From IMG/VR virus record IMGVR_UViG_3300026085_000093, positions 32,001 to 96,000 of that record: a stretch of 64,000 bases of DNA. One strand, 5' to 3'. The stretch's first letter is position 1. Every line of letters begins with the position of its first letter. The notes below the pieces were generated by a model. It saw nothing but the letters and a program-made list of their open reading frames with translations. It did not search any database and was not told where the DNA came from. The stretch comes from a virus (taxonomy: Duplodnaviria; Caudoviricetes). The position numbers were made by a program, and so were the translations under genes. Below are positions 1 to 64,000 of this stretch, in pieces.

Positions 1-2
1 TG

Positions 3-131
3 CGTAGTGAATGTGCTTATTTTCGAGATCAAGGATTTCGTTATTTAATACTAGGAGATTTGTATTCTTACAAACAAGAACTACAAGGCTTTGAACATAT
101 TACTTTAGATAGTCATTTAGCGTTTTCATAA
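3..131 (+). CDS. 3' end of a CDS truncated by the window edge; resembles the C-terminus of arginyl-tRNA-protein transferase-like (GNAT) proteins
   Basis: Open frame 3-131 translates RSECAYFRDQGFRYLILGDLYSYKQELQGFE...*; the G-x-x-Y-L-x-L-G...YK pattern recalls ATE/Bpt C-termini. Not in the ORF track. Confidence 0.4.
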   Translation, partial: RSECAYFRDQGFRYLILGDLYSYKQELQGFEHITLDSHLAFS

Positions 132-145
132 TATACGCATTTAAT

Positions 146-153
146 GATAAATA
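146..153 (+). promoter_or_regulatory. T4-late-like promoter motif GATAAATA, 4 nt before ATG 158
   Basis: Same octamer recurs at 20413, 24265 and 29993 upstream of gene starts; similar to the T4 late consensus TATAAATA. Confidence 0.6.
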
Positions 154-157
154 CTAC

Positions 158-1279
158 ATGAAGTATAATGCATGGAATTATAACGATCTAAATGCTTTTC
201 ACGTAGAATTAAGTACACGATGCAATGCAGCGTGTCCAGGCTGTCCAAGATTCTTACGTAATAGCACTAATGTCGATCCGGAAGTTGTGCAAACGGATAT
301 TACAATTGATTTGTTTAAAAGATGGTTTCCATTAGATCTTGTACAAAAATCTAAAAGTTGGATATTTTGCGGAACACATGGAGATCCATTGGCCTGTAAT
401 GATATATATGATATATTAGATTACATATGTTCTAACAGTATAGCAACTATACAAATTAACACCAATGGAGGCTTGCGCACTCCGGATCATTTCCGTGCAA
501 TAGGAGAATTGTTTTTAGAAACAACAAATGGTTTAAACCCAAAACCAATGCGTAAAATTACATTTAGTATAGACGGCTTAGAAGATACTAACCATATATA
601 CAGAAGAAATGTTATTTGGGATAAAGCATGGAATAACATGATTGCATATGCATTTACAGGTGCGCACACTGATTGGGACTTTTTACAATTCAAACACAAC
701 AAACATCAGGTAGAACTTAGCAGAAAAATTGCACAAGAAAATGGTATTAATTTTGTATTAAAAAATCCATTCGGTGTCGACGGCACAGGTATGCCAGCAT
801 ATGACAAAGACTACAACTTAGAATATGTCCTAGAACATGCTACAGACAACGGACATGATCATTACACTCCTGCTCCATTAGGTTGGGAAGCAGATATGCC
901 AGCGCCAGTAACAGAAGAAGGTGTAATTGCTTGTAACAGTTTTAGAACTTTGCCATATCCATACCATGAAGAACCAATGGTCGAACTATATATAGATGCA
1001 TTAGGAAGAGTTCATCCTTGTTGCTTTGTAGGAAATAAAATGCAAGGCCCTAGATATGTTCCTGAAGCAAGAGAAATGCAAACACTACAAAAAACACTAG
1101 GCGATGCAAATAATTTACATCATCATAGACTTGATCAGATTATAGACGGAGGCGTACTTGCAGTTTATTCAGAAAGTTGGCAATCAAAATCAATCAGTCA
1201 ATGCTGGGTCCAATGCGGAAAGTCCTGTGGAAAAGTCAGAGAAATTGACAAACTCTTCGAACTCTCCGAAGAAATGTAA
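158..1279 (+). CDS. Radical SAM protein with C-terminal SPASM/twitch-like domain
   Basis: CNAACPGC (CxxxCxxC), GTHGDP, TNGG, FSIDG, C-terminal GRVHPCC and CWVQC. Confidence 0.9.
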   Translation: MKYNAWNYNDLNAFHVELSTRCNAACPGCPRFLRNSTNVDPEVVQTDITIDLFKRWFPLDLVQKSKSWIFCGTHGDPLACNDIYDILDYICSNSIATIQINTNGGLRTPDHFRAIGELFLETTNGLNPKPMRKITFSIDGLEDTNHIYRRNVIWDKAWNNMIAYAFTGAHTDWDFLQFKHNKHQVELSRKIAQENGINFVLKNPFGVDGTGMPAYDKDYNLEYVLEHATDNGHDHYTPAPLGWEADMPAPVTEEGVIACNSFRTLPYPYHEEPMVELYIDALGRVHPCCFVGNKMQGPRYVPEAREMQTLQKTLGDANNLHHHRLDQIIDGGVLAVYSESWQSKSISQCWVQCGKSCGKVREIDKLFELSEEM

Positions 1280-2327
1280 ATGGCTAGATAATCACATCAG
1301 TATGGATACTTTGGGTAACTTACGGCCTTGCTGTAATTGGGATGACCGTGACAGAAACGATCTTGTAAAAGTTTCAGATATCAAAAAATACAAAGACAGT
1401 GACTTTTTAGCAAGTGTTAGGAAAGATCTTGATAATGGAATATTTCCCGAAGGATGTAGAGATTGTGAGGAAGAAGAATCTTATGGCTTTGAAAGTTTAC
1501 GATTGCAAAGCGATAGAAAATATAAGAACAATCGCAAAGACGCTGAGATAAAATTTGGAAACAAATGTAATCTTTCGTGTTCAATGTGTGGTCCTGTTAA
1601 CAGTAGTTTAATAGATACAGAACTAAGAAAATTAGATTCGCAAGATATACAACACAAACTGATACAAAGACAAAAATATTCATTTGATTTATGGTATGAA
1701 GACGAAAAAAATATACAAAAACTTGCCGAATTTTTACATGATAGAGATGAAATACGTTTCACAGGTGGAGAACCAACTGTAAATAATTATCTTCAAAAAT
1801 TTTGCGAATATTTGTTAGTATATGATAGTAAACCTAGTTTGCGTATTACTACAAATGGAAATAACTTACCTACGAAATTACTTTCAATCTTAGAAAAATT
1901 TGACGTTGAATGGCATTTTAGCATTGACGGTTATAAAGAAGTAAACGAATATATAAGGTATCCTAGCAATTGGGATAAAATTATAAAAAACATAGCAAAA
2001 GCACAACAAATCGGTACAAGTGATGTTTGTACAACTGTAAGTTGGTTGAATGTAAAACACATGGAACCATTAGGCGAATGGATCATGTCAAATAATTTTG
2101 AACGATGGGAAGTTTATCCTGTAAACAGTCCTAAAGAATTTGCACCTTGTCATGCACCTGATAATCATAAACAGATTTATGTAGATTTGTGTGCCACATA
2201 TACAGATCTTAAAAGAAGCTTGCCGGCAGTAATCCGAGAACGGAACATTGATTATTTTGATCAAGGTATGAGTTATCAAAAACATTTAGATAGATTGAGA
2301 GGAACATCTATTGAAACGGTATTTTGA
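1245..2327 (+). CDS. Radical SAM protein with N-terminal SPASM/twitch-like Cys domain
   Basis: KCKW...GNLRPCC...CRDC precedes CNLSCSMC, FTGGEP, TTNG, SIDG. Start placed at TTG 1245 (track start 1158 overlaps the previous gene by over 120 nt). Confidence 0.88.
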   Translation: MTNSSNSPKKCKWLDNHISMDTLGNLRPCCNWDDRDRNDLVKVSDIKKYKDSDFLASVRKDLDNGIFPEGCRDCEEEESYGFESLRLQSDRKYKNNRKDAEIKFGNKCNLSCSMCGPVNSSLIDTELRKLDSQDIQHKLIQRQKYSFDLWYEDEKNIQKLAEFLHDRDEIRFTGGEPTVNNYLQKFCEYLLVYDSKPSLRITTNGNNLPTKLLSILEKFDVEWHFSIDGYKEVNEYIRYPSNWDKIIKNIAKAQQIGTSDVCTTVSWLNVKHMEPLGEWIMSNNFERWEVYPVNSPKEFAPCHAPDNHKQIYVDLCATYTDLKRSLPAVIRERNIDYFDQGMSYQKHLDRLRGTSIETVF

Positions 2328-2367
2328 TAATGTTAGCGCTCAATTGTAACAAATATGTAAATACGTT

Positions 2368-2589
2368 ATGTTAAAAAATGATCTCAAAGAACAATACAGA
2401 TTATTTTACATGGTCAAGGGCCACCTTGACGCTTCCCCTGAAACAGTAATAGCAAGTGCAAATGGATATTTCAAACGCCTCTGGTATGATGGCGGCGATG
2501 GTGCACCTCTTTATGAATACAGTGAACAATTTGAACAAGCATGGAGACATAAACAGAATGGTTTCACAGAAGATACAAGAACTGAGTGA
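2368..2589 (+). CDS. Hypothetical protein (73 aa)
   Basis: ATG 4 nt after TAAATA (2358-2363); fills the gap in the gene run. Confidence 0.7.
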   Translation: MLKNDLKEQYRLFYMVKGHLDASPETVIASANGYFKRLWYDGGDGAPLYEYSEQFEQAWRHKQNGFTEDTRTE

Positions 2590-2776
2590 TGACGACTTGT
2601 CCTACTTAGAAAAACTACTTGGTGAGCAATTTGCCAAAGAGTTAGAAGCAGATAAAACTTGGATACAAAAGAATAACTATCATCGTCCAGGTGAAAAGAA
2701 AAGCAAAATCATTCGTCTTATGAATGCCATCCGTGCTCAAAGAGATGTCAAAAAAAGAACATCATTAAAGTGGTAA
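2558..2776 (+). CDS. Hypothetical protein
   Basis: ATG 2558 after GGAG, in the track ORF 2456-2776; MVSQKIQELSDDDL... Confidence 0.65.
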   Translation: MVSQKIQELSDDDLSYLEKLLGEQFAKELEADKTWIQKNNYHRPGEKKSKIIRLMNAIRAQRDVKKRTSLKW

Positions 2777-2783
2777 TTACTTC

Positions 2784-2811
2784 TTGACTTTTTTCTTATA
2801 AGTTGTATAAT
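2784..2811 (+). promoter_or_regulatory. Sigma70-type early promoter
   Basis: TTGACT-16 nt-TATAAT, followed by AGGAG and ATG 2832. Confidence 0.7.
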
Positions 2812-2831
2812 ACAAATAAAGGAGAAATCTT

Positions 2832-3092
2832 ATGAGTGATCGAGTATATGGTGCTGAAGAAAAGCAAAAACTAGAACGCCTAGTCAATGAAGGTGTGACT
2901 GTGCTTCAAGAAATTGAGGACCTACAAGCAGGTTTAAAAGACACAATAAAAGCAGTAGCAGAAGAACTTAACATTAAGCCAAGTTTGATCAACAAGGCTA
3001 TTAAAGTTGCACAAAAAGGAGATTGGGATAGACACCAAGACGAGTTTGAAGACCTCGAAACACTTGTTGTAACTGTTGGTAAGGACAAATGA
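2832..3092 (+). CDS. Small dsDNA-binding protein, T4 DsbA / GapR (DUF2312)-like
   Basis: 86 aa helical: LERLVNEG...LQEIEDLQAGLKDTIKAVAEELNIKPSLINKAIKVA fits the DsbA/GapR pattern; strong RBS. Confidence 0.6.
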   Translation: MSDRVYGAEEKQKLERLVNEGVTVLQEIEDLQAGLKDTIKAVAEELNIKPSLINKAIKVAQKGDWDRHQDEFEDLETLVVTVGKDK

Positions 3093-3370
3093 TTAAGTCT
3101 ATAATTGATTTCTGTAAAGAAAGTTATAGACTTTCTCCACTAGCATTTTATTGCGAAATGGCGGAAACCTTAATTTTAATTTCTGCAAGTGCTGTACTAA
3201 CATTTACAGTGTTAGATCCTGCAACAGAAATTTTTATTCCGATGTATCTAATTGGAAGTATACTTGGAGTTATTAGCACTGTAATTCGTAAAGCAGCGTT
3301 TGCAATAGTATTGTGTGCATGGTTTGTTGTTATGAACTCAATAGCAATGGTGCAATTATTCTTGCTGTAA
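3089..3370 (+). CDS. Small membrane protein (about 3 TM segments)
   Basis: ATGA overlap with the upstream gene; three hydrophobic stretches. Confidence 0.75.
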   Translation: MIKSIIDFCKESYRLSPLAFYCEMAETLILISASAVLTFTVLDPATEIFIPMYLIGSILGVISTVIRKAAFAIVLCAWFVVMNSIAMVQLFLL

Positions 3371-3386
3371 TATATAATAATGAGTC

Positions 3387-3437
3387 GCTCACATTACGAG
3401 CATGTAGAAGGTCCGTTGGCCAGAAACAACGAAGGAG
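3387..3437 (+). promoter_or_regulatory. Structured leader of the DNA polymerase gene (possible translational operator)
   Basis: Hairpins GCTC/GAGC (3387-3401) and CGTTG-8 nt loop-CAACG (3414-3431) directly 5' of the SD AAGGAG. Confidence 0.4.
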
Positions 3438-3442
3438 AATAA

Positions 3443-6142
3443 ATGAGTTATGTAGATGCATTCTTTGACCGTGATCAAGATATCATTCGTGTTGTAGAAC
3501 GCAAAGATGGAAAGCGACATTTCCACGAATATCAAGCAAAATATACATTTTATTATGAAGATCCTAGAGGCAAATATAAAAGTGTCTATGGCGATCCTCT
3601 TACACGTATTGTGTGTAAAAACACAAAAGACTTTAGAAAAGAAGTTGCTATTAACAAAGGCAAGAACTTGTTCGAAAGCGACATTAATCCTATCTTTCAA
3701 TGTTTAAGTGAAAATTATCTTAATCAAGATGCACCCAAACTAAACATTGCGTTTTGGGATATTGAGACGGACTTTGATCCAGAGCGTGGCTTTGCTCCAG
3801 TTGAAGATCCGTTTATGCCAATTACTGCTATTACTGTATGTTTACAATGGCTAAACAGTGCGCTAATTACACTTGCTGTTCCACCTAAAGGTATGAAGCA
3901 TGAAGATGCTGTTGCTATGTGTAAAGAACGTTGGGGAGACGAAGTAATACTTTTCACTAATGATAAGAACGGCGATGGTGAAAGACAAATGTTACAGACG
4001 TTCTTAGACTTAATTGAAGATGCAGATGTACAAAGTGGTTGGAACTCAGAAGGTTATGATGTTCCGTATACTGTTAATAGAATTAAACGTGTACTCAGCA
4101 ACGATGATACAAGACGTTTTTGTTTATGGGGACAGTTGCCCAAGAAGCGTGAATATGAAAAATTTGGTAAAACGTCAGAAACATATGACTTTGTAGGTCG
4201 TGTGCATTTAGACAGTTTGGAACTATATCGAAAATACACATATGAAGAACGTCATACATATAGACTAGATGCGATTGGTGAAATTGAAGTAGGCGAAAAC
4301 AAAACTGTTTATGAAGGCACACTTGATCAATTGTATAATCAAGACTTTGAAACATTTATTGAATATAACAGACAAGACGTTGCACTACTTGACAAACTAG
4401 ATAAGAAATTACGTTTTATTGATTTAAGCAATTCAATTGCACATGAAAATACAGTGCTTCTACAAACAACAATGGGTGCTGTTGCTGTAACAGAGCAAGG
4501 TATTATCAACGAAGCACACAACAGAGACTTACGTGTACCAAATCGGCCAAAGCGTGATGACACAGAAAGCACACAAGCCGCTGGTGCTTATGTTGCGTTT
4601 CCTAAAAAAGGTGTACACAAATGGATCGGTTCAATGGACTTGAACTCACTGTATCCAAGTGTGATTCGTGCGTTGAATATGGCTCCAGAAACTATCATAG
4701 GACAAATACGTCCTGAAATTTCTGAAGCTCGTGTTACTGAAGATATGGGGTTAAAGAAAAAGTCGTTCGCAGGTAGTTGGGAAGGACGTTTCAGCACAGA
4801 AGAATACGAAGCAGTTATGGAACAACGCAAAGATGTTGCACTAACTGTTGACTGGGAAGATGGTCGTTCAGATGTATTAAGTGCTGCCGAAATACATAAA
4901 CTTGTTTTTGATTCAAACATGCCTTGGATGCTTAGTTCAAATGGCACTATTTTTACTACAGAATTTGAAGGCGTTATTCCAGGTATCCTAAAGCGTTGGT
5001 ATGCAGAGCGTAAAGACATGCAAAAGATGCTTAAGAAAGCAAAAGACGCTAAAAATGATGCGGAAATTGAATACTGGGATAAAAGGCAACTTGTTAAAAA
5101 AATTAACTTGAACAGTTTGTATGGTGCTATTTTGAATCCAGGTTGTAGATTTTTTGATAAGCGTATCGGTCAATCAACTACACTCACAGGTCGTACTATT
5201 GTTAAGCACATGAGTGCAGAAGTAAACAAAGTTATCACAGGCAAATACGATCACGTAGGAGAAAGTGTTATCTATGGTGACACAGACTCTGTGTACTTTA
5301 GTGCATATCCGACATTACGTAAAGAAATCGAAGCAGGTAATATTCCTTGGAGTAAAGACAATGTAATTACATTATATGATCAAGTAGCAGAAGCAGCAAA
5401 TGCTACGTTCCAAGAATTTATGCTAAAGGCATTTCATTGTCCAAAGAGTCGTTCAGATGTTATTGCCGCAGGTAGAGAAATTGTTGCAGAAAGCGGATTG
5501 TATATTACAAAGAAGCGTTATGCGGCACTAGTGTATGATGTAGAAGGTTTCCGTTCAGATGTAGATGGCAAACCAGGTAAAGTAAAAGCAATGGGCTTGG
5601 ACTTGCGTAGATCAGATACTCCAGTGTTTATGCAAGAGTTCTTAAGTGAAATTCTTCTTATGGTGCTACAAGACAAACCAGAAAAAGAAATCCTAGATCG
5701 TATTACTACGTTCAGAAAAGAATTTTCACAACGTCCAGGTTGGGAAAAAGGCACACCAAAACGTGCAAACAAGATTGGACACTATCAGCGTCTTGAAGAA
5801 CGCCAAGGCAAGGCCAATATGCCAGGGCACGTTAGAGCAAGCATCAATTGGAATACGCTAAAACGCATGAACGGCGACAAGTATTCGCAAGAGATTGTAG
5901 ATGGCATGAAAGTTATTGTTTGTAAATTAAAGCAAAATCCATTAGGGTTTACTTCAGTAGCATATCCTACAGATGAACTACGTATTCCAGAATGGTTTAA
6001 GGAACTACCATTTGATGATGCAGCAATGGCAGAAACTATTATTGACAACAAACTAGATAACTTGATCGGTGTGTTGAACTATCCACTAGAAGATACAAAA
6101 CAGCACACTACATTTAACAGTTTGTTTGAATTTGGAGTATAG
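3443..6142 (+). CDS. polB: DNA polymerase, family B (899 aa)
   Basis: Exo motifs WDIET, GWNSEGYD; polymerase motifs SMDLNSLYPS, KINLNSLYG, YGDTDS, KKRY. No intein-sized insertion. Confidence 0.97.
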   Translation: MSYVDAFFDRDQDIIRVVERKDGKRHFHEYQAKYTFYYEDPRGKYKSVYGDPLTRIVCKNTKDFRKEVAINKGKNLFESDINPIFQCLSENYLNQDAPKLNIAFWDIETDFDPERGFAPVEDPFMPITAITVCLQWLNSALITLAVPPKGMKHEDAVAMCKERWGDEVILFTNDKNGDGERQMLQTFLDLIEDADVQSGWNSEGYDVPYTVNRIKRVLSNDDTRRFCLWGQLPKKREYEKFGKTSETYDFVGRVHLDSLELYRKYTYEERHTYRLDAIGEIEVGENKTVYEGTLDQLYNQDFETFIEYNRQDVALLDKLDKKLRFIDLSNSIAHENTVLLQTTMGAVAVTEQGIINEAHNRDLRVPNRPKRDDTESTQAAGAYVAFPKKGVHKWIGSMDLNSLYPSVIRALNMAPETIIGQIRPEISEARVTEDMGLKKKSFAGSWEGRFSTEEYEAVMEQRKDVALTVDWEDGRSDVLSAAEIHKLVFDSNMPWMLSSNGTIFTTEFEGVIPGILKRWYAERKDMQKMLKKAKDAKNDAEIEYWDKRQLVKKINLNSLYGAILNPGCRFFDKRIGQSTTLTGRTIVKHMSAEVNKVITGKYDHVGESVIYGDTDSVYFSAYPTLRKEIEAGNIPWSKDNVITLYDQVAEAANATFQEFMLKAFHCPKSRSDVIAAGREIVAESGLYITKKRYAALVYDVEGFRSDVDGKPGKVKAMGLDLRRSDTPVFMQEFLSEILLMVLQDKPEKEILDRITTFRKEFSQRPGWEKGTPKRANKIGHYQRLEERQGKANMPGHVRASINWNTLKRMNGDKYSQEIVDGMKVIVCKLKQNPLGFTSVAYPTDELRIPEWFKELPFDDAAMAETIIDNKLDNLIGVLNYPLEDTKQHTTFNSLFEFGV

Positions 6143-6143
6143 C

Positions 6144-6422
6144 ATGAAAAGTCCTATAAATGAACTACAACAACTAATGATTATCACCAGTGAAGAATGT
6201 GGCGAATTAATCCAAGTTTGTAGCAAAATTACGAGAAAGTATAAAAACGCTGGACAAGTTAATAAAGAATGGCGGCAGAAATTATTAGAAGAACTTGGCG
6301 ATGTACAGTGTATGATTGAACTTATGATTGATCATGGAATTGTTAATCATGTTGAAATTGCTAAACGCTCTAATGTAAAGCGTGAAAAATTAAAAAAGTG
6401 GAGTACTATAATCAATGAGTGA
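6144..6422 (+). CDS. mazG: MazG-like nucleotide pyrophosphohydrolase
   Basis: SEECGEL ... EELGDV acidic motifs; ATG 6144 just after the polB stop. Confidence 0.8.
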   Translation: MKSPINELQQLMIITSEECGELIQVCSKITRKYKNAGQVNKEWRQKLLEELGDVQCMIELMIDHGIVNHVEIAKRSNVKREKLKKWSTIINE

Positions 6423-6666
6423 AGAATCAAAACTTATTCTTATTACAGACTTTATAGAACAAAAGTTACGCAAAGAAAAAGAACTAGAATATTATCTAGA
6501 AGAACTCCAAAAATTACAAACCAAGATTGGATACTTACGTAGAGAAGTTGATCTAACTAACACTATAATTAACTTGATTAAACATGAGCAGGTTTATGAC
6601 ATTAAAGACAATATGTTAGAAAATAACAAGGATAAACTAATAGGGAGCAATGAAGAAATATCTTAG
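6415..6666 (+). CDS. Hypothetical coiled-coil protein
   Basis: Overlap-coupled ORF, 83 aa. Confidence 0.75.
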   Translation: MSEESKLILITDFIEQKLRKEKELEYYLEELQKLQTKIGYLRREVDLTNTIINLIKHEQVYDIKDNMLENNKDKLIGSNEEIS

Positions 6667-6919
6667 AAGACTTTTTATAGCATTTAGTATTTTCATAAAT
6701 GTTATACTTGGAGGCAGGATTAATCAAACATTTAGTGCAAGGAACTGGCAAAGAAAACGTGACAATAAAATAAATCTAGTGTATATTATTAATACAATAT
6801 TTAGGAATAATGATCACTGTTGGGAAAGTTGGGTAAAATGGACAATAATAAATGGTGCAATAAAAAGGTATGATGAAGAAATGGGTTTTGATAGAAAGAG
6901 GAGGCATTGGTACGAATGA
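6650..6919 (+). CDS. Hypothetical protein
   Basis: GGAG RBS, 89 aa, coupled to its neighbours. Confidence 0.7.
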   Translation: MKKYLRRLFIAFSIFINVILGGRINQTFSARNWQRKRDNKINLVYIINTIFRNNDHCWESWVKWTIINGAIKRYDEEMGFDRKRRHWYE

Positions 6920-7341
6920 AAGTAGGATTTACCGCATCGACCTTCGATTTACTTCACGCCGGGCATATACAAATGCTACGTGAAGCAAAAGAACAGTGTG
7001 ACTATCTTATATGCGGATTACAAATGGATCCCAGTGTAGATAGGCCAGAAAAGAATCCACCTGTACAAACAATAGTGGAACGTTATACACAACTCAAAGG
7101 AGTTAGTTATGTAAATGAAATAATTCCTTATGCAACTGAACAAGACTTAGAAGATATCTTGACAATGTATCATATTGATGTTAGAATACTAGGTGAAGAG
7201 TATCGTGAAAAGGATTTTACTGGCAAGGATATTTGCAAGAAGCGGGGTATCCAGCTACATTTCAATAAAAGAGATCACCGCTTCTCAAGCAGCGATTTAA
7301 GAAAACGAGTATGCGAAAGGGAAAGAAATGCCACTACCTGA
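6916..7341 (+). CDS. Cytidylyltransferase (glycerol-3-phosphate cytidylyltransferase/TagD-like)
   Basis: FTASTFDLLHAGH (HxGH), C-terminal RxxxxSSS; ATGA overlap at 6916. Confidence 0.88.
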   Translation: MKVGFTASTFDLLHAGHIQMLREAKEQCDYLICGLQMDPSVDRPEKNPPVQTIVERYTQLKGVSYVNEIIPYATEQDLEDILTMYHIDVRILGEEYREKDFTGKDICKKRGIQLHFNKRDHRFSSSDLRKRVCERERNATT

Positions 7342-7495
7342 AGGACGTAAAGCACTAACTGATCAAGATATGGTAATCTTGCTACACAATATAGCAAGAG
7401 ATTTAGAAAACACAGACCTTAGACTTACAGCAGATAGGTTTAGTGAACTAGCCAAAGCAGCAAGCGAAGCACAGCATAGGGCGAAGCAAGGATGA
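7328..7495 (+). CDS. Small hypothetical protein (55 aa; not in track)
   Basis: MPLPEGRKALTDQDMVILLHNIARD...QG*; tiles the gap with coupled overlaps. Confidence 0.65.
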   Translation: MPLPEGRKALTDQDMVILLHNIARDLENTDLRLTADRFSELAKAASEAQHRAKQG

Positions 7496-7647
7496 TACGA
7501 AATACTGATCCAACATGTGATGAACTTAGAAAAATTTTTATAGAAAATGGATTACAATTTTATATCAAAAAAGAAAAGAAGGGTATTGTAAAAGTACACT
7601 TTATAACTAGAGAGGAAGAAAATGATGTGGACACTGTTGATAATTAG
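7492..7647 (+). CDS. Small hypothetical protein (51 aa; not in track)
   Basis: ATGA overlap; MIRNTDPTCDELRKIFIENG...VDN*. Confidence 0.6.
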   Translation: MIRNTDPTCDELRKIFIENGLQFYIKKEKKGIVKVHFITREEENDVDTVDN

Positions 7648-7783
7648 TTCACTTGTAGATATTAATGAATACAAAGTTACAAGATTTAATGATTATCCTA
7701 CAGAAAAACAATGCAGCATTAATGCAGCAGTTCTTGAAGCATTGTTTACAGAAGGAGAAAAGGCGGTATGCATAAATGAATAA
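7622..7783 (+). CDS. Small protein with hydrophobic N-terminus and two Cys (53 aa; not in track)
   Basis: GAGG RBS; MMWTLLIISSLV...QCS...AVCINE*. Confidence 0.6.
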   Translation: MMWTLLIISSLVDINEYKVTRFNDYPTEKQCSINAAVLEALFTEGEKAVCINE

Positions 7784-8492
7784 GTTTATTTTTGATGTCG
7801 ACGGAACACTAACTCCAAGTAGACAAACTATCGATCCTGAGTTCAACAAATTCTTTTTTGATTTTGTAACAACTAATGATGTATATTTGATTACAGGCAG
7901 TGACAAAGATAAAACAGTTGAACAAATTGGTAATGTTTTGTTTTGTACAGCAAAAGTTGTTTATAATTGTTCTGGAAACGATGTTTGGAGTCACGGTGTT
8001 AATGTAAAAACCAATGACTGGACGGCACCAAAAGAACTTATGGATCTAATGCATGGTTGGCTACAAGCAAGTAATTTTCCTTTACGCACAGGTAACCACA
8101 TCGAAGTGCGTCCAGGTTGTGTTAACTTTAGTATAGTTGGACGTAACTGCACACTAGGCGAACGTAAATTATATATTAAACACGATCTCGAAAGTAGAGA
8201 ACGTGAAAGTATTGCTTATCAAATTAACACAGAATTTGAAAACATAACAGCAAAAGTAGGAGGAGAAACAGGTATTGATATCTATCCTACAGGTTGTGAC
8301 AAATCACAAATTATTAATGATTTTAACGACCATGACAAACTAATCTTTTTTGGCGATAGACAAGAACCTGGTGGTAATGACGAACCATTATCAACTGCGA
8401 TTGCCAAGAGAGGCAATGGTAAATCCTATCATGTCAAAGACTGGAAGGATACAATGGAGATCTTAAATGAAAGTTATGTTAACAGGCCATAG
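7776..8492 (+). CDS. HAD-family phosphomannomutase (eukaryote-type PMM)
   Basis: FDVDGTLT, NFSIVGRN, GGETGIDI, FFGD...GGND as in PMM-type HAD IIB enzymes. Confidence 0.85.
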   Translation: MNKFIFDVDGTLTPSRQTIDPEFNKFFFDFVTTNDVYLITGSDKDKTVEQIGNVLFCTAKVVYNCSGNDVWSHGVNVKTNDWTAPKELMDLMHGWLQASNFPLRTGNHIEVRPGCVNFSIVGRNCTLGERKLYIKHDLESRERESIAYQINTEFENITAKVGGETGIDIYPTGCDKSQIINDFNDHDKLIFFGDRQEPGGNDEPLSTAIAKRGNGKSYHVKDWKDTMEILNESYVNRP

Positions 8493-9243
8493 AGGCTTTA
8501 TTGGGAGTCATTTACTAAAAAGACTTACAAAAAAACATAGTGTTGTAGGGTTTGATCTTAAGGACGGTTGGGATAGAGACAAACTTAACAACAGCCAAGA
8601 TCTAACAACTTGTGACCTAAAAGAAGAATTTGATTTAATTATACACCTAGCAGGAAAAAGTGGTGTTCGTGAATCAATGAAGGATCCTGCAGGTTATTGG
8701 CTTCATAATGTAGAAGTCACCAAAAGACTTTTAGAACGCTATCCAGACACACGTATGTTGATTGCAAGTTCAAGTTCAGCATATGAGCCACATCTAAATC
8801 CATATGCAGCAAGCAAGTATATCGTAGAAGAAGCAGCATCATGTTATTCCAATACGCTATGTATGAGATTCCATACAGTTTATTCTGATAATCCTCGAAA
8901 AGGTATGTTTATGCAAAAGTATCTAGATGGAGAACTTGAATATGTTACAAACCATTACAGAGATTTTATACATATTGAAGATTTATGCGATGCAATAGAA
9001 TTATGTATGAATAGCAAGTATAAAGGAGAAATTGATATAGGTACAGGACATCCTTTTCGTATCCGTGACTTTGTAGAAGATTTGCCCATCCGTCTAAATA
9101 CCCCAAACGAAAGACAATGGACTTGTGCAAATACGGAAAAAATTAAAACACTAGGCTTTAAACCTAAATACTCAGTAGAAAAACTATTGACAAACAGCAG
9201 ATTAGGCAATATAATAGAATTTAACAATGGAGAAACAGTATGA
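8467..9243 (+). CDS. NAD-dependent epimerase/dehydratase (extended SDR)
   Basis: TGHRGFIG, HLAG, SSS, YAASK, RDFIHI. Confidence 0.92.
   Translation: MKVMLTGHRGFIGSHLLKRLTKKHSVVGFDLKDGWDRDKLNNSQDLTTCDLKEEFDLIIHLAGKSGVRESMKDPAGYWLHNVEVTKRLLERYPDTRMLIASSSSAYEPHLNPYAASKYIVEEAASCYSNTLCMRFHTVYSDNPRKGMFMQKYLDGELEYVTNHYRDFIHIEDLCDAIELCMNSKYKGEIDIGTGHPFRIRDFVEDLPIRLNTPNERQWTCANTEKIKTLGFKPKYSVEKLLTNSRLGNIIEFNNGETV
9187..9215 (+). promoter_or_regulatory. Perfect-consensus sigma70 promoter upstream of the clamp/TGT-like pair
   Basis: TTGACA(9187)-17 nt-TATAAT(9210), then GGAG and ATG 9240. Confidence 0.85.
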
Positions 9244-9968
9244 AAGATATCTTACAAGATGTTGTGTCGCACACACATAGTCTCGGTTTTATTACAACAT
9301 TAAAAGTTGTTGCAGAACAAGAGACTAGTATCGAAAGTATGGCAGAAGATAGAAGTGTTGTACTTAGTGCAACAACTCATTCGCCTGTGTCGGAATTTGT
9401 AGGTACATTTGGTATGCCAGATTTAAATAAACTTGCATATCATTTGAAGAACCCAGAATACCAGGACAAAGCAAAAATTGATGTGGTACAGGAAGAACGC
9501 AACGGAGAAATTATTCCAACACATATTCATTTTGAAAATGAAGTTGGCGACTTCCAAAACGACTATCGCTTTATGAATAAAGCAATTATCGAAGAAAAAT
9601 TAAAAAGTGTTAAATTCAAAGGTAGCACATGGGATGTAGAATTTACTCCAAGTGTTGCAGCAATTGCACGTATGAAACTAATGGCTGGTGCTCATTCAGA
9701 AGAACCAGTATTCCAGGTCAAAACAGAAGATGGAAATCTAAACTTTTACTTCGGTGACTTGAATACACACGCAGGTAAGTTTACATTCCAACACGATGTA
9801 GGTGGAACCTTGCAACACACTTGGGCATGGCCAGTTGCGCAAACTATTTCTATTTTAGGACTAGATGGCGATAAGAAAATTAGCATCACAGATCAAGGTG
9901 CTATGATGATTACAGTAGACAGTGGTATGGCCAAGTATGACTATATCCTGCCAGCACAAAGTAAATAA
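9240..9968 (+). CDS. Putative DNA polymerase sliding clamp (T4 gp45-like)
   Basis: 242 aa, two-domain beta/alpha pattern and size typical of gp45/PCNA-like clamps, C-terminal YILPA; replication-gene context. Fold-level call. Confidence 0.6.
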   Translation: MKDILQDVVSHTHSLGFITTLKVVAEQETSIESMAEDRSVVLSATTHSPVSEFVGTFGMPDLNKLAYHLKNPEYQDKAKIDVVQEERNGEIIPTHIHFENEVGDFQNDYRFMNKAIIEEKLKSVKFKGSTWDVEFTPSVAAIARMKLMAGAHSEEPVFQVKTEDGNLNFYFGDLNTHAGKFTFQHDVGGTLQHTWAWPVAQTISILGLDGDKKISITDQGAMMITVDSGMAKYDYILPAQSK

Positions 9969-11425
9969 TGAATACAAATTTAACTGCAACACAAAATGAC
10001 TATGCTGTTTTTCTGCCTGCGTTGAGTGGCTTTTATGCTACTTACGTGGGCAAACAGCGTTTTGAAAACTATGTTGATCCTGCTAGAATACCAAGCAATT
10101 TAAATAATGGCGTTGAAAGTCTTAACTATCTAAATAAAGATCAAGGACAGTTTCAATATAAGTGGACATTGTACTCAGCAGGACATGCTGACTTAGATAC
10201 TACAAAACATGCACCTAAGGAAGATATGGTGCGTAACAGAGATAGAGCAAACACTTGGCTACTTGGTGACTCAGGTGGCTTCCAGATTGGTAAGGGTGTT
10301 TGGGAAGGTGACTGGAAAGATCCAAACTGTCCAAAAGCACAAAAGAAACGTGATGGTGTATTGCGTTGGATGGATGCTTATATGGATTATGGTATGATAC
10401 TTGATATTCCCGCCTGGGTTGCACGTTCACCTGCAGGTGCAAAAGCAACAGGCATTAGTACATATGCAGAAGCAGTTAAAGCAACACGTATTAATAATGA
10501 TTATTGGATGAAGCATCGTACAGGTGCCTGTAAGTTTTTGAACGTACTACAAGGCGAAAATCATGCAGATGCAGATGACTGGTACGATCAAATGAAAGAC
10601 TACTGTGATCCAAAAAAATATGAAGATCATTTTAACGGATGGTCAATGGGTGGACAAAATATGTGCGATGTACACCTTGCTCTTAAACGTGTTGTTTCAC
10701 TACGTTTTGACGGATTGCTTGAAAAGGGCAAACATGATTTTATGCACTTCTTAGGAACTTCAAAACTTGAGTGGGCTACACTACTAACAGACATTCAACG
10801 AGCAGTGCGCAAATATCATAACGAAAACTTTACTATCACATTTGATTGTGCTAGTCCTTTCCTTGCAACTGCTAATGGACAAATCTACTGTGAACTGGAA
10901 ACAGAAGACAGAAGTAAATGGGTATATCGAATGGTGCCAAGCATTGACGATAAAGCACTAGCAAACGATACTACTCCGTTTAGTCAAGCATTTGTAAGAG
11001 AAGGAAAACACCCTAGTTTCTTAGATTCACCAATAACAACAGGATTACAAGCCAAAGATATTTGTATCTATGGTCCGGGTGATCTAAATAAAATAGGCAA
11101 AGAAGGCAAGACCTCATGGGACAGTTTTTCATATGCTGTTATGATGGGTCATAATGTATGGATGCACATTAACGCAGTGCAGGAAGCAAACCGCCAATAT
11201 GATGCAGGTATTATTCCTAATATGTTAATACAAGAAAAGTTTGATAGAATTGCGTTTAGAGATATTGTTGATGCAATTTTTGAAACCGATAACAGACAAA
11301 AAGCCGAATCTCTCATTTTAGAATTTTCTAAATATTGGGACAGTATTATAGGTACTAGAGGCAATACAGGAAAGCGTATTGTAAATGCACAAACGCAATT
11401 CAACAATCTATTTGAGGAACTATAA
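9968..11425 (+). CDS. dpdA: tRNA-guanine transglycosylase-fold protein, probable DNA 7-deazaguanine transglycosylase (DpdA-like)
   Basis: TGT motifs DSGGFQ, ILD, VLQG, SMGG, HFLG, FDCASP; clustered with queD/folE/queE-like genes. The CxCxxC zinc site is absent. Confidence 0.78.
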   Translation: MNTNLTATQNDYAVFLPALSGFYATYVGKQRFENYVDPARIPSNLNNGVESLNYLNKDQGQFQYKWTLYSAGHADLDTTKHAPKEDMVRNRDRANTWLLGDSGGFQIGKGVWEGDWKDPNCPKAQKKRDGVLRWMDAYMDYGMILDIPAWVARSPAGAKATGISTYAEAVKATRINNDYWMKHRTGACKFLNVLQGENHADADDWYDQMKDYCDPKKYEDHFNGWSMGGQNMCDVHLALKRVVSLRFDGLLEKGKHDFMHFLGTSKLEWATLLTDIQRAVRKYHNENFTITFDCASPFLATANGQIYCELETEDRSKWVYRMVPSIDDKALANDTTPFSQAFVREGKHPSFLDSPITTGLQAKDICIYGPGDLNKIGKEGKTSWDSFSYAVMMGHNVWMHINAVQEANRQYDAGIIPNMLIQEKFDRIAFRDIVDAIFETDNRQKAESLILEFSKYWDSIIGTRGNTGKRIVNAQTQFNNLFEEL

Positions 11426-11607
11426 TGATGGGACATAAAGAACATTTAGTTGAACTGAAAAGAAAACATAGAAAACTAGATGAAGAAATTATTGAACTTG
11501 AAAAATCGTATGTTGTAGATGACGAAATTAGAAAATTAAAAACAAAAAAACTTTGGTATAAAGATGAAATTCATAGACTGGAGAATATAATTGCGTTCAG
11601 AGAATGA
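11425..11607 (+). CDS. DUF465/YdcH-like small coiled-coil protein
   Basis: L..KH..LD..I...E....D..I..LK..KL..KDEI pattern. Confidence 0.7.
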   Translation: MMGHKEHLVELKRKHRKLDEEIIELEKSYVVDDEIRKLKTKKLWYKDEIHRLENIIAFRE

Positions 11608-11767
11608 AATTAGATTAGAAGCATTACAAATGGCCCTAGAAGAAATTGAAAAAATCATTGACAGTATGCATAAAAACAATTATACTAATGAAGAAATTAA
11701 TGAATACAACAAAAAACGTTGGGACATTTGGAACGAAATGTATAAGGTAAAAAATGGCAAAGGTTGA
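11591..11767 (+). CDS. Small hypothetical protein (58 aa, TTG start; not in track)
   Basis: (M)RSENEIRLEALQMALEEIEKIIDSMHK...KG*; fills the gap. Confidence 0.55.
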   Translation: MRSENEIRLEALQMALEEIEKIIDSMHKNNYTNEEINEYNKKRWDIWNEMYKVKNGKG

Positions 11768-12068
11768 AGAAACAGTAGCAGCCCTAAAGGGTATACCTAC
11801 AAAAGATGAATTAGTTGCATTGTTAGAAAAGCAAGTCGTTGAAGTAACTTTTAATAAATTAGACGGCACTGAAAGAGTAATGCCTTGTACTCTTATGCCT
11901 TCATTCTTTCCAGATCCAAAGAAAGATACAACACAAAAACACGAAAAAAATGTTGTTGTGTGGGCAATTGAATCAAACGCTTTTAGAAGTTTTAGGTACG
12001 ATCGTGTTAAAAAAGTAGAAGTTATTCAATATGGCAACGGCGGCAACGAATGGGAGGCTCAATATTAA
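11754..12068 (+). CDS. WYL_2/DUF2693-like SH3-type beta-barrel protein
   Basis: VTFNKLDGTERVM..TL ... VVW.....FRSFRYD signature of T4-like phage WYL_2 proteins. Confidence 0.7.
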   Translation: MAKVEETVAALKGIPTKDELVALLEKQVVEVTFNKLDGTERVMPCTLMPSFFPDPKKDTTQKHEKNVVVWAIESNAFRSFRYDRVKKVEVIQYGNGGNEWEAQY

Positions 12069-12622
12069 TGAATAGAGATTATTCTACAGGTTCTGCAGAT
12101 GATGCTATTTACTTTATCGGTAACGAAGTAGAACGCACACCTGCATTTGGCTTAAAAACTTTGTTTATTACAGGCAAACAGCCTTTAGAAGAAATTAAAG
12201 GCATTGCTAATGTGAATAAAATCAAGCATTTGTTTTTTGGTTCTAATCATAGTTTTAAACCCGAGACTAGTGAAGATTGGGACTGGTGGGAATCGATGAT
12301 CAAGGATTGTCTAGATGAAGGTTACTATTGCAGTTTAGATATTCCTATTGCACTTGCAGAAGAATTTCTCGAAAGTGGTTTGACAGAATACGAAAATTTT
12401 ATTCCACAACTAAGAGTTCCTATTCCATATATTAAACTATGGAATTATAACACTATGTTAAAAATCGATGATAAAGATTTTAAGGCAACTAATCCAGGTG
12501 TTTGGTGTCATAGTTTACACGACTTAATGGATAGGAAAAAATTTACTGACTGGTCTAATTATGCATCAGATGAAATTATTGAGTTGACAACTATCGAAAA
12601 TGGTACTATAGTAAATGAGTAA
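12068..12622 (+). CDS. Hypothetical protein inside the deazaguanine cluster
   Basis: TAATG overlap at 12068; FIGNEVERTPAFGLKTLF...HLFFGSNHSF; no family recognised. Confidence 0.8.
   Translation: MNRDYSTGSADDAIYFIGNEVERTPAFGLKTLFITGKQPLEEIKGIANVNKIKHLFFGSNHSFKPETSEDWDWWESMIKDCLDEGYYCSLDIPIALAEEFLESGLTEYENFIPQLRVPIPYIKLWNYNTMLKIDDKDFKATNPGVWCHSLHDLMDRKKFTDWSNYASDEIIELTTIENGTIVNE
12584..12612 (+). promoter_or_regulatory. Sigma70-type promoter directly before the queD-like gene
   Basis: TTGACA(12584)-17 nt-TATAGT(12607); ATG at 12615 implies a near-leaderless transcript or use of a downstream ATG. Confidence 0.6.
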
Positions 12623-13076
12623 CAACAAAGAACCCGAGCGCTATTATGATTGGATGCTTTGGAAAATGCGACAGGAAGATAATAAATTGGCAAATAGTTT
12701 AGAAAATGCAAAACGTAGTATTTGGGTAACATTCCGTAAAGAAGGTATCCATTTGTATCCTGCGGCAAAAGACGACCCGGCACTTGCAACAGGTGGTTGG
12801 GATGATGTAAGTTTCTTAGGTGTAGCACATAGACACATCTTTCATTTCAAAGTACAAATTCAAGTAACACACAATGATAGAGATATTGAATTTATTCAGT
12901 TCAAGCGTTGGCTCGAAAGTCTTTATGATGATAAGGTTATTGAACTTAATCACAAGTCTTGCGAAATGATCGCAGACGACTTGTATATCCAGATTAACAA
13001 CAAATATCCCGGCCGCTTTGTTGTTATTGATGTCGCCGAAGATGGCGAAAATGGCTGTCAAATTGTTTACCCATAG
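12615..13076 (+). CDS. queD: QueD-like T-fold enzyme (6-carboxytetrahydropterin synthase-like)
   Basis: HRHIFHF metal-binding His motif, IEFIQFK, SCEMIA (cf. T/SxExxA in PTPS/QueD); pathway context. Confidence 0.65.
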   Translation: MSNNKEPERYYDWMLWKMRQEDNKLANSLENAKRSIWVTFRKEGIHLYPAAKDDPALATGGWDDVSFLGVAHRHIFHFKVQIQVTHNDRDIEFIQFKRWLESLYDDKVIELNHKSCEMIADDLYIQINNKYPGRFVVIDVAEDGENGCQIVYP

Positions 13077-13094
13077 AAAAAAGGATTAAGGTAA

Positions 13095-13307
13095 ATGACT
13101 ATTACATTCAATCGTGACGCTTACAATAAAGTGTTTAATGATTTGGATAAATTCCGCGACTACTGTCGTTTCGAAGGAAAGGTCTTTAACGAGGCTGATT
13201 TATATAAAAAGGATTCGCCTATTTGGCAGTCTTATATTAAACATCAAAATTATATTCGTGCTAAGTCACGTAACGCAAGCCGAAGTTTTAACAATCGGAG
13301 AAACTAA
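13095..13307 (+). CDS. Hypothetical protein (70 aa)
   Basis: AAGG RBS; coupled to the next gene. Confidence 0.75.
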   Translation: MTITFNRDAYNKVFNDLDKFRDYCRFEGKVFNEADLYKKDSPIWQSYIKHQNYIRAKSRNASRSFNNRRN

Positions 13308-14356
13308 TGACAATTTACATTGTAGATATCGAAGCAGTTGATACACGCTACACAAAGCAATGGAAAGACTATCTTCCGAAGCAACTACAACGATCTACAA
13401 ACGAAAATGTAAAAGTCATTAGTGGTGGGGAAACGCCTCAGGCAACAACGCCTGGGGCATTTCTCAATTTTGGTGGAACTAATGTTTATAAGTCCAAACA
13501 ACTAGAAATTATAGGCGAAATGTTTTGCAAAGGGCAAATTCAAAGTGGAGATTATTTTTTATATACCGATGCTTGGAACCCTACTGTTATTCAGTTACGT
13601 TATATGGCAGAACTCTTGGACGTTGATGTTAGCATCGGCGGGCTTTGGCATGCTGGTAGTTATGACCCTCATGACTTTCTTGGCAGGTTAATTGGAGATA
13701 AACCGTGGGTACGTCATGCAGAACAGGCAATGTATGAATGTTACGATGATAACTTTTTTGCAAGTAATTTTCATATTGAATTATTTGCACAAAGTTTAGA
13801 CATTGATCCAGATAAAACACATCGTGTAGGCTGGCCTATGGAATATTTACGTAGTAGTTTAGATCAATACAAAGGTATGGAGAAGCGTAATCTTATTCTT
13901 TTCCCACATCGTCTTGCCCCAGAAAAACAAGTTGATGTATTCCATGATTTGAAACAGCAACTTCCGCAATATGAATTTGTTGTATGTCAAGAGCAAATGC
14001 TTTCTAAAAATGAATATCACAACTTGTTAGGAGAAGCAAAACTTGTGTTTAGTGCTAACTTACAAGAAACACTTGGTATTAGTTGGTACGAAGGCGCACT
14101 TGTTGATGCTATTCCTATGGTTCCTGATCGCCTTTCTTACAGTGAAATGGCATTGCCTGAATTTAAATATCCTAGCCAATGGACTGAAGATTATAGTGCA
14201 TATAGAAAACATAGAGGAGATATTGCTGCCAAGATTGTTGACTATATGGAAAACTACAATGACTATCTTATAAGTTTAGAAAAACAGCGTATTAGACTTA
14301 ACAAAGAATTTTTTGACGGAACAGAACTATACAGGAATATTGCAGATGGGCAATGA
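13307..14356 (+). CDS. GT-B glycosyltransferase (GT4-like)
   Basis: LWHAGSYD, ILFPHRLAPEKQ, LQETLGISWYEG (ExxGxxxxE donor-binding motif), PDRLSY. Confidence 0.8.
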   Translation: MTIYIVDIEAVDTRYTKQWKDYLPKQLQRSTNENVKVISGGETPQATTPGAFLNFGGTNVYKSKQLEIIGEMFCKGQIQSGDYFLYTDAWNPTVIQLRYMAELLDVDVSIGGLWHAGSYDPHDFLGRLIGDKPWVRHAEQAMYECYDDNFFASNFHIELFAQSLDIDPDKTHRVGWPMEYLRSSLDQYKGMEKRNLILFPHRLAPEKQVDVFHDLKQQLPQYEFVVCQEQMLSKNEYHNLLGEAKLVFSANLQETLGISWYEGALVDAIPMVPDRLSYSEMALPEFKYPSQWTEDYSAYRKHRGDIAAKIVDYMENYNDYLISLEKQRIRLNKEFFDGTELYRNIADGQ

Positions 14357-14666
14357 TGATGATTATATTTTTAGTGTAAGTACAGACCACACTTATTCAG
14401 TTAGCATAAGTGATATCACAACAACAACTATAGACACTAGTACATTTGATGATCTAATTACATTAGATGGAGATAACGGTATTACACTTATCATGGACGA
14501 TCCTGTTGATTTTGTAGATCAAATGCCTTCATTAGATAAAATAAAAGATATGTGTCAACATTATCCTGGCTTAAAAAAAGCTTTTAAAAACTTTGAATCA
14601 GTTTACAAAATGGTTCATCAAGACTATAAAGGTAATCACGAACCAAAAATAGAGGTACCATTTTAA
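14346..14666 (+). CDS. Hypothetical acidic protein
   Basis: ATG 14346 in the track ORF 14313-14666. Confidence 0.7.
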   Translation: MGNDDDYIFSVSTDHTYSVSISDITTTTIDTSTFDDLITLDGDNGITLIMDDPVDFVDQMPSLDKIKDMCQHYPGLKKAFKNFESVYKMVHQDYKGNHEPKIEVPF

Positions 14667-14893
14667 TGCAACATCCAATTGAAGAATGGATCAGACGTAT
14701 CAATGCAATGAAAGATTTATGCATACAAGCACATAGAGTGCGTAACGAATTTGCAGAAATCAGTTATAAACAATATGACGAATCTACTTGTAAGCACTTA
14801 CTAGAACAAGTTCAATCAATGGCAGCAGGTATTGCAAACGAAAAAATAACTGATATAAAAACTGAAATGGATGAGTGGAAAAAGAATGATTAA
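14666..14893 (+). CDS. Hypothetical protein (75 aa)
   Basis: TAATG coupling. Confidence 0.7.
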   Translation: MQHPIEEWIRRINAMKDLCIQAHRVRNEFAEISYKQYDESTCKHLLEQVQSMAAGIANEKITDIKTEMDEWKKND

Positions 14894-15467
14894 GAAACAT
14901 TATTATTCGTGGCAAGACGTAGAAAAGATGTGTGCAAGTATTGTCATGCAGATGTATAAAGATAATTGGCGTCCTGATTACATTGTAGGTATTACACGAG
15001 GTGGTAACATTCCTGCTACTATTATTAGTAACATGACAGGCATCCGTTGTGAAGCACTTAAAGTAAGTTTGCGTGATAACGGTAATGGCGAAAGCGAAAG
15101 CAACTGTTGGATGGCAGAAGATGCATTTGGATATGAAGATATGAAACTTCAAACCCATAACCAAGACATTCAAGCAAGTGCAAATGTTGATATTATCACT
15201 ATAGAAAACAAAAGTAATATCCTTATTGTAGACGATATTAACGACACTGGTGCAACATTTAACTGGATTGTTAATGACTGGCAAGCCAGTTGTTTACCTG
15301 ATCATGATCGATGGAGCAGAGTTTGGGACGAAAACGTTCGTTTCGCAACATTAACTGAAAACTTATCAAGTGCCTGCGGATTAGTGCGTTATTATGCACA
15401 CGAAATTAATAAAGCAGAAGAAAACGTTTGGTTAGTTTATCCTTGGGAGAATGTAAATGAGTACTGA
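14886..15467 (+). CDS. Type I purine phosphoribosyltransferase (Gpt/XGPRT-like)
   Basis: IVGITRGG, PRPP loop ILIVDDINDTGATF, W.VYPWE. Confidence 0.88.
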   Translation: MIKKHYYSWQDVEKMCASIVMQMYKDNWRPDYIVGITRGGNIPATIISNMTGIRCEALKVSLRDNGNGESESNCWMAEDAFGYEDMKLQTHNQDIQASANVDIITIENKSNILIVDDINDTGATFNWIVNDWQASCLPDHDRWSRVWDENVRFATLTENLSSACGLVRYYAHEINKAEENVWLVYPWENVNEY

Positions 15468-15708
15468 ATATAAAGAATATAGATGCAAGTATAAAGCAGA
15501 ATGGCCTGTAGACAAATTTGGCAGACTTGGTGGAATGTATAGCATGGCAGATCTTCCAGTTAAGGCATATGTCGAACTAGAAAGAGAAGGTCTTTTAGTA
15601 TCACAAGATAGCAAAAAAGAACTGTACGAAATTAAAGATGCTGAAAAACAATTTATCAAACGTGTAGTTCCTTTTAGTGATGTAACAGATATTGAAGAAA
15701 TATCTTGA
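15457..15708 (+). CDS. Hypothetical protein (83 aa)
   Basis: GGGAG RBS; coupled ORF. Confidence 0.7.
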   Translation: MSTEYKEYRCKYKAEWPVDKFGRLGGMYSMADLPVKAYVELEREGLLVSQDSKKELYEIKDAEKQFIKRVVPFSDVTDIEEIS

Positions 15709-15733
15709 CAAAAACCTAAATACATGGTATATT
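15705..15733 (+). promoter_or_regulatory. Sigma70-type promoter upstream of folE, with an embedded CTAAATA late-like motif
   Basis: TTGACA(15705)-17 nt-TGn-TATATT(15728); CTAAATA at 15716-15722. Confidence 0.75.
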
Positions 15734-15772
15734 AAATTAATAGACATCCCCGTCTATAACTCGGAGAAATAA

Positions 15773-16456
15773 ATGAGCAAATCAAAACAAATTACAGCCC
15801 GCTTGCAAGATGCAGGCATTCGCTATTGGGCCGGCGACAACATTTCAGAAGTCCTACAAGCAGGCGACAAAGAAGAACTTATTGAAGATGCTACAGTAGC
15901 ATTTGAAGGTGTACTAGATGCACTACTAATCGATCGACATAACGATCCTAATTCACAAGGTACTGCAAGGCGTCTTGCTAAGATGTACTTTAATGAAATT
16001 ATGGCAGGACGATATGATCCTATTCCAAGTGCTACAGCATTTCCAAACCATGTAGATGAAGGTTACAAAGGTATGTTAGTTGTAAGAAGCGAACTTAAAA
16101 GTATGTGTTCGCATCATCATCAACCAGTAAACGGTGTAGCATATATTGGTATTATTGCCGCTGATACACTTATCGGACTTTCAAAGTATACACGTATTGC
16201 ACAATGGTGTGCTAGACGTGGTACACTACAAGAAGAACTTAATAATGTTATTGCAAATGAAATACAGAAAGCAACAGGAAGTCCTAACGTAGGTGTGTAC
16301 ATTCAAGCAACACATGGTTGTTGTGAAAATAGAGGTATTGGTGCACACAGCAGTCTTACACAAACAACTGTACTACGTGGTGCATTCTATGATGATCCTA
16401 GTACTAAGAAAGAGTTTATGGATAATATAAAACTACAACAGGAATTTGCTTGCTAA
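15773..16456 (+). CDS. folE: GTP cyclohydrolase I
   Basis: SMCSHH, GLSKYTRI, LQEEL, HGCCENRG. Confidence 0.96.
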   Translation: MSKSKQITARLQDAGIRYWAGDNISEVLQAGDKEELIEDATVAFEGVLDALLIDRHNDPNSQGTARRLAKMYFNEIMAGRYDPIPSATAFPNHVDEGYKGMLVVRSELKSMCSHHHQPVNGVAYIGIIAADTLIGLSKYTRIAQWCARRGTLQEELNNVIANEIQKATGSPNVGVYIQATHGCCENRGIGAHSSLTQTTVLRGAFYDDPSTKKEFMDNIKLQQEFAC

Positions 16457-16562
16457 TGTTTGAAATTAATTATTCTTTTACACAACCTTACTACAATACA
16501 TTCATTGTTAATCTGCAACCTAAATACGATCTAGCAGAAAGATTTATCAAGGCAAAAGCAGA

Positions 16563-17201
16563 ATGTCAAGGTTAATTGCATTTGGTTGTAGTTTGACATA
16601 CGGCGATAATTTAAAAGATATATGGCCGCACAATGAAGAGTCGAGCAAACTTGCTTGGCCTTCTGTTGTTTCTAAACTATTAAATTTAGAATGCATTAAC
16701 AAAGGAGTAAGTGGTTATTCAAATAAAGAAATACTTAACGATTTGTTGACATTTGAATACCAAAAAGGTGACACAGTTATTTGTTTATGGACATTTCATC
16801 AGAGACATGCAATACTTACTGAAGAATTATCAACACCTGCAATTTCAATTAAACCGTGGGAAATGAAAAACAATAAAGCAATTAAGTCATATTTTAAAAA
16901 TCTTTACACAGATTATGATTCTAATTGGACAACTAACTTATACATGAGAGTAGCGAAATCTTACTTTGACGAGCATAACATAATTAATTACCATGCTAAT
17001 GCAAAACCATGGATCTTCCAACAGGAAAAATGGAATAACATAAATTTTATTCCAGTAGAAGACATTGATACAATTCGAAACAAAGAAAGCAGTGATTTGG
17101 CAAAAGACAAACGTCATCCAGGTTACAGAGTGCATAAAGAGTTTGGTACAAATATTGCAAATTATATAAAGGAACAGACACATGAAATTACGTTACAGTG
17201 A
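16563..17201 (+). CDS. SGNH/GDSL-like hydrolase or acyltransferase
   Basis: FGCSLTYG (block I Ser), GVSGYSN, C-terminal DxxHPG. Confidence 0.6.
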   Translation: MSRLIAFGCSLTYGDNLKDIWPHNEESSKLAWPSVVSKLLNLECINKGVSGYSNKEILNDLLTFEYQKGDTVICLWTFHQRHAILTEELSTPAISIKPWEMKNNKAIKSYFKNLYTDYDSNWTTNLYMRVAKSYFDEHNIINYHANAKPWIFQQEKWNNINFIPVEDIDTIRNKESSDLAKDKRHPGYRVHKEFGTNIANYIKEQTHEITLQ

Positions 17202-18075
17202 AGCATTTTATAGTGTACAAGGTGAGGGTAAATACGTAGGAGTACCTAGCGTATTTTTACGTACATTTGGTTGCAACTTTCGTTGTATGAATTTTGGATT
17301 ACCTAAGGACAAAGATCGTTGGGAGCAACACGCAGAAGGCAATCGGTACAATCCAGAAGTAAAGGCACTACTTGACGCAGGCGTACACGAAACTACAGAA
17401 AAATTTGAAGATTTACCTATTATTCACACAGGCTGTGATACATATGCTAGTATCTATCCAGAGTTTAAACACTTTAACAAACTTGCAGAAGTAGACGAAG
17501 TTGTAGATCATTTGATTAGTTTATTGCCAGAAGGCAAATGGACACAAGACAATGGACAAGATATTCATTTGATTATGACAGGTGGTGAACCATTACTTGC
17601 ATGGCAACGACTTTACGTAGAGTTGTTTGAACATCCGAAAATGAAAGATTTAAAAAATGTCACGTTTGAAACAAACACTACACAATTTTTACATGATGAT
17701 TTGTTCGATTACATCAACAATAATGACAGAATTGAATGGACATTTAGTTGTTCTCCTAAACTTTCCGTCAGCGGAGAAACTTGGGAGTCAGCTATCAAAC
17801 CTGATGTCCTGCGGGATTACGCTCGTTGTGACAGCAGTTCTGTTTATCTTAAATTTGTTGTTGCTGATATGGATGATGTTGATGAAGTTAGTAGAGCAGT
17901 TAGTGAATATCGTGCAGCGGGTGTGGAATGCCCTGTCTATCTTATGCCGCTTGGCGGTCGCTCGGAAGGGTACAACATCACGGTACAAGAGGTGGCGAAG
18001 CTCTGTATGGAACGAGGCTGGAGGTTCACTCCGAGACTCCACATTAGCCTATTCGGAAATGCCTGGGGAACATAA
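17182..18075 (+). CDS. queE: 7-carboxy-7-deazaguanine synthase (radical SAM) with an expanded cluster loop
   Basis: FYSVQGEG..G.PSVFLRTFGCNFRC...GCDT, TGGEP, ETN, SPK, PRLH. Confidence 0.92.
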   Translation: MKLRYSEAFYSVQGEGKYVGVPSVFLRTFGCNFRCMNFGLPKDKDRWEQHAEGNRYNPEVKALLDAGVHETTEKFEDLPIIHTGCDTYASIYPEFKHFNKLAEVDEVVDHLISLLPEGKWTQDNGQDIHLIMTGGEPLLAWQRLYVELFEHPKMKDLKNVTFETNTTQFLHDDLFDYINNNDRIEWTFSCSPKLSVSGETWESAIKPDVLRDYARCDSSSVYLKFVVADMDDVDEVSRAVSEYRAAGVECPVYLMPLGGRSEGYNITVQEVAKLCMERGWRFTPRLHISLFGNAWGT

Positions 18076-18144
18076 GGAAACTAGTAAGTATGCTAGTGGG
18101 ATATACACTGAAGAACAATATAACAAACTAAGGAAACACTTATA

Positions 18145-18534
18145 ATGGGATGGTGGAATAAACTTGTTAGAGACAAAAAAGCCGAAGAAGAAAAGGCAAA
18201 GTTTGAGGAAGAAAAACTTGAGTTTCTAAAAAAGAAAGATCCAAAAGAATATGCAACAAAAAGAAAACAGCCATGGGTAAGTGTTTTAGATGTACAAGTA
18301 AACGAAGAAAATATTCGCAACGGATTCTTTGAACTAGATTGGAATGAATATTTTATTCAACAACTTTTAGAAGCAGGTTATGGAACAGATGCTGATCCTG
18401 AAGAAGAAATTGTTGATAGATGGTTTAAAGATATTGTTTACAATATGCTTGTAGATGAAGGTTTAGACACAGATAGAGGTGCAGGTTATATTAATGTTGT
18501 ACCTATAGATAAAAGAAGAAGTGAAGTATCATAA
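18145..18534 (+). CDS. Hypothetical protein (129 aa)
   Basis: Clean ORF; PWVSVLDV...GFFELDWN. Confidence 0.8.
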   Translation: MGWWNKLVRDKKAEEEKAKFEEEKLEFLKKKDPKEYATKRKQPWVSVLDVQVNEENIRNGFFELDWNEYFIQQLLEAGYGTDADPEEEIVDRWFKDIVYNMLVDEGLDTDRGAGYINVVPIDKRRSEVS

Positions 18535-18540
18535 TAGTGC

Positions 18541-19776
18541 ATGACGAATGAAATAGAAGATTTATACAAAAATTTTTGTGTCCATCCTTTTGTTAAAATG
18601 TTTGTGACAACAACAGGGCATATGAAAGCCTGTTGTTATGCAAAACAATTAGATTCAGACGATATTAATATTCTAGGCAAGGATGTCGATGAAGTATGGA
18701 ACAGCAAGACTTTACAAAAATTAAGACACAAATTCAATCAAAGAATCATCCCTAAAAATATCTGTAAAAGTTGTATTGAAAGTGAAGAACAGGGAATCAT
18801 TTCAAACCGACAGTATGAAAATCATAAATGGAAATCATTAGCCGATTATTATTATAAAAATGCCCATACAGTTGTTCCTAGTCCTCTGAGTTTTGATTTG
18901 AGAATGAGCAACGAATGTAACTTGCAGTGCGTGATGTGCCTCCCTACATTGAGCAATCAAATTGCAAAGAACATGCTAGAATATAATAAATTCGGCAAAA
19001 GCAATCCTTATACCAATAGTAAAGACCTAGAAGTTCTTTCTACATCATCTAATAATTTCAACCAGCGATTTGTTGACCATATACTTGAAAATGCAAAAAG
19101 AACTCAAGAGATTGTGGCAGTCGGCGGCGAGCCGTTTGTGATGAAGGGATTTACATCTTTGATAGAAGAATTAGTGAATAGAAAAGAAAGCGGTCATATA
19201 AAGGTACACATAATTTCAAATGGCACAATTATCAAAGAATCATGGATAGAAAAATACCTTACAAAGTTTAAGCATGTAAACTTATCAATAAGTTTGGATG
19301 CTACTGGAAAAGTTTTAGAATATGTTCGATACCCTAGTTCTTGGTCTGCATTGGAAAGCAAGATTTTAAGATCTAAAAAAATATGCGACCAATATGAGAA
19401 TTTTCAAATTACCTTAGAGCCTACAATACAATTGCTAAATCTAAAAGATTTGCCAAATTTGCTTGACTTTATTAAACAAAATAAGTTTCCTTTTAATACA
19501 ACATTTTTAGATTGGCCAGAGCCATTACATTTTGCCAACTCACCCATTGATTACAGAATTGAAATTGTAAAAAAAATTGAAACTTTCTTACCAGAGTTAA
19601 AAACTTTAGACCTAATAGACGACTACAACTGGTTAGATTGGATTAAAACGGAGCCACAAAAAACTTTATCAGATAAACAACGTGATTATTTTAGATACAT
19701 GTTGGATTATTTTGACAGTACAAGAGCAACAAAATTCTTAGATCTTTATCCTGAATTTGGTTTTTTAAAAGATTGA
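18541..19776 (+). CDS. Radical SAM protein with N-terminal SPASM/twitch-like domain
   Basis: FCVHPF...KACC...CKSC, then CNLQCVMC, VGGEP, SNG, SLD. Confidence 0.9.
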   Translation: MTNEIEDLYKNFCVHPFVKMFVTTTGHMKACCYAKQLDSDDINILGKDVDEVWNSKTLQKLRHKFNQRIIPKNICKSCIESEEQGIISNRQYENHKWKSLADYYYKNAHTVVPSPLSFDLRMSNECNLQCVMCLPTLSNQIAKNMLEYNKFGKSNPYTNSKDLEVLSTSSNNFNQRFVDHILENAKRTQEIVAVGGEPFVMKGFTSLIEELVNRKESGHIKVHIISNGTIIKESWIEKYLTKFKHVNLSISLDATGKVLEYVRYPSSWSALESKILRSKKICDQYENFQITLEPTIQLLNLKDLPNLLDFIKQNKFPFNTTFLDWPEPLHFANSPIDYRIEIVKKIETFLPELKTLDLIDDYNWLDWIKTEPQKTLSDKQRDYFRYMLDYFDSTRATKFLDLYPEFGFLKD

Positions 19777-19801
19777 CATTTGAGTGTTAATGTGTTATAT
19801 T
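19773..19801 (+). promoter_or_regulatory. Sigma70-type promoter
   Basis: TTGACA(19773)-17 nt-TGn-TATATT(19796); GGAG before ATG 19835. Confidence 0.8.
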
Positions 19802-19834
19802 GTATAAAGTTAGATTATACGGAGTAGCACATAA

Positions 19835-20398
19835 ATGACAAGTAATACACAATCAGTTGCAGAAGAACTGTCTAAGGAAGTCAATTGGAATGGATTTTTC
19901 CAAATGGTCAAAGACCTAGGACCGCAATTGAATGAACGTCAATTGAGATTTTTAAAAGCACGTTTGATTGAAAAAGGTATTGCAAACCTAAGTAAAAATA
20001 TTAAATGGGTTGACACAATTGGACAAGATCATCAATTACGTGACATACGTATTGAAACAAAATTTGCTACAAACTCAATTACCACTGGCAAAGGTGCTTG
20101 GAAGAAAAATAATAAAACAAGCGATATTAAACTAACAAATACACTAGGCAGCAGTGATGGAAGAAACTTGCCAGAAACATTTGACTTCCTTATGATTGTA
20201 GATACCGACTGTGTTGGTTTAGTTGCACACAAAGATATCAATGCTGTAAGTGCAGGAGACGGACTTAAAGCAAGCATTCCATATGAAAACTTGTCTATCG
20301 TTGTAAAAAACAATGCAATACTTAGAGAATCAAAAAATATCAATATTCTCGAAAAATTAGATTCAATGTTAGATAATATTATTTCAGAATATAACTAA
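19835..20398 (+). CDS. Hypothetical protein, possible PD-(D/E)xK (restriction-like) nuclease
   Basis: GQD-x7-ETK candidate catalytic motif; function is a weak call, the ORF itself is solid. Confidence 0.4.
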   Translation: MTSNTQSVAEELSKEVNWNGFFQMVKDLGPQLNERQLRFLKARLIEKGIANLSKNIKWVDTIGQDHQLRDIRIETKFATNSITTGKGAWKKNNKTSDIKLTNTLGSSDGRNLPETFDFLMIVDTDCVGLVAHKDINAVSAGDGLKASIPYENLSIVVKNNAILRESKNINILEKLDSMLDNIISEYN

Positions 20399-20412
20399 TG
20401 TACTTCAACTAT

Positions 20413-20420
20413 GATAAATA
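20413..20420 (+). promoter_or_regulatory. T4-late-like promoter motif GATAAATA
   Basis: Intergenic, upstream of the RBS AAGGAG and ATG 20493. Confidence 0.55.
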
Positions 20421-20492
20421 GTTATGTAGACAGTAAACGCTTATGCAACTTCTGTTTACCCCAAACGCATAGAGCAATGAAGGAGATATACT

Positions 20493-21515
20493 ATGGCGAA
20501 ACCAAAAATCGCGGGCACCTCATCGGTGACAGGATTTAACAATCACGGAACAATTAACTTAAACGAATACGGATATGAACATATCCGCGAGCAAAAGAAC
20601 GCTGAGTTTCAGCATTTTGAATTTATAGATTTAGATACAATTGACGAAAATAATCCAGATCTTTGGAATATGTCAATTAGACAAGAACAGAATACAGAAG
20701 AGCGCATCGAAAGTATTCAGGCTAGTTTTTTCTATCATGGATTTTCAACAAAATATGCACCGCCTTGTTTAGGTACAGATGGTAAATTTAGAGATGGTAG
20801 AGGTCGTGTTATTGCTGCAAAACGCAATGAAGAAAGATGGCTTCCAGTAGCAGTATTTGATTACGAAGACGATAGTGAACGTAACTATGTAACTAATGGA
20901 CTTATTGCAAACGAGCATCCGCCAGCAGTTCCTACACTAAGAAAAGACTTTGAAACAGCGGGCATCGAGCTTTGTAGAATAGGACAACTAAAACCAATTG
21001 CAGAAGAAATCGAATGGTGGCTGTATAACGATGTAGATATTGAAAAGTTTTTTAATAACAAAAGTGGTAACATTACAAAAATTATAAACAATATTATTTC
21101 TGGTTACGAAGCAGGTCAAGATTTAGGACTTGTAAGAACACAAAGCAGATCAGGTTGGGTGCAATGGTGTAAACAAAATGGTTACGAAATAAATGACAAA
21201 AATCGTATTCTAGTAAGTGTAGATAATGATACATACCCTTTAAGAACATTTGTACACATCCTCGAAGCATGTAACAAAAAGTTTGATCCGGTTGAGATTA
21301 TTCTTTTTACAAATTCTTATAATCCAAAGAAAGCAAAAGATGGTGTAAGAAACTTCGAAAAAACACTTGAAAAATTATACACTTTGTCGTATAATATGGC
21401 ATATGCAGTTATTAGAGATAGCGAACGCCCTTGGAAAATATTAGGTGCAGTTCCGCAGATCAAAGATAAACATGCACTAGAAGGCAACAAGTTAGTAGAC
21501 ACAAAGGACTATTAA
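20493..21515 (+). CDS. ParB/Srx-like N-terminal domain protein
   Basis: IESIQASF..HG....PP.....RDGRGRVIAA....W.PV pattern of ParB-N domains. Confidence 0.65.
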   Translation: MAKPKIAGTSSVTGFNNHGTINLNEYGYEHIREQKNAEFQHFEFIDLDTIDENNPDLWNMSIRQEQNTEERIESIQASFFYHGFSTKYAPPCLGTDGKFRDGRGRVIAAKRNEERWLPVAVFDYEDDSERNYVTNGLIANEHPPAVPTLRKDFETAGIELCRIGQLKPIAEEIEWWLYNDVDIEKFFNNKSGNITKIINNIISGYEAGQDLGLVRTQSRSGWVQWCKQNGYEINDKNRILVSVDNDTYPLRTFVHILEACNKKFDPVEIILFTNSYNPKKAKDGVRNFEKTLEKLYTLSYNMAYAVIRDSERPWKILGAVPQIKDKHALEGNKLVDTKDY

Positions 21516-22387
21516 TGACTTATAAAGTTTACAACCAGGACTGTATTTCTGGTATGCGTGAACATGTAGCAGACGGGTCAGTGGATTTGATATTCACTGA
21601 TCCTCCTTATGGTATCGAAGGCGATAAACTTGATGTTGTTTATCACAGAGATGAAAGCAATGTAGTTCCAGGTTATGTAGAAGTTCCGTTAGAAACATAC
21701 GATACATTCAGCAAAGATTGGATTTCAGAGTGTGCAAGATGTTTGCGACCAGGTGGTAGCATTTACATTGTAAGCGGATATACTAATCTACACCATGTGT
21801 TAAATGCATTACATGCAACAGACTTACAAGAAATTAATCATATAATTGCAAAGTATTCATTCGGTGTAAGCACTAAAAAGAAATGGGTAAGCAGTCACTA
21901 TCATGTGCTGTTTTGGCAAAAGCCAGACAAAGGTAAACAAAAACGTACATTCAATACAAATGTATATTACTCAGATCAAAAAGACAGTTATCATGATAGA
22001 TTAACTGTGCAAGATCTGCCACGTGATTACAAGCCAGGACAAATAAAAAACAAAAATCAACTTAGCGAAGATTTTATTGAAAAATTTGTTTTATACAGCA
22101 GTAATAGAGAAGAAACTGTAATGGACCCATTTTGTGGCGGATTTACAACTGCACGTACTGCACTACGTTATGGTAGAAACTTTATTGGCTTCGAATTAAA
22201 CAAAAATGCATATGATGCTTTTTTGCCAACACTAGGTCAAGTGAATCCAAAAGATGATCCTATCCCAATCAATCCTAGTCCAGAAGAACTTGCAAAACGT
22301 AACAAAATGCGTGAAGGCTGGGCAAATAAAAGAGCACAACGTAAAGCAGAACTAGACAATAATTTATTTGAGACTGACGATGGCTAG
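21515..22387 (+). CDS. DNA amino-methyltransferase (m6A/m4C, beta-class order)
   Basis: TDPPY motif IV N-terminal; MDPFCG motif I C-terminal; GFELN. Confidence 0.92.
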   Translation: MTYKVYNQDCISGMREHVADGSVDLIFTDPPYGIEGDKLDVVYHRDESNVVPGYVEVPLETYDTFSKDWISECARCLRPGGSIYIVSGYTNLHHVLNALHATDLQEINHIIAKYSFGVSTKKKWVSSHYHVLFWQKPDKGKQKRTFNTNVYYSDQKDSYHDRLTVQDLPRDYKPGQIKNKNQLSEDFIEKFVLYSSNREETVMDPFCGGFTTARTALRYGRNFIGFELNKNAYDAFLPTLGQVNPKDDPIPINPSPEELAKRNKMREGWANKRAQRKAELDNNLFETDDG

Positions 22388-22583
22388 ACTAGTTGCAAAG
22401 AATATGGTTATAACAAAAGACAAGGATTCAATGGTATTTGCTGTAAGACGTAAACACAATCGTGTAACTATCGATTGTTATAAAGATTATGAATTTTCCA
22501 AAACAATTGAAACAGATCTTGACAAAGGAACAGAATTGTATTATAATGCTATTAACAATGAAGGATATCAAGAGGCTTTTTAA
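22380..22583 (+). CDS. Hypothetical protein
   Basis: ATG 22380 in the track ORF; coupled. Confidence 0.65.
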   Translation: MARLVAKNMVITKDKDSMVFAVRRKHNRVTIDCYKDYEFSKTIETDLDKGTELYYNAINNEGYQEAF

Positions 22584-23566
22584 TGGCAACCTATGTACTA
22601 GTAGACACACTTAACACATTCTTTCGTGCTCGTCATGTTGTGCGCGGCGACATCGATACTAAAGTTGGTATGGCACTACATATTACCCTTAACAGTGTAA
22701 AGAAAGCATGGAATGACTTTGATGCAGATCATGTTGTGTTTTGTTTAGAAGGACGCAGTTGGCGTAAGGACTATTATGAGCCTTACAAACGTAATCGCAA
22801 AGAACACCGCGATGCTATGAGTTCACGTGAAGCAGAAGAAGATAAGATCTTTTTTGAAGTGTTTGACGAGTTTAAACAGTTTGTAGATACAAAAACAAAC
22901 TGCACTGTGTTACAAAATTCTGTACTAGAAGCAGACGACTTGATTGCAGGCTGGATACAGAATCATCCAAATGACAATCATGTTATTGTTTCTACTGACG
23001 GCGACTTTGCACAGTTGATTGCTCCGAATGTACGTCAGTACAATGGGGTAAGTAATACTACTATTACATATGAAGGATATTTTGATGACAAAGGTAAGCC
23101 CGTGGTGGACAAGAAAACCGGCGAAGCAAAACCTGCTCCAGAACCTCAATACATGCTGTTCGAGAAATGTATGCGTGGAGATACTAGTGACAATGTGTTT
23201 AGTGCCTATCCGGGTGTTAGAAAGAAGGGCACGAAAAACAAAGTTGGACTAGTTGAAGCATTTGCTGATAAACAGACTAAAGGCTACAACTGGAATAACA
23301 TGATGCTACAGCGTTGGGTAGATCATGAAGGTGTTGAGCATCGTGTGCTTGACGATTACACACGTAATGTTACATTGTGTGATTTGACTGCACAGCCAGA
23401 TGATATTAGAGAACAGATTGATACAACTATACAAACTGTAGAATCGAAAAACATTTCACAAGTAGGTATGCGTCTTATGAAATTTTGTGCAAAATGGGAT
23501 ATGCAACGTGTAGCAGATCAAGCAGCAACATTTGCAGAACCTTTACAAGCGAGGTATATTAAATGA
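22583..23566 (+). CDS. 5'-3' exonuclease / T4 RNase H-like (FEN/PIN fold)
   Basis: LVDTLN, EADDLI, STDGDF.QL, GD.SDNV. Confidence 0.9.
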   Translation: MATYVLVDTLNTFFRARHVVRGDIDTKVGMALHITLNSVKKAWNDFDADHVVFCLEGRSWRKDYYEPYKRNRKEHRDAMSSREAEEDKIFFEVFDEFKQFVDTKTNCTVLQNSVLEADDLIAGWIQNHPNDNHVIVSTDGDFAQLIAPNVRQYNGVSNTTITYEGYFDDKGKPVVDKKTGEAKPAPEPQYMLFEKCMRGDTSDNVFSAYPGVRKKGTKNKVGLVEAFADKQTKGYNWNNMMLQRWVDHEGVEHRVLDDYTRNVTLCDLTAQPDDIREQIDTTIQTVESKNISQVGMRLMKFCAKWDMQRVADQAATFAEPLQARYIK

Positions 23567-24036
23567 CAATGAATGTAAAACCAGTATTACAAGATAAATT
23601 TTGGATTGTTGAAGATGAAGGCATCCGTGTCGGCACACTTACTAAAGACGAAGATAAATTCATATATACAAAAAAAGGTGTAGTAACATTTCATAGTGAA
23701 ACACAAATTAAAAAACAATTTGGCAAAAGTTTCTTAACAGCAAAAATTACGACTCCTGACGTAGATGAAGACACAAGAGAAATACACGGCTTTCCTACAA
23801 AGAATCAACCTTACAATAGTATGTTTGATATAAGCAGAAACTTACCACTATTTACAAAAAGTGAAAAGTCTAAGAGTGTATATTGTGCAGGATATTATTT
23901 GATTAAATTTAACAAAAATTGGTTAAAGAGTTTTTGTCCAAAATTAATTACTATTGAACGCAACAAATATAAAGGGCCGTATAAAACTGAATTAGAAATG
24001 AAATTAATGTTAAGCAATGTCAACAGAACCTCTTAA
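23563..24036 (+). CDS. Hypothetical protein (157 aa)
   Basis: ATGA overlap. Confidence 0.8.
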   Translation: MTMNVKPVLQDKFWIVEDEGIRVGTLTKDEDKFIYTKKGVVTFHSETQIKKQFGKSFLTAKITTPDVDEDTREIHGFPTKNQPYNSMFDISRNLPLFTKSEKSKSVYCAGYYLIKFNKNWLKSFCPKLITIERNKYKGPYKTELEMKLMLSNVNRTS

Positions 24037-24259
24037 TACACAACCTATACAGCAATTTATAAAACAAGTACAGGCTGCTGAAAACAGTAGAGCCAAGGAC
24101 TTACGTTTAGACATTGCAACCGCAAAAAACTTGGCTTTTACAATGGGCATTGTAATGAGTAGATTACAAGGCGATTTAGAAAAATTTGTTAAAGAAAACA
24201 GCGGCGGACTAGGAGATCAAGTCATAAAAATTGACTTAGATACTGGAGATTCTTGGTAA
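24017..24259 (+). CDS. Hypothetical protein (80 aa)
   Basis: Coupled ORF. Confidence 0.75.
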   Translation: MSTEPLNTQPIQQFIKQVQAAENSRAKDLRLDIATAKNLAFTMGIVMSRLQGDLEKFVKENSGGLGDQVIKIDLDTGDSW

Positions 24260-24264
24260 AAATA

Positions 24265-24302
24265 GATAAATATATACGTAGTTTTTAAAAGGATACGTAT
24301 AT
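24265..24302 (+). promoter_or_regulatory. Late-like promoter GATAAATA plus a 9-bp inverted repeat covering the start region
   Basis: GATAAATA 24265-24272; ATATACGTA (24272-24280) / TACGTATAT (24294-24302). Confidence 0.55.
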
Positions 24303-24588
24303 GTCAAGACCAAAGCCTACAGTACTGTTAGATTATACAAATAGTGCAACATATAAATGTGAACAAATTTTAGATGCTGATGCTATCTGGGCAGTATTCT
24401 ACGACGGTAAACCTTTTAATTTAAAAAGCAGTAATTCAATTACAAACTATCCAGGTCCTAAGTATAAGAAAACTTCTTTTTCTAATCCAGGACATGCACA
24501 CAATCTTGCAAAAAGATTAAATCAGCAATTCAAAACAGACAAATTTGTAGTAATAAAGTTAACACAAGGTGAAGTTGTATCTGAATGA
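24301..24588 (+). CDS. Hypothetical protein (95 aa)
   Basis: AAGGA RBS; MSRPKPTVLL...YKKTSFSNPGHA. Confidence 0.8.
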   Translation: MSRPKPTVLLDYTNSATYKCEQILDADAIWAVFYDGKPFNLKSSNSITNYPGPKYKKTSFSNPGHAHNLAKRLNQQFKTDKFVVIKLTQGEVVSE

Positions 24589-25495
24589 TAATGTAGATAT
24601 TTTATCTACAACACCAAAAGGTGGATATACCTTAGAAAAAGGCCCTTATGCATGGATTGATGATCTAGAAAACTATAAAGGAAAAAAGCCGTTAGTTATT
24701 AATCAAATGACAGAAGGTTTTCCTTTATTAGATAAAGATTACGAAAGAATCCACAAAAGTTTTCCAAGAAAAAGAATTTTTTATATCACTAGTAATTTAC
24801 TAGAGCCTAAAAGGTATAAAAGATGGTGGAAGAATCAAAACAAATTCTCTACTAAGATACAAATAGTTGCACAGCCTGTATGGGCAGAAATTGTCAAAAC
24901 AGACTTTACACCTATAGATATAAAAGAATATAATGATACTAGAGAATGTTTTTATAATTGTTTAAACAGACAACCTAGAGAATACAGACTATACTTAGTG
25001 CAAAATCTGCAAAAAAAGAATTTAATAAAAAATAACTTTGTAAGTTTTCCTTATCATTCTTTATTACCTGATAGTCCTCTTATTGTAGATAGAAATGATT
25101 TTTGTACAAACTGGGCAACAAACATGAATAAAGACATCTATTTAAATAGTTGGTTTTCGATAGTGAACGAAACGTTTTATGAAGAAGACGCTGAATATAC
25201 TATGTTCCATTCAGAAAAGATATTTAAAACTATACTTGCAGGACATCCTTTTATTTTATTTGGTCAACACAAAAGTTTAAGAAGTTTAAAAAGAATGGGT
25301 TTTAAAACTTTTGGTAAATTATGGCCTGAAGACTATGATAGTATAGTTGATCCAAAAGAACGTCTACAAAAAATTATAGATACAATAGAATACATGTGTA
25401 AGTTAGACTGGAAAGAAATTTGGCCTAGCGTACAAAAAATTGTAGAATATAATCAATCATTCTTATTGAAGAATACATTTTCAGATTACGATTAA
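24569..25495 (+). CDS. Putative glycosyltransferase-like protein
   Basis: GTG start; CLNR..R, FSIVNET, SEKIFK.I..GHPFI: resembles a GT-B C-terminal domain (GT10/GT47-like); fold-level call only. Confidence 0.45.
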   Translation: MKLYLNDNVDILSTTPKGGYTLEKGPYAWIDDLENYKGKKPLVINQMTEGFPLLDKDYERIHKSFPRKRIFYITSNLLEPKRYKRWWKNQNKFSTKIQIVAQPVWAEIVKTDFTPIDIKEYNDTRECFYNCLNRQPREYRLYLVQNLQKKNLIKNNFVSFPYHSLLPDSPLIVDRNDFCTNWATNMNKDIYLNSWFSIVNETFYEEDAEYTMFHSEKIFKTILAGHPFILFGQHKSLRSLKRMGFKTFGKLWPEDYDSIVDPKERLQKIIDTIEYMCKLDWKEIWPSVQKIVEYNQSFLLKNTFSDYD

Positions 25496-25502
25496 ATACC
25501 AT

Positions 25503-25898
25503 ATGAAATGGAAAGAAGCATATACAAAGATATTTTTAAAACAACTAGGGGAAGTAGACTCTTCTAGTAATGTAAAAATACATTTGCCTATATGGTGGAA
25601 AAATACTAGAGAAAAAGACGAAGGCGGACTACGTCTAACCGACGAAGGATGGAATGCCATACAAAGTATTGAACTAGCAAACTATGAGATACCTTTTCCA
25701 TTAGACATGCCTCTTACAACACAAATTATAATTTGGTTGGACCATTTTATAGATTGCCCGTATTATCTTACATCAAGAGCAGTGTACGTAACAAATGAAA
25801 AAAAGGCAGTCGAACTTACTCTTTTTTCAGGCGATATTAGAAAATATGGTTTAGCAAAAGCTTTAAAAAGATCAGAAAAAATAGAAAATAATGGTTGA
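25503..25898 (+). CDS. Hypothetical protein (131 aa)
   Basis: ATG 4 nt after ATTAAATA (25491-25498). Confidence 0.8.
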   Translation: MKWKEAYTKIFLKQLGEVDSSSNVKIHLPIWWKNTREKDEGGLRLTDEGWNAIQSIELANYEIPFPLDMPLTTQIIIWLDHFIDCPYYLTSRAVYVTNEKKAVELTLFSGDIRKYGLAKALKRSEKIENNG

Positions 25899-25943
25899 CA
25901 CTTTCTTGTTTGGTGCTATATTAGTTGTATAGGCACTGATAAA
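25895..25943 (+). promoter_or_regulatory. Sigma70-type promoter plus leader box TAGGCACTGATAAA
   Basis: atggTTGACA-16 nt-TATATT; box at 25930-25943 is repeated at 27138-27151. Confidence 0.75.
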
Positions 25944-25962
25944 AATTGAAAGGAATACACAG

Positions 25963-27051
25963 ATGAGTGTTGCAGAGATCGCACGTACTGTAAGCCCTAA
26001 CAAGGCTAAATCACGAATTCAGCGAGCAATCGCTAAAAAACGTCCAATTTTCCTGTGGGGGCCTCCGGGTATTGGAAAATCAGAAATTGTTGAACAGATT
26101 CAAACTTCAACACCTAATTCATATCTCATTGACGTTCGTTTGTCACTTTGGGAACCTACAGACATTAAAGGTATGCCCTACTATGCTGCAAATGACAACA
26201 CAATGAAATGGGCACCTCCTGTAGAACTGCCAAGCGAAGAATTTGCTAAACAGTTCTCGAGAATCTATTTGTTCTTAGATGAGTTGAATTCGGCAGCGCC
26301 TGCTGTACAGGCAGCGGCTTATCAACTTATTCTTAACCGTAAGGTTGGTACATATGTACTACCTGACAATGTAGTAATCATTGCGGCTGGCAACCGTGAA
26401 GCAGACAAAGGTGTTACTTATCGAATGCCTGCTCCGCTTGCTAACCGTTTTGTACACTTAGAATTAGCCGTTGATTTCAATGACTGGTTTGAGTGGGCTG
26501 TCGCTAACAAGATACACAAAGATGTGGTTGGTTATCTTCAGTTTGCAAAAAAAGATTTGTTTGACTTTGATCCTCGTAGTCCAAGTCGTTCGTTCGCAAC
26601 ACCACGAACATGGACGTTTGTGAGCGAATTGCTCGACGATGAAGATGATCAAGAAGTTATTACAGATCTTGTAGCGGGTTCGGTTGGCGAAGGACTTGCT
26701 GTTAAGTTTATGGCACACCGCAAAGTTGCATCAAGTATGCCAAATCCGACTGACATCTTAGATGGTAAAGTAAAAGAGTTGAACACAAAAGAAATCAGTG
26801 CCATGTATTCCTTGACTGTTTCACTTTGTTACGAACTTCAAGATGCAGATGCAAAAAATGACAAAAAGTTTGATGCTAAGGTTAATAACTTTTTGCGTTT
26901 TGCAATGGATAATTTCGATACGGAATTGGTTGTTATGGGTATTAAACTTGCTCTTACTCAATACAGTCTTCCAATCGATCCAGACGCTGTTGAATGTTTT
27001 GATGAGTTCCACGATCGTTATGGAAAGTATATCAAAGCAGCACAACAGTAG
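25963..27051 (+). CDS. MoxR-like AAA+ ATPase
   Basis: Walker A GPPGIGKS, Walker B FLDELN, AAGN, L.NRF arginine finger. Confidence 0.9.
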   Translation: MSVAEIARTVSPNKAKSRIQRAIAKKRPIFLWGPPGIGKSEIVEQIQTSTPNSYLIDVRLSLWEPTDIKGMPYYAANDNTMKWAPPVELPSEEFAKQFSRIYLFLDELNSAAPAVQAAAYQLILNRKVGTYVLPDNVVIIAAGNREADKGVTYRMPAPLANRFVHLELAVDFNDWFEWAVANKIHKDVVGYLQFAKKDLFDFDPRSPSRSFATPRTWTFVSELLDDEDDQEVITDLVAGSVGEGLAVKFMAHRKVASSMPNPTDILDGKVKELNTKEISAMYSLTVSLCYELQDADAKNDKKFDAKVNNFLRFAMDNFDTELVVMGIKLALTQYSLPIDPDAVECFDEFHDRYGKYIKAAQQ

Positions 27052-27064
27052 ATGTGTCATAGGC

Positions 27065-27099
27065 GGGCAGGGTGTAAACTCTGCCCATTTTTCTTTTTT
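27065..27099 (+). terminator. Rho-independent terminator
   Basis: GGGCAGGGT-GTAA-ACTCTGCCC 9-bp stem with a GNRA loop, followed by a T-rich tract. Confidence 0.85.
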
Positions 27100-27104
27100 A
27101 ATGG

Positions 27105-27151
27105 TTGACAAAAAACGTAAATATGTTATATTAATGTTAGGCACTGATAAA
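27105..27151 (+). promoter_or_regulatory. Sigma70-type promoter plus second copy of the leader box
   Basis: atggTTGACA-16 nt-TATATT; TAGGCACTGATAAA 27138-27151; GAGG RBS. Confidence 0.75.
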
Positions 27152-27161
27152 GAGGTATAAT

Positions 27162-28490
27162 ATGTCTTATCCATTTGGTAGTAAAAGTTTTAAAGTTGCA
27201 ATGCAAATGTCTACAGACAAGACTGCAAGTAAACTTAAAAACTGGCAACCTGATCCGGACATAACAGAAGGCGCTCTTTCTGTTATGCGTGAAGAAGTAT
27301 TAGATCGCATTATTGTTGCAAGAGTAGGATTATTGCTAAGACATCCGTTTTTTGGTAATATGGCAACACGTCTTAAAATTGTTGCTGCTGACGACTGGAT
27401 TCCGACTGCGGCTGTAGATGGGCGTAACTTATATTTTAATACTCAATTCTTTAATGCAATGGATAATAAAGAAATTGAGTTTGTAATTGCACACGAAATC
27501 CTACACTGTGTATTTGATCACTTAGGTCGTAGAGATGATCGTCATCCTATGCTTTATAATATTTCAGCAGATTATATTGTTAACAATTTACTTGTTCGCG
27601 ATCGTATTGGTAATAAACCCAGCATTGTTGATTGTTTTCAAGACTTTAAATACGAAGGTTGGACTTCAGAAGAAGTATACGATGATTTGTTTCCAGAGTT
27701 TGAAAAACAAGGCCAAAAATTCCTAAAACAGTTAGGTGAGATGCTAGACGAACACCTTGATTTAGAAGGCGAAGACGGTGACGAGGACGGCGAAGGCAAA
27801 GGTAAAGCACCTAAGTATTCAAAAGAAGAAATGAAACAAATTCGCGACGAAATCAAAGAAAGTATGATTTCGGCAGCAAACGCCGCTGGTGCAGGTAACA
27901 CTCCAGGCGAGATTACAAGAATTATTAAAGATCTTACTGAACCTAAAATGAACTGGGGCGAAATTATTCGTCAACAAATTCAAAGTACAGTAAAAAATGA
28001 TTTTACATTTATGCGTCCTTCACGCAAAGGCTGGCACACTGGTGTTATTTTGCCAGGTATGAACTTCCAAGAAACTATTGATGTTTGTATTGGTGTTGAC
28101 ATGTCGGGTTCTATTGGAAACGAACAAGCAAACATTTTTCTAAGCGAAGTACAAGGTATTATGGACCAATTCAAAGACTACAATATTAAATTGTGGTGTT
28201 TTGATACTAAAGTATATAACGAACAAGATTTTAGTGCCGATTGCGGCGAAAGGCTCACTGACTACGAAGTCATGGGTGGCGGTGGCACTGATTTCGATGC
28301 TAACTGGACCTACATGAAAGAAAACGATATTACGCCTAAAAAGTTTATTATGTTTACAGATGGCTATCCTTGGGGTAGCTGGGGCGATCCAGATTACTGT
28401 GATACTATTTTTATTATCCATGGGCATCATGATAAAGGACTAGAAGCACCATTTGGTCTTACTGCACACTACGAAGAGTTACATGGATAA
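27162..28490 (+). CDS. DUF2201-type putative metallopeptidase-VWA protein (MoxR partner)
   Basis: HEILH (HExxH), acidic linker, MIDAS DMSGS, GGGGTDF, FTDG. Confidence 0.85.
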   Translation: MSYPFGSKSFKVAMQMSTDKTASKLKNWQPDPDITEGALSVMREEVLDRIIVARVGLLLRHPFFGNMATRLKIVAADDWIPTAAVDGRNLYFNTQFFNAMDNKEIEFVIAHEILHCVFDHLGRRDDRHPMLYNISADYIVNNLLVRDRIGNKPSIVDCFQDFKYEGWTSEEVYDDLFPEFEKQGQKFLKQLGEMLDEHLDLEGEDGDEDGEGKGKAPKYSKEEMKQIRDEIKESMISAANAAGAGNTPGEITRIIKDLTEPKMNWGEIIRQQIQSTVKNDFTFMRPSRKGWHTGVILPGMNFQETIDVCIGVDMSGSIGNEQANIFLSEVQGIMDQFKDYNIKLWCFDTKVYNEQDFSADCGERLTDYEVMGGGGTDFDANWTYMKENDITPKKFIMFTDGYPWGSWGDPDYCDTIFIIHGHHDKGLEAPFGLTAHYEELHG

Positions 28491-28764
28491 AATTAAAATT
28501 AACCCTTTAAACGTTTTTGATATTAGACGGGTGGATTTTTGTCCACCCTATTGGGAATCTATGATTATTCCTCAAAAGTATAATATCCAAAAGGCACTAG
28601 AAGAGTGGGTGCATACTAATCTTAAAGGAAGATACTATATTAATAAAGAAGTTGTATATGAAGAAGAACAACCGTTATCAAGTAAAGTAAAAATTGCATT
28701 TGAAGAATCAAAAGAACTTAGTTATTTTGCTCTTGCTTGTCCACTTTTAAAATATAGAAACTAG
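28483..28764 (+). CDS. Hypothetical protein
   Basis: ATG 28483 in the track ORF. Confidence 0.7.
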   Translation: MDKIKINPLNVFDIRRVDFCPPYWESMIIPQKYNIQKALEEWVHTNLKGRYYINKEVVYEEEQPLSSKVKIAFEESKELSYFALACPLLKYRN

Positions 28765-28800
28765 ACATCAAATAATTACATTGTAAAGGAGATTTCGAAT

Positions 28801-29067
28801 ATGTCTGAACAAGAACAACAACAGCCAAATCCAATGGATCTTAACATTCAAGATTTAGCAGTTATGAAAGGTATCATTGATATTGCCAGCGAGCGCGGAT
28901 CATTTAAACCAGGTGAGATGGCTGCGGTAGGTACAGTGTACAATAAACTAGATGCGTTTTTAAAGAACGTAGAAGAACAACAGAAAGCAGCACAGGCTGC
29001 AAAAGAAGCCGCATCTGGTCCAGATGCGCCGAAACCAACAGAGGAAGTAGAAGAAGATGCCGCTTAA
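28801..29067 (+). CDS. Hypothetical protein (88 aa)
   Basis: AAGGAG RBS. Confidence 0.8.
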   Translation: MSEQEQQQPNPMDLNIQDLAVMKGIIDIASERGSFKPGEMAAVGTVYNKLDAFLKNVEEQQKAAQAAKEAASGPDAPKPTEEVEEDAA

Positions 29068-29665
29068 ACACGTAGGAAGACTTGCTAGAAATAAAAAGTC
29101 TGTGGTTGTGGCTTATAGAACAATTCCAAATGATCCAGAAAATTGTTTAGTTGTTACAACCGAAACACTAATGTCAGACGAGCATGACGCATTAATGAGA
29201 CTTGTTGAATCACCAGCAGGTCAAAGTTCAAATGAACTTGCAGAAGCAATGGCGCGAGATACTCTACCAGATGGTAGAAACATGCTTGCAGCTTTTCATT
29301 CAACAGGAAAATTAAATAAATTTCCAACTAAAGAAGTTGAAATGGTGCCTGACAGATCAACAACAATTATGTTAAACGAACTTAACAAAATCATTGCTGA
29401 ACAAAAAGGTATTGCACTAGAAGATCTTGCAATTAAACCTGAAATTAGGTCAGCAAATCCAACTCAGGCACCAGAAAGTGCTTATATACAAGAACCAGTC
29501 GCTCAACCTACCGCTGCACCAGTAGATGGTGTGTTATCTGATGAAGATCTAGCAGCAAGTTATAGATCTCAAGCAGACAGGCTTTTTAAAGAGGCCAAAG
29601 CATTAAGAGAACAAGCAGAAGAACTTGTTCCTACTAAAAAGAAAAAAACAGTAAGCAGTGCCTAA
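29057..29665 (+). CDS. Hypothetical protein (202 aa)
   Basis: Coupled ORF. Confidence 0.8.
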   Translation: MPLKHVGRLARNKKSVVVAYRTIPNDPENCLVVTTETLMSDEHDALMRLVESPAGQSSNELAEAMARDTLPDGRNMLAAFHSTGKLNKFPTKEVEMVPDRSTTIMLNELNKIIAEQKGIALEDLAIKPEIRSANPTQAPESAYIQEPVAQPTAAPVDGVLSDEDLAASYRSQADRLFKEAKALREQAEELVPTKKKKTVSSA

Positions 29666-29975
29666 AAAATTAATTGATTACGAAGCAGATACGGAAACAC
29701 ATTGGGATGACATATTCGAATCCATTGAAATGGAAGTGCTTCCTATTGAATATCTAAGTAGAATTGTAATTAAATTTCATAGTGGCACCCAATGGGATAT
29801 AGATATCGACGATAGTAAGAAAAAACAAACTATTGATCAAATTGAAGAAACTTTAGACAATCTGTTTATGCAATACGAAGATGATATCGATCTTGTTGAT
29901 TTTAGACTAGATGTCAAACAGTTAAAGAACGATCTTGCTAAAAGAGTTCATAAATTCCTTAAACTAAATCGATAA
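29658..29975 (+). CDS. Hypothetical acidic protein (105 aa)
   Basis: GTG start overlapping the previous stop. Confidence 0.75.
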   Translation: MPKKLIDYEADTETHWDDIFESIEMEVLPIEYLSRIVIKFHSGTQWDIDIDDSKKKQTIDQIEETLDNLFMQYEDDIDLVDFRLDVKQLKNDLAKRVHKFLKLNR

Positions 29976-29982
29976 ACAAAAC

Positions 29983-30028
29983 CTCCTAAGGTGATAAATA
30001 CATACAAATACTATTATCACCTTAGGAG
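29983..30028 (+). promoter_or_regulatory. Perfect 15-bp inverted repeat that sequesters the RBS, overlapping a late-like promoter
   Basis: CTCCTAAGGTGATAA (29983-29997) / TTATCACCTTAGGAG (30014-30028); GATAAATA 29993-30000; SD AGGAG 30024-30028; ATG 30037. Confidence 0.85.
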
Positions 30029-30036
30029 AACATAAA

Positions 30037-32013
30037 ATGACATTAAGACTTCGCCGCGGAACAAACCTTGAAAGGTTGGGCGTTACGTTTGCAGAAGGCG
30101 AACTAGTTTACACAACTGATACACAAGAAATTTACGTGGGCGATGGTAGCACACTAGGCGGTATCAGAGTTACAGGTAGTGTAAGCGGTTCCCCAGCAGT
30201 ACTAAGCCAAAATTTAGATCTTAATAACTTTGACATTGTAGGAACTGGTAACATAACAATTGCCGGTAGTATTATTCCTACTTCAGTAGCGGCTGCTTCA
30301 ACAATTAGCGCAACTGCAATGACTGCAAGTGGTTCGATCACAGCCGGATCATTTATAGGTGACGGTAGCGGACTAACAAACTTACCAATTTCCGGCGGTG
30401 GCGGCGGTGGTACAGGCATTCTTGAAGGCCAAACATATGATATTAGTATTACAGGTGATGTAATAGCAGATGATTCAACTATAATGGTTGACACGTTCTC
30501 TAAAACAGTAACAGCAAACTTTTTCGTAGGTGATGGTAGTCTTTTAACAAATCTTCCAAGCACTGGCGGTGGTGGTGGCGAAGGTGTTGTAGGTGGTGGT
30601 AACTATAACATTAATATCGTTGCTGATGATAGCACACTATTGTTAGATGCAACTAACCAAACGTTTTATGGTTTAGGATTAACAATTAGTGGAAATGGAA
30701 TCTTCACAGGTAACGTTGAATCTAGTCAATTCTTTGGTCCTTTAGATGGTGATGTAACAGGTAGTATTTTCTCTGACAGTAGTTTTGTTATGATTGACAG
30801 CATTGCCGGTAAAGTAAGAGCAGACACACAGTATGTCGGCTCAGGTATTATTACTTCACCATCTGGTAATATTGACGTAACAGCACCTAGCGGCGCTGTT
30901 AACATAAATGGTGTTAACTTTTTAAGTAACAAAGATGTTGTACCTCTTGTAAGCGGACAAGGTAAAATTGGTAGAGCAGGAACTAGATTTGAAGAAGTCA
31001 ACGCAATAACTGGTAACTTTGGTGCCATAACAGGCGATGCAAGTGGATTGTATAACTTTCCTCCTACTATTGGCATTGTTGACGGACAAACATACACTAT
31101 TGATGTACAAGGTAATCTAATCGGAGAAGATTCTACAATACTTGTTGACGCTGTAAGTAATCGACTTAATGGTAACGTGCAAGGTAATGTTATTGCAGAT
31201 GATTTATCAGTAATAGTAGATGCGTTAGACAAAAGAGTAACAGCAAACTTATTTATAGGTGGATTTGAATGCTCACCGACAGGAGTTTTCCAAGGTGATC
31301 TAATTGGTAATACATTCGGAGATTTATACGACGAATCATCTGTTAATTTAACAACAGTAGAACTATCAGAAATGCACTTTACTAGATGGTTGCCAAATGA
31401 TTTAACAGTTATATTTGAAAACAGATCTCAAACAACAGGTGACCAAGTTATCCAATTTAATTCTTTTGAAGGAAGAATGCAACTAGACCTCAAAAAGAAT
31501 AAAGCAGATGCAGGACTAGATGATGGAATTTTTGATATTAGAGGCGAAGTTAAATTTGGTGCATTATCAGACATAGACGGCGATATCAACAGTGCTAAAA
31601 TTACAGTTGGACACGATGCATTATTCATAGGCACTGCTAAAAACAACGATTTGACAATTGACGAAAAGTTTGTTATGTTTACAACAAACGATTCAGATCA
31701 AATTAAAGTAGGTATCGGTAAGACAGCAGTTAATGCAGAATTAGATGTAAACGGTTCAGGTATTTTTGAAGGTGATGTTACAGCAGCAGCATTTAAAGGT
31801 AGTTTAGTTGCTGATGATTCTACAATTATAGTGGATGCAGTAAACAACACAATCACATCAGGCGGTTACATACAGTTTGGTCAATATACAACAGCAAATA
31901 GAAATGCATTAGCAGCAGCAAACGGTATGGTTATTTACAACGAATCAGTAGACAGATTCCAAGGCTACCAAAACGGTGCTTGGATTAACTTAGACGATGG
32001 CACGGCTGCATAA
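30037..32013 (+). CDS. Virion fibre/adhesin-like structural protein with Mtd_N-like N-terminus and internal repeats
   Basis: LRLRRGT...FAEGEL.YTTDT..IYVGDG (Mtd_N-like); GDGSxLTNLP x2 (plus a GDASGLYNFP variant), poly-Gly hinges, about six ADDST-type repeats; C-terminal G..IYN....FQGY..G.W. Confidence 0.75.
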   Translation: MTLRLRRGTNLERLGVTFAEGELVYTTDTQEIYVGDGSTLGGIRVTGSVSGSPAVLSQNLDLNNFDIVGTGNITIAGSIIPTSVAAASTISATAMTASGSITAGSFIGDGSGLTNLPISGGGGGGTGILEGQTYDISITGDVIADDSTIMVDTFSKTVTANFFVGDGSLLTNLPSTGGGGGEGVVGGGNYNINIVADDSTLLLDATNQTFYGLGLTISGNGIFTGNVESSQFFGPLDGDVTGSIFSDSSFVMIDSIAGKVRADTQYVGSGIITSPSGNIDVTAPSGAVNINGVNFLSNKDVVPLVSGQGKIGRAGTRFEEVNAITGNFGAITGDASGLYNFPPTIGIVDGQTYTIDVQGNLIGEDSTILVDAVSNRLNGNVQGNVIADDLSVIVDALDKRVTANLFIGGFECSPTGVFQGDLIGNTFGDLYDESSVNLTTVELSEMHFTRWLPNDLTVIFENRSQTTGDQVIQFNSFEGRMQLDLKKNKADAGLDDGIFDIRGEVKFGALSDIDGDINSAKITVGHDALFIGTAKNNDLTIDEKFVMFTTNDSDQIKVGIGKTAVNAELDVNGSGIFEGDVTAAAFKGSLVADDSTIIVDAVNNTITSGGYIQFGQYTTANRNALAAANGMVIYNESVDRFQGYQNGAWINLDDGTAA

Positions 32014-32673
32014 TTGATACCAATTGTAATATCTCACGGAAGTGGAGGCATTGGTAATTGTGAGTATAAACTTAAAAAAGAATTTGAAGAATTGGGGCAC
32101 GAAGTAATCTTAAATGATTACTTCACTCCTCACGGTATAAATTGCTTGTATTGGACATTAGAAGATGAACACGATGTAACACTACAAGAAATGATATACG
32201 ACATACCTTTTCCTGAAGAGTGTATACACATTGGGCTTAGTTTAGGCGGCTATTTAGGATTAGTGCATTCAGAAAAGTTTGTTCGTAATCATATATTTTA
32301 TCCAGGTATGCTAGGTTTTACAAAGGAAGATTTATCAAAAGATTATTCAAACACCACTGTCTACAGTGCAGAATTAGACAATTGGTGTGACAACATTACT
32401 GAATTTTGCGATCAAGCAAAAAACATCAGCCACATAAGGCTTGCAAACTGTTATCACGGCTTTATGAACAAAAATAATTCATTTGAAGTTATTAAGCCAA
32501 TAATTCCATTAGAAGAAGATACTAGACAAAATACATTTAACATGTCAAAAACCATACAAAAATATCCGTACAAAGAAGAAAAAATTAGGTTGCAATATTC
32601 TAAAAATGCGTATATAATGTGTATGAATATGATAAAGCATGACATAAATGAAAACACTAATAATATCACATGA
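32014..32673 (+). CDS. Alpha/beta hydrolase (dienelactone hydrolase-like)
   Basis: HGSGG, GLSLGG nucleophile elbow, ELD, YHGF; TTG start. Confidence 0.7.
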   Translation: MIPIVISHGSGGIGNCEYKLKKEFEELGHEVILNDYFTPHGINCLYWTLEDEHDVTLQEMIYDIPFPEECIHIGLSLGGYLGLVHSEKFVRNHIFYPGMLGFTKEDLSKDYSNTTVYSAELDNWCDNITEFCDQAKNISHIRLANCYHGFMNKNNSFEVIKPIIPLEEDTRQNTFNMSKTIQKYPYKEEKIRLQYSKNAYIMCMNMIKHDINENTNNIT

Positions 32674-33967
32674 ACGAAGTTTAAACAAGTGCGAAGGACT
32701 TGTCACGGCATTAGGAAAAAATTGTAGTATTGTAACTGATTTTGACCCTGCGCCCGATCATAAACATTTTATAGATCTACCACAAGAAGTTTTTATTTGT
32801 AAAGGATTTGACATTCTCGACATTACAAAACGCTTTCATCATGTAGACAGAATTTATACTATTAGTGAAAACTTACTTCCTATTCAAGCACAACTAGAAT
32901 CATTTTACGGCATTAAAAATATCAGTGCATTTGCAGCAGAAGTCTTAAGCAACAAACAGAAGTTTGACGACTTCTGTAGACAAATTGGTATGGATACATT
33001 AGTACCCAAAAGTATTACTCCTACTTTTTACAACCAACTCAAAACATTTAAAAACAAAGAAATGTTTAGTAAGCCAGACATTGGTACAGGAAGTAACGTT
33101 TTTTATCCAGGTGACGATGCAAGCAATCCTGTAATAGAATATAGAAGATGGAATAACATGCATCATTTCTTGGATCATATTAAATCTAAGAATATACACA
33201 ATGAATTTTTTGATTTTAACAGACAAGGTATACATGCACAACGTTTTAATTTTAAACCTTGTAAAATTATGTTTCAAGAATACATATGGAGTGAAGAACC
33301 TAGCATTAGTCCTTACGGCTATGTGAAAGATGGTAGAGTAAACATTGCATTCTATGTAAAAAATAGTAAGATAAAATATGGCGACAAATTAGATCATAAT
33401 AGCAATCCAATCGAAAGTCATAGTAAAAGTAAAAAAAGTGATATTGTTAGGGAACGTGCTGTATGGATTGTAACAGCAGACGAAGTTCCTGTAGACTTTC
33501 CGAAACTATGTCAATTCTTTTTACAAACTATTGTAGACAAACTAGCAATCAAGGATATGTTTTTTGCAGGTCCTGACTTTCATTTTAATAAAGGTAGAAA
33601 AGTTGCAATTGACTTTAATCCACGACCAGGACAATTTGTTAACATATTAGACAGATTGAATGATGGCAAAATTATTAGTAATATGTTGCAAGGAAAAGAA
33701 ATAAATTTACAAAAAAGATTATTGTGGGGATGTGCTGTATTAGAACCTGGAAAAGTTAAAGAGGTAAAAGACTTAGAAAATATTTCACCTTATTTGAATA
33801 AACAAAATACAGAAATAAAAAAGGGTATACGTATTCCAGAATTTCAAAATCTACAAGACAAAAATTTTAATGTAAATTTAGATATTACAGGAACAAATGA
33901 ACAAGAATTATTTGATAATTATATTTCTGTAAATAATTCATTAAGAGCAAATATATTGGTCGAGTAA
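32648..33967 (+). CDS. ATP-grasp ligase
   Basis: SNKQKF, KPDIGTGS, FQEYI, IDFNPRPG. Confidence 0.8.
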   Translation: MKTLIISHERSLNKCEGLVTALGKNCSIVTDFDPAPDHKHFIDLPQEVFICKGFDILDITKRFHHVDRIYTISENLLPIQAQLESFYGIKNISAFAAEVLSNKQKFDDFCRQIGMDTLVPKSITPTFYNQLKTFKNKEMFSKPDIGTGSNVFYPGDDASNPVIEYRRWNNMHHFLDHIKSKNIHNEFFDFNRQGIHAQRFNFKPCKIMFQEYIWSEEPSISPYGYVKDGRVNIAFYVKNSKIKYGDKLDHNSNPIESHSKSKKSDIVRERAVWIVTADEVPVDFPKLCQFFLQTIVDKLAIKDMFFAGPDFHFNKGRKVAIDFNPRPGQFVNILDRLNDGKIISNMLQGKEINLQKRLLWGCAVLEPGKVKEVKDLENISPYLNKQNTEIKKGIRIPEFQNLQDKNFNVNLDITGTNEQELFDNYISVNNSLRANILVE

Positions 33968-34582
33968 AGCTTTAAAGCAGTCTGTATCAAACTTTAAACA
34001 CACTACAAGCATAATACAATCATCAACTGTGCTGAAAACAGTGTGTCTTTTATTAGCATTAAAGTAAAACAAATTACTATCATCATACTGTGGTATTGTA
34101 TCTTCATAAACAAATTTTAAAAAGTGTTTATTACAATTATGTACAAAACCAATTAATCGTATTTCATCGTAATCATATGTTGTTTTATTAATATCATAGT
34201 GTTCAGGAAAAAACCCACCTTCATCTAATTTTAAAAAATGACAGCGTCCTAGCCATGGTTTAAAAGGTTCTAAAATACTTTGTAATGTAGGACTAGCCTC
34301 ATATACAGGTGTAGGCTTATCTATGTCATGATTGGTAATATTAGTATTATATTTTTTATTATATTCTGAAAGACTATCTAAATCAGGAATACCAGAAAGT
34401 CCGCCATCTAAACTAGTAACACTTAATCCCCATCTATTGTTTGGTTTTCTAGTGTTATATGGCTTCCAATCATCTTTGAATGGTGCAATTTCTTCCATAA
34501 GTTTGTCATGATTAAAAATATCTAATTCTAACCAATCTCCCATCATAGATAATCGTTGCATTGCAATTAATTGTTCGTTCAT
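33941..34582 (-). CDS. 2OG-Fe(II) oxygenase (Asp/Asn beta-hydroxylase-like)
   Basis: GGFFPEHYD (HxD) ... RHTV; ATGA overlap start 34582. Confidence 0.72.
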   Translation of the reverse strand: MNEQLIAMQRLSMMGDWLELDIFNHDKLMEEIAPFKDDWKPYNTRKPNNRWGLSVTSLDGGLSGIPDLDSLSEYNKKYNTNITNHDIDKPTPVYEASPTLQSILEPFKPWLGRCHFLKLDEGGFFPEHYDINKTTYDYDEIRLIGFVHNCNKHFLKFVYEDTIPQYDDSNLFYFNANKRHTVFSTVDDCIMLVVCLKFDTDCFKALLDQYICS

Positions 34583-35100
34583 ATCACTTCCCAAATATTT
34601 TGCTTCGTATAGAAGACTTCTACATCTTTTTCAACTAATTTACATAATCCTTGCGGAATAAAAACTTTTTCAACAACTTTATTTGTTCTAAAACTGTTTG
34701 GACTTTTATCAACTTCGCTATTTGTTGTAAAAACTATTCTTTTAGCATCTTTGCTTTTCGCATACTCAATTTGATAAGGAAGTATATGACCCCAATTAAA
34801 ATCATTATGCATCTTTTTGATACTTCCTGGTGCTTTTCCTCTGTATTCTTTAAGTGTTGCAGTGCGCAAACAAACTCTGTAACTATCTGGTATATAATCG
34901 TCAAAAGCGTGGCAGCCGCTTATGCTAACAATTTTATTGTCAACCCAAGTACACCACCACGCTTCATCTTTCCATTTGCCGAACTTCATAGACGCCTCTG
35001 AAACATTATTTTCTAATCCTTGTTCGGCACACGACTTCATAAAGTCATATATCTCACTAGGTAGATTGTCTACATAAAGGCGTCTAATTTCGAAGTTCAT
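34579..35100 (-). CDS. GNAT-like acyltransferase
   Basis: KIVSISGCH, RTATLKEYRG (motif A-like); 173 aa. Confidence 0.5.
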   Translation of the reverse strand: MNFEIRRLYVDNLPSEIYDFMKSCAEQGLENNVSEASMKFGKWKDEAWWCTWVDNKIVSISGCHAFDDYIPDSYRVCLRTATLKEYRGKAPGSIKKMHNDFNWGHILPYQIEYAKSKDAKRIVFTTNSEVDKSPNSFRTNKVVEKVFIPQGLCKLVEKDVEVFYTKQNIWEVI

Positions 35101-35864
35101 TGTGAAAAGTTTACTACTGCTTCTTCAAACATGGCTAGATTCTCTGGCGTGCCGCCAACATAAGTTGTTGTACCAGAAAATTTGTCTTGCCATTCTGGTG
35201 TCATAGATAGATTACCTACGATAGCACGAAGTTCTGTTGTAGTGTTGTTGTCTAACAAAACCGTGTTAATTGCATCAACAAAGCGGAAACCTAGATCACC
35301 TGCTTGGCTAAATGCAAAACATGTTGTATTGGCATCTTCTTCAATAGCAGATTGTCTAGTTGTAATAGTAAAGACTGTATCTGCATCACCTGCAAGATAC
35401 CCTTTTGTTGTACTACCGCTGCCTCCGAATGGTACCACTATAAACTTTGCACCAGTTGTTTGTTCTAGGTTACCTAAGAATTTTGCTACTGGCGCACTTC
35501 CCCATGTTGCAATTTTAACTTCTTTTCCGTTAAGATCTTCTAGTGTTGTAAATTCTCTACTACACATCATAGTTTCATATGTCATTAGAGCAACAAGTGT
35601 GTCTTCACTTACTTCTACTGATGGCATTTTAGGATCTCCAGGCCATTCACTACTCCAAATAGTAAGTGCATTGCCTTTTGCTAAATAGGTTGATGCTGTT
35701 ACAGGATTATTTGCTTGTACAAATTGATGATCAATTTTGTTTCCAATTTCAGTTAATACTTGTCTAAAAGCACCTTCTTCTGAACCTGGATTTACAATTA
35801 AAATTTCTGCGTTTGCAGATGTTGCAATAAACATTGCTGTTAGTGCTGTGATAAATTTTTTCAT
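35097..35864 (-). CDS. tctC: Periplasmic solute-binding protein, TctC/Bug-like
   Basis: Signal peptide (MKKF...ANA), VVPFGGSG...GDAD; adjacent to TctA. Confidence 0.6.
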   Translation of the reverse strand: MKKFITALTAMFIATSANAEILIVNPGSEEGAFRQVLTEIGNKIDHQFVQANNPVTASTYLAKGNALTIWSSEWPGDPKMPSVEVSEDTLVALMTYETMMCSREFTTLEDLNGKEVKIATWGSAPVAKFLGNLEQTTGAKFIVVPFGGSGSTTKGYLAGDADTVFTITTRQSAIEEDANTTCFAFSQAGDLGFRFVDAINTVLLDNNTTTELRAIVGNLSMTPEWQDKFSGTTTYVGGTPENLAMFEEAVVNFSQ

Positions 35865-35872
35865 TTTTTCTC

Positions 35873-37162
35873 CTAAGATAATATTATAACAGTCCTTACA
35901 AAACTTTCATAGAACAAGTCACTAAGGAAATATCCATAAATGACTGGGCTCGTATCGTAATTTCGTAGAAAATATCCTAGTACCATTGCAATCAGTATAC
36001 ATGCTATCATCCATTCGTGTATAGGAAAGATAACAACACTTATTACACTTATAGTAGTTAGGATCAATGTATTTGCATATACTCTATATTGCTTATAAAG
36101 ATACACTATTTGACCTAACAGATTAAAACCATACCAACTTAAAAGTAAACATATCAATGTCACTACAGGTATAAAGTAAAGTATAGAAGACAGTTTGTTT
36201 ACTGTGTTTTCTATATTAAATTGATAACCACTTTCTAACATCAAGTAGTATACAATTACTTCACTACCCGTAATAGGTATAGCAAGGATTAGCAAAGGCA
36301 ACAAACTAGATAATGCTCCGCTATTGTTAGCAGCCTCTGCGGCAGCAATGCTTTTAAGTACAGGCTTTTTAAAAAAGCGTTTTACAATGCCTGCACTAGC
36401 ATAACTACCAAGAATATTTGTTATGCCAGGAATAAGACCGCACCAAAATCCAATAAAGCTACCTAACAGGCTTGGACCAAATGTGCCTTTTCCTATTGCA
36501 TACTTACTTATCTTGCTAGGTTGGGAAATAGAAATGTTATGAATTTTTAGTATCTCAGGAAACAGATATAATCCAATCATTACACTTGCAAAAGGTATTC
36601 CTAAACTAAGATAAAAATTGTTAAAAACAAGAAACTGATCAAATGTAATTGGATCAATTCCTTGATGTGATATTAATCCTCCAAAACAAAACAGTAATAA
36701 TGTCAAAAGTTTATTCTGTTTTGTAAAAAATGTAATCATACATATTGCAACTAGTATTACAATTGTTTGTATAATACTGTTATAAAATTTGAATACATGC
36801 ATAATACTAGGCAAGGCAACTAAAAACAAACACATTGCAAATGCTACACCAACGGTGCTACTAATTGCGTTACTTGTTACAGCAAGGCCGCCTGCGCCTT
36901 TTTGAAACATTTTATGTCCGTATCTTGCTGTGCTAATTGCAGTAGCATCTCCGGGTATACCGTATAAGATTGCTGTAACACTATTAGTATAGTTAGTAGT
37001 AATAAGTATAGCAACATAACACGCCATAATATTAACCGCACTAGTTGACGCTAAAAACGGGTATAAGACACCAATAGCAACAAATGGACCAGCACCAGGT
37101 ACTAAACCGGCTAAAAGACCAGTTAGTAAACCGATACCACTCCAAATTCCTAATTCAATCAT
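35873..37162 (-). CDS. tctA: Tripartite tricarboxylate transporter large subunit
   Basis: GL.PG.G, YGIPGDATA..T, G.IPG, AAEAANNS; about 11-12 TM helices. Confidence 0.85.
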   Translation of the reverse strand: MIELGIWSGIGLLTGLLAGLVPGAGPFVAIGVLYPFLASTSAVNIMACYVAILITTNYTNSVTAILYGIPGDATAISTARYGHKMFQKGAGGLAVTSNAISSTVGVAFAMCLFLVALPSIMHVFKFYNSIIQTIVILVAICMITFFTKQNKLLTLLLFCFGGLISHQGIDPITFDQFLVFNNFYLSLGIPFASVMIGLYLFPEILKIHNISISQPSKISKYAIGKGTFGPSLLGSFIGFWCGLIPGITNILGSYASAGIVKRFFKKPVLKSIAAAEAANNSGALSSLLPLLILAIPITGSEVIVYYLMLESGYQFNIENTVNKLSSILYFIPVVTLICLLLSWYGFNLLGQIVYLYKQYRVYANTLILTTISVISVVIFPIHEWMIACILIAMVLGYFLRNYDTSPVIYGYFLSDLFYESFVRTVIILS

Positions 37163-38090
37163 TAACTATTATTTTTCTATCAACTACGCTGTTTGGTGTA
37201 ATCATTTCTTTATCGTTGTTGCTAATTTTACAACACATTTCTCTGCATACTTCAGGACATTTACCCCAAGTTAACAAGTTACTAAAGTTTAAAAATTTAT
37301 CTTTAATACTATCTAAACCTTCTGATATGTGTCCTAGAGAACTTATGTCGTTATCTATCCAACAACAAGGATAATAGTTACCTTGAGAATTTATATAATG
37401 CATATCGCCAGTATAACAGAAGGGTGCTAATTCGTCAAGTGTTTCTCTTTTTACATAGTCGAACCATTCTGGATTATAATAGTCTTTAATTTGACCATTA
37501 TTCGACATGTCATCATGTATAGTCCAACTTTTTTTAATTTTAAATTCATTCATGCCTATTTTTTTACTTAAGGCTATTGCTTCTTCAACTTGATGATGAT
37601 TGTGTTCAAAAACAATATACTTCCATCTAATCTGACATTTGCGTTTAGTAGTTGCTATAAGTTCAAAAAGTTCTTGTATTTTGTTCCAATTGCTGTTAAC
37701 TCGGTATATGCTATTAGTGTCTTGCAGTCCATCGATGCTAAGTTCAACAATACTAGACTCGGGCCATGTTTCTAGTACTCTTTGCCAAAACTCTTTTGTT
37801 TGCATACCGTTTGTTGTAACTTGCAATTCATTTGCCGAGAAAAAATGTTCTGAAATTTTGTGGAAATCAGGATGATATATAGGATCTCCTAAATTGCCTT
37901 GAAAAAATATGTAATCATATTTTTCAGGATTGGGCAAAAAATTTAGTAGCAAATCACTATCAATGTCTGACTTAGAACCAGGCCCGTGCATAGTTCTAAT
38001 ACATGCAGGACATGCTAATGGACATCTGTTGGTTAGTTCAATGTGCCAGCCTGTATATTTAAACTCGTCCAAAGGCCCATCTACGTTCAT
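37155..38090 (-). CDS. Radical SAM protein with C-terminal SPASM/twitch-like domain
   Basis: CPLACPAC, GNLGDP, TNG, SIDG, YPCCW; start ATG 38090 after GGTGG. Confidence 0.88.
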   Translation of the reverse strand: MNVDGPLDEFKYTGWHIELTNRCPLACPACIRTMHGPGSKSDIDSDLLLNFLPNPEKYDYIFFQGNLGDPIYHPDFHKISEHFFSANELQVTTNGMQTKEFWQRVLETWPESSIVELSIDGLQDTNSIYRVNSNWNKIQELFELIATTKRKCQIRWKYIVFEHNHHQVEEAIALSKKIGMNEFKIKKSWTIHDDMSNNGQIKDYYNPEWFDYVKRETLDELAPFCYTGDMHYINSQGNYYPCCWIDNDISSLGHISEGLDSIKDKFLNFSNLLTWGKCPEVCREMCCKISNNDKEMITPNSVVDRKIIVND

Positions 38091-38802
38091 AACACCACCA
38101 ACATTCTGTTTCACAATGATCTTCGAAATCGTTTAGTGCAGGACCATTTCTATTTTCACAAGACCTTGTAATGTCAAATAATTCCATAATATCATAGTGA
38201 TGATATAATTCTGCTACTTTCCTTTTATCATGACTAATAAAAGGTCTTACCATAGGAAACTTTTCGTCTTTTCCTCTCCAACTAGACCAATGGACTGCGT
38301 TTTCAGGTTCGTCTCTTTCTGCTGCCCTTGTATTCCAATCAGCATTAGAGATATCATCAGGATGTCCATCAAAATCAAACTCTATAGGTCTTGTGTATTT
38401 AGGATTACAAGGCCAAAAGTTTTTTCCTTCTTCTTCGGGAGGATTTGCTGTAATGCCTGCAAATGTAATATCAATATCTCTGTTTAAAATTAAATTCCTA
38501 ACAAGTTCTTCTTGTTTAGAATTATATTCTTCATATCTGCATACAGCACAATGTGTATCTTTGATTTCAATATTAGGATATCTATTTCGCATCCATTCAA
38601 TTACTCTTCTGGCAAATTTTATATTGTACGGTTTAACATCTGCTGTAGCAGTGATTGGTTGAATATATTCAATATCTATATTCTCATCAGTTATTTTTTT
38701 ACAAATCATATAAAGAATCATTGCACTGTCAGGTCCACCTGACAATTTTATACCAATTCGTTTAGTTCCATGTAAATCTATTGTAACTCCTTTTTCAATC
38801 AT
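38059..38802 (-). CDS. QueC-like PP-loop ATPase (7-cyano-7-deazaguanine synthase-like)
   Basis: LSGGPDSA PP-loop; RPF...DK; TRSC...HC..ECWWCYER zinc motif as in QueC. Confidence 0.65.
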   Translation of the reverse strand: MIEKGVTIDLHGTKRIGIKLSGGPDSAMILYMICKKITDENIDIEYIQPITATADVKPYNIKFARRVIEWMRNRYPNIEIKDTHCAVCRYEEYNSKQEELVRNLILNRDIDITFAGITANPPEEEGKNFWPCNPKYTRPIEFDFDGHPDDISNADWNTRAAERDEPENAVHWSSWRGKDEKFPMVRPFISHDKRKVAELYHHYDIMELFDITRSCENRNGPALNDFEDHCETECWWCYERRWAFGRV

Positions 38803-38821
38803 AACTTCTCCTATACACTAA

Positions 38822-39931
38822 TTAGTTTTTGTATTCATAAATCCACTCAAACCTGGGCTCTACATCTAAAAGGTGTTGTCCTCTAATATTGTCTAATGTT
38901 GTTGTGTAAGAATACAAATTGTGTAACAGTTCGTATTGTTTGTCTATGCTTATACTAAATAAATCAACTGCACTAGTTGCAAAATATTTTTTCCAATGAG
39001 AATAGTTTGTAGTTTCTAATATTTTTTGTTTTATATGTAAAGGTGTAATCAACGGATTTAGATACATAGGATCAAGAACTTGATGTCCAAGATCAATAGC
39101 GTGTTCTATTTTACTCTGCAAACTATCAAAATTATAGATACCATAAATGTTTGCAGTATAAATCCATCCAATTTCATTTGCATTAGGAAACGTTTTGTAA
39201 GATTTCCAATTATATAATGATTCTTCAAATGTAAATTTTCCGCCTCTAATGTATTGATACATCTCTCCATCAGATTCTACTGAAAAGAAAATATTGAGTT
39301 TATCAAATTTAGCAAACAATTTCTTTTCATCTTTGGTCAATCTATGTGTACCATTAGTGATAATCTGTAATGTTACGTTATGCTTGTTTGGAATACATTC
39401 TATAAACTCAAAGAATCTTGGATGCATAAAAGGTTCACCGCCTTTGATAATAACATACCTTAAAAAATCTAAACTAGATACAAATTTTATCATATCGCCA
39501 TCTATATTATCAAGAATCTTATTATTATCAAAATCGTCTAATGTAAAATTAACTTTATCTTTGAGTTGTCTATCTATTATCCAACTAGACGACTGTCCAG
39601 GATTACACATTCTACATTTGAGATTGCATAGATTGCCTATATCAATATCTAAAAATTCTATATCAAAATTTACCTGTTGACTGAACCAATCGTAATGATA
39701 TAAACGTCTACTTTGTTCGTTTCTCACTTCTCTATTTGTACAAGAAATGCACCCTTTCGGAACATGTTGATCAAAATCTTTTATAGCATTTGTTCTGTCA
39801 ACATTCAAAGAGTTGTAGTCAGTAAATTTTCCAAACTTATAAGTGCTATGGCCGCAAGGATTTAGGTTGCCTGTAGAATCTACAGATAGACCTTTATAAG
39901 CAAACCAGCAACTAGGTTTAGATTCCAACAA
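38822..39931 (-). CDS. Radical SAM protein with N-terminal SPASM/twitch-like domain
   Basis: SCWF...NPC...CISC; CNLKCRMC, GGEP, TNG; TTG start near 39931 (track start 40030). Confidence 0.88.
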   Translation of the reverse strand: MLESKPSCWFAYKGLSVDSTGNLNPCGHSTYKFGKFTDYNSLNVDRTNAIKDFDQHVPKGCISCTNREVRNEQSRRLYHYDWFSQQVNFDIEFLDIDIGNLCNLKCRMCNPGQSSSWIIDRQLKDKVNFTLDDFDNNKILDNIDGDMIKFVSSLDFLRYVIIKGGEPFMHPRFFEFIECIPNKHNVTLQIITNGTHRLTKDEKKLFAKFDKLNIFFSVESDGEMYQYIRGGKFTFEESLYNWKSYKTFPNANEIGWIYTANIYGIYNFDSLQSKIEHAIDLGHQVLDPMYLNPLITPLHIKQKILETTNYSHWKKYFATSAVDLFSISIDKQYELLHNLYSYTTTLDNIRGQHLLDVEPRFEWIYEYKN

Positions 39932-40577
39932 ACTCTTTATACCTTTGCGTAACTTTACCTGTAATTTTTGCAATGTTTCTAGGCCATGGTCCAGTGTTAG
40001 CAGTGCTATGTGGTATGTTTGCCCAATCAAACCAAATTACATCTCCTGCATGCCAAGGTGGTACGTAGGTATTACCAAATTGAATAATATGTCCAGGTGC
40101 CCAATCATCAAGCATTACAAAGCATCTACCCCATTCATCGTCTGTTGCTCTACTACTTGTTTGATCTGTACGTTCTTTTCGTAAACCAGTTAAACTATCT
40201 ATATGCAAGTGTAGCATCATTCCTGTATGTTGAGTTTGAATGTTTGTTTGTGCATTTTCTAAACCAATTTGTTCGGCTAAACTGTTTAGTATTGGTGTTT
40301 CATCCGTTGTTGTCCACTGCCTGTATACAACAAAGTCTAGGGGTATCCCCCAATCCTTGCAAAGCAATTCTTCATAGTCATAATTAAAACTGTCACCTTC
40401 TGGAGACACAGGTGAAGGCCAATAAAAGTCATATTGATTAGCATTTGCAATAGGTATTTCATCTTTCCATGTAGGTTCAATATTTCCTACAGTTCTAAAG
40501 CTTTTGCCATGGTCGCTTTCTCTGAACGGATTGAAATCATAATTGCTTTGCTTAACTGTAACATCCCATCTGTTCAT
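39918..40577 (-). CDS. 2OG-Fe(II) oxygenase-like (cupin/DSBH)
   Basis: LHIDS (HxD) ... PHSTAN ... R; paralog of the next gene. Confidence 0.7.
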   Translation of the reverse strand: MNRWDVTVKQSNYDFNPFRESDHGKSFRTVGNIEPTWKDEIPIANANQYDFYWPSPVSPEGDSFNYDYEELLCKDWGIPLDFVVYRQWTTTDETPILNSLAEQIGLENAQTNIQTQHTGMMLHLHIDSLTGLRKERTDQTSSRATDDEWGRCFVMLDDWAPGHIIQFGNTYVPPWHAGDVIWFDWANIPHSTANTGPWPRNIAKITGKVTQRYKEFVGI

Positions 40578-41146
40578 TTTATTAATTCCATAAATTTATC
40601 ATTTACTCCATTTTTTGCAGTAATTTTAGCGATAGTTCTTGAATAAGGACTTAAATTAGCAGTGCTGTGTGGAGTCTCTGAAGCAGGCCAGTATAGAACG
40701 TCTCCTGCTGTCCAGTTATGTAAAACAGTATTACCAAATTGTAAAATTTGCCCCCAATACCAATCTTGTAACATAACTATTACTCTAACAAGTTCTTTAT
40801 AGGCAAAATCTATATGTAGAGGAACATTCATACCTGTTGTTTGTGTTTGAATGGTCGTTACATATCCATCATTAAACCCTAATTGTTTTCCTATATATGC
40901 AAGATTAGGAAAAAAGAAATCATCTTCTATTGTATAGTTCATATACAAAATTTGTCCTTGTTCGATATGACCCTCATATCCTTCGCCTTCTGCTATGATA
41001 GGAGTTTGCATCGGTATAATCTGTTTTATTTCATTGATGTATGCATTACCTCCTACATTCTTAATAATTCTAACATCTTTTGTATCATCTATACTAGGAT
41101 TCCAATGATAGTCGGACTGAGATTTTAAATATTCCCACCTATCCAT
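40574..41146 (-). CDS. 2OG-Fe(II) oxygenase-like (cupin/DSBH)
   Basis: PLHIDF ... PHSTAN ... R; start ATG 41146. Confidence 0.7.
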   Translation of the reverse strand: MDRWEYLKSQSDYHWNPSIDDTKDVRIIKNVGGNAYINEIKQIIPMQTPIIAEGEGYEGHIEQGQILYMNYTIEDDFFFPNLAYIGKQLGFNDGYVTTIQTQTTGMNVPLHIDFAYKELVRVIVMLQDWYWGQILQFGNTVLHNWTAGDVLYWPASETPHSTANLSPYSRTIAKITAKNGVNDKFMELIK

Positions 41147-42053
41147 GAGACATCTCCACAAATATTCTATACATAGGCGGTCTATATAAATTACAATGAT
41201 CGTAATCCACTTTATCTATAGACAATCCTACATGTTTAGCAAGTGTTTCTACTGCATGTTCAGTCCAATTGAAATACCAAGTATATTTCCAATCGCGATC
41301 ATAAAAATAAAAAGCACTATTACGTTGAGCATGATCCATGTCTCCGTGTATCCAAGTGTGCGCATAAAGATGATCGGGCTGAAATACTTTATAATAGTGA
41401 TGTACGTGCGACCACAAAAGTAACCCGCCCGGTGCCAAACATTCTTTGAGTTTTTTGAAGTTTCTAAATTGTTCATCGTAAGTATACCAATTCTGTGGGC
41501 CAAAGCAAATGATTATATCCCAAGTTTTACCTTCAGTAATAAAATCACTTTGCTTGGACAAAATATCTGCTTCTTCTCTATACGGATCAACTCCAGTAAC
41601 ATTATTTAAATGTTTTTTGTATTCGTTAACTCCGCAACCCATATCTAAAATTGTTAAATTAGGATTTTCTTTTTGCATAGCCTGTAATCTGTCTACAAGT
41701 GCTTGTCCTCTAATATTCCATTTGTTTGTAATAGGTTTTTCGTCAACATCATATATAGTTCCTACTACACCCGTTGTGCTTGTACCATTTTCGCCAACAA
41801 AATAATTGTGTTGATACTGCTTATCAATTTCTTTTACAAAATCTTGCATACGTTTACCAAACCATTGATCAACTTTTCCTAAATGGATAGGATAATGCAT
41901 ATCACGAACAGTCATTGAAAATTCTTGTTCACAAGCATCAATAAATTCTTGTGTAAACGGCAATTGGCATATTGGAGATTCTGGTGCTATGTTCCAATAA
42001 AACATTTCTTGCACTTTATCCCAAATTAATTTATTAAGAGGGTTGTTATACAT
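41139..42053 (-). CDS. Class I SAM-dependent methyltransferase
   Basis: ILDMGCG, GVDPY, DIIICFG, L..GG. Confidence 0.82.
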   Translation of the reverse strand: MYNNPLNKLIWDKVQEMFYWNIAPESPICQLPFTQEFIDACEQEFSMTVRDMHYPIHLGKVDQWFGKRMQDFVKEIDKQYQHNYFVGENGTSTTGVVGTIYDVDEKPITNKWNIRGQALVDRLQAMQKENPNLTILDMGCGVNEYKKHLNNVTGVDPYREEADILSKQSDFITEGKTWDIIICFGPQNWYTYDEQFRNFKKLKECLAPGGLLLWSHVHHYYKVFQPDHLYAHTWIHGDMDHAQRNSAFYFYDRDWKYTWYFNWTEHAVETLAKHVGLSIDKVDYDHCNLYRPPMYRIFVEMSHG

Positions 42054-42055
42054 GT

Positions 42056-43054
42056 TTACCTTTCTATACTAAACACTGCAAAATTATTATCTATACTACA
42101 AGGATTATAAACTTTACAATCTATTTTAAATTCAAATTCTAAAACATTTTTTAATTTGGATACGTCATGATAATTTACAGCATTTCCTAACTTGTTTTTT
42201 AGTTCTTTGTTGTTATAATCAAATACACTAAAAACAACTTTTTTATTTGTAATTTTAAGAATATTTGACATTATATGCATTATAGTGTCGTGATCACAAC
42301 TGGTAAAAACACTGTTAACAAATGTAAAGTCATGTGGACTGACTTTTGGAAATTCCAAAAGAGCATATCCTGTTTTATTATAGTATTTGTTGTACCTATT
42401 CCAATGTATAAAATTATGCTCAGGATAAATTTCTTTACCTAATTTAATTGCTTTTTCATTTACATCTATACATGTGTATTGTGCTATAGGTACATAGTAT
42501 AATAAATTACCTGCTGCGCCTCCAATATCTAAAACACTACCTTGTCCTTTAAAATAATGTTGGAATACTTTACCTTGCTTTGCAGTTCCAATTTTTTGCT
42601 TTGTTGTTTTTGTTATTGGATAGACACTTATAAATTTGTCTAATTTTTCTTCTGGATAATTTTTATAATAATCTCCTTTTTCATATAACATACGCTGTTT
42701 CAACATAAATTCTTTTTTATTATGAATTATTATACACTGAAAGGGATTATTATCTTTTATTCCTTTAATAGGTGCAGTGTAGAAAAAAACTTTACTAGGA
42801 TCGTTAGCCCTTGCTTTATATATTTTTTCCATTATTATTTCTTTGTCTACATCTTGTCCAAGATACACTACACCCATTTCTTTAGAAGAATCCCAATCTT
42901 GAATAACATCAAAATTAGAACTACCATCTAAAAATTGTATTTGATTTTTAACACGTGAAGTTTTTGCAAATGGACAAGCATTTTTTGGTTCAACACTAGT
43001 TTTGCTCCATTGTAAAAAATCATGCACAAAAGAATCAAATAATTTAGTCGACAT
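42056..43054 (-). CDS. CPFA-domain (DUF1415-like) / class I methyltransferase fusion
   Basis: N-terminal ACPFAK..R.KN.IQF.DG; C-terminal VLDIGGAAG, CIDVN, NSVFT. Confidence 0.75.
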   Translation of the reverse strand: MSTKLFDSFVHDFLQWSKTSVEPKNACPFAKTSRVKNQIQFLDGSSNFDVIQDWDSSKEMGVVYLGQDVDKEIIMEKIYKARANDPSKVFFYTAPIKGIKDNNPFQCIIIHNKKEFMLKQRMLYEKGDYYKNYPEEKLDKFISVYPITKTTKQKIGTAKQGKVFQHYFKGQGSVLDIGGAAGNLLYYVPIAQYTCIDVNEKAIKLGKEIYPEHNFIHWNRYNKYYNKTGYALLEFPKVSPHDFTFVNSVFTSCDHDTIMHIMSNILKITNKKVVFSVFDYNNKELKNKLGNAVNYHDVSKLKNVLEFEFKIDCKVYNPCSIDNNFAVFSIER

Positions 43055-43535
43055 AAAATATCTCGTTATTTTTAAAATCTCTATCTCTTACATTTCTAAA
43101 TGGCTCGTAAAAACTTACACTTAAAACAATTCTATCATGTTCTGTTTTATTTGTAACACCATGAAACTGTCTTGTATTAAGTAACGCTACTTCTTCTCCA
43201 TTAAATCTTTCAATTTCGTCATCAAAATCATCTACAAAAATATTATAACTATTTTCAAAATCTCCTGTGACAGGAAAATTTAATGCACATAATCTATTAT
43301 GATCTCTATGTATAGGCAAACCGCCCCAATGAATCTTACTAAAAAACATTCTTTTGACGTGTTGCCCGGTGAAGTCTTGCAGGGCTTCTGACCATTCACA
43401 TTTAGGAACTCTCGATTCTTCTACAGGCCAAAGAATGCCTGCTTTGTCTTGACCTCTTTCAAAATTGCATTCTAATGCTGTTTTTAATACATCTTTTTTT
43501 GGCCAAACTATATCGTACTTGTAATAATATCTCAT
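43044..43535 (-). CDS. 2OG-Fe(II) oxygenase-like
   Basis: PIHRD..R..ALNFP ... FHGV ... R. Confidence 0.68.
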   Translation of the reverse strand: MRYYYKYDIVWPKKDVLKTALECNFERGQDKAGILWPVEESRVPKCEWSEALQDFTGQHVKRMFFSKIHWGGLPIHRDHNRLCALNFPVTGDFENSYNIFVDDFDDEIERFNGEEVALLNTRQFHGVTNKTEHDRIVLSVSFYEPFRNVRDRDFKNNEIFYVD

Positions 43536-44173
43536 AAAAATTTGATCCTTTTATTCTTTTCGTTTTGTTCCCAGTTAATAATACTACCGTCTAACATCCC
43601 TTGTTCTATTTCAGAATAACTATTATGGCGCCAACAACTTGTAATAATAACTCTGTCCTCATCTGCATCATTATCTACTCCATGTATTTCTGGACCTTTA
43701 AACATCCATGGAGCAAATTCATTAGTTTTTTCGCTGACACTGTAAGGCATTACATATTTTTTAGTGCTTCTATCAAAATCTTCATAAAATGTTTGCGGAC
43801 TTACATCTTCAAACTTTCCACGCACAGCAAAGTTAAGAACAGCAGGTCTGTTTCTGTCTTGATGCGGTGGTGTGCCTCCTATAGGCGTGCTTGTGTATAA
43901 CATTGTGTCAGGTGTAATAGCAGGCTTAAACAACATTGCAAGTTCATAATGAAACTCGCTCCATTTATAGTTTTTACATTCTAATCTTGGATTAAACGCT
44001 TCATGCACTGTCCATCTAATATGGCCGCAATCAAATTGATACCAATCTTCATTATCAATATTTTCTAAATGATCTAGCAAATATTCTCTATCGTACCAAA
44101 GTGTCGGAAGTTCACGACAGTACGGTGTTGATTTTGTCTCTTCCGAGAACATCGACTTTGTCTCTTGCGTCAT
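43532..44173 (-). CDS. 2OG-Fe(II) oxygenase-like
   Basis: PPHQD.NR.AVLNF ... IHGV ... R; start ATG 44173 after GGTGG. Confidence 0.68.
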   Translation of the reverse strand: MTQETKSMFSEETKSTPYCRELPTLWYDREYLLDHLENIDNEDWYQFDCGHIRWTVHEAFNPRLECKNYKWSEFHYELAMLFKPAITPDTMLYTSTPIGGTPPHQDRNRPAVLNFAVRGKFEDVSPQTFYEDFDRSTKKYVMPYSVSEKTNEFAPWMFKGPEIHGVDNDADEDRVIITSCWRHNSYSEIEQGMLDGSIINWEQNEKNKRIKFL

Positions 44174-44699
44174 CGTTCCACCTTTCATAATTTGTTTGTA
44201 TAATTTCAAAATACTTTATCATTGTATCTGCATCTGTTACTTGAAAACAGGTCATAGGGTTGTGTGTAAAATCTTCGTACTTCATATGTTTCATAATCAA
44301 ATTATCGATTACCATCGCATATCTATGACTACGCTTTTCTCCTAAACCTTCTCTGCTCATATCTTCTGCCATTCCTATAGTTTCTGCCCATTTGCCTGTA
44401 GGATCTGGCAACGCTTGTATATTTTGCAAACCATCGTTTTTAATCCATGCACGTTGTACATATGTGTCATCTATACTTGTAAACCAAATTTCGTCTAAAC
44501 CTAGTTCTTTAAATCTATCATAATAAAAATCATAAGTTCTTGCTTGACTTGCAGCGTATTCGACTAAAAATAATCCAGGTAAACCTAACAACAATATTTT
44601 TTTGTTTTCAAATAATTCGTACGTATCAATCCACCGTGTTGTTGTACCAACTTTGTGCATAGTCTTTATGTTAGGTATTTTATCTCCTACTCTAATCAT
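44112..44699 (-). CDS. Peroxiredoxin (Prx5/redoxin)-fold protein lacking the peroxidatic Cys
   Basis: VGD.IP, LPGLF (cf. PGAFTPTC), SIDD.YV..AW, DP.G, S.RYAMVI. Confidence 0.75.
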   Translation of the reverse strand: MIRVGDKIPNIKTMHKVGTTTRWIDTYELFENKKILLLGLPGLFLVEYAASQARTYDFYYDRFKELGLDEIWFTSIDDTYVQRAWIKNDGLQNIQALPDPTGKWAETIGMAEDMSREGLGEKRSHRYAMVIDNLIMKHMKYEDFTHNPMTCFQVTDADTMIKYFEIIQTNYERWNDDARDKVDVLGRDKINTVLS

Positions 44700-46545
44700 T
44701 AATTTCCTCCGTAGATTTTAAAAAACATCTTTTACTTTTACGTCCATACCAAAATAAATGTCTTGCATGATCTGTTATACTATGATATACATTTGGCTTA
44801 ACCGAAACACTTGTGTTTACATCTTTTAATGGCTTGCTATCAAAAAACCAACTGTGCCAATTTTTTGTAAATGTTTCTACATTCCTTTTTTTACCATATA
44901 AATCTAAAATGTGTTTGTTAAATTTTAGTGCTTCTTCAACATCAACATTGTATTTTGCTAAACAAAGCATTTTAATTTGTTTGTAAAAATCATCTATATT
45001 TTTATAAAGTGTTGCAGCAGTAGCACCATTGTCTTGAAAGTGGAAATCGTCGCCTCCTTCAATAGGTCTGCCCCATGTTTTCATATTAAACAAACTACTC
45101 TTTAAACTATTTGTATGATCTTCATATTCTTTATTAAACACAGTACCACTATTTTTACTCCAATCAAATAATAATTTGTAAAATTCAATTAATGGTATGT
45201 CATGTTCTCTTTGCAAATATGTTGCAACTACTTGTGATACTCCATGATAATGATGCGGAATAACAATGCCTTTTGCAAAGAAATACATATCTATATAATC
45301 TTGAGTCGTAAAACTATTGCTTTGGTGACAGACAAAATCAATTTCTCCTTCGCTTGCGTCAGGATATGTATTACCGCCTGCAGGTGCAGGTGTTGGCACA
45401 TATTTTAATCCGTATTTGTCTTTATACTCCTCTTTTGCAAAAGGTGTGTTAGGAACAATACTTAGAGGGTGTACAGTTAAAGCATGATCACTACCTAGTT
45501 CGAGTATTTTTCCTATACCTTCTATCCAACTGTCTAGTGTTTCTTCTGGCAAGCCAACTATGAGTTCGCAATAATTATCAACACCTGCTGCATTGTATTC
45601 TCCTACCATTTCCTCTAATTTAGTATTAGCAATGTTGATACGCTTAATAGCTTTAAGAGTATCAGGATTCATACTTTGTAATGCAATTGTTACACCACGT
45701 TTTATATTTGCTTCTTGATTTAATATACGTCCTAATTCTACAATGCGTTTAGGTTGTTGTTTTGCAGTGCTGTAATCTATCTGTCTAGGAAATCCTGTCG
45801 CTTTTCGACAATGTGCAATGTATTTTATAAAATCAACATCTCTGTCAAATATGCCTACATTACTATCTGCAAAATACAAAAAGTCAATATTATGATCAAC
45901 TACCCAATCTATTTCTCTTATAACTCTAGCGTATTCAAATTTTGCAATTTTATTATAATACAATGCTTCTTGATCACAAAATGTGCAAGCATATGGGCAA
46001 CCTCTGTTAGTTTCAATGATTGCACTATATTGTCTGTCAGGCTTCATGAGGCTATCCATTAGCCCGCTTAGATAAGGACTAGGAATGTCTGTAATGTCTT
46101 TATCTGGTTTAGGAGGTATATAACTTTCTACAGTCATAATACCAGGTGCATCTAAATTACCCTTTAATATTTCTGCAAAAGTTCTTTCTCCTGCATAGGT
46201 AACAATAACATCACAGATGTCTTTGTTTTTTGAAAGCCATGTTTGATCGTATGGCACTTGTGGGCCTCCCATTACAATCAAACAATTAGGAAATTTGTTT
46301 TTTACTGCTCGTGCAAGTTCTTGGCTAATATTCCAATTCCAAACATATGTGCTAATTGCAAATACATCAGGATCGTTTATATTCTCCATATAATTTTCTA
46401 CAGTGTCACGTTCGAATATAATGTCACCCAGTTCCCAACCTTCAACATTAGCCCTACAGTATTCCCATACATAAGCAACACTGAGAGGCAGAAAAGTTGC
46501 TTCAGCAATAACATTATTAATTTGAGTGAAATATACTTTCTTCAT
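44692..46545 (-). CDS. Cobalamin-binding radical SAM protein (class B-like)
   Basis: N-terminal B12-binding domain (S.YVWN, MGGPQ), ETNRGCPYACTFC, IVGLP.ET. Confidence 0.9.
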   Translation of the reverse strand: MKKVYFTQINNVIAEATFLPLSVAYVWEYCRANVEGWELGDIIFERDTVENYMENINDPDVFAISTYVWNWNISQELARAVKNKFPNCLIVMGGPQVPYDQTWLSKNKDICDVIVTYAGERTFAEILKGNLDAPGIMTVESYIPPKPDKDITDIPSPYLSGLMDSLMKPDRQYSAIIETNRGCPYACTFCDQEALYYNKIAKFEYARVIREIDWVVDHNIDFLYFADSNVGIFDRDVDFIKYIAHCRKATGFPRQIDYSTAKQQPKRIVELGRILNQEANIKRGVTIALQSMNPDTLKAIKRINIANTKLEEMVGEYNAAGVDNYCELIVGLPEETLDSWIEGIGKILELGSDHALTVHPLSIVPNTPFAKEEYKDKYGLKYVPTPAPAGGNTYPDASEGEIDFVCHQSNSFTTQDYIDMYFFAKGIVIPHHYHGVSQVVATYLQREHDIPLIEFYKLLFDWSKNSGTVFNKEYEDHTNSLKSSLFNMKTWGRPIEGGDDFHFQDNGATAATLYKNIDDFYKQIKMLCLAKYNVDVEEALKFNKHILDLYGKKRNVETFTKNWHSWFFDSKPLKDVNTSVSVKPNVYHSITDHARHLFWYGRKSKRCFLKSTEEIND

Positions 46546-47695
46546 ATGTCTTATCTCCCGGAAATAACGGGATCTTTTCTCCTGCTCTACGCTTTGGTAT
46601 TTTACTATCTGCTGAACTTACACAACTTTGTGTTGTACAAGGCATTGGCTTATCAAACAGTTTAAATCCTGTTTCAATATTGCCAAGCGGAGCATCATGA
46701 CAAGAATATGATCGTTTTATAGAACCATCTGGTTCGCGGATGATAATGCTTCTGAATCCTGAACTACATTCCCATCCGCAGAATTTATTAAAATTAAAAG
46801 CATTAAAACGTTCTGCTTGGTCCATGTACCAAGTTTTTCCTTTAGAGTCTTTAAACTCTACCTGCATGTGCCAAGGAACACTCTTTTGCTGATGTAAATA
46901 TTTATCGTCTTTATCTACTCTGAAGTTTGGCTTTGGGCGTTCCGCCCATTTACGCTTTTCTTCTGTGTAGGCTCTTTGTGGCATTCCGTTCCAGAGTCTT
47001 TTAAGCATATCCCCAGTGTATCCATCAACCACTCTTGACGCAGTCGGATCCGATTGAGGCTTGAGGGTGACATTAATTCCTTGCTCGTGGAAGAATAGTG
47101 CGTTTTCCCAGTCTCTTTCAAACCAGTCTGGAACCATGACTTGATTAATTGTAACTTGAACATCGTTTTCCTGACATAAAATTAATTTATCTGCAAAGTC
47201 TTGCAACTTATCAACAGTATTTAAGTGTTCGGTATGTAGACTTGCAGTAATGCTTGCTCTATGAAACGGCTTAACACGTTCTACATATTCTTCAAACCAC
47301 TTCATTGGTCGAGAGCAGTTTGATGTCATATGTATGGAAGTATAATTAGTATTAGGCACATCATCAGCCAGATGCCGAAGAATATCCAAGTATCCTGGAT
47401 GAAAAGTAGGCTCACCCCCAGACAAACTAAAATGAAAGCTATTAAAACCGTTATCACGTGCTTGCCTCTTTATTTCATCTATTGTTCTTAAACATAACTC
47501 AGTTGGTCTATGATCTTTGCGATCTGATCTAGCGTAAGGCCAACAATAACTGCAACGATAATTACAAAACCTGCCAAGAAGCCAAGACACAGTAAACAAA
47601 TCTCTATATAACATAGTGCGTTGGCCGACGCTAACGAGGTCATCGAACGGAATTTTTGTAAAATCGTATTCGCTCCACTTTAAATCTTCAGTCAT
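46517..47695 (-). CDS. Radical SAM protein with C-terminal twitch-like domain
   Basis: CNYRCSYC, SGGEPT, TSN; C..G...PDG...SC...C...C. Confidence 0.9.
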   Translation of the reverse strand: MTEDLKWSEYDFTKIPFDDLVSVGQRTMLYRDLFTVSWLLGRFCNYRCSYCWPYARSDRKDHRPTELCLRTIDEIKRQARDNGFNSFHFSLSGGEPTFHPGYLDILRHLADDVPNTNYTSIHMTSNCSRPMKWFEEYVERVKPFHRASITASLHTEHLNTVDKLQDFADKLILCQENDVQVTINQVMVPDWFERDWENALFFHEQGINVTLKPQSDPTASRVVDGYTGDMLKRLWNGMPQRAYTEEKRKWAERPKPNFRVDKDDKYLHQQKSVPWHMQVEFKDSKGKTWYMDQAERFNAFNFNKFCGWECSSGFRSIIIREPDGSIKRSYSCHDAPLGNIETGFKLFDKPMPCTTQSCVSSADSKIPKRRAGEKIPLFPGDKTYEESIFHSN

Positions 47696-48855
47696 AGTGT
47701 ATTATAACGCAATTCAGGTAAAATGTCAAACAAATTTTCATTTCTACTTTTATCTAACTGTGCTGTATATTCATAAAACTGCGGCAACTTATCGCTCCAG
47801 TCTTCTGCATACATGTAATCAATTATACCTTGTACCTTTTCTAAATGCTTATATCTACAAAGCATAATGTTTGCTTGTGTCTTAAGTTCTTTAGGTAAGC
47901 ATCTTATATTTAGATATTCAGGATGATTTAAAATATTAAAATAAATTTTATGTCCGTAAGGTTCTGCCCAATCTATAAGTTTGTCTAATCTTAAAATATT
48001 ATACATTTGTACTGTGCAATGTATTTCTATATTTGCATTAGGCAATTGTCGTATTGTTTCAAAGTTTTCTACAATTTTTTTCCAATTGCTCGGATATCTG
48101 ATATATCTATCTAAATCGTCTGTTGCATCAATAGAACAGTTTAATTGTATTTGTTTAAACTCACTCCATTTGTCAATTAAATGCTGCGGAACATTTGTTA
48201 AGTTTGTGTTATATTTTAATTTTATTTTATGTGCAGTACCATTATCAATATAATAGTCTAATAGCTTATGCTGTTCTTTGATAATTGTAGGCTCGCCGCC
48301 TGTTAGATATATTTCTTCTACTGTGTTTGCAATGCTAAAAAGATTTTCCCAAGTTTTTTCATTTTCAGGCCAATCCATTTTGCTAAGACGTTCGTACTCA
48401 CTAGGCTCTAATGCATCTTCTACTAATGCCCATTCTTTAACCCATTGATTACTTGCATAAGGGTTACACATACGACATTTTAAATTACACAAATTACCCA
48501 ATCGTATGTCTACATACTTTACATCAAAAGGTGCTTTTTCTGTATAATTGTTCTCTTGCTGCCATTTATCATTCCATGCTTGTCTTGCACTACGAACACC
48601 AGCGTCTTCTTCTCTAAAACAACGCTGACACATATCCGGTCGTTCGCCATTTAACATCTGTTTTCTAATGTTTGTATAAACTTCGCTATTCCATGCTTCT
48701 TGTAAATCGTCTTTATAAACTTTGTAAGGTTTACCGTCTGGCTTTGTTATAAAATTCTTACCAGGAGTACTGTTACAGCATACACGAAGATTGCCGCTTG
48801 CATTTGTAGCAAGGTGCATCCATGGCAAAATACAAAATGTATTATCCAAATTCAA
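47692..48855 (-). CDS. Radical SAM protein with N-terminal SPASM/twitch-like domain
   Basis: FCILPW.H...GNLRVCC...CQRC; CNLKCRMC, TGGEP, NTN, SID. Confidence 0.92.
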   Translation of the reverse strand: MNLDNTFCILPWMHLATNASGNLRVCCNSTPGKNFITKPDGKPYKVYKDDLQEAWNSEVYTNIRKQMLNGERPDMCQRCFREEDAGVRSARQAWNDKWQQENNYTEKAPFDVKYVDIRLGNLCNLKCRMCNPYASNQWVKEWALVEDALEPSEYERLSKMDWPENEKTWENLFSIANTVEEIYLTGGEPTIIKEQHKLLDYYIDNGTAHKIKLKYNTNLTNVPQHLIDKWSEFKQIQLNCSIDATDDLDRYIRYPSNWKKIVENFETIRQLPNANIEIHCTVQMYNILRLDKLIDWAEPYGHKIYFNILNHPEYLNIRCLPKELKTQANIMLCRYKHLEKVQGIIDYMYAEDWSDKLPQFYEYTAQLDKSRNENLFDILPELRYNTL

Positions 48856-49915
48856 AAGTTTGTTTCCTTAATCTGTCTTTAATTTCTTTTTGTTTCAAAA
48901 ATTCTTTATATAACTTTTCATCATACGGTTTCATAAACTTTACTACATCTGCTAGATCATCTAACAAATGATTATTGTAATATTCAAATTTGTCTATGAT
49001 TTGATTCCTTAAACTTTCAGGATAAACCCAAGGATGCTGCCAAATAGGTTCATCAACAAAATTTAAATCATACATAAAACCTTTCTTTTTAAAATATAAT
49101 ATTGTCTCAGGTAAGTGCCAAATGTTCCATGCACTAACTGATATGCAAATATTAATTCTCCAGCGTTTTTTTGTTGCAAGTAAATTTAATTTAGGTTCTA
49201 GATCTTCCCATTTACCAGGCCAACGAACATAACTGTAATGATCTTTGATTGCATCTACACTTACATTAACTAATACATCTTTCCAGCCATCTAAATCATT
49301 TGCCAATTCTTCAGTAAAAAGTAAACCATTTGTTACAATATCAATATTAATATCTTTTTTATTAGGATGGTTTTTTATTAAATTTTTTACTTTAGGAATG
49401 TATAAAGGTTCACCGCCTGTGAACTTTAATTGTTTTAGTCCTTCCATATGTTCAATTTTTTCTAGTGCAGCATCTACCCAATTGTCTCCACTAAAATTAA
49501 TACGTGCATCAGACACTTGTGTTTCTGTCCAATCTTCGTCAGGATTTCTGTTTATTTCTGATTGTAATACACTACTACTATTTGCTTCACAATGCCTGCA
49601 CCCTAAATTACATTTATTGCCTAATTTTAAATCAATTGCATTGTAAGTTTTGCCTTTTTCGTGCAAATGTCGTGTTCTTTGACTTTCTAGACCACGTTCT
49701 TCTCTATCCCAACAACGTTTACATTCTACAGGTTTTTCGTTATTTAACAGTTGTTGTTTTATAGGTTCGATATATTCTTCATATAATGCAATATCTTGAT
49801 GCCATAAGACTCGTTTTTTATTATCTTGGGAAACAAATTCACAACAAGGTCTATAAGATCCATTAGTAGTACTTGTTAACATTGTCCACGGTAACGGGCA
49901 ATAAGTATCAGACAT
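48842..49915 (-). CDS. Radical SAM protein with N-terminal SPASM/twitch-like domain
   Basis: YCPLPW...RPCC...CKRC; CNLGCRHC, TGGEP, TNG. Confidence 0.9.
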   Translation of the reverse strand: MSDTYCPLPWTMLTSTTNGSYRPCCEFVSQDNKKRVLWHQDIALYEEYIEPIKQQLLNNEKPVECKRCWDREERGLESQRTRHLHEKGKTYNAIDLKLGNKCNLGCRHCEANSSSVLQSEINRNPDEDWTETQVSDARINFSGDNWVDAALEKIEHMEGLKQLKFTGGEPLYIPKVKNLIKNHPNKKDINIDIVTNGLLFTEELANDLDGWKDVLVNVSVDAIKDHYSYVRWPGKWEDLEPKLNLLATKKRWRINICISVSAWNIWHLPETILYFKKKGFMYDLNFVDEPIWQHPWVYPESLRNQIIDKFEYYNNHLLDDLADVVKFMKPYDEKLYKEFLKQKEIKDRLRKQTFEFG

Positions 49916-50390
49916 TATTCATAATCTCAAAGAAGTATTGTTCTGGCCAATCTTTGTAATATTCTGTTGACGCAAGATATTTACGTTTAACTTGAATATC
50001 TCCTTTGTCTTGTATAAAAATACAATTACAAGGATTTTTAGCAAAATGTCCAGAAGTAGGTGTACTTAAAAAATAAATTAATTCTCTACCCTTTAATCTG
50101 TTTACAAATTTTTGCGCTTCTAAAAGATTTGCATTAGGGCCAAGCCAAACAATACCTATATCATAATTACGTCTGTCAAATTGATATATGTCATGCTGAT
50201 AGTTTTCTCTACCGTCTATAAATTGTATTTTATTATCTAATCGAGCCCGTCGTGCAAAAGGACAAATAGGAAAGCCGCTATCAGGTCGCACTTTTTCTAT
50301 TTTTTCTACTACCCAATCTAAAAACTCTTTTTGAAAACTGTCAAAATCAGTCTTCGTTATAACTTTTGTAAAATTGTACGTTAATTGCAT
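49908..50390 (-). CDS. Stand-alone CPFA-domain protein (DUF1415-like)
   Basis: ICPFARRAR.DNKIQF.DG, same domain as the N-terminus of 42056-43054; start uncertain. Confidence 0.65.
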   Translation of the reverse strand: MQLTYNFTKVITKTDFDSFQKEFLDWVVEKIEKVRPDSGFPICPFARRARLDNKIQFIDGRENYQHDIYQFDRRNYDIGIVWLGPNANLLEAQKFVNRLKGRELIYFLSTPTSGHFAKNPCNCIFIQDKGDIQVKRKYLASTEYYKDWPEQYFFEIMNNV

Positions 50391-51120
50391 TTTTTAACCA
50401 AGGCTCTTTATCTATTACAATACTTGCATGTACTTGACATGCATCAAAAACTAAAATACTGCCTACATCCTGTTCTAGTATAGTTTCATGACTTAACCCA
50501 CGAAAACTATTTTCACTTATATGTGGATATTTATTTGGATCCCATTCACCATAATCTTTTTCCGGGTCCATAAACTCGCCATTTATATCAATAAAATTAT
50601 TATAATTTCTTGATATTTCATACATTGCTGTATCTTGGCTTTTTTCTGCATCTCTGTCTAAAATAACACTATAACCGATTCTACGTTGGTGCATAAAAGC
50701 AGTATGTGCTTGTGCTCCTTTTGTTAAAAACAAAGGAATAATTACACTCTTAAAAGGTATAACATTATCAAAATATGGATCTTCAGGTGCACCTTCTTCT
50801 TCAGTAATCAAATCAAGATGTGCATCATGCGGTTGATTAGAAATAAAATAGTTACCCGAATGATTGCCACTAAAGTCTCCAAAAATTTCTAAAAACTTTT
50901 GTCTAAGCCATTTTTCATTTCTAAATAACATAGGAATACTTGCCAGTGGCTGAATGTTGCTGCTCGATGCTTGATATTTTACTGTTCTTGCATTTTGAAA
51001 TTGATAAAGTCTCAGAATTTCTATTTCTTCTTCTGTAAAAAAATTGTCAATCTTTTTTGCAGGACTAAAGTTATGGATTATGTTGTTTTTATAATATTCA
51101 CAGCATTCTATGTATTTCAT
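50347..51120 (-). CDS. Probable 2OG-Fe(II) oxygenase-like protein
   Basis: HDAHLD (HxD) ... FDA..VHAS. Confidence 0.5.
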   Translation of the reverse strand: MKYIECCEYYKNNIIHNFSPAKKIDNFFTEEEIEILRLYQFQNARTVKYQASSSNIQPLASIPMLFRNEKWLRQKFLEIFGDFSGNHSGNYFISNQPHDAHLDLITEEEGAPEDPYFDNVIPFKSVIIPLFLTKGAQAHTAFMHQRRIGYSVILDRDAEKSQDTAMYEISRNYNNFIDINGEFMDPEKDYGEWDPNKYPHISENSFRGLSHETILEQDVGSILVFDACQVHASIVIDKEPWLKNAINVQFYKSYNED

Positions 51121-52024
51121 CTTCTAATTTTCCTTGCCTTGCATCTAATAAAGGTAACCTAATATTAATTCTATTATATGCTTTATCTCTATGGAAATAT
51201 TTCCATTCTTCATTTCCTAATGCAATATGCACTGTATTAGTAGGTGTAAGTCCAAATTTTTTGCAAACTTGTGTTTGATGTTCTTTGTATATATTTGCAG
51301 CCAAATCTGGTGAAAATTCTTTCATTAGCATTAACCCTGCATATGTATTTGCATGTATTCCGTGATGCCATTCAGTTTGTACAGCAAGAGAACCGTGTGT
51401 CCATTTACTAAAACATATACCGCTACGAAAATTGCCTGTTTGCAAACCTTTTGTTGTACTAAATGCAACTACTTTAACGCAATCATAATCTACTCTCCAT
51501 TCTAAATCGTAGCAAGTGCCAAACCAAGCACAATCAACCATTACAGGAATATCAAGTTTTGTACAAGTTTCCATTATTTCTTCGTACATTGGATGCACAT
51601 TGCCCGAGCCACTAAACGGCACACTAATAATTACTGCATCTCCACGCTCTAATGGTGCATCATCGATATAGGTATCCCAATCAAAGTCAAACACATCTCT
51701 GTTGTAAGGATATTCTCCACGTAACAAACGCATACGCCAGCCATTTCTAGCACACTCTAAATGAAACCAGTCTAGTGTTTGTGTTACACCAAGGCTTACA
51801 TAACGATTAGGTAAAGTTTCTAATCCTCTAACCTTTGTAGATACAGATGATTCAATCCATTTAGGATAAAAATTCAAATATTCGTCTTGTACGTTAAAAT
51901 CTCTATTGAACCACCCGTGCTCTTTAACATGTCTTGATAAGAATTTAGGACACTCGTGTATCTTAGCACTATTTCCCGTTGTTCCTAAATACTTTTTATA
52001 TAGTGATTCCCATTGTTTACTCAT
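51098..52024 (-). CDS. Fold-type I PLP-dependent enzyme (aminotransferase-like)
   Basis: VMVDCAW (Asp binding the PLP pyridine N), AFSTTKG (Schiff-base Lys); start ATG 52024 after GGAG. Confidence 0.72.
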   Translation of the reverse strand: MSKQWESLYKKYLGTTGNSAKIHECPKFLSRHVKEHGWFNRDFNVQDEYLNFYPKWIESSVSTKVRGLETLPNRYVSLGVTQTLDWFHLECARNGWRMRLLRGEYPYNRDVFDFDWDTYIDDAPLERGDAVIISVPFSGSGNVHPMYEEIMETCTKLDIPVMVDCAWFGTCYDLEWRVDYDCVKVVAFSTTKGLQTGNFRSGICFSKWTHGSLAVQTEWHHGIHANTYAGLMLMKEFSPDLAANIYKEHQTQVCKKFGLTPTNTVHIALGNEEWKYFHRDKAYNRINIRLPLLDARQGKLEDEIHRML

Positions 52025-53237
52025 TCCAATACTCCTTAAATTGCGGAGCAGCACTAATAAAATCTGTATTTCTTATTTTATCTAAATCAATAATGTATTC
52101 TTTAAAATATTTCCACAATTTCTGTTGTTCTGCATGTTCTGGCTTTTTAAGTTGTTGTGCTAATTTGGTTATACCTACAGAATAGTAATTATCCTGGCCT
52201 GGCCATTTTATTTTATCATCAATATCTTCAATCATAGATGCTGCTTGTTCTTTCATTTCTGCACTTAACACATCTAAACTAAGATAGGCAGGATTAACAA
52301 CTGTATTTGAAAAACTAAAACTACAAAAATCTTTATATTTTTGAACAAAATTCCAAGCATCTCTAATGGCAAATACATTTGCAGCCATTGTTGTAAATGT
52401 TATACACACTTCTTCAAGGTTATCAAATGTTTTAAGTTTTTCAATCATGTTCTCAACAACAGATATGTCATAATTATTGCCGCCTCTTGTATAGTTGTAC
52501 AGTTCTCCTGTACCTTCTATACTAATATAAAATATAAGACTTTTAAACTGTCGTAAATGATCAAACAATTGCTCATCATCTACTGTAGCATTTGTGCTTA
52601 TGTCAATAGTAACTTGTTTATTAAGTCCTAAGTCAATTAGCTTTTGTAAAATTGCTCGATTTTTAGGCTCATACATTGGTTCGCCGCCGCGTATAGCAAC
52701 ATAACACAAATCTTCAAACACACTAGTATCGGCAAAAATGTTATCTATTACAGAATCATCTAACACAAAATGTCCATAATCGCTGTTTCTCCAATAACCT
52801 GTCATATTTTTAAGTAATTTTTTTTCATCTGCAACCCATGCTGTGCTAACTGCACCACTACAATGTATACATTTTAAGTTGCATTTGTTACTAGGAATAA
52901 CATCAAGCATTAAAAAACTAGGTGTGTTAATATCTGTTACTATAGGTTTATTATTATAGCAGGTTGCTCGGTCAACAAATAGTGTTTCAAAAAACAATCT
53001 ACGACTGTGTCCACTTAGTTCTTCTTTTTTATAACACTTTTCGCAGCCTTTGTTTTGTTGAAACTGTGAATGATCTTTTCTTAGTTGTGTCCAAGGATTG
53101 TCATTCCATATGTCCACTAAAGAATTATTATTTAAATTACCTAGTGGAACTTTATAAATTGCATCAGGCTTTACATTGCCATCATAATCAATGGCAACGC
53201 ATTTAAACGGCGCAATGCAGTTATAGTTATTAAGCAA
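52017..53237 (-). CDS. Radical SAM protein with a degenerate N-terminal SPASM/twitch-like domain
   Basis: NCIAPF...KPDAIY (CC lost)...CEKC; CNLKCIHC, GGEP, STNA. Confidence 0.9.
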   Translation of the reverse strand: MLNNYNCIAPFKCVAIDYDGNVKPDAIYKVPLGNLNNNSLVDIWNDNPWTQLRKDHSQFQQNKGCEKCYKKEELSGHSRRLFFETLFVDRATCYNNKPIVTDINTPSFLMLDVIPSNKCNLKCIHCSGAVSTAWVADEKKLLKNMTGYWRNSDYGHFVLDDSVIDNIFADTSVFEDLCYVAIRGGEPMYEPKNRAILQKLIDLGLNKQVTIDISTNATVDDEQLFDHLRQFKSLIFYISIEGTGELYNYTRGGNNYDISVVENMIEKLKTFDNLEEVCITFTTMAANVFAIRDAWNFVQKYKDFCSFSFSNTVVNPAYLSLDVLSAEMKEQAASMIEDIDDKIKWPGQDNYYSVGITKLAQQLKKPEHAEQQKLWKYFKEYIIDLDKIRNTDFISAAPQFKEYWNE

Positions 53238-54276
53238 AATAGTCCTCCTGAGAACCTTGTCTTGCTAAATCTTGTGTTACACAATGCACACCACCATCCC
53301 AAAAATACTGATGTCTAAAGTTCCAGTAGATAGGTGTAATACCTTGTTTTTCCATTCTTGCAAATGCTTCTTTGTTTGTGCCAGTGCAAATAACATACTC
53401 TTCAGACACACTTAACACATTTACATCAAAAACTGTTTCATCTACGTAACCTGTCCAATGACTAAAATATTCATCGATAAAATCTTTGTAAAAACGTTGT
53501 TTACGCATTTTATCAAATTCGTCTGGAAGTTCTGTTTCGCTAGACACTTCAATAATATCCCAGTTTTGTAATTTTTCTGGTATCCATTTTTTGTTCCATG
53601 TCATTAGTACACCCGGCTTTAATAGTGCAATCTTGCCGTCACAGTGTCCGCCAACAGCAACTTCGTTCCATCTAAACTCATCGCCTAGTTCTTTTTTCAG
53701 CCACTCTAATCCAACATCGGTACCTTTGCCTTTTTTAAGATCTTTATTACCACTTTGAGAATGAAACAAATCTTTACCACACTTAATAATGTTTGCAGCA
53801 TGGAACATAATTTGATCGTTTTCATTATATGGAGGTGCTTTGCTTGTAAGTTTTGCCATAGGCATACTTAACCATCTATAACCATTGTCGTAGAATTGCC
53901 TACTAATATCTGTATATGCAAGATTTTCAAAAAATCTGCCGCCGCTTGCTGTATAGTGCTCTACGATAGTGTTGCCAAACACACCTAAAACATCTCTTGG
54001 CATAAGTGGATGGTTAGGAAAATGACTACCAAACCATGGCGTTTGTACAGTTGCTTTATCCCAACTATATTGCATTAGATTGTTAGGACGATGTACTGTA
54101 ACATCTAAATCTTCAAGTATCTTTACTAAAGATTCTAAGTCTTCAGCAGTTTCTTCATTTACACGTTTAAGTAAATCTCTTGCATCTGGGTCAGGAACAT
54201 CGTTAAAATCTTCAGCATTGTAAGTGCCGCCTACAATGATATCAGTAAGTTTTTGAAATTCGGTAAAAGTTGCCAA
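53230..54276 (-). CDS. Amidinotransferase (glycine/inosamine-phosphate amidinotransferase family)
   Basis: PRD, HCDG, DVN, GGVHCVT catalytic Cys; TTG start after GGAG. Confidence 0.9.
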   Translation of the reverse strand: MATFTEFQKLTDIIVGGTYNAEDFNDVPDPDARDLLKRVNEETAEDLESLVKILEDLDVTVHRPNNLMQYSWDKATVQTPWFGSHFPNHPLMPRDVLGVFGNTIVEHYTASGGRFFENLAYTDISRQFYDNGYRWLSMPMAKLTSKAPPYNENDQIMFHAANIIKCGKDLFHSQSGNKDLKKGKGTDVGLEWLKKELGDEFRWNEVAVGGHCDGKIALLKPGVLMTWNKKWIPEKLQNWDIIEVSSETELPDEFDKMRKQRFYKDFIDEYFSHWTGYVDETVFDVNVLSVSEEYVICTGTNKEAFARMEKQGITPIYWNFRHQYFWDGGVHCVTQDLARQGSQEDYFA

Positions 54277-54302
54277 TATAGTTCTCCATTAATATTAGCA
54301 TA

Positions 54303-55490
54303 CTAGCACAAATTTCCTGTATTGTCAATAGGTAAAACCTTCTTATAGTCTAATCCTGTAACTGCATCCATATCTGCCGATCTTTTAAGAAGTTCATTCC
54401 ATAATTGTAAATTAGTTTCGCCGCCTTTTAATGCTTGCATAATTGCACGTTTATGAAACGGCTGTACATTACCCCAAGTTTCCATTTTGTCTATAAGGTG
54501 CTGTTTATACTTTTCTGGCATTGTACCAATAGATGTGTATTCTGGCCATCTAATACAATCTACTGAGTGCTTATCTTTGTGTATGATATTTTGCACCCAT
54601 TCAGATAATTCATTAAAACTCCAAATAGAAAATACACTTAAACAACTATGTACACCAAAAATTAAATTAACATCTAAATTTAAATAATTTTTTACATTTT
54701 CTTCAATTTCGTTCCAATTACTTAAAGTACGATTATAGTCATTACCATAACCGTAGCCATCAATTGAAAAACAAAGTTCAACACTTTTACATTTTTTCCA
54801 AACTTCGATATCTTCTTTTGTAGGAAATTTAGTTGCGTTTGTATGATAGACTATAGATACGTCAGACAAATCATCATATTTTCCTAAGTCTTGTAAAAAT
54901 GGCGAATGTTCTGGAGACATAAATGGTTCGCCTCCAAGTATTTTAATCATTGTTGGTTTGTTAAACTTAGTTAAATCAAAGTTTCGAACTGTATTAACTT
55001 CTGGTTTAACTTTACCACCTTGATTGTAATAATAATCAGGCACATGGTGCTTCATACTATCTGTTCTAGGAGCATCTTTCCATGCAGCATTATACAATCT
55101 TGCCCATGCTGTGCTTTCGTCTACATTACACATTCTACATGCAAGATTACAATGATTACTTAAAAATACTTCTAAATAGTCTAGTTCAAATTTATCTTCT
55201 ATATATCCGTAAAGTTGGTTAAAGTGCATACGCATATTGCGTCCACCTAGTTTTTCCTCTTCCCAACATTTAGAACATTCTTGCAATTTTTCGCCAGCCT
55301 TCATTCTGTCTCTAATTTTTTGGAAATATTCAGGATGATTTACTGCTTCTTCCGGAGGCAAAAACTTGTACTGTTTAAATTCGCTTTCTCCAAATGCTTT
55401 AAATCTACAACAAGGTAGAACTGTAGGTTTGCCATCAGCAGCGCCAATCGCCATATGCTTCCAAGGCAATACACAACTGTTCTTACTCAT
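54303..55490 (-). CDS. Radical SAM protein with N-terminal SPASM/twitch-like domain
   Basis: SCVLPW.H...PCC...CSKC; CNLACRMC, GGEP, TNAT, SIDG. Confidence 0.9.
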   Translation of the reverse strand: MSKNSCVLPWKHMAIGAADGKPTVLPCCRFKAFGESEFKQYKFLPPEEAVNHPEYFQKIRDRMKAGEKLQECSKCWEEEKLGGRNMRMHFNQLYGYIEDKFELDYLEVFLSNHCNLACRMCNVDESTAWARLYNAAWKDAPRTDSMKHHVPDYYYNQGGKVKPEVNTVRNFDLTKFNKPTMIKILGGEPFMSPEHSPFLQDLGKYDDLSDVSIVYHTNATKFPTKEDIEVWKKCKSVELCFSIDGYGYGNDYNRTLSNWNEIEENVKNYLNLDVNLIFGVHSCLSVFSIWSFNELSEWVQNIIHKDKHSVDCIRWPEYTSIGTMPEKYKQHLIDKMETWGNVQPFHKRAIMQALKGGETNLQLWNELLKRSADMDAVTGLDYKKVLPIDNTGNLC

Positions 55491-56892
55491 TAAATATATC
55501 TTTCATTTCAGGAAATGTTTCTGCAAATGTTATGCCACGTTGCTTGTCACATAAGTCTAAAAATTCTTTCATTTCAGGCAAACGTCTGCTCCAATCTTCT
55601 GATTCCATAAAGCTAAGAATACCATTAAGACGTTTTATTCCATATTCTGCACTACGAAATTGTTCGTATGTAACTTTACCTTTGTGCCAACTAGGAATAC
55701 CAAGTTCCCAATTTTGCTCCCACCAAGGATACCATGCTTCATACTTGCGTCTCGTTTCTTCTTTGAACCATTTGGGCAATACTTTTACGTTTAGATGCGC
55801 AGGCCAATAAACAAAGTGCTGACTAATACCACCTGCGCCGAAGGGCCACATGTTTATCTTTTTAAAACCTTGTTCTAATTTCCATTGAATAAAGTCTGGA
55901 AGATAATATACATTAAGTGCTTGTACTGCACATGCAATAGTAACTTCTACATTATCACTAGTTTGTGTATCTAAAATATGAAACACTTCTTCTTGACGTT
56001 TCCATTCGCTTGGATAACGAATGTAACTATTCATTTCTTTAATACTATCTATCGAATAGTGAAAACGCACAAGTTTGAATTCTCGCCATAAATCAAATAA
56101 ATCCTCTCTCCATTCAACTCCATTTGAGTTGTAACGTAGTTCAAGATCTTTTGCATAGCCCATTTTAATTGCATGTTCAAGTATTTCATAATGTTCCTCA
56201 ATAATAAGACTCTCGCCGCCAGCAAAATAAATCTGCTGCATACTTGGCATTTGTTCATAGAATTGTTCCCAGAACACAGGATTTTGTTTGTGCCAGTTGT
56301 AACTACTTCCGTTTGTACTACCTTTGTTTTCCCATTGCATAATTTCTTTGAGAGACTCATTTTTAACAGCAGGAAAAATTGCTTTCCAATCTTTAATCCA
56401 TCCTGAACTATCATGCGGTGAACACATTACACATGCAAGTTGGCATTTTGTTCCAAAACGTAAATCAATATATGCTAAGTTTGGAGGAACACTGCCGTCT
56501 TCATTTGTTTCTTGTAGAATTTTATCTACATCAACACGCTGACTCCAGTAGTCTGTTTCCCACATACGTTTACTACGATGACCTGCTGCTTCTTCCTTAA
56601 AACATTTTAAACAACTAGGTGGTTTTTCACCAGCAAGCATTTGCTTGCGTACATTCTTCATGTATGTGCTGTTCCAAGCACTTTGAAAGTCACTTACATT
56701 TAAATTGTTAGGTCGTCCTTCTTCATCTTTGAGAATACCTACTTGTCCGCCATGTTCTTTATCATTTGTTGCACCAACTGAACTTGCATTTGCTGTGCAA
56801 CATACCCGCATACTACCGTCTGGCCTTGTGCTTAAATGCACCCAAGGTAATAAACAAAATGTGTCGCTAATCTTTGTGTGTTTTGTATCCAT
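55483..56892 (-). CDS. Radical SAM protein with N-terminal SPASM/twitch-like domain
   Basis: FCLLPW.H...RVCC...CLKC; CQLACVMC, AGGE, NSNG, SID. Confidence 0.92.
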   Translation of the reverse strand: MDTKHTKISDTFCLLPWVHLSTRPDGSMRVCCTANASSVGATNDKEHGGQVGILKDEEGRPNNLNVSDFQSAWNSTYMKNVRKQMLAGEKPPSCLKCFKEEAAGHRSKRMWETDYWSQRVDVDKILQETNEDGSVPPNLAYIDLRFGTKCQLACVMCSPHDSSGWIKDWKAIFPAVKNESLKEIMQWENKGSTNGSSYNWHKQNPVFWEQFYEQMPSMQQIYFAGGESLIIEEHYEILEHAIKMGYAKDLELRYNSNGVEWREDLFDLWREFKLVRFHYSIDSIKEMNSYIRYPSEWKRQEEVFHILDTQTSDNVEVTIACAVQALNVYYLPDFIQWKLEQGFKKINMWPFGAGGISQHFVYWPAHLNVKVLPKWFKEETRRKYEAWYPWWEQNWELGIPSWHKGKVTYEQFRSAEYGIKRLNGILSFMESEDWSRRLPEMKEFLDLCDKQRGITFAETFPEMKDIFNE

Positions 56893-57145
56893 TGTTTATC
56901 GCTTTACAAAATTTTTTGCATATAGGATCAGGATTTGTTTCCCAACCTTCAGTATTAAAATGCTTACTGAATGCTTCACTATCTATTATAGCATCTAATC
57001 CATTTTTTGCAATAGAATTCCAATCTTTATTTAAACTTTTTATGTAAGGAGACATGTCAGGTTCAGTCAGTGTCCAGCAACATGGCCAGGCATGTCCGTC
57101 GGTATCTATAATAATGCCTTTTGTCCTACATTTAATTTTTGTCAT
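56867..57145 (-). CDS. Stand-alone SPASM/twitch-like domain
   Basis: KC...DG.AWPCCW...PICKKFC; no radical SAM core. Confidence 0.75.
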   Translation of the reverse strand: MTKIKCRTKGIIIDTDGHAWPCCWTLTEPDMSPYIKSLNKDWNSIAKNGLDAIIDSEAFSKHFNTEGWETNPDPICKKFCKAINNGYKTHKD

Positions 57146-57791
57146 ACCATTTCCATTCCCCTACTTGATCTGCCCAAGCAAAGACTTGTTCTTTCATTTC
57201 TTTATCTACAATTTTATAATCCCAATCTCTAGTGTTTAATTTTATGTCCATTTCTAATTTATTTTTTCTTGCTAATTCAATAGCTTTAGGTACACTTTCA
57301 TAATTAAACGTAAAAACTAAAAAGTCCCAACATACTACTGCACCCGATTTATTTGCAGCAATCATATGCTCCCATGCTCTGTCAAAATCTACATCAATTC
57401 TATATTTACTACTCTGTTCTGCTGTTATACCATCTATACCAAAATTTAAACGTAGTTGATCTTTCCAACGTTTTGCTATACTTACATACCAATCCTTCTG
57501 TCTTAGGCCGCCGTTTGTTGCTACTTGAACTTCTCTACCTGAAGCACATCCGTAATCTATCATTTCCTCTATATCAGGATGCATTAATGGATCGCCGTAG
57601 TCTCCGCAAAAATAAATTACCTTAACACCACTCGGTGTAGTGTCTATCATCTTCTTATAAGTTTCTAAGGGAAAATGTCTATATACTAATTTGCCCTCTG
57701 CATCTAACTCTGTTCTTGGACATAAAGGACATTTTGCTTGGCAGTAAGTTGTAGGACTAAATTCTAATGTTTCAAACTTTCTGTAATCCAC
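57132..57791 (-). CDS. Radical SAM core without an auxiliary domain
   Basis: CQAKCPLC, GDYGDP, TNGG, GIDG; paralogs continue into a SPASM domain at the point where this ORF stops. Confidence 0.85.
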   Translation of the reverse strand: MDYRKFETLEFSPTTYCQAKCPLCPRTELDAEGKLVYRHFPLETYKKMIDTTPSGVKVIYFCGDYGDPLMHPDIEEMIDYGCASGREVQVATNGGLRQKDWYVSIAKRWKDQLRLNFGIDGITAEQSSKYRIDVDFDRAWEHMIAANKSGAVVCWDFLVFTFNYESVPKAIELARKNKLEMDIKLNTRDWDYKIVDKEMKEQVFAWADQVGEWKWYDKN

Positions 57792-59116
57792 TAAACATAT
57801 TCCTCTAATTCAGGAAAATAATCTAACATTTTTTTATTGTTAATACGTTCACAGAGTTTAATATATTTTGTAGATCTTTCAGATAATTTTTCTTGACCGT
57901 TAAAATTATTTTTCATATAATTTAAACAATCATTTGTAAAGTATTCCCACCTGTCAATAAAATCTTTATTATTTGTCGACAGTTTTACTTTTTCAATACT
58001 GTCTTGCATTTCGTCTATACATCTTTGTCTAATAGAATCTGGTAATTCTAAACTAGATACAGGATTATCTAGTACTAGACTAGTATGAAACAATAAATCA
58101 TACTCTAACCAATTGTTTAAAATATCAGTCCAACGTAAAGCACTAAACATATTAAATGTTACAGTACCTTTTAGAATAATATTATTTAGATTGAAATTTT
58201 TTATTCTACGTAAGTTATTTTTTACAAGTTCAATATCTCCACGCATTCTAAAAAAATCATATGTATCAAACGATGCATCTATACTACAAACAATTTCTAC
58301 TTCTTTAAATTGCATCCAGTATTTTAAATATTTTGATATATCTTTGACGTTTAAATTTGTATTGTATACTAATTTTTGATCTTGCGGATTTTTACTTGTC
58401 ATATATTCTAGCCAGTCTATATGTTCTGGAGTGAGTAGAGGTTCGCCGCCTGTAAAATGAATCATAGACGCAGATGCAAGTAATTCTTTTATATCCTCTT
58501 TATAACTACTTTCGCTATTAAGAGCAACTTTAAATAATTTAGAAATATTTTTATGTGTAACAGGTTCGTATAAATCATCTACTTCTTTACCAACATCATA
58601 TGATGTTTCTTCATATATGTCAAAGGTTTCTTTATCAGTTAAACTTGTTACCCATAATGTACTACTATTCGGACCGCAATGCATACACTGTAAATTACAC
58701 AAGTTGCTAGGTCTTATTTCTATTCTTTCAAGATCAGTAAGTCTAGATTCGACTGGATTATTTTTAATAAAATCTATTAGGGCGTCTTTATCTTCAACTT
58801 GTCTTTCAAAATCACCAAAGAAATCCATTCTAGGAGATTTACTATTAGAGTCTTCTGCATTCCAACAACTTACACAATTTTTATTTCTTTCTCCGCAATA
58901 AAGATCATTTCTAATATCTTTATAGTCATCATTGTTAAAAAGTTGTGTAAAAGGTTGCTTCTTCCAATTACCTACACGTTCTCTACCTCTGTAACAAGTA
59001 TACACAGAACCAGACTGATCTAAGTCAGCATTTATATAAGGTGCAAAGCAAAAAGTATCAGGATTTAATCCTAATCTTTCTAATTCGCTTCGCATATCTT
59101 CGAGTGTTTTTATCAT
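57791..59116 (-). CDS. Radical SAM protein with N-terminal SPASM/twitch-like domain
   Basis: FCFAPY...YTC...CVSC; CNLQCMHC, TGGEP, NTN, SID. Confidence 0.9.
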   Translation of the reverse strand: MIKTLEDMRSELERLGLNPDTFCFAPYINADLDQSGSVYTCYRGRERVGNWKKQPFTQLFNNDDYKDIRNDLYCGERNKNCVSCWNAEDSNSKSPRMDFFGDFERQVEDKDALIDFIKNNPVESRLTDLERIEIRPSNLCNLQCMHCGPNSSTLWVTSLTDKETFDIYEETSYDVGKEVDDLYEPVTHKNISKLFKVALNSESSYKEDIKELLASASMIHFTGGEPLLTPEHIDWLEYMTSKNPQDQKLVYNTNLNVKDISKYLKYWMQFKEVEIVCSIDASFDTYDFFRMRGDIELVKNNLRRIKNFNLNNIILKGTVTFNMFSALRWTDILNNWLEYDLLFHTSLVLDNPVSSLELPDSIRQRCIDEMQDSIEKVKLSTNNKDFIDRWEYFTNDCLNYMKNNFNGQEKLSERSTKYIKLCERINNKKMLDYFPELEEYV

Positions 59117-60111
59117 ACGTCTTCGTATTCCATAGGATTGTGTTTTTCTAATATTTCTTCTGCTTTACAAAACAAAGGATCAGAATCATCTTTTCTAAAA
59201 ACCATATTATCATATCTTTCTGCATCCTTTTCTTTGATTACTATATATTCATCATGTTCAGGACTTAAAGGATTATCAGGAAAACACCCAGAAGGAATAA
59301 CAACAGGATCATATCCTCTTTCAATAAGATGGTATAGCAGCCTTTGTTTTTGTTCTTCATCTTTCCATTTTGTATGAAAAATATTTTCACAGTCTTTTGA
59401 AGCAAGCCATGCTTCTGTAAGATTGCCCATTCGCATACTCATTTTAATATAAGTCTTATCACTGTGCTTAATTGTATTATCAATAACAAATGCTAATTTA
59501 CTTTTACTTGGTCGTAACACACTTCTATGTCTGCGTTTAGCAAATCTAAATAATATAGATCTTTTGGTATCAACAATGTCATCTACACAATGCCAACTGT
59601 AATTAGTAGCAGGTATAGCATAAAAGAAGTTAGGTTTCTGAGGTACTTGACTGTGCATTTCTCCATGTTTGTCTACTGTCCATGCACCTTGATTACCGTA
59701 ATCAAAATAAATTTGACAAGTTACTAACCACCTAAAGTCTTTTAAATCATTGTGTGTTTCTATAAAACTACCGTCAAGGTCGTGATGATAATTTACATAA
59801 AAACTATCATGATCAAAATCTTTACCATAAATTACTTTTTTTAGTTTAGGCAATTCATCAAGTATAGTGTCAAATGCAGGATAAAATTGTTCTTGTTTTC
59901 CTTCATCAATACCGTCTTCATAATCTGCAATTTCTAATGGTAAAACATAATTATTTTCAGAAATACCTTTTGCTTCATGAGTGCCTTCGAGTTTTGCATA
60001 TTGATAAATTTTATCGTAAGGATACGTTTTATCTAGGTAAGAAAATGTCGCATCATTAAAAAACTTTTCTTTTGTGTAGTATGTAAACGGATCTGAATGT
60101 ATCTCTATCAT
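59113..60111 (-). CDS. 2OG-Fe(II) oxygenase (prolyl-hydroxylase-like) with an extra C-terminal domain
   Basis: ETHND (HxD), SWHCV, R.S. Confidence 0.72.
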   Translation of the reverse strand: MIEIHSDPFTYYTKEKFFNDATFSYLDKTYPYDKIYQYAKLEGTHEAKGISENNYVLPLEIADYEDGIDEGKQEQFYPAFDTILDELPKLKKVIYGKDFDHDSFYVNYHHDLDGSFIETHNDLKDFRWLVTCQIYFDYGNQGAWTVDKHGEMHSQVPQKPNFFYAIPATNYSWHCVDDIVDTKRSILFRFAKRRHRSVLRPSKSKLAFVIDNTIKHSDKTYIKMSMRMGNLTEAWLASKDCENIFHTKWKDEEQKQRLLYHLIERGYDPVVIPSGCFPDNPLSPEHDEYIVIKEKDAERYDNMVFRKDDSDPLFCKAEEILEKHNPMEYEDV

Positions 60112-60833
60112 ATTTTATCCTTCAATCTATCTAGTATTATATCAGAAAAAGCATCATGTGCTTCCTCAAGTGGATGCCCGCCGTAACCTATAGCATAATT
60201 GTTACGTTTAGCCCAATCTTCTAAACTATCGGTTTTTGGATCTAACAACCAAACTTTGTCACTCCAATCAATTTTATTATATATAGGACAACTATTTCTT
60301 AAATAGGAAAGATTATCAGGAAATATATCTAGATGTAGTTCTTTTAGTCCGTTTACCATAAAATAAGGTATATCTGCCAATCTTAAGGCTGTTTGAATTT
60401 GGTGTACTTGATATAAAAATTCTATACAGTTTGCCCTATAAGTTCTAACTAACACTGCATATTTTTTAAGTGCTAGATTTGTTTTACTATACTGGTTTGC
60501 ATGAAACATTCTCCATATAGTCCTATCATGATGTTTATCAATAGGTCCTAATTTTTGTAAAGTAACTTTTCTATATCCATCGGTTGTCTCTAAACTATCT
60601 TGTACAAAATGTTCAAATCTTGTAGGAGACGTCCATTGTATAACTGCTGCTTTAATATTTTCATCTAAATTTGCAAATGTAGTTCTTATAATCCTATGAT
60701 TACTGCCGCCGGGTGTTCCTAAATTTTTAAAATCTTGATTTAATTTTTTTCCTGCAAGTGCAGCAAAACATGTATTTTTAGGATCTCCTAATTCATCGCC
60801 GTATGTAAAACTGCATCCATTAAATAATATCAT
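60108..60833 (-). CDS. SGNH/GDSL-like hydrolase or acyltransferase
   Basis: NGCSFTYG, GGSN, GGHP; paralog of 16563-17201. Confidence 0.6.
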   Translation of the reverse strand: MILFNGCSFTYGDELGDPKNTCFAALAGKKLNQDFKNLGTPGGSNHRIIRTTFANLDENIKAAVIQWTSPTRFEHFVQDSLETTDGYRKVTLQKLGPIDKHHDRTIWRMFHANQYSKTNLALKKYAVLVRTYRANCIEFLYQVHQIQTALRLADIPYFMVNGLKELHLDIFPDNLSYLRNSCPIYNKIDWSDKVWLLDPKTDSLEDWAKRNNYAIGYGGHPLEEAHDAFSDIILDRLKDKI

Positions 60834-61897
60834 TTAAATTGCTCCGCAAATGGATCAAATTCTGCACCGCACTTCATAGCACAAACTTTTAATTTACCTG
60901 CAAAACAACTTGGCTTATCCCAACTATCTTGTATAGCGTCAAATATACCCGTTTCAAAAACTTTTTCTAATCCATTACGTGCATCTAGTTTAGTTTTATC
61001 TTCAATAAAATCCCATATCTGTTCTACCTTAGGATCTTTATGCCACCACTTGTACATACGTCCAGCAGTCCAACAACAAGGCAATGCTAATCCTTCTGCT
61101 GTTATAAACAGACTGTTTTCTTTTTTTACTTTACATATAACAGGAACAGCATTGTAGTATGCATCCATACTGCCATATTTTTCTATAATTTTATCCTGTT
61201 TAGTTAAAGCTTTGTTTTGATACTTTTCATCGGGCTTTTTTAGTTCAGTAGTTTCTTTGCCTTTACGATCAACTGCTTGGTGCGATTCTTTCTTTTTAGA
61301 ATCTTGTGTAATAAACCTGCCAGTTTTCTTTTTCATAAACTTTTCACACCCCCAAACATTAGCAAGTTTTTCTGCTTCTTCTACTTGATGTTGATTGTGT
61401 TCAAAAATAAGGAAATCCCAACGTGCTCTGCCACCAGCATCGATAAATGCTCGCATGTTGCGTTCTACATTGTCCCAGACAACACCCTGCCTGTATAAGT
61501 GATTAGTATCCCTAAGACCGTCCACGCTAAAAATAACAGTGCCCATTCTACCAAAGACTTGGGCCAATTCACGCCACCACGTTTCACTTTTTGCTCCTCC
61601 GTTTGTATTCATGCTTAACCACATATTAGGGTTATGCTTTCTAAAATATTTGAATATTTCAAGTGTATCTCGTGCAACAATAGGATCTCCTAAATTACCA
61701 CACATGTACATTGTGTCCAATTGTTTTATAAAGGAAGCATTAAATATCTTTACGCAATCTTCATAGTACAATTCATCAAGGTTAATATGAGGATTTATTC
61801 CTTCACCATTCATATTTCGATCACACATTGGACAACTGGCTTGACAGTTCTGTGTAACTTCTAAATGAATAGTTTTAATATCTTCATAATTATACAT
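60830..61897 (-). CDS. Radical SAM protein with C-terminal SPASM/twitch-like domain
   Basis: CQASCPMC, GNLGDP, TNGG, SVDG, LPCCW, VCAMKC. Confidence 0.92.
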   Translation of the reverse strand: MYNYEDIKTIHLEVTQNCQASCPMCDRNMNGEGINPHINLDELYYEDCVKIFNASFIKQLDTMYMCGNLGDPIVARDTLEIFKYFRKHNPNMWLSMNTNGGAKSETWWRELAQVFGRMGTVIFSVDGLRDTNHLYRQGVVWDNVERNMRAFIDAGGRARWDFLIFEHNQHQVEEAEKLANVWGCEKFMKKKTGRFITQDSKKKESHQAVDRKGKETTELKKPDEKYQNKALTKQDKIIEKYGSMDAYYNAVPVICKVKKENSLFITAEGLALPCCWTAGRMYKWWHKDPKVEQIWDFIEDKTKLDARNGLEKVFETGIFDAIQDSWDKPSCFAGKLKVCAMKCGAEFDPFAEQFK

Positions 61898-62117
61898 TAT
61901 CGTATACTAACTCCACATCCACGCCAGGGCCAACTTTACTAGGTAAATCACCATACTGATCGATATACCAGTGTATGACAGCACAATACCAGTTCCAACT
62001 ATTATGGTGTGCTTCTTTGTTAAACTGCCATATGTTGTTATTGGTTGCTTGCATTGTACTCAGTGCTCTTGCACATTCTAATTGCAACTGTCTAGTTGTA
62101 AACTTACTTAAATCCAA
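61890..62117 (-). CDS. Hypothetical protein (75 aa)
   Basis: Overlap-coupled on both sides. Confidence 0.75.
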   Translation of the reverse strand: MDLSKFTTRQLQLECARALSTMQATNNNIWQFNKEAHHNSWNWYCAVIHWYIDQYGDLPSKVGPGVDVELVYDNV

Positions 62118-63012
62118 TTAACATAAACCTCGTATACTTAGGTAATTCTCGCATACCCATATAACACAATTCACTCATTGGTGCCATTTGTTTAAATTCG
62201 TAAATATCATTTACACAATTTACGTGTTCTTTGATTTCAAAATAGTTGTTGCTTTGTAGCACAATTAATTTACCTTGTGGTATATTTTTATACCATTCTG
62301 CAAAGTTTTCTATATGTTCGCAACTGGTATTGATAATTGTATCTGGCGTATCGTAAAGCATACAGACACTACCGTCACTTCTAGATACAGGATAACTATG
62401 TCCGTCCCATTTAATTTCCATAATATCTTGTGTACACGCCTTAAACTGCCATTCTTCTTTTACCCAAGGCTTATTGAAAACTTCAGCAATATTTGCACAA
62501 GTAGGATCAATGTCAAAACTACGAATCTTTTCTACATTTACTTTACTCTCAAATAACATTGTAGCAAGTGTAGCATACCACCCTGCACATAAAAATACTG
62601 TGCCTAAATCAATTTTTTGTCTTTGTAATTCTTGTACTAACCAAAGTTTACTTTCAAGTTGTCCTCTACTAAAACAATCTGTGTCGTATTCAATATTGTT
62701 TATTTGTAGATTTTTAAACGCATCGATAAATCTTGTATCTTTAAATCTTTTCAATACTGGCCAAAGTTTATATGTATTGTTTTCTAATAATAACTTACGC
62801 AATTCTTCATCTTCGGCAAGTCTAAACAAACTATGTAAATTATTTTCCATCATTACTTTACGCAAATCATCTGTACTTCCACGTATGACAGTAGGAAGTA
62901 ATCTAAAGATACTACTCATATCTCTATCAATATATGCTCTACGCAAATCACTTAATCTAGTATCTCTAGGATACATCAATTCAAATCTATCAAGTAATTC
63001 ATGTGTCTGCAT
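62104..63012 (-). CDS. Rossmann-fold methyltransferase-like protein
   Basis: FLCAGWYA.L, RSFDID, INTSCEH. Confidence 0.6.
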   Translation of the reverse strand: MQTHELLDRFELMYPRDTRLSDLRRAYIDRDMSSIFRLLPTVIRGSTDDLRKVMMENNLHSLFRLAEDEELRKLLLENNTYKLWPVLKRFKDTRFIDAFKNLQINNIEYDTDCFSRGQLESKLWLVQELQRQKIDLGTVFLCAGWYATLATMLFESKVNVEKIRSFDIDPTCANIAEVFNKPWVKEEWQFKACTQDIMEIKWDGHSYPVSRSDGSVCMLYDTPDTIINTSCEHIENFAEWYKNIPQGKLIVLQSNNYFEIKEHVNCVNDIYEFKQMAPMSELCYMGMRELPKYTRFMLIGFK

Positions 63013-64000
63013 TAAACTTATCCTTTAGCCAATCAAAGTCATTAATAAGTTTTAATGCAGCAACGTTAGTTGCATTTTCTTTACCATATGCTGCTCCTGC
63101 TTTTGCACCTGCAATAGCATATTCGCCATACGGTTTGTCTACACCTTTTGTACACCAAATATCTAAACGTTCTTGTGTTTCTAAATCTTTTTGTCTATCA
63201 ATAACACCCGATGAAAGTTTACAACATTCTCTAAATGCTGATTTCCATGTTTCAAACGGTCCTGTGTTAAAACAAGTTAAATTTGATATTTGTTGTACAG
63301 CCTTAAATTTGTTTGTAATGCTTGTTGTCATGTCAGGCTTACTTGTATCCATATTAATAGTCAACATTCTCGGAAACAGTTTTAGTCCACCGTAGCCATA
63401 TACTAGATCATTAATTGGGTTTTGTGTACGCCATACATGCACCATATCTCTGTCCCAACGTGGAACACGATATTCAAAACTAAAATCATCTACAATTTGT
63501 GCATCACCATCAACAATCCAAAACATTTCAGTTTCGCAAAGTTTTGCTGCTTCAATGTGTGCTTGGTGAATGCCCTTTACTCCATGTACACGTTTTGCAT
63601 TTGGTACACGTTCTAGCAGTAGTTCATAATTTTCGTCTGCATTAGGTTCTTGATATGAAATAAACACAACATCATAAATTTTGTATTCGCTTGCAATAAT
63701 ATTCCAAGGCTTGTGGTTAACAACAAATCTGTGTTCAATTTCCTTTTTGGTAATAGGAGATTGTTTAGACAACAAAAACAATCCATTGTAACCTGTTTCA
63801 GAGCCATCTTTGTGTACAAATGCATGGTTTTGTTTTCTATCATATGTATTTGAATGATCAAAATACACATTAAATTTAAACTTGCTTGTATCAATATTAG
63901 GATCATCTGCATAAAACAATTCAGTTTTACTCATCTTAACTGCACGTAAATAATCTTCCCAAGATTCAACATTAAATCTATCGTATTGTGCAGGTCCACT
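62999..64000 (-). CDS. GT-A (GT2-like) glycosyltransferase-domain protein, 5'-truncated by the window edge
   Basis: Frame is open from 64000 to the stop at 62999; VFISYQEP.A..N, GI..AH, WIVDGD (DxD), YG.GG.KLF. Confidence 0.7.
   Translation of the reverse strand, partial: SGPAQYDRFNVESWEDYLRAVKMSKTELFYADDPNIDTSKFKFNVYFDHSNTYDRKQNHAFVHKDGSETGYNGLFLLSKQSPITKKEIEHRFVVNHKPWNIIASEYKIYDVVFISYQEPNADENYELLLERVPNAKRVHGVKGIHQAHIEAAKLCETEMFWIVDGDAQIVDDFSFEYRVPRWDRDMVHVWRTQNPINDLVYGYGGLKLFPRMLTINMDTSKPDMTTSITNKFKAVQQISNLTCFNTGPFETWKSAFRECCKLSSGVIDRQKDLETQERLDIWCTKGVDKPYGEYAIAGAKAGAAYGKENATNVAALKLINDFDWLKDKFNADT

Follow-up and report, generated by a model that had tools for sequence, protein, structure and literature searches.

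Nine radical SAM genes with an N-terminal twitch domain in a phage genome belong to a catalogued family and may tailor a sugar-type substrate

The stretch analysed here (the window) comprises 64,000 nucleotides of the virus record IMGVR_UViG_3300026085_000093 (positions 32,001 to 96,000) and contains an array of radical SAM genes, which we denote by their lower coordinate (Table 1). All nine of the open reading frames (ORFs) of principal interest are intact at the coordinates listed, and in each the order C-x12-20-G-x4-C ... C-x2-C precedes the radical SAM motif CxxxCxxC, as the first-pass annotation had described. That annotation was also correct in noting that KPDAIY replaces the Cys pair of ORF 52017. 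The G-x4-C site of 38822 is a single Cys, and a gene caller places the start of this ORF near 39931 (369 aa). ORF 1245 lacks an ATG, which leaves its start uncertain (TTG 1158, GTG 1227 or TTG 1245), and the stop codon of the gene before it overlaps its first Cys codon. Two radical SAM genes of the window were absent from the earlier list, the B12-binding 44692-46545 and the 219-aa 57132-57791, and two further members of the family lie just beyond the window edge, for a total of 11 in the record.

Table 1. Radical SAM genes of the window and associated genes. Ligand residues are from the HMM alignment, in the order first Cys / second Cys / CxxC pair; radical SAM (rSAM) motif.
Position	Strand	Feature	Match or distribution	Ligands; rSAM motif
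158..1279	+	Radical SAM, sister family with C-terminal twitch-like domain	Clusters with 60830
1245..2327	+	N_Twi radical SAM paralog	NF033640, 221.9 bits	C11 / C29 (C30) / C71, C74; C108 x3 C x2 C
18541..19776	+	N_Twi radical SAM paralog	NF033640, 275.2 bits; Pfam SPASM, residues 13-78	C13 / C31 (C32) / C75, C78; from C126
37155..38114	-	Radical SAM paralog, C-terminal-twitch family
38822..40030	-	N_Twi radical SAM, most divergent paralog	NF033640, 171.1 bits	C41 / C59 (then G60) / C94, C97; from C135
44692..46545	-	B12-binding radical SAM, class B, methyltransferase-like	Pfam B12-binding and Radical_SAM
46517..47695	-	Radical SAM, third type, conserved partner	Pfam Radical_SAM, 55.9 bits
47692..48855	-	N_Twi radical SAM, conserved core ortholog	NF033640, 407 bits	C8 / C26 (C27) / C76, C79; from C123
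48842..49915	-	N_Twi radical SAM paralog, variable set	NF033640, 230.8 bits	C6 / C24 (C25) / C65, C68; from C102
52017..53237	-	N_Twi radical SAM paralog, Asp25 at second-Cys site	NF033640, 224.6 bits	C7 / D25 (then A26) / C65, C68; from C119
53230..54276	-	Amidinotransferase embedded in array	StrB1 (PDB 1bwd), E 1.9e-25, residues 37-346
54303..55490	-	N_Twi radical SAM paralog, variable set	NF033640, 250 bits	C6 / C27 (C28) / C72, C75; from C114
55483..56892	-	N_Twi radical SAM, conserved core ortholog	NF033640, 416 bits	C13 / C31 (C32) / C94, C97; from C150
56867..57145	-	Stand-alone 92-aa twitch-like gene, next frame	Gene-caller call; overlaps end of 57132-57791
57132..57791	-	219-aa radical SAM core without twitch domain	Pfam Radical_SAM; clusters with 60830
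57791..59116	-	N_Twi radical SAM paralog, variable set	NF033640, 234.2 bits; Pfam SPASM, residues 23-85	C23 / C41 (then Y42) / C81, C84; from C140
60830..61897	-	Radical SAM, C-terminal-twitch family, conserved core gene	At least 40% identity in 37 loci
62104..63012	-	Conserved array-start gene	At least 40% identity in 24 loci; weak methyltransferase-like lead (Atlas)
62999..64000	-	Conserved array-start gene, continues past window edge	At least 40% identity in 28 loci

The nine ORFs score 171-416 bits over the full length of the NCBIfam model NF033640 (N_Twi_rSAM, "twitch domain-containing radical SAM protein"), all above the curated cut-off of 170, which 38822 barely exceeds. The model spans an N-terminal twitch domain and the radical SAM core, and the co-occurrence of motif and family score in nine ORFs is far beyond chance. 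It is close to certain that the nine genes have this architecture and belong to this family. The first-pass reading of a new permuted subfamily is ruled out, as NF033640 was built to name exactly this architecture and all nine genes pass its cut-off. The caveat attached to that reading, that the architecture might already be a well-characterised family, holds as to cataloguing but not as to characterisation; we found in the literature neither a biochemical characterisation of an NF033640 member nor any paper on one.

By Pfam, profile match and fold alike, the N-terminal domain is a genuine twitch (half-SPASM) domain. Pfam SPASM scores above gathering on the N-terminus of five of the nine ORFs (40.7 bits in 52017), and positions 7-77 of the domain profile match residues 164-237 of BtrN (E 2.7e-8). 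The AF2 model of 47692 has a pLDDT of 95, and a model of the isolated N-terminal domain one of 93.7. With the latter, a Foldseek search of 350,542 chains placed BtrN at the top (TM 0.59; 1.9 A over 75 columns of 4m7t), as did an exhaustive structure alignment against 48,161 chains (Z 4.2, rmsd 3.7 A over 82 residues, BtrN 163-246), in which three of the four other hits with Z of at least 2 were SPASM domains. Across 89 related loci with 319 family members, 305 sequences retain the second Cys, and variation at the first Cys and at the CxxC pair is absent or nearly absent; these four are the only conserved Cys residues outside the radical SAM core. At the second position, Asp replaces Cys in 13 sequences of three clades, 52017 among them, so that the ligand variation proposed earlier is real and conserved.

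The window also holds twitch domains in other placements. When aligned by hhalign, the N-terminal twitch profile matches the C-terminus of the 60830 family (probability 85.6%, E 5.6e-6), and "permuted" is, therefore, a fair description of the nine genes. The "usual C-terminal arrangement" that the first-pass annotation gave to four paralogs is borne out for the family of 158, 37155 and 60830 and is only presumptive in 46517. In 158 the twitch HMM match at the C-terminus is weak (E 0.017), and its best NCBIfam match is the NF033640 core, below cut-off. ORF 57132-57791 is a split member of the C-terminal-twitch family, its twitch-like part encoded by the separate 92-aa gene; the split into core and twitch gene is repeated, free of indels, in a 93% relative and is also seen in one at 40-47%. 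Double and triple units in fused form occur commonly. The existence of C-terminal, stand-alone and fused double forms fits permutation by duplication, and the N-terminal position most likely arose through tandem duplication followed by a shift of the domain boundary.

We propose that the array consists of a conserved core (62999, 62104, 60830, 55483, 47692 and 46517) that would travel with a variable set of tailoring enzymes, namely the other N_Twi copies, B12 radical SAM enzymes, the amidinotransferase and hydroxylase-like genes. Orthologs with at least 40% identity occur in 53 of the 89 related loci for 47692, in 63 for 55483, and in 49 (median 80%) for 46517, which overlaps 47692 by 4 nt. 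A Pfam search of the array-start genes 62104 and 62999 gave no match; a 35% homolog of the latter adjoins GT2 genes in Bdellovibrionota. The amidinotransferase aligns with StrB1 over nearly its full length, catalytic Asp/His/Cys included, and lies inside the arrays of 14 loci from several lineages. StrB1 (PDB 1BWD) is an inosamine-phosphate amidinotransferase. We counted the recurrence of the embedded gene towards a sugar-type substrate; amidinotransferases act on many amines, and those of relatives include glycine, polyamines and intermediates of saxitoxin. IscU, an A-type carrier and flavodoxin were not found in this incomplete record.

Bacterial relatives suggest what the array may act on. 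On one Bdellovibrionota chromosome, orthologs of 55483 (61% identity), 46517 (61%) and 60830 (47%) adjoin four GT2 genes and a GT-C gene, and the genes that repeatedly lie near N_Twi genes in bacteria are GT2, GT4, a DegT-type sugar aminotransferase, an ABC-2 exporter and PMT_2. A first test of glycosyltransferase enrichment was not significant (5/20 versus 1/20, p 0.09). Genes of the five recurrent types, with queries drawn from the test loci themselves, were found in 11 of 20 bacterial neighbourhoods versus 1 of 20 stretches taken from the same contigs as controls; when the five query-supplying loci are left out, the figures are 6 of 15 versus 1 of 20 (Fisher p 0.016). Roughly half of these neighbourhoods showed no glycan genes, and the sugar evidence inside the window itself is weak. 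The likeliest role of the array, to which we give about even odds, is to tailor by radical chemistry, in a stepwise manner, a small molecule that is a sugar, an aminocyclitol or of glycan type.

One alternative, which we consider improbable, is that the N_Twi enzymes are RiPP-like maturases of proteins or peptides, introducing crosslinks or epimerisations into virion (e.g. fibre) proteins or small peptides. Peptides are the substrates of most SPASM/twitch enzymes characterised so far, and the core has SkfB, SuiB, CteB and anSME among its best structural matches. A fibre-like gene (Mtd_N domain) adjoins the array, and Asp/Asn hydroxylase-like genes co-occur. However, the only Pfam matches on the nine ORFs are Radical_SAM, SPASM and Fer4_12, and thus no recognition domain is seen. 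The array is, moreover, so tightly packed (its only gaps are 239 and 206 bp, and its sole small ORF is the twitch domain) that there is no room for precursor peptides; the bacterial contexts are of polysaccharide type, and the amidinotransferase points to a small-molecule amine.

Rather less probable is that nucleotides or DNA bases are the substrates of all or part of these enzymes, e.g. in 7-deazaguanine-type genome hypermodification. ORF 18541 does adjoin folE and genes for a phosphoribosyltransferase and a DNA methylase, a weak QueC-like gene (21.9 bits versus 22) lies between 37155 and 38822, and the nucleotide-acting viperin and MoaA are among the nearest cores. Yet the main array has no embedded DNA-modification enzyme, it recurs with the conserved core in 89 loci without such genes, and the orthologous bacterial core lies among glycosyltransferases. 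Equally doubtful is an action on lipid A or other host membrane lipids. Fatty-acid-desaturase-family genes occur in 16 phage and two bacterial loci, genes of the Asp/Asn beta-hydroxylase family, to which LpxO belongs, occur in 18, and there are weak matches to the lipid synthase Tes/GDGT-MAS. Both kinds of neighbour would fit a lipid or a protein substrate. Many other radical SAM families, however, are matched at least as well as Tes, the desaturase gene is as common in controls (2/20 versus 1/20), and neither an acyl-carrier gene nor one for an acyltransferase was seen in the array.

The paralogs themselves are very likely ancient and not lineage-specific. They are mutually 17-34% identical, and no two of them are exclusive sisters once the tree includes genes from other genomes, each being nearer to genes from elsewhere. 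The 89 loci contain 85 clusters at 45% identity, other jumbo phage records carry 2-15 different N_Twi copies each, and at E 1e-30 or better there are 9,797 clusters (50% identity). The family is present in 45 of 201 Bdellovibrionota genomes, often as arrays on megabase contigs, and some of these carry 47-61% identical orthologs of phage core genes. Values of dN/dS range from 0.03 to 0.14 (47692, 0.063; 48842, 0.12; 52017, 0.033; 54303, 0.041; 57132, 0.14; 56867, 0.084), and purifying selection acts on each of the nine N_Twi genes. The paralogs would have been drawn from a very large gene pool common to aquatic jumbo phages and Bdellovibrionota. The first-pass proposal of a novel permuted subfamily recently duplicated within this phage lineage could appeal to the eleven copies in one record and to nearest Atlas clusters that are 90-100% viral, but it is refuted by the tree and the pre-existing curated family; the bacterial distribution also speaks against it, and we give it almost no weight.

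Taken as a whole, the reading that we favour as probable is that of NF033640 members from an ancient pool, arranged as a core plus a variable set and engaged in sugar-type tailoring. Each enzyme would hold a radical SAM [4Fe-4S] cluster at CxxxCxxC, with a GGE SAM motif, and one auxiliary [4Fe-4S] cluster in the N-terminal twitch domain with four Cys ligands (C8, C26, C76 and C79 in 47692), Asp serving instead of the second Cys in 52017 and its clade. Family membership, the twitch motif and fold, the age of the paralogs, purifying selection and the gene context are shown by this analysis; cluster binding, the route of permutation and the class of substrate are inferred.

Among known systems, NF033640 shares the architecture of the nine genes, under a name that carries no function, and differs from 52017 at the one ligand position occupied by Asp. 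The marine environmental genome of a T4-like virus in which Nishimura et al. (2017, PMC5332604) counted 12 radical SAM genes resembles this phage in being that of an uncultured marine phage with about a dozen such genes; that paper tied the genes to Fe-S metabolism, and does not describe the N-terminal twitch architecture, a core-plus-variable structure or a pathway. For the embedded gene 53230-54276 the closest known system is StrB1, which acts on inosamine-phosphate.

The nearest structural relatives of the N_Twi core include peptide maturases, along with BlsE, viperin and MoaA. The SPASM enzymes anSME, SuiB, CteB, PqqE and SkfB have a related core (Z 11-13) and a related auxiliary-cluster domain. 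A full SPASM domain is C-terminal and binds two auxiliary clusters through seven or eight Cys residues, whereas the N_Twi domain is N-terminal with only four conserved Cys; unlike in the SPASM enzymes compared, no peptide-recognition domain or precursor was seen with the N_Twi genes. The closest parallel for the twitch domain is BtrN (PDB 4M7S/4M7T), which is the 2-deoxy-scyllo-inosamine dehydrogenase of butirosin biosynthesis and the founding twitch-domain enzyme. Its core is only distantly related and is absent from the top core matches, and its twitch domain is C-terminal where that of N_Twi is N-terminal, but both domains have the pattern for one auxiliary [4Fe-4S] cluster, C...G-x4-C...CxxC. 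By analogy with BtrN, the N_Twi enzymes may cleave SAM and abstract a substrate hydrogen, with the auxiliary cluster acting as an electron sink or relay.

All nine ORFs in which the first-pass annotation had placed a cysteine motif ahead of the radical SAM core (1245, 18541, 38822, 47692, 48842, 52017, 54303, 55483 and 57791, each named by its start coordinate in the window) are intact, and the motif precedes CxxxCxxC as had been reported, with the full ligand pattern in eight of the nine. Its spacing is Cys, ~12-20 residues, G-x4-Cys, ~40-60 residues and CxxC; in 38822 and 57791 the 'CC' pair is reduced to the first Cys alone. Where 1245 starts is uncertain: an ATG is lacking, and the codon of its first Cys coincides in part with the stop of the gene upstream. 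Pfam Radical_SAM matches all nine at E ≤ 3.1e-6, and eight of them exceed the gathering score (29.5 bits), 54303 scoring 27.9. The core residues C123, C127, C130, G186, G187 and E188, which make up CxxxCxxC and the GGE SAM-binding motif, are invariant in 56 sequences. Because the nine paralogs pass the curated cut-off of NF033640 (170 bits, whole-protein score) over its full length (171.1-416 bits, model positions 1-4 to 387-398; 38822 is borderline at 171.1), their architecture is the one that this NCBIfam entry, N_Twi_rSAM ('twitch domain-containing radical SAM protein'; N_Twi below), names. The architecture is therefore not novel. The family is catalogued in NCBIfam, although our literature search found no paper on NF033640 or on any N-terminal twitch/SPASM enzyme.

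The N-terminal domain is a twitch domain, a conclusion on which Pfam, a profile match to BtrN and the predicted fold agree. Pfam SPASM scored above its gathering score on the N-terminus of five of the nine. A profile of 56 members matched BtrN residues 164-237 over positions 7-77 (E 2.7e-8), a segment that contains the four auxiliary-cluster Cys of BtrN; the profile search was needed, as 47692 searched as a single sequence against the PDB gave no match. The N-terminal 100 residues were predicted with a pLDDT of 93.7 alone and 95 in the whole protein, and the predicted isolated domain has a twitch-type fold, a beta-hairpin followed by helices as in BtrN ~160-250. Foldseek placed BtrN at the top of 350,542 chains for the isolated-domain model (TM 0.59; 1.9 A over 75 columns for 4m7t). 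When the domain was aligned exhaustively (VIA) to 48,161 chains, only five reached Z 2: BtrN 163-246 led (Z 4.2, rmsd 3.7 A, 82 residues), and SPASM domains, those of CteB, SuiB and ChlB, made up three of the remaining four. For this small, cluster-less model the absolute structure scores are modest, yet their specificity is clear. The full-length model found no full-length structural match, its matches being confined to the core (TM ~0.4).

That the subfamily is 'permuted', as the first-pass annotation had called it, is backed by the sister family (158, 37155 and 60830), which shares its core motifs with N_Twi and has the NF033640 core as its best or second-best NCBIfam match. When the N-terminal twitch profile was compared with this family by hhalign, it fell on the C-terminal 90 columns (probability 85.6%, E 5.6e-6) with the PCC and CxxC motifs in register. 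The twitch HMM at default filters missed this C-terminal domain and, with filters off, matched it weakly (E 0.012-0.6); the hhalign comparison with the family of 46517, a third radical SAM type, was negative (probability 7%). Two further forms are present. One is a split pair, in which a sister-family core without its C-terminal domain is followed in the next frame by a stand-alone twitch-like ORF. No indels disturb the split in a 93% relative, and it is also present in a 40-47% identical lineage; both halves are under purifying selection, with a dN/dS of 0.084 for the twitch ORF. The pair could be two subunits or the product of a programmed frameshift. Complex prediction for the two halves scored 0.76 (best of three controls, 0.01); for comparison, 51 of 78 solved complexes but only 2 of 108 mismatched pairs reach that mark. 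At least 78% of contacts recurred across the runs, with partner pLDDT of at least 79, and the predicted complex sets the twitch hairpin (residues 8-17) against the first core strand (residues 6-15). This pass may only reflect the likeness of the gene halves to solved single-chain enzymes. The other form is fused: single ORFs with two or three complete N_Twi units are common, and polypeptides with two to four (~800-1400 aa) are frequent among the best matches in a library of 1.84 billion representatives. The most likely route to the N-terminal position is permutation by duplication and boundary shift, which predicts that C-terminal, N-terminal, split and fused forms should co-exist, and all four do co-occur in tandem arrays in which stop and start codons overlap.

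Features of the arrays and their surroundings (window coordinates unless a genome or locus is named)
Feature	Position	Strand	Remark
Mtd_N fibre-like protein	30037-32013	+	Mtd_N, major tropism determinant N-terminal domain
Two ORFs	32014-33967	+	convergent with array
folE, phosphoribosyltransferase, N6/N4 DNA methylase	15773-22387	+	around 18541
TctA-family tricarboxylate transporter permease	35873-37162	-	193 bits
QueC-like PP-loop protein	38059-38802	-	21.9 bits, gathering score 22
Redoxin/AhpC-like protein and B12-binding radical SAM enzyme	44112-46545	-	
Amidinotransferase	53230-54276	-	StrB1 (1bwd) E 1.9e-25; between N_Twi genes
Stand-alone twitch-like ORF	56867-57145	-	92 aa; 14-nt overlap with core; called as gene
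Radical SAM core	57132-57791	-	219 aa
Second 670-aa radical SAM ORF	G000:C1:106545-107039		beyond window
Multi-unit N_Twi polypeptides	L098:12058-14610	-	also proteins P0121-P0150
Bdellovibrionota N_Twi array	G172:C1:1404000-1436000		loci L109, L110
Bdellovibrionota N_Twi array	G034:C1:2372000-2411999		loci L107, L108

The window covers bases 32001-96000 of an IMG/VR virus record (236,366 bp, 66% complete by CheckV). This source record holds 11 N_Twi genes, two of them just outside the window, and no fewer than 17 Radical_SAM matches altogether, among which are the sister family, 46517, the B12-binding 44692 and the 219-aa core 57132; a second 670-aa radical SAM ORF lies beyond the window. Neither IscU, an A-type carrier nor a flavodoxin was found in this 66% complete record. 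GC content is 32-37%, and gene strand changes from plus to minus near 33.9 kb; a fibre-like gene lies upstream of the array, and two ORFs stand between them. A tricarboxylate transporter permease, unusual in phage, marks the distal end of the array, and a redoxin/AhpC-like protein is encoded directly downstream of the B12-binding enzyme. PHROGs annotates 'radical SAM domain-containing protein' and nothing more specific. With 16 kb of the array as query, megablast matched no cultured-phage record, and tblastn found only relatives that are 21-26% identical, carried by KVP40-like Vibrio phages and one Ralstonia jumbo phage. A published count gives 12 radical SAM genes for one marine T4-like viral genome (PMC5332604).

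The N_Twi expansion is old and general, and the proposal that it was specific to this phage lineage was not borne out. Pairwise identity among the 11 copies is 17-34%, the two outside the window reaching 38%, and in a tree of 111 sequences no pair of window paralogs are exclusive sisters; the nearest neighbour of 10 of the 11 lies in another genome, the exception, 1245, sits on a long branch. Above the cut-off, 2-15 copies are present in each of five other large phage records, the 15 being those of a complete genome of 328 kb, and these records have only the same few orthologs in common. Across the 89 related loci that served as the comparison set, the 373 family genes form 85 clusters at 45% identity, and widespread orthologs (≥ 40% identity) are limited to 47692 (53 loci) and 55483 (63 loci), those of the remaining copies being confined to four near-identical relatives or a few other loci. 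Those copies that were compared with a 93% relative have a dN/dS of 0.03-0.12. Among the 1.84 billion representatives, 9,797 clusters matched at E ≤ 1e-30.

The nearest Atlas clusters of the N_Twi copies are 90-100% viral. Matches above the NF033640 cut-off were also found in 45 of 201 sampled Bdellovibrionota genomes, many of them multi-copy and on contigs of 0.2-3.8 Mb. One such genome carries seven copies within 20 kb, flanked by the housekeeping genes BipA and Dus. On another chromosome, orthologs of 55483, 46517 and 60830 (61%, 61% and 47% identical) are grouped, with a 35% homolog of 62999, a conserved array-start gene, and a 36% homolog of 51098 alongside, and four GT2 genes and one GT-C (PMT_2) gene adjacent. 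Core orthologs that are 47-61% identical imply gene exchange between jumbo phages and Bdellovibrionota. Our literature search found nothing relevant on Bdellovibrio radical SAM arrays.

What do the arrays make? We give about an even chance to the hypothesis that the array tailors a sugar or glycan-type molecule, which we favour because of the packing of the array, the amidinotransferase and the bacterial glycan neighbours. The array is tightly packed, with gaps of only 239 and 206 bp, and a recurrent order is seen across loci: 62999-like, 62104-like (the other array-start gene), 60830-like, 55483-like, variable genes, 47692-like and 46517-like. The amidinotransferase has full-length homology to StrB1, with the PRD, H-x-D and GG-x-HC segments and the catalytic Asp, His and Cys aligned; it was missed by Pfam at E 0.001, and 14 loci from several lineages have it within their arrays. 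Radical SAM genes aside, the families that recur in 20 bacterial neighbourhoods are GT2, GT4, a DegT-type aminotransferase, an ABC-2 exporter with its ATPase, and PMT_2. Such glycan-type genes were present in 11 of the 20, compared with 1 of 20 control stretches at a distance of 100 kb, and leaving out the five loci that supplied queries gave 6 of 15 versus 1 of 20 (p 0.016); an earlier enrichment test with GT2 alone was not significant.

Three rival substrates could be envisioned. The first is a protein. RiPP-type maturation would call for a precursor-peptide gene nearby and a peptide-recognition (RRE) domain; Pfam detected no domain other than Radical_SAM, SPASM and Fer4_12 in the nine paralogs, and the twitch domain is the only spare small ORF in the array, but a substrate gene may lie farther away. 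The second is a nucleotide or DNA. Genes for GTP cyclohydrolase I (folE), a phosphoribosyltransferase and a DNA methylase surround 18541, a copy that may function in base modification rather than in the main array, and a weak QueC-like gene lies between two radical SAM genes, one of them 38822; both paralogs may have other substrates. The third is a lipid. Fatty-acid-desaturase-like and Asp/Asn-hydroxylase-like genes are embedded in the arrays, as are B12 radical SAM enzymes, a methyltransferase and a redoxin. Pfam gave nothing for most non-radical-SAM array genes, and PDB sequence searches with 51098, 59113 and 42056 gave no usable match. Returning to the glycan hypothesis, a bolder version, which we consider less likely than not as a whole, is that the arrays form a radical-SAM pathway, mobile and diversified combinatorially, that aquatic jumbo phages and Bdellovibrionota have in common, that its product is a sugar or aminocyclitol-type decoration, guanidinylated and heavily tailored, made by radical chemistry that is oxygen-independent and new to glycobiology, and that the N-terminal twitch arose by permutation in tandem arrays, with the split, fused and C-terminal intermediates still extant.

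Taken together, the original observation stands and its interpretation does so in part. The architecture already has a catalogue entry, the copies are ancient, and bacteria also carry the family. With respect to the architecture, our result is mainly confirmation; new here are the Asp variant and its conservation, the range of permutation forms, the amidinotransferase, and the orthologs in bacteria together with the glycan genes around them. NF033640 is among the larger radical SAM families without a known reaction (~9,800 clusters at 50% identity, E 1e-30), and giant phages devote 10-15 genes each to it. Given the core-plus-variable layout, the amidinotransferase within it and the glycan context in bacteria, enzymologists have a concrete starting set in 55483, 47692, 46517 and 60830, and this set has relatives 47-61% identical in Bdellovibrionota, of which an array-bearing member may prove culturable. 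The C-terminal, N-terminal, split and fused forms together offer a rare natural series for the study of cofactor-domain permutation.

The ligands of the domain can be compared with those of known systems. In 52017 the second Cys is replaced by Asp25, as the first reading had it. Asp occupies this position in 13 of 319 sequences, which come from three clusters and all keep the G-x4-D spacing, and the dN/dS of 52017 against its ortholog is 0.033. The Asp is a conserved functional variant and not decay; other proteins are known in which an Asp ligates a [4Fe-4S] cluster. Across the same 319 sequences only four non-core Cys are conserved, with a fifth, adjacent Cys in 84%, and the second-cluster motif CxxCx5Cx3C is absent. 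Whereas a full SPASM domain has two auxiliary clusters and seven or eight Cys, the family conserves four non-core Cys, and we therefore predict a one-cluster twitch domain, which in BtrN, the founding twitch enzyme, is C-terminal.

Follow-up and report, generated by a model that had tools for sequence, protein, structure and literature searches.

A phosphoribosyltransferase gene conserved in the predicted 7-deazaguanine module of a PA5oct-like marine jumbo phage

Introduction

Cellulophaga phage phiST encodes a dDG system composed of FolE, QueD, QueE, DpdL, DpdA3 and a MazG/dUTPase-like protein (PMC10516641). DpdA3 and DpdL were inactive in Escherichia coli, and the authors suggested that enzymes were missing (PMC10516641). 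In the Queuovirinae phages 9g, CAjan and iggy, substitution by DpdA reaches 16-28% and is motif-specific in CAjan and iggy (PMC10484667). These DpdA1 systems act by post-replicative exchange and use QueC (preQ0/G+). The DNA of phage PA5oct resists EcoRI, BmrI, XbaI and BsaI, the sites of which all contain GA or GG, from which a modification of G in GA and/or GG was inferred (PMC12191111).

Here we analysed a stretch of 64,000 nucleotides of viral DNA (IMGVR_UViG_3300026085_000093:32001-96000, hereafter the window). Its source is a PA5oct-like marine jumbo phage, the contig of which is ~66% complete. An earlier note had read a purine phosphoribosyltransferase (PRTase) gene and a MazG-like gene in the window as a possible second, pre-replicative route for base substitution. 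For the window phage itself the case for a second route is weak. The PRTase family bears on the question of how some phages replace every guanine.

Results

Gene content of the locus

The Pseudomonas jumbo phages PA5oct, Paride and MIJ3 (Wroclawvirus) have the same polB-clamp-dpdA-GT-dpdL-PRTase-queE-RNaseH block as the window. PA5oct differs in that its folE and a true queD lie near RNR and thymidylate synthase genes, its MazG gene lies ~33 kb from polB and the C-terminal motif of its PRTase is degenerate. In the window, the gene of a family B DNA polymerase (PolB; 3443..6142, +; PHROG 262, E 1.5e-190) and the small MazG-like gene after it precede a variable sugar-nucleotide block (6916..9243, +) of cytidylyltransferase-like, phosphomannomutase-like and NAD-dependent epimerase genes (PF01467, PF03332, PF01370), which is missing from several related lineages. 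A probable sliding clamp (9240..9968, +), assigned from its position and from the annotation of its positional counterpart in phage Phosso, lies directly 5' of dpdA in nearly all loci compared. A conserved protein (12050..12622, +), with weak barrel-like structural matches only and no family in the Atlas, has homologues in the dpdA-dpdL interval of almost every locus. FolE, GTP cyclohydrolase I (15773..16456, +; NCBIfam E 3e-38), and a QueE-like radical SAM CDG synthase (17182..18075, +; NCBIfam QueE models, E 7.5e-12) both score under the model cut-offs but clearly, and the latter is a homologue of the annotated QueE of PA5oct.

One contig from an independent 2014 run covers 5542-7177 with zero differences and another covers 13605-15423; therefore, neither the MazG-like gene nor the PRTase gene is an assembly artefact. 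Parts of the locus are also covered by RNA contigs, which as contigs cannot show expression.

DpdL and the likely base

The gene at 12615..13076 (+), formerly taken for queD, encodes a T-fold protein carrying LGVAHRHIF, which matches the motif LxxxHRHxF defined for DpdL (PMC10516641). All 48 collected homologues have LxxxH[RF]HxF, and the CxxxHGH typical of QueD occurs in none of them. The protein is 33% identical to the DpdL of phiST (E 7e-11) and 51% to its homologue in ACP17. Its assignment as QueD is ruled out by the lack of a PF01242 match and of CxxxHGH, and we consider it a DpdL-type protein and putative CDG decarboxylase. No true QueD (CxxxHGH) was found in the 66%-complete contig; the queD of PA5oct lies in a region that is missing from it. 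QueC is likewise not found in the cluster. A QueC-like ORF at 38059-38802 was not counted, being under the cut-off, far from the cluster and without a counterpart detected in three relatives' genomes. FolE, QueE and DpdL without QueC are thus common to phiST and the window, whereas the Queuovirinae differ in the use of QueC and in the DpdA subfamily. Since the gene formerly taken for queD is of the DpdL type, the base in the phage DNA is likely 7-deazaguanine rather than CDG or preQ0. Conversion of CDG or preQ0 by the PRTase, one of the two activities that the earlier note had offered, is unsupported because the cluster has DpdL and no QueC.

A long DpdA with a polymerase-like tail

The long DpdA-like DNA guanine transglycosylase (9968..11425, +; 485 aa) is 36% identical to its PA5oct homologue. 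Structural comparisons of its model (pLDDT 80) returned only TGT structures as top Foldseek matches (best E 3.9e-8), and the catalytic aspartates D101, D146 and D293 are invariant. Its C-terminal tail, FNNLFEEL, resembles that of PolB, FNSLFEFGV. An FxxLF-type tail is found in 55 of 58 PolB homologues. In the whole genome (236 ORFs) such an ending is shared by PolB and DpdA and otherwise occurs in a single antisense ORF. The TGT fold, the intact aspartates and the PolB-like tail point to base exchange on DNA by DpdA, which is probably held on the sliding clamp via this tail. As in the window, DpdA is encoded beside the clamp and the polymerase in 9g, CAjan and iggy. In comparison with phiST, the window DpdA contains DSGGFQ and has the PolB-like tail, whereas no phmmer or profile match was obtained to DpdA3 of phiST, immuto and CP220 (~260 aa). 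Its assignment as DpdA3, DpdA1 or the ACP17 type is ruled out, as it has no sequence match to these three.

An alternative to exchange is a pool-level, pre-replicative route, in which the PRTase would make the ribonucleotide of 7-deazaguanine, kinases and RNR would convert it to 7-deaza-dGTP, PolB would incorporate it and an NTP pyrophosphatase would lower dGTP. We consider such a route unlikely in the window phage. An unsubstituted base, as DpdL would give, is easily accepted by polymerases, which favours this route. It also has a precedent in the modified-dGTP route proposed for Campylobacter phages (PMC6884629). However, insertion is already explained by the intact, PolB-tailed DpdA, and the PA5oct digests agree with a GA/GG motif. 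The remaining G-containing enzymes of that panel have no GA or GG in their sites and 32-139 sites each in PA5oct, with the exception of ApaLI (2 sites). As evidence the digest is indirect, since the paper names the five enzymes that cut by implication only and since some enzymes may still cut DNA with unsubstituted 7-deazaguanine; the pattern is compatible with partial GA/GG modification. The literature search found no LC-MS of PA5oct or Paride DNA.

Restriction-site avoidance as a motif-specific footprint gives at most a hint. AGCT falls far short of expectation (O/E 0.15 in this genome, 0.00 in the contig G002), whereas GATC does not (0.99 and 1.03). However, the comparison of GA/GG with other G sites over three metagenomic contigs was not significant (p 0.26-0.57), and the fully substituted controls avoid G sites too (CP220, CATG, O/E 0.05; phiST, CAGCTG, 0 of 12 expected).

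The cluster also encodes a GT-B (GT4-like) glycosyltransferase (13307..14356, +; model pLDDT 87), the top Foldseek matches of which are glycogen synthase, GlgM, MshA and BshA. Its gene adjoins dpdA or dpdL in PA5oct, ACP17, X1 and Phosso and is a core member of the cluster. A resemblance to the queuosine mannosyltransferase GTDC1 was not confirmed, the searches returning generic GT-B matches only. This core glycosyltransferase is a further difference from phiST, as are the lack of a kinase-like gene in the cluster and the unlinked MazG.

Identity and base pocket of the PRTase

The PRTase gene is present where the earlier note had placed it, with an ATG at 14886 and a stop at 15467 (14886..15467, +). 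Its product matches Pfam Pribosyltran over the cut-off (E 2.8e-10); the best NCBIfam model is the xanthine PRTase PRK09177, with a score under its (equivalog) cut-off. The nearest solved relatives are the Gpt-type purine PRTases 1vdm, 4z1o and 4trb and E. coli XGPRT. The gene is thus predicted to encode a Gpt-type 6-oxopurine PRTase. The protein is a type I PRTase with an intact PRPP loop (DDINDTG) and a C-terminal aromatic stacking motif, and shares the RGG loop, the DDxxDTG loop and the C-terminal WxxxPW[DE] with E. coli Gpt, Sulfolobus Gpt-1/2 and yeast Hpt1. Its neighbourhood is less simple than had been described: folE is downstream, with one ORF between, whereas the upstream "queD" is the DpdL-type gene, separated from the PRTase gene by four ORFs including the glycosyltransferase gene.

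In comparison with the Gpt/XGPRT type, the window PRTase has a long insertion ahead of the PRPP loop and an Asn in place of Lys115. An alignment places Asn159 at the position of E. coli XGPRT Lys115 in 120 of 121 close homologues. This replacement of the O6-binding lysine indicates a changed base pocket, and therefore guanine may not be the substrate. The change favours the pool-level route. However, D120, which corresponds to Asp92 of E. coli XGPRT, the N7-binding residue, is invariant, and retention of this contact supports guanine recycling and counts against that route. The literature search gave no report of 7-deazaguanine serving as substrate for a PRTase.

Asn159 occurs in the window clade and BUCT-ZZ01, both with a glycosyltransferase, whereas the lysine is kept in phiST, immuto, MaInes and the FolE-fused PRTases. 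This distribution would suit a PRTase that acts on a deazapurine but not for the polymerase, either scavenging or detoxifying surplus 7-deazaguanine or CDG or providing a ribosylated intermediate for the glycosyltransferase or DpdA. However, ACP17, X1 and Phosso all have the glycosyltransferase and DpdL and gave no PRTase match, and we know of no biochemical precedent for such a role, which we hold to be about as improbable as the pool-level route.

Linkage of the PRTase to deazaguanine genes

The PRTase gene is present in all 31 related loci with dpdA, folE and queE, and a deazaguanine-module gene lies near it in 79 of 79 PRTase-anchored loci. Among 50,697 cultured-phage records, annotated homologues were found in the deazaguanine phages phiST, immuto, the CP220 group, MaInes, BUCT-ZZ01 and Queuovirinae, and in PA5oct; in cultured phages the homologues are almost confined to those with 7-deazaguanine. 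The gene lies inside the que operons of the unrelated phages immuto, BUCT-ZZ01 and MaInes, and in small phages (for example 033B, Quinobequin-P09 and ply2008005c) the domain is fused to the N terminus of FolE, which catalyses the first step and consumes GTP, with the PRPP loop and WxxFPW intact. The Queuovirinae 033B, NP1 and Quinobequin-P09 resemble the window in the tie between PRTase and FolE and differ in having a fusion protein that retains the lysine. No PF02867 RNR match was found in 033B and ply2008005c, and no MazG match in these two and Quinobequin-P09. These results support the PRTase as a conserved part of 7-deazaguanine modules.

That the PRTase is instead an ordinary auxiliary purine-salvage gene within a replication/nucleotide operon is quite improbable. 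The family is large (at least 7,993 clusters), and in phiST and CP220 the gene is located away from the que genes, as such a role would allow. However, unrelated phages have the gene within que operons, its fusion to FolE also argues against such a role, and no PRTase was found in annotated cultured phages without deazaguanine genes.

The PRTase appears to be an optional, dispensable component, since it was not found in 10 of 13 DpdL phage lineages, including the DpdA3-like D479, Ahp1 and MA9V-3, with a custom profile too. Together with the intact PolB-tailed DpdA and the GA/GG pattern of PA5oct, this absence disfavours the pre-replicative route in the window phage. All three lineages known for 100% substitution (phiST, immuto and CP220; PMC10516641) carry the PRTase, whereas 9g, CAjan and iggy gave no match. 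This pattern is a hint that the PRTase serves high-level substitution, and it favours a pool-level route.

The MazG-like gene after polB

The MazG-like gene, which encodes a small all-alpha NTP pyrophosphatase (6144..6422, +), has its ATG at 6144, one base after the polB stop (6140-6142). Its product matches Pfam MazG under the cut-off (E 0.004) and PHROG 4856, NTP pyrophosphohydrolase (E 3.8e-19), with the EExxE...ExxD motif intact. The reported adjacency to polB thus holds in the window. However, it is found in only 3 of 73 related polB-to-clamp intervals, all three near-identical; in the other 70 the slot contains different genes or none. One contig of run X6 joins 6141 to 6677, leaving the MazG gene out. 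In cultured phages its nearest homologues are only weakly similar (33-36%) and spread across unrelated phage groups. PF03819 matches occur in 5 of 13 DpdL phages, within the cluster only in phiST. A MazG-like gene is common to phiST and the window, as is a homologous Gpt-type PRTase (25%). On the synteny of the polB-to-clamp intervals, MazG is rejected as the paired remover of dGTP that had been suggested. The gene appears to be an unrelated passenger in a variable slot outside the conserved module, giving no sign of a second route before replication.

In the dZ (2-aminoadenine) systems, which act at pool level through PurZ, MazZ, DatZ and DpoZ, the hydrolases are conserved and linked and there is no transglycosylase. 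The window shows a loose likeness to them in its base-to-nucleotide enzyme and nucleotide hydrolase, but it lacks a conserved hydrolase, and its core includes an intact transglycosylase. The pyrophosphatase of a pool-level route would more plausibly be the product of a GroES-linked PRA-PH-like gene (genome 7289-7648). PA5oct encodes RNR, a dNMP-kinase homologue and MazG, as this route would need. However, no AAA_28-type NMP kinase, as found beside DpdA3, was detected in five incomplete clade contigs. No nucleotide kinase gene was found in the cluster; T5-like dNMP kinase homologues lie elsewhere in PA5oct and G002 (incomplete contigs).

Proposed role of the PRTase

On balance, the PRTase probably recycles the guanine freed by the DpdA swap into GTP for FolE; guanine salvage after release by DpdA is the better supported of the two alternatives raised before. 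The phage would make 7-deazaguanine and insert it after replication. CDG would be formed from GTP by FolE, QueD and QueE; QueD would probably come from a gene in the part of the genome missing from the assembly or from the host. Decarboxylation of CDG, probably by DpdL, would give 7-deazaguanine. In newly made DNA the long DpdA, probably clamp-held, would put this base in the place of guanine at some sites only, probably the GA/GG sites that PA5oct points to, and the glycosyltransferase may then modify the product further. For every exchange, one GTP would be spent and one guanine set free. The PRTase would convert the freed guanine and PRPP to GMP, refilling the GTP used by FolE, and removal of the competing base would let the reversible exchange run forward. 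Hosts have their own Gpt/Hpt, and the PRTase would therefore be an optional booster.

The PRTase is not mentioned as a pathway part in the literature searched. Its presence in all three fully substituted lineages, in que operons and in fusion with FolE makes it an obvious missing component for reconstitution. That the family marks a nucleotide-level route parallel to DpdA in the window phage, contrary to the published proposal of wholly post-replicative substitution, is doubtful at best. A pool-level scheme is a better fit for phiST, immuto and CP220, which have DpdA3, and there a nucleotide-level route as the main one is a real though still tentative possibility. In these phages the short, tail-less DpdA3 lies beside NMP-kinase-like genes, and in phiST and immuto also beside NTP-pyrophosphatase-like genes. 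The contrast between the PolB-tailed long DpdA and the tail-less, kinase-flanked DpdA3 predicts which phages use which route. In phiST and MaInes, the PRTase gene itself lies beside dNMP kinase and RNR genes.

The PRTase in its genome setting

The window belongs to a 236 kb viral contig that is ~66% complete, and the sequencing runs containing it are marine or aquatic. It holds a PA5oct-like replication block of polB (3443-6142), a variable slot, a probable clamp, a DpdA-like gene (9968-11425), DpdL, a glycosyltransferase, the PRTase, folE, queE and RNase H. The PRTase and MazG loci are both matched by independent contigs with zero differences.

The product of the gene at 14886-15467 is a purine PRTase of the Gpt type (Pfam E 2.8e-10), with 1vdm, 4z1o, 4trb and E. 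coli XGPRT as the nearest structures. The PRPP loop and Asp120 are invariant. The position of Lys115 in E. coli XGPRT is Asn in the window's clade and in BUCT-ZZ01, a change that, judged from sequence, is the main ground for keeping rival readings of the PRTase alive.

The PRTase is present in all 31 loci having dpdA, folE and queE, and a module gene lies near it in 79 of 79 PRTase-anchored loci, both counts coming from one clade with PolB identity of ~60% upward. Annotated homologues among cultured phages are located in deazaguanine phages of unrelated groups. Among the carriers, phiST, immuto_2-6A and the Firehammerviruses make up the three lineages whose substitution reaches 100%. MaInes combines queC-queD-queE, a DpdA3-like gene, polymerase, RNR, dNMP kinase, folE and PRTase; BUCT-ZZ01 has the order queE-PRTase-x-queD-folE, and PA5oct is likewise a carrier. 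Queuovirinae and small siphoviruses related to them carry a fusion protein in which an intact PRTase domain precedes FolE. Such fusions are annotated merely as GTP cyclohydrolase at three loci (L102:6821-7723, L106:4899-5792 and L107:4995-5888). The PRTase is missing from 10 of the 13 DpdL lineages and is therefore optional; given the linkage across unrelated groups, a coincidental association is quite improbable. In the literature searched, a conserved PRTase in a DpdL-type module with a long PolB-tailed DpdA and a glycosyltransferase is previously undescribed.

Each base exchange by DpdA would release one guanine and spend one GTP per site. Conversion of guanine to GMP by the PRTase would close the loop and draw the reversible exchange forward. 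We consider such recycling of freed guanine a somewhat probable role of the PRTase. It would account for the PRTase-FolE fusion, the co-occurrence with DpdA subfamilies and end products that vary between phages, the PRTase enrichment in heavily substituted genomes, and the optional status of the gene, for which host salvage enzymes can stand in.

Probable base exchange by DpdA

Structure comparison of the predicted model showed a TGT fold for the 485-aa DpdA. D101, D146 and D293 are invariant; by motif, we take them to be TGT Asp102, Asp156 and the Asp280 nucleophile. Assignment to DpdA3 was ruled out by sequence. FxxLF is the C-terminal ending in 55 out of 58 PolBs; in 45 of the 59 DpdAs the motif falls among the final 45 residues, and it is found in none of the PRTases, DpdLs or clamps examined. 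Across the whole genome, this ending is confined to PolB, DpdA and one antisense ORF. The window tails are at 11400-11425 (DpdA) and 6110-6142 (PolB). In ACP17 and X1, DpdA ends much as the polymerase of the same phage does, and the BUCT-ZZ01 and Queuovirinae DpdAs have similar xxLF/FF tails, which DpdA3 proteins lack. T4-type polymerases attach to the clamp via such a C-terminal tail; thus, the window DpdA probably acts on DNA behind the fork, and the common tail suggests clamp-tethered base exchange.

PA5oct DNA is uncut by EcoRI, BmrI, XbaI, BsaI and ApaLI (10 enzymes tried), interpreted by the authors as modified G in GA and/or GG (PMC12191111). ApaLI has only 2 sites in the PA5oct genome; the other G-containing sites, all without GA/GG, number 32-139. 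The earlier note had proposed a possible second, pre-replicative (pool-level) route and had named low, motif-specific substitution among the findings that would count against it; the digest pattern, an indirect readout from the closest cultured relative, comes near to this. Given the TGT-fold, PolB-tailed DpdA and the GA/GG digests, the proposal is unsupported in the window's phage, where we consider the route unlikely even with the Asn at the Lys115 position; another deazapurine role for the PRTase, for which the same residue leaves room in an enzyme of otherwise Gpt type, is no more probable.

MazG-like genes

The MazG-like gene (6144-6422) starts directly after the polB stop and keeps the acidic metal motif. 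A polB-linked MazG occurs in only 3 of 73 related polB-to-clamp loci, all three with 96% PolB identity; in other relatives the slot holds cupins, exonucleases or dehydrogenases, or is empty. The adjacency, which had prompted the proposal, is therefore not conserved, and the MazG leg of the proposal is unsupported here. Relatives and PA5oct have MazG-family matches at sites distant from polB, and PF03819 matches occur in 5 of 13 DpdL phages, in-cluster only in phiST. A second, PRA-PH/MazG-like pyrophosphatase at genome 7289-7648 (L109:2290-2649) adjoins a GroES-like gene and weakly resembles the hydrolase of the immuto que cluster (E ~1e-3).

DpdA3 phages

Kinase-like genes border the short DpdA3 in each of the three lineages with full substitution. 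The order is MazG-dpdL-AAA_18-dpdA3 in phiST, PRTase-folE-PRA-PH-like hydrolase-dpdA3-dpdN-AAA_28 in immuto and HD/AAA-dpdA3-thymidylate kinase in CP220; in phiST, a dNMP-kinase-like gene and RNR come after the PRTase. NMP-kinase-like genes lie near DpdA3 or DpdA3-like genes in phiST, immuto, CP220 and MaInes (L091:6421-8583, L104:7980-12142, L243:3543-6036 and L108:864-12169), and NTP-pyrophosphatase-like genes near DpdA3 in phiST and immuto. Cui et al. proposed that all such modifications are post-replicative, and DpdA3 activity could not be demonstrated (PMC10516641); a modified-dGTP route was proposed earlier for Campylobacter phages. A nucleotide-level route is a candidate in fully substituted DpdA3 phages, which the idea in the earlier note suits better; it is a testable question that bears on them more than on the window.

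DpdL and the expected base

The gene at 12615-13076, upstream of the PRTase and called queD in the earlier note, is DpdL: it has no PTPS match, carries LxxxHRHxF in place of CxxxHGH, the distinction by which Cui et al. defined DpdL (PMC10516641), and its protein matches phiST DpdL in sequence. The ~66% complete contig lacks a true QueD, an RNR and any clear QueC candidate; PA5oct QueD and RNR are located in the region missing from this contig. With DpdL present and no clear QueC on the contig, the expected base is 7-deazaguanine, rather than CDG or preQ0. The GT-B glycosyltransferase (13307-14356), a core gene that adjoins dpdA/dpdL in several unrelated phages, may decorate the base to give glycosylated 7-deazaguanine.

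A QueC-like PP-loop protein at 38059-38802 (minus strand; Pfam QueC 21.9 bits, cut-off 22) lies within a long minus-strand block with several radical SAM/SPASM genes, a B12-radical SAM gene and a TctA gene, and was not found in PA5oct or the related contigs G002 and G003. The dpdA-dpdL interval encodes a conserved unknown protein (12050-12622), whose PA5oct homologue sits elsewhere (~252,600). In Vibrio phage Bakedbeans (L095:6221-7372) and Chryseobacterium phage MA9V-3 (L097:5431-6312), a longer ORF carries DpdL as its C-terminal portion. An N6/N4 DNA methyltransferase (21515-22387; PF01555, E 4e-29) occupies a variable slot just ahead of RNase H. AGCT is almost wholly avoided genome-wide (O/E 0.15 in the window's genome and 0.00 in G002), and GCAGC and GTAAC have zero occurrences in G002, an avoidance apparently pointing to host restriction systems that the modification fails to block.

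Follow-up and report, generated by a model that had tools for sequence, protein, structure and literature searches.

The modification gene cluster described here is best explained as a 7-deazaguanine DNA-modification module of the DpdL type, carried by a T4-related jumbo phage; a GT4-like glycosyltransferase (GT) would be a dedicated member of it, and we give this reading as a whole a probability of about one half. The cluster derives from a 64,000-nucleotide stretch of DNA (the window; positions 32,001 to 96,000 of IMG/VR record IMGVR_UViG_3300026085_000093) of an uncultured marine jumbo phage. If the reading is correct, a sugar-bearing guanine analogue is predicted in DNA, also in phages that are already in culture. 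A literature search turned up no glycosylated deazaguanine in DNA.

Gene Content of the Cluster

The genes named by a sequence-only reading of this DNA were all recovered in place, and all lie on the + strand. The cluster and its flanks comprise the following features (window coordinates).

6907–7341, +: HIGH-motif nucleotidyltransferase, RfaE domain II/TagD-like (Pfam CTP_transf_like, E 4e-15; PHROG 7878, E 2.7e-34)
7776–8492, +: phosphomannomutase (PMM)-like HAD-IIB enzyme (Pfam PMM, E 3e-24, full length; HAD-IIB match)
8467–9243, +: short SDR nucleotide-sugar epimerase/dehydratase (Pfam Epimerase, E 5e-24; PHROG 540, nucleotide-sugar epimerase, E 2e-49)
9240–9968, +: sliding-clamp homologue (32–36% identity to PA5oct EST35_0314 and a Phosso protein annotated as sliding clamp beta)
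9968–11425, +: DpdA-like DNA-guanine transglycosylase, 485 aa (LGDSGGFQ motif; hhalign to ACP17/X1/BCSR5-type DpdA)
12050–12622, +: conserved protein, 184 aa from its likely true start (kept in 74/80 close loci)
12615–13076, +: DpdL, a QueD-paralogous T-fold protein, predicted CDG decarboxylase (signature L-x3-H-R-H-x-F)
13095–13307, +: small conserved ORF (o70, 70 aa) between DpdL and GT (80/80 close loci, 46–91% identity)
13307–14356, +: GT-B (GT4-like, retaining-type) glycosyltransferase (AF2 pLDDT 96.4, pTM 0.93; E-x7-E)
14871–15467, +: purine-type phosphoribosyltransferase (Pfam Pribosyltran, E 3e-10; NCBIfam xanthine PRT, N-terminal part, E 3.5e-10)
15773–16456, +: GTP cyclohydrolase I, FolE (Pfam, E 1.3e-37; NCBIfam FolE, E 3e-38)
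17182–18075, +: QueE-like radical SAM enzyme, CDG synthase (PHROG 2076, E 7.5e-50; partial NCBIfam QueE matches)
18541–19776, +: Twitch/SPASM radical SAM enzyme, variable accessory gene (NCBIfam N_Twi_rSAM, E 1e-81)

The DpdA-like protein matches no Pfam (TGT and DpdA included), PHROG or NCBIfam family. Profile–profile alignment connects it to the ACP17/X1/BCSR5-type DpdA (hhalign probability 92%, E 5e-7), in the atlas it lies next to TGT and DpdA clusters, and it shares 36% identity with the gene that immediately precedes the GT in PA5oct. Its C-terminal tail, QFNNLFEEL, resembles that of the phage's DNA polymerase (TFNSLFEFGV), and the sliding-clamp gene directly upstream places it in a replisome context. 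A sigma-70-like promoter (12/12 match) lies at 9187–9215.

The protein at 12615–13076 had been called QueD-like. It is indeed a T-fold protein, but the DpdL signature (LGVAHRHIF) stands in place of the QueD motif C-x3-H-G-H. It is 33% identical to the founding DpdL, phiST CGPG_00067, and 51–66% identical to the DpdL proteins of ACP17, PA5oct and Phosso; an 11/12 promoter match (12584–12612) precedes the gene. DpdL is predicted in the literature to turn 7-carboxy-7-deazaguanine (CDG) into 7-deazaguanine. With DpdL in the place of queD, one would expect unsubstituted 7-deazaguanine as the base, and this has no hydroxyl to accept a sugar by T4-style O-glycosylation. QueE is 32% identical to that of PA5oct. 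The phage record yielded no QueD. Given a borderline QueC-like ORF at 38059–38802, the pathway may end at a product other than DG.

Pteridine glycosides are likewise made with FolE, a T-fold PTPS/QueD paralogue and a GT-B enzyme. The cluster could also be read as a route to a glycosylated pterin, comparable to the cyanobacterial biopterin glucosides and parallel to the deazaguanine route. DpdL lacks, however, the catalytic Cys of PTPS and QueD, QueE and DpdA always accompany these genes, and the cluster showed no gene resembling sepiapterin reductase; we regard a pterin product as highly improbable.

The remaining genes vary in how widely they are kept. The phosphoribosyltransferase is present in 77/80 close loci, with homologues in L101 and, weakly, in PA5oct; its role could be to salvage the guanine that DpdA sets free, or to form a deazapurine nucleotide. 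The conserved protein at 12050–12622 has 4399 metagenome relatives, and its homologues adjoin DpdA in ACP17 and L101 and are located elsewhere in PA5oct; its AF2 model (pLDDT 72) gave no convincing match in a fold search. The 70-aa ORF has no Pfam or PHROG match and was not recognised in GT lineages outside the window clade. The Twitch/SPASM radical SAM gene occurs in only 5/80 close loci, and members of the same BLAST family lie between or beside DpdL and GT in L105 and L098 and in their vicinity in L107 and L104. In L103 and L106 the position between DpdL and GT is taken by a different radical SAM enzyme.

The Glycosyltransferase Is Linked to Deazaguanine Genes

The association between the GT and deazaguanine genes is far beyond chance. 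Synteny of the GT with dpdA and queE across phages, the check that the sequence-only reading had suggested, proved strongly positive: the order DpdL, small ORF, GT is kept in 80/80 close relatives, and the GT sits inside a FolE/QueE/DpdL/DpdA cluster in 17 of the 18 GT lineages sampled, the cultured phages PA5oct, ACP17, Phosso, X1/BUDD and BCSR5 among them. DpdL and GT are directly adjacent in eight lineages (the window clade, PA5oct, ACP17, Phosso, L085, L094, L096 and L098), and overlapping stop/start codons are frequent at the junctions of abutting lineages. In seven further IMG/VR lineages, QueE and/or FolE are at most 6 kb from the GT, and in six of these DpdL is at most 3 kb away. A distant GT paralogue lies directly upstream of DpdA in X1 and BCSR5, with DpdL and QueE beside it, and a paralogue also abuts DpdA in L102. 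Overall, the linkage spans at least three DpdA groups unconnected by BLAST. Among GenBank phage records, the GT occurs in 22, DpdL in 29 and the two together in 17 (expected overlap 0.013, hypergeometric P 5e-54), although these records are not independent of one another and the lineage count is thus the fairer figure.

Occurrence of the GT independently of que/dpd genes, which would speak against the proposal, was seen in one distant lineage only, the PhiXhv-12 type, whose homologue neighbours GlmS and a deacetylase. With synteny positive in the other lineages, the GT very probably works in the deazaguanine pathway. DpdL also occurs without a GT, for example in phiST, and the GT therefore looks like an add-on to the DpdL pathway. 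Linkage of this kind points to shared function or regulation and does not identify the substrate.

It is conceivable that the GT merely shares an early replication/modification gene block and has its target elsewhere, in a protein (DpdA, the clamp or a host factor), in the host envelope or LPS (superinfection exclusion) or in another DNA base. The PhiXhv-12-type homologue is consistent with this, as are the clade-specific upstream sugar genes, and sugar-nucleotide/GT clusters of jumbo phages have been interpreted as envelope-modifying systems (Iyer et al. 2021). On the other hand, the linkage to DpdL, QueE, FolE and DpdA outlasts extensive genome rearrangement across 17 lineages with several DpdA types, and translational coupling between GT and DpdL is common. 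The N-terminal acceptor domain of the GT is strongly conserved across phages of very different hosts, contrary to a host-specific envelope target, and no ThyA-type hydroxymethylase that might supply hmC or hmU as a pyrimidine acceptor was found. A target outside the deazaguanine pathway is, in our estimate, quite unlikely.

Fold and Possible Sugar Supply

The GT-B assignment made for 13307–14356 is upheld by the confident AF2 model and by its best PDB matches (Foldseek), the GT4/GT5 retaining GT-B enzymes glycogen synthase, BshA, PglA and MshA (E 1e-10 to 1e-8); the family profile matches the PDB GT4 entries 8xsg and WlaC. Of the two glutamates in the E-x7-E motif, E262 is invariant among 56 homologues and E254 is kept in 90% or more of them. 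PF00534 is matched by 42/56 homologues, the window GT itself reaching 13.7 bits for Glycos_transf_1, short of the Pfam cut-off of 26.4. The GT ranks among the most conserved tabulated cluster genes (79–83% in relatives in which DpdA stands at 67–80%). It is acidic (pI 5.0; family median 5.7) and lacks the polymerase-like tail present on DpdA, so that nothing points to DNA binding.

The PMM-like, epimerase and nucleotidyltransferase genes had been noted just upstream of the cluster. They are present, but their conservation is confined to the window clade, which weakens the full inference of a sugar-decorated deazaguanine: the nucleotidyltransferase is found in 52/80 close loci, the PMM-like gene in 43/80 (absent in L069, L066, L070 and L073) and the epimerase in 55/80, and near the GT in other lineages none of the three was found except one epimerase in L096. 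The nucleotidyltransferase (NCBIfam rfaE_dom_II, E 4.7e-20, under that model's cut-off) is a candidate NDP-sugar maker, and the epimerase has a GalE match (E 7e-17), likewise under cut-off.

A Possible Route to Glycosylated Deazaguanine

In the proposed pathway, FolE, QueD (probably the host's) and QueE would yield CDG, which DpdL would convert into 7-deazaguanine or a close derivative. The DpdA-like transglycosylase, with its polymerase-like tail and its gene next after that of the clamp, would then swap genomic G for the deazaguanine base. The GT, co-transcribed with DpdL, would transfer a sugar from an NDP-sugar to the deazapurine, before or after insertion, and in the window clade the trio of sugar-nucleotide genes upstream may provide the donor. 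The outcome would be glycosylated deazaguanine in virion DNA, shielding G-containing sites from nucleases; we put its presence in DNA at slightly under an even chance. Since 7-deazaguanine lacks a hydroxyl, the sugar would have to be attached as an N- or C-glycoside, unless an unrecognised hydroxylation is assumed. 2OG-oxygenase-like ORFs are found in only 4–6/80 relatives and are absent from the window's genome. Of the sugar-decorated deazaguanine first suggested for this DNA, the pathway membership of the GT is thus supported by synteny, whereas T4-style O-glycosylation is impossible on the base expected from DpdL.

Alternatively, the GT might act on free intermediates, deazapurine or pterin, that are never incorporated, leaving only plain dDG in DNA, with possible roles in making a huimycin-like small molecule, in pool control or in the detoxification or sequestration of surplus base. 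The acidic, tail-less GT has its tightest coupling with DpdL, which acts on small molecules, and not with DpdA; the substrate of HuiG is a free base; and phiST achieves full dDG without any GT (PMC10516641). A glycosylated by-product would, however, be of no obvious use to a lytic phage, and the GT is highly conserved, is retained in 17 lineages and has paralogues that abut DpdA itself. Furthermore, ACP17 dpdL and dpdA expressed without the GT in E. coli produced no dDG, and the authors noted that other enzymes may be needed (PMC10516641); this failure is consistent with a GT that is needed on-pathway. Confinement of the GT to free intermediates is accordingly judged unlikely, and a glycosylated deazaguanine in DNA remains our preferred product.

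Comparison with Known Systems

The analogy with T4, drawn by the sequence-only reading, is a functional one, in that a phage GT-B enzyme would decorate a non-canonical base as anti-restriction camouflage. The T4 alpha- and beta-glucosyltransferases (AGT, BGT) O-glycosylate the CH2OH of hmC on DNA, whereas no hydroxymethylase was found here and the expected acceptor is a purine analogue that lacks a hydroxyl; neither T4 enzyme is among the best 50 PDB or viral fold matches of the window GT. Glycosylated queuosine in tRNA (QTMAN/GTDC1, QTGAL) likewise involves a GT4-class enzyme that decorates a 7-deazaguanine derivative within nucleic acid, but the target of QTMAN is the cyclopentenediol hydroxyl of queuosine, absent from the base expected here. 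The cellular clusters closest in shape to the window GT include a bacterial one that contains QTMAN_N (TM 0.77, a score no better than that of BshA-type GT4 enzymes); the QTMAN_N HMM matches neither the GT, its relatives nor the genome, and GTDC1 is not among its best 30 Swiss-Prot matches.

A chemical precedent is HuiG of huimycin biosynthesis in Kutzneria albida, a GT4-type enzyme (PF13439 family) that transfers GlcNAc from UDP-GlcNAc to a free 7-deazapurine base of the preQ0/CDG pathway, which shows that a deazapurine base need not carry a hydroxyl to accept a sugar. The sugar is linked to the 2-amino group of the base. HuiG differs in belonging to actinobacterial secondary metabolism, with no DpdA and a product that is not in nucleic acid.

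The Cellulophaga phage phiST has a DpdL/DpdA3-type system and DNA with plain dDG (Cui, Hutinet et al., NAR 2023, PMC10516641). It shares with the window FolE, QueE, DpdL with L-x3-H-R-H-x-F, a divergent DpdA and the lack of a clear QueC; it differs in having its own QueD, a 259-aa DpdA3 and no GT, where the window has a GT4-like enzyme coupled to DpdL, a 485-aa DpdA with a polymerase-like tail and no QueD found in the record. The Pseudomonas jumbo phage PA5oct (Wroclawvirus) and the Acidovorax phage ACP17 carry the same module, DpdA, GT, DpdL and then QueE, with identities to the window of 44% and 39% for the GT and 60% and 51% for DpdL. Their hosts and genome backbones differ, neither has the upstream sugar-nucleotide trio, and the DpdA of ACP17 is of a type unlinked by BLAST to that of the window. 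The DNA of PA5oct resists G-site restriction enzymes.

Linkage of the glycosyltransferase to deazaguanine genes

The glycosyltransferase gene (GT) of the window sits in a cluster of 7-deazaguanine genes, in the following order.

Genes of the cluster and its surroundings (window coordinates, strand)
3443-6142 (+): DNA polymerase, then small ORFs
6907-7341 (+): nucleotidyltransferase
7776-8492 (+): PMM-like HAD protein
8467-9243 (+): short SDR epimerase
9240-9968 (+): sliding clamp
9968-11425 (+): DpdA-like protein, then a 60-aa ORF and a WYL_2 protein
12050-12622 (+): conserved 184-aa protein, no assigned family
12615-13076 (+): T-fold protein (DpdL)
13095-13307 (+): 70-aa ORF
13307-14356 (+): glycosyltransferase (GT), then two small ORFs
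14871-15467 (+): purine-type PRTase
15773-16456 (+): FolE, then a GDSL-like ORF
17182-18075 (+): QueE, then a small ORF
18541-19776 (+): twitch/SPASM radical SAM enzyme

The coordinates and family assignments of the sequence-only reading hold for all of these genes except 12615-13076, which it had called "QueD-like" and which is DpdL. The IMG/VR record around the window spans 236 kb (CheckV completeness 66%), and its DNA polymerase is nearest to those of the T4-related jumbo phages Phosso, Atu_ph07, Vibrio phage 2.275.O and GAP32 (42-50% identity). The region has no megablast match among GenBank phages; metagenomes from marine and other sources contain relatives of the phage in great abundance, on contigs of up to ~357 kb. 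Near-perfect TTGACA-N17-TATAxT sites occur at 9187-9215, 11658-11686, 12584-12612, 15705-15733 and 19773-19801, and these 11-12/12 promoter matches are all placed just upstream of blocks (clamp/DpdA, WYL_2, DpdL/GT/PRT, FolE and the next operon), the overall count of promoter-like sites being no higher than the shuffled expectation. From DpdL to the PRTase gene the only terminator-like site is a weak one at 13041.

The synteny of the GT with dpdA and queE, which the sequence-only reading had proposed to examine, is borne out across lineages, the GT lying in a deazaguanine cluster in 17 of 18. Among the 80 related IMG/VR loci closest to the window, DpdL, the 70-aa ORF and the GT are kept without exception (80/80; GT identity 79-97%), most loci retain the clamp, DpdA, the 12050-12622 homologue, the PRTase, FolE and QueE in unchanged order, and few of the tabulated proteins are as strongly conserved as the GT. 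Beyond this clade, DpdL directly abuts the GT in seven lineages, often with overlapping stop and start codons: the PA5oct-like Pseudomonas jumbo phages (DpdA-GT-DpdL), Acidovorax phage ACP17 (DpdA-GT-DpdL-QueE), Sinorhizobium phage Phosso (DpdL-GT-x-FolE) and the metagenomic lineages L085, L094, L096 and L098. The IMG/VR lineages L101-L107 were obtained by single-protein scans with four representatives, no stretch of the alignment being conserved enough for scanning; the GT lies within 6 kb of QueE and/or FolE in all seven, and DpdL within 3 kb in six. Three contigs (L088, L089 and L097) are too short for their context to be judged. A distant GT paralogue (22-26% identity) is found directly upstream of DpdA in Xanthomonas phage X1, Burkholderia phage BCSR5 and L102, and L085 has it in this position too, as its second GT; DpdL, QueE and FolE stand beside it, except that DpdL was not found in L102 nor QueE in L085.

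The possibility that the GT acts on a target unrelated to the deazaguanine pathway has to be weighed against this pattern. It finds its example in the PhiXhv-12/Ep026/Ep032 group, where a GT homologue is accompanied by GlmS and a BshB-like deacetylase and dpd genes are absent (PhiXhv-12, 5861-9095). Such independence of que/dpd genes, named in the sequence-only reading as evidence against its proposal, is confined to this one lineage and is not seen in the other 17; of the GT homologues, the PhiXhv-12 type alone lies outside a deazaguanine cluster, and its block may represent a different amino-sugar modification system of Xanthomonas and Erwinia jumbo phages. Of the 22 GenBank phage records with the GT, 17 also belong to the 29 with DpdL, where 0.013 would be expected; this statistic treats non-independent records as separate. 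The linkage also spans at least three DpdA groups unconnected by BLAST, indicating that the GT is tied to the pathway and not to one enzyme lineage. We thus regard the GT as, with high probability, a member of the deazaguanine pathway.

The converse does not hold, as DpdL occurs without the GT in Cellulophaga phage phiST and its relatives, Rhizobium phage RHph_I1_18, Aeromonas phage Ahp1, Vibrio phages Bakedbeans and D479, Synechococcus phage BUCT-ZZ01 and others. The DNA of phiST carries plain 7-deazaguanine (dDG) (Cui et al. 2023, PMC10516641), and RHph_I1_18 has no GT even though its DpdL shares 54% identity with that of the window. The GT therefore looks like an add-on to a common DpdL pathway, gained and lost.

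A phage-specific GT4-like subfamily

As a single sequence, the GT matches nothing in Pfam, PHROG or NCBIfam, nor in the PDB by phmmer, and its recognition required an alignment of 56 members, profile searches and a modelled fold. An AlphaFold model built from this alignment (pLDDT 96.4, pTM 0.93) has the GT-B fold, with two Rossmann-like domains and a cleft between them. Foldseek relates it (probability 1.00, TM 0.6-0.7) to glycogen synthase, BshA, MshA and PglA, the best solved matches, GlgM also among them, being retaining GT4/GT5 enzymes; its AFDB and Atlas neighbours are all GT1/GT4. The donor-binding domain holds an E-x7-E motif (E254-TLGISWY-E262), in which E262 is invariant and E254 at least 90% conserved among the 56 homologues. 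Whereas the window GT scores 13.7 bits against PF00534 (Glycos_transf_1; cut-off 26.4), 42 of the 56 homologues match this family (best E 3e-8), the X1-type paralogues exceed the cut-off with 30-56 bits, and the family profile finds the GT4 entry 8xsg in the PDB (E 1.5e-4). Viral models close to the GT are limited to an ACP17 protein (TM 0.92) and one second model (TM 0.82), the rest being generic. Because of the fold, the E-x7-E motif, the PF00534 matches of the homologues and the scarcity of close viral models, the GT is assigned to a phage-specific GT4-like subfamily; it is predicted to transfer a sugar from an NDP-sugar donor. An exhaustive metagenome search (E up to 1e-3) returned homologues in 1,179 clusters at 50% identity.

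Kinship with QTMAN/GTDC1, the mannosyltransferases of queuosine in tRNA, was considered and rejected: PF12038 (QTMAN_N) is unmatched at E up to 1-10 in the GT, in 56 and a further 8 homologues and in the genome, the family is absent from the Swiss-Prot top 30, and an Atlas TM of 0.77 does not exceed that of BshA. T4 AGT and BGT likewise show no specific similarity, and both are absent among the top fold matches. The isoelectric point is uninformative as a clue to DNA binding by the GT, because DpdA is acidic too.

DpdL, DpdA and the supply of the base

The gene that had been taken for QueD carries LGVAHRHIF, that is, L-x3-H-R-H-x-F and not the C-x3-H-G-H of QueD, which is the signature separating DpdL from QueD (Cui et al. 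2023, PMC10516641). Its product has no Pfam PTPS match and can be aligned with the founding DpdL, phiST CGPG_00067, as well as with the ACP17, PA5oct and Phosso homologues; canonical phage QueDs in the same alignment, unlike the window DpdL, retain the Cys. DpdL has been described as a decarboxylase of 7-carboxy-7-deazaguanine (CDG) by prediction only (Cui et al. 2023, PMC10516641), and from its sequence the window protein is likewise predicted to convert CDG to 7-deazaguanine. FolE, QueE and DpdA are all present with DpdL in the window cluster. A canonical QueD (PF01242) was found neither in the 236-kb record nor in five relatives (29-72% complete), and QueD may be supplied by the host or be located in the missing part of the record.

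No QueC above cut-off occurs in the record. A QueC-like PP-loop ATPase 20 kb away (38059-38802, -) scores 21.9 bits against PF06508 (cut-off 22) and has a Cys-rich QueC-like C-terminus and a PHROG QueC-like match (E 3e-6); it adjoins a radical SAM/SPASM gene (37155-38114, -) and has no homologue in GenBank phages. This ORF could be a divergent QueC or a CDG-amide ligase, and the absence of QueC is therefore not fully safe for this genome. The PRTase gene is found in the cluster of 77 of the 80 relatives, as well as in L101 and, weakly, PA5oct; the enzyme could return guanine released by DpdA to GMP/GTP, the substrate of FolE, or alternatively form a deazapurine nucleotide.

The DpdA-like protein bears LGDSGGFQ, a DSGGFQ-type catalytic motif. 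It has no match in Pfam (PF01702 TGT, PF23859 DpdA), NCBIfam or PHROG, and a search of the PDB with its family profile yields no TGT; only hhalign succeeded, joining a profile of the window and PA5oct-relative proteins to that of the ACP17/X1/BCSR5/L085-type DpdA (probability 92%, E 5e-7, 190 columns) over the catalytic core, including the D-S-G-G, LD-iP, QG and H-LG motifs. By its Atlas features it lies next to clusters of TGT and DpdA, and the X1 copy is annotated as a queuine tRNA-ribosyltransferase. ACP17 is regarded as dpdA-encoding, and DpdA3 was found by HHpred only (Cui et al. 2023, PMC10516641). Downstream of the GT, L103, L105 and L106 encode a protein with a DSGA motif that may represent a further type of DpdA, although its hhalign probability is just 1%.

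The dpdA gene directly follows the clamp gene in the window, and the C-terminal tail of DpdA (11380-11425) resembles that of the phage's own DNA polymerase (6095-6142), QFNNLFEEL against TFNSLFEFGV. The likeness recurs in ACP17 (LDELFE and LDDLFE) and X1 (LEELFG and LESLFG), and so is seen in three lineages and two DpdA types; most other window-clade members have an acidic DpdA tail instead. If such tails bind the clamp, as we assume from T4-type polymerases, exchange of the base at the fork may be tethered to the clamp.

Accessory genes

The cluster is a hotspot for accessory enzymes. Of its upstream genes, the nucleotidyltransferase is found in 52/80 close loci, the PMM-like gene in 43/80 and the epimerase in 55/80, counts limited by contig ends, with the PMM-like gene truly missing in some loci. 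None of the three was found in other GT lineages, save an epimerase in L096. These sugar genes are outside the conserved core, and in the window clade they may supply the GT donor.

Besides QueE, about seven lineages have another radical SAM enzyme near DpdL/GT, mostly of the SPASM/twitch type. The BLAST family of 18541-19776, variable in the window clade (5/80 loci), is beside or between DpdL and GT in L105 (3475-4386) and L098 (8917-9612) and nearby in L107 (4442-5362) and L104 (9753-10703), and a different radical SAM enzyme lies between DpdL and GT in L103 (4637-5989) and L106 (4643-6007). Such enzymes may diversify the sugar or the base. L085 has two cluster GTs (10001-11032 and 13582-14679), one adjoining DpdL and one DpdA, and the L096 cluster holds, with its extra epimerase, a 620-aa second GT (5643-7505); these two-GT clusters may reflect di- or poly-glycosylation, or else a diversity of sugars.

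2OG-Fe(II)-oxygenase-like ORFs occur in 4-6 of the 80 relatives, and in neither the window genome nor other lineages. In sister phages, 2OG-oxygenase-like and HIT-domain ORFs are inserted (L042, 8748-9290 and 12610-13023; L039, 14590-15153), the HIT-domain ORF being absent in the window genome.

The 184-aa product of 12050-12622 is highly conserved, with many invariant residues that include His, Trp and Asn-Pro-Gly motifs, has 4,399 metagenomic relatives, and adjoins DpdA in ACP17 and L101 too. Its fold model (pLDDT 72) matches no known fold or family (best Z 6.5, to generic alpha/beta folds; Foldseek E >0.01). It is a candidate for a missing pathway component.

The acceptor of the sugar

The weak point of a sugar-bearing base is the acceptor: if the DpdL product is unsubstituted 7-deazaguanine, it offers no hydroxyl for a sugar. 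A hydroxylase providing an oxygen handle fails as a general solution, given the narrow distribution of the 2OG-oxygenase-like ORFs. A precedent is the GT4-type enzyme HuiG of huimycin biosynthesis, which transfers a sugar from UDP-GlcNAc onto a free 7-deazapurine base, presumably at the 2-amino group. By this analogy an N-glycosidic bond is plausible, and a C-glycosidic one less so. HuiG acts on the free base, as the phage GT would if its product were a glycoside of the free base or of an intermediate and not a base in DNA; a pterin glycoside is a further alternative in a cluster that contains FolE together with QueE, DpdA and DpdL. The sequence-only reading had the GT decorate a deazaguanine in DNA. 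Membership in the pathway is upheld by the conserved linkage, and the leading reading, though unproven, is that the DNA contains a deazaguanine bearing a sugar, with a probability of about 0.4-0.5. Its fuller form sits at the lower end of that range: the virion DNA of the uncultured marine clade, PA5oct, ACP17, Phosso, X1/BUDD and BCSR5 would hold an undescribed N- or C-glycosidic sugar-7-deazaguanine, made by the phage-specific GT4 subfamily together with DpdL, and SPASM radical SAM enzymes, 2OG oxygenases and second GTs would diversify it in some lineages.

Comparison with known modifications

Full-text literature searches turned up neither a description of a glycosylated deazaguanine in DNA nor any reference to this GT. 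Glycosyl enzymes are not mentioned by Cui et al. (2023, PMC10516641), and the deazaguanine system of PA5oct was noted without the GT (Iyer et al. 2021). The DNA of PA5oct withstands restriction enzymes with G-containing sites, and END nucleases sense it, its base not being identified in the literature; ACP17 dpdA and dpdL did not work in E. coli (Cui et al. 2023, PMC10516641); a glycosylated deazaguanine could account for both. With ~1,180 GT clusters and a very abundant window clade, the modification would be widespread, bearing on restriction and CRISPR evasion, on artefacts in virome sequencing and on the choice of therapy phages, PA5oct being a therapy candidate. Several GT carriers are in culture, so the reading is directly testable.

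The likeness of the phage GT to HuiG is drawn from the published reaction. T4-type hmC glucosyltransferase systems combine a ThyA homologue, the hydroxymethyl-pyrimidine synthase, with an AGT/BGT-like enzyme, whereas the window record has no match to PF00303 and its GT shows no specific similarity to AGT or BGT. All glycosylated DNA bases known to us are pyrimidines, namely hmC, hmU and 5-hydroxycytosine derivatives, and the deazaguanines that we know from DNA carry small C7 groups or none. A sugar-bearing deazaguanine would, if confirmed, establish a new class of hypermodified purines, whose chemistry, the N- or C-glycosylation of a deazapurine, is unprecedented in DNA.
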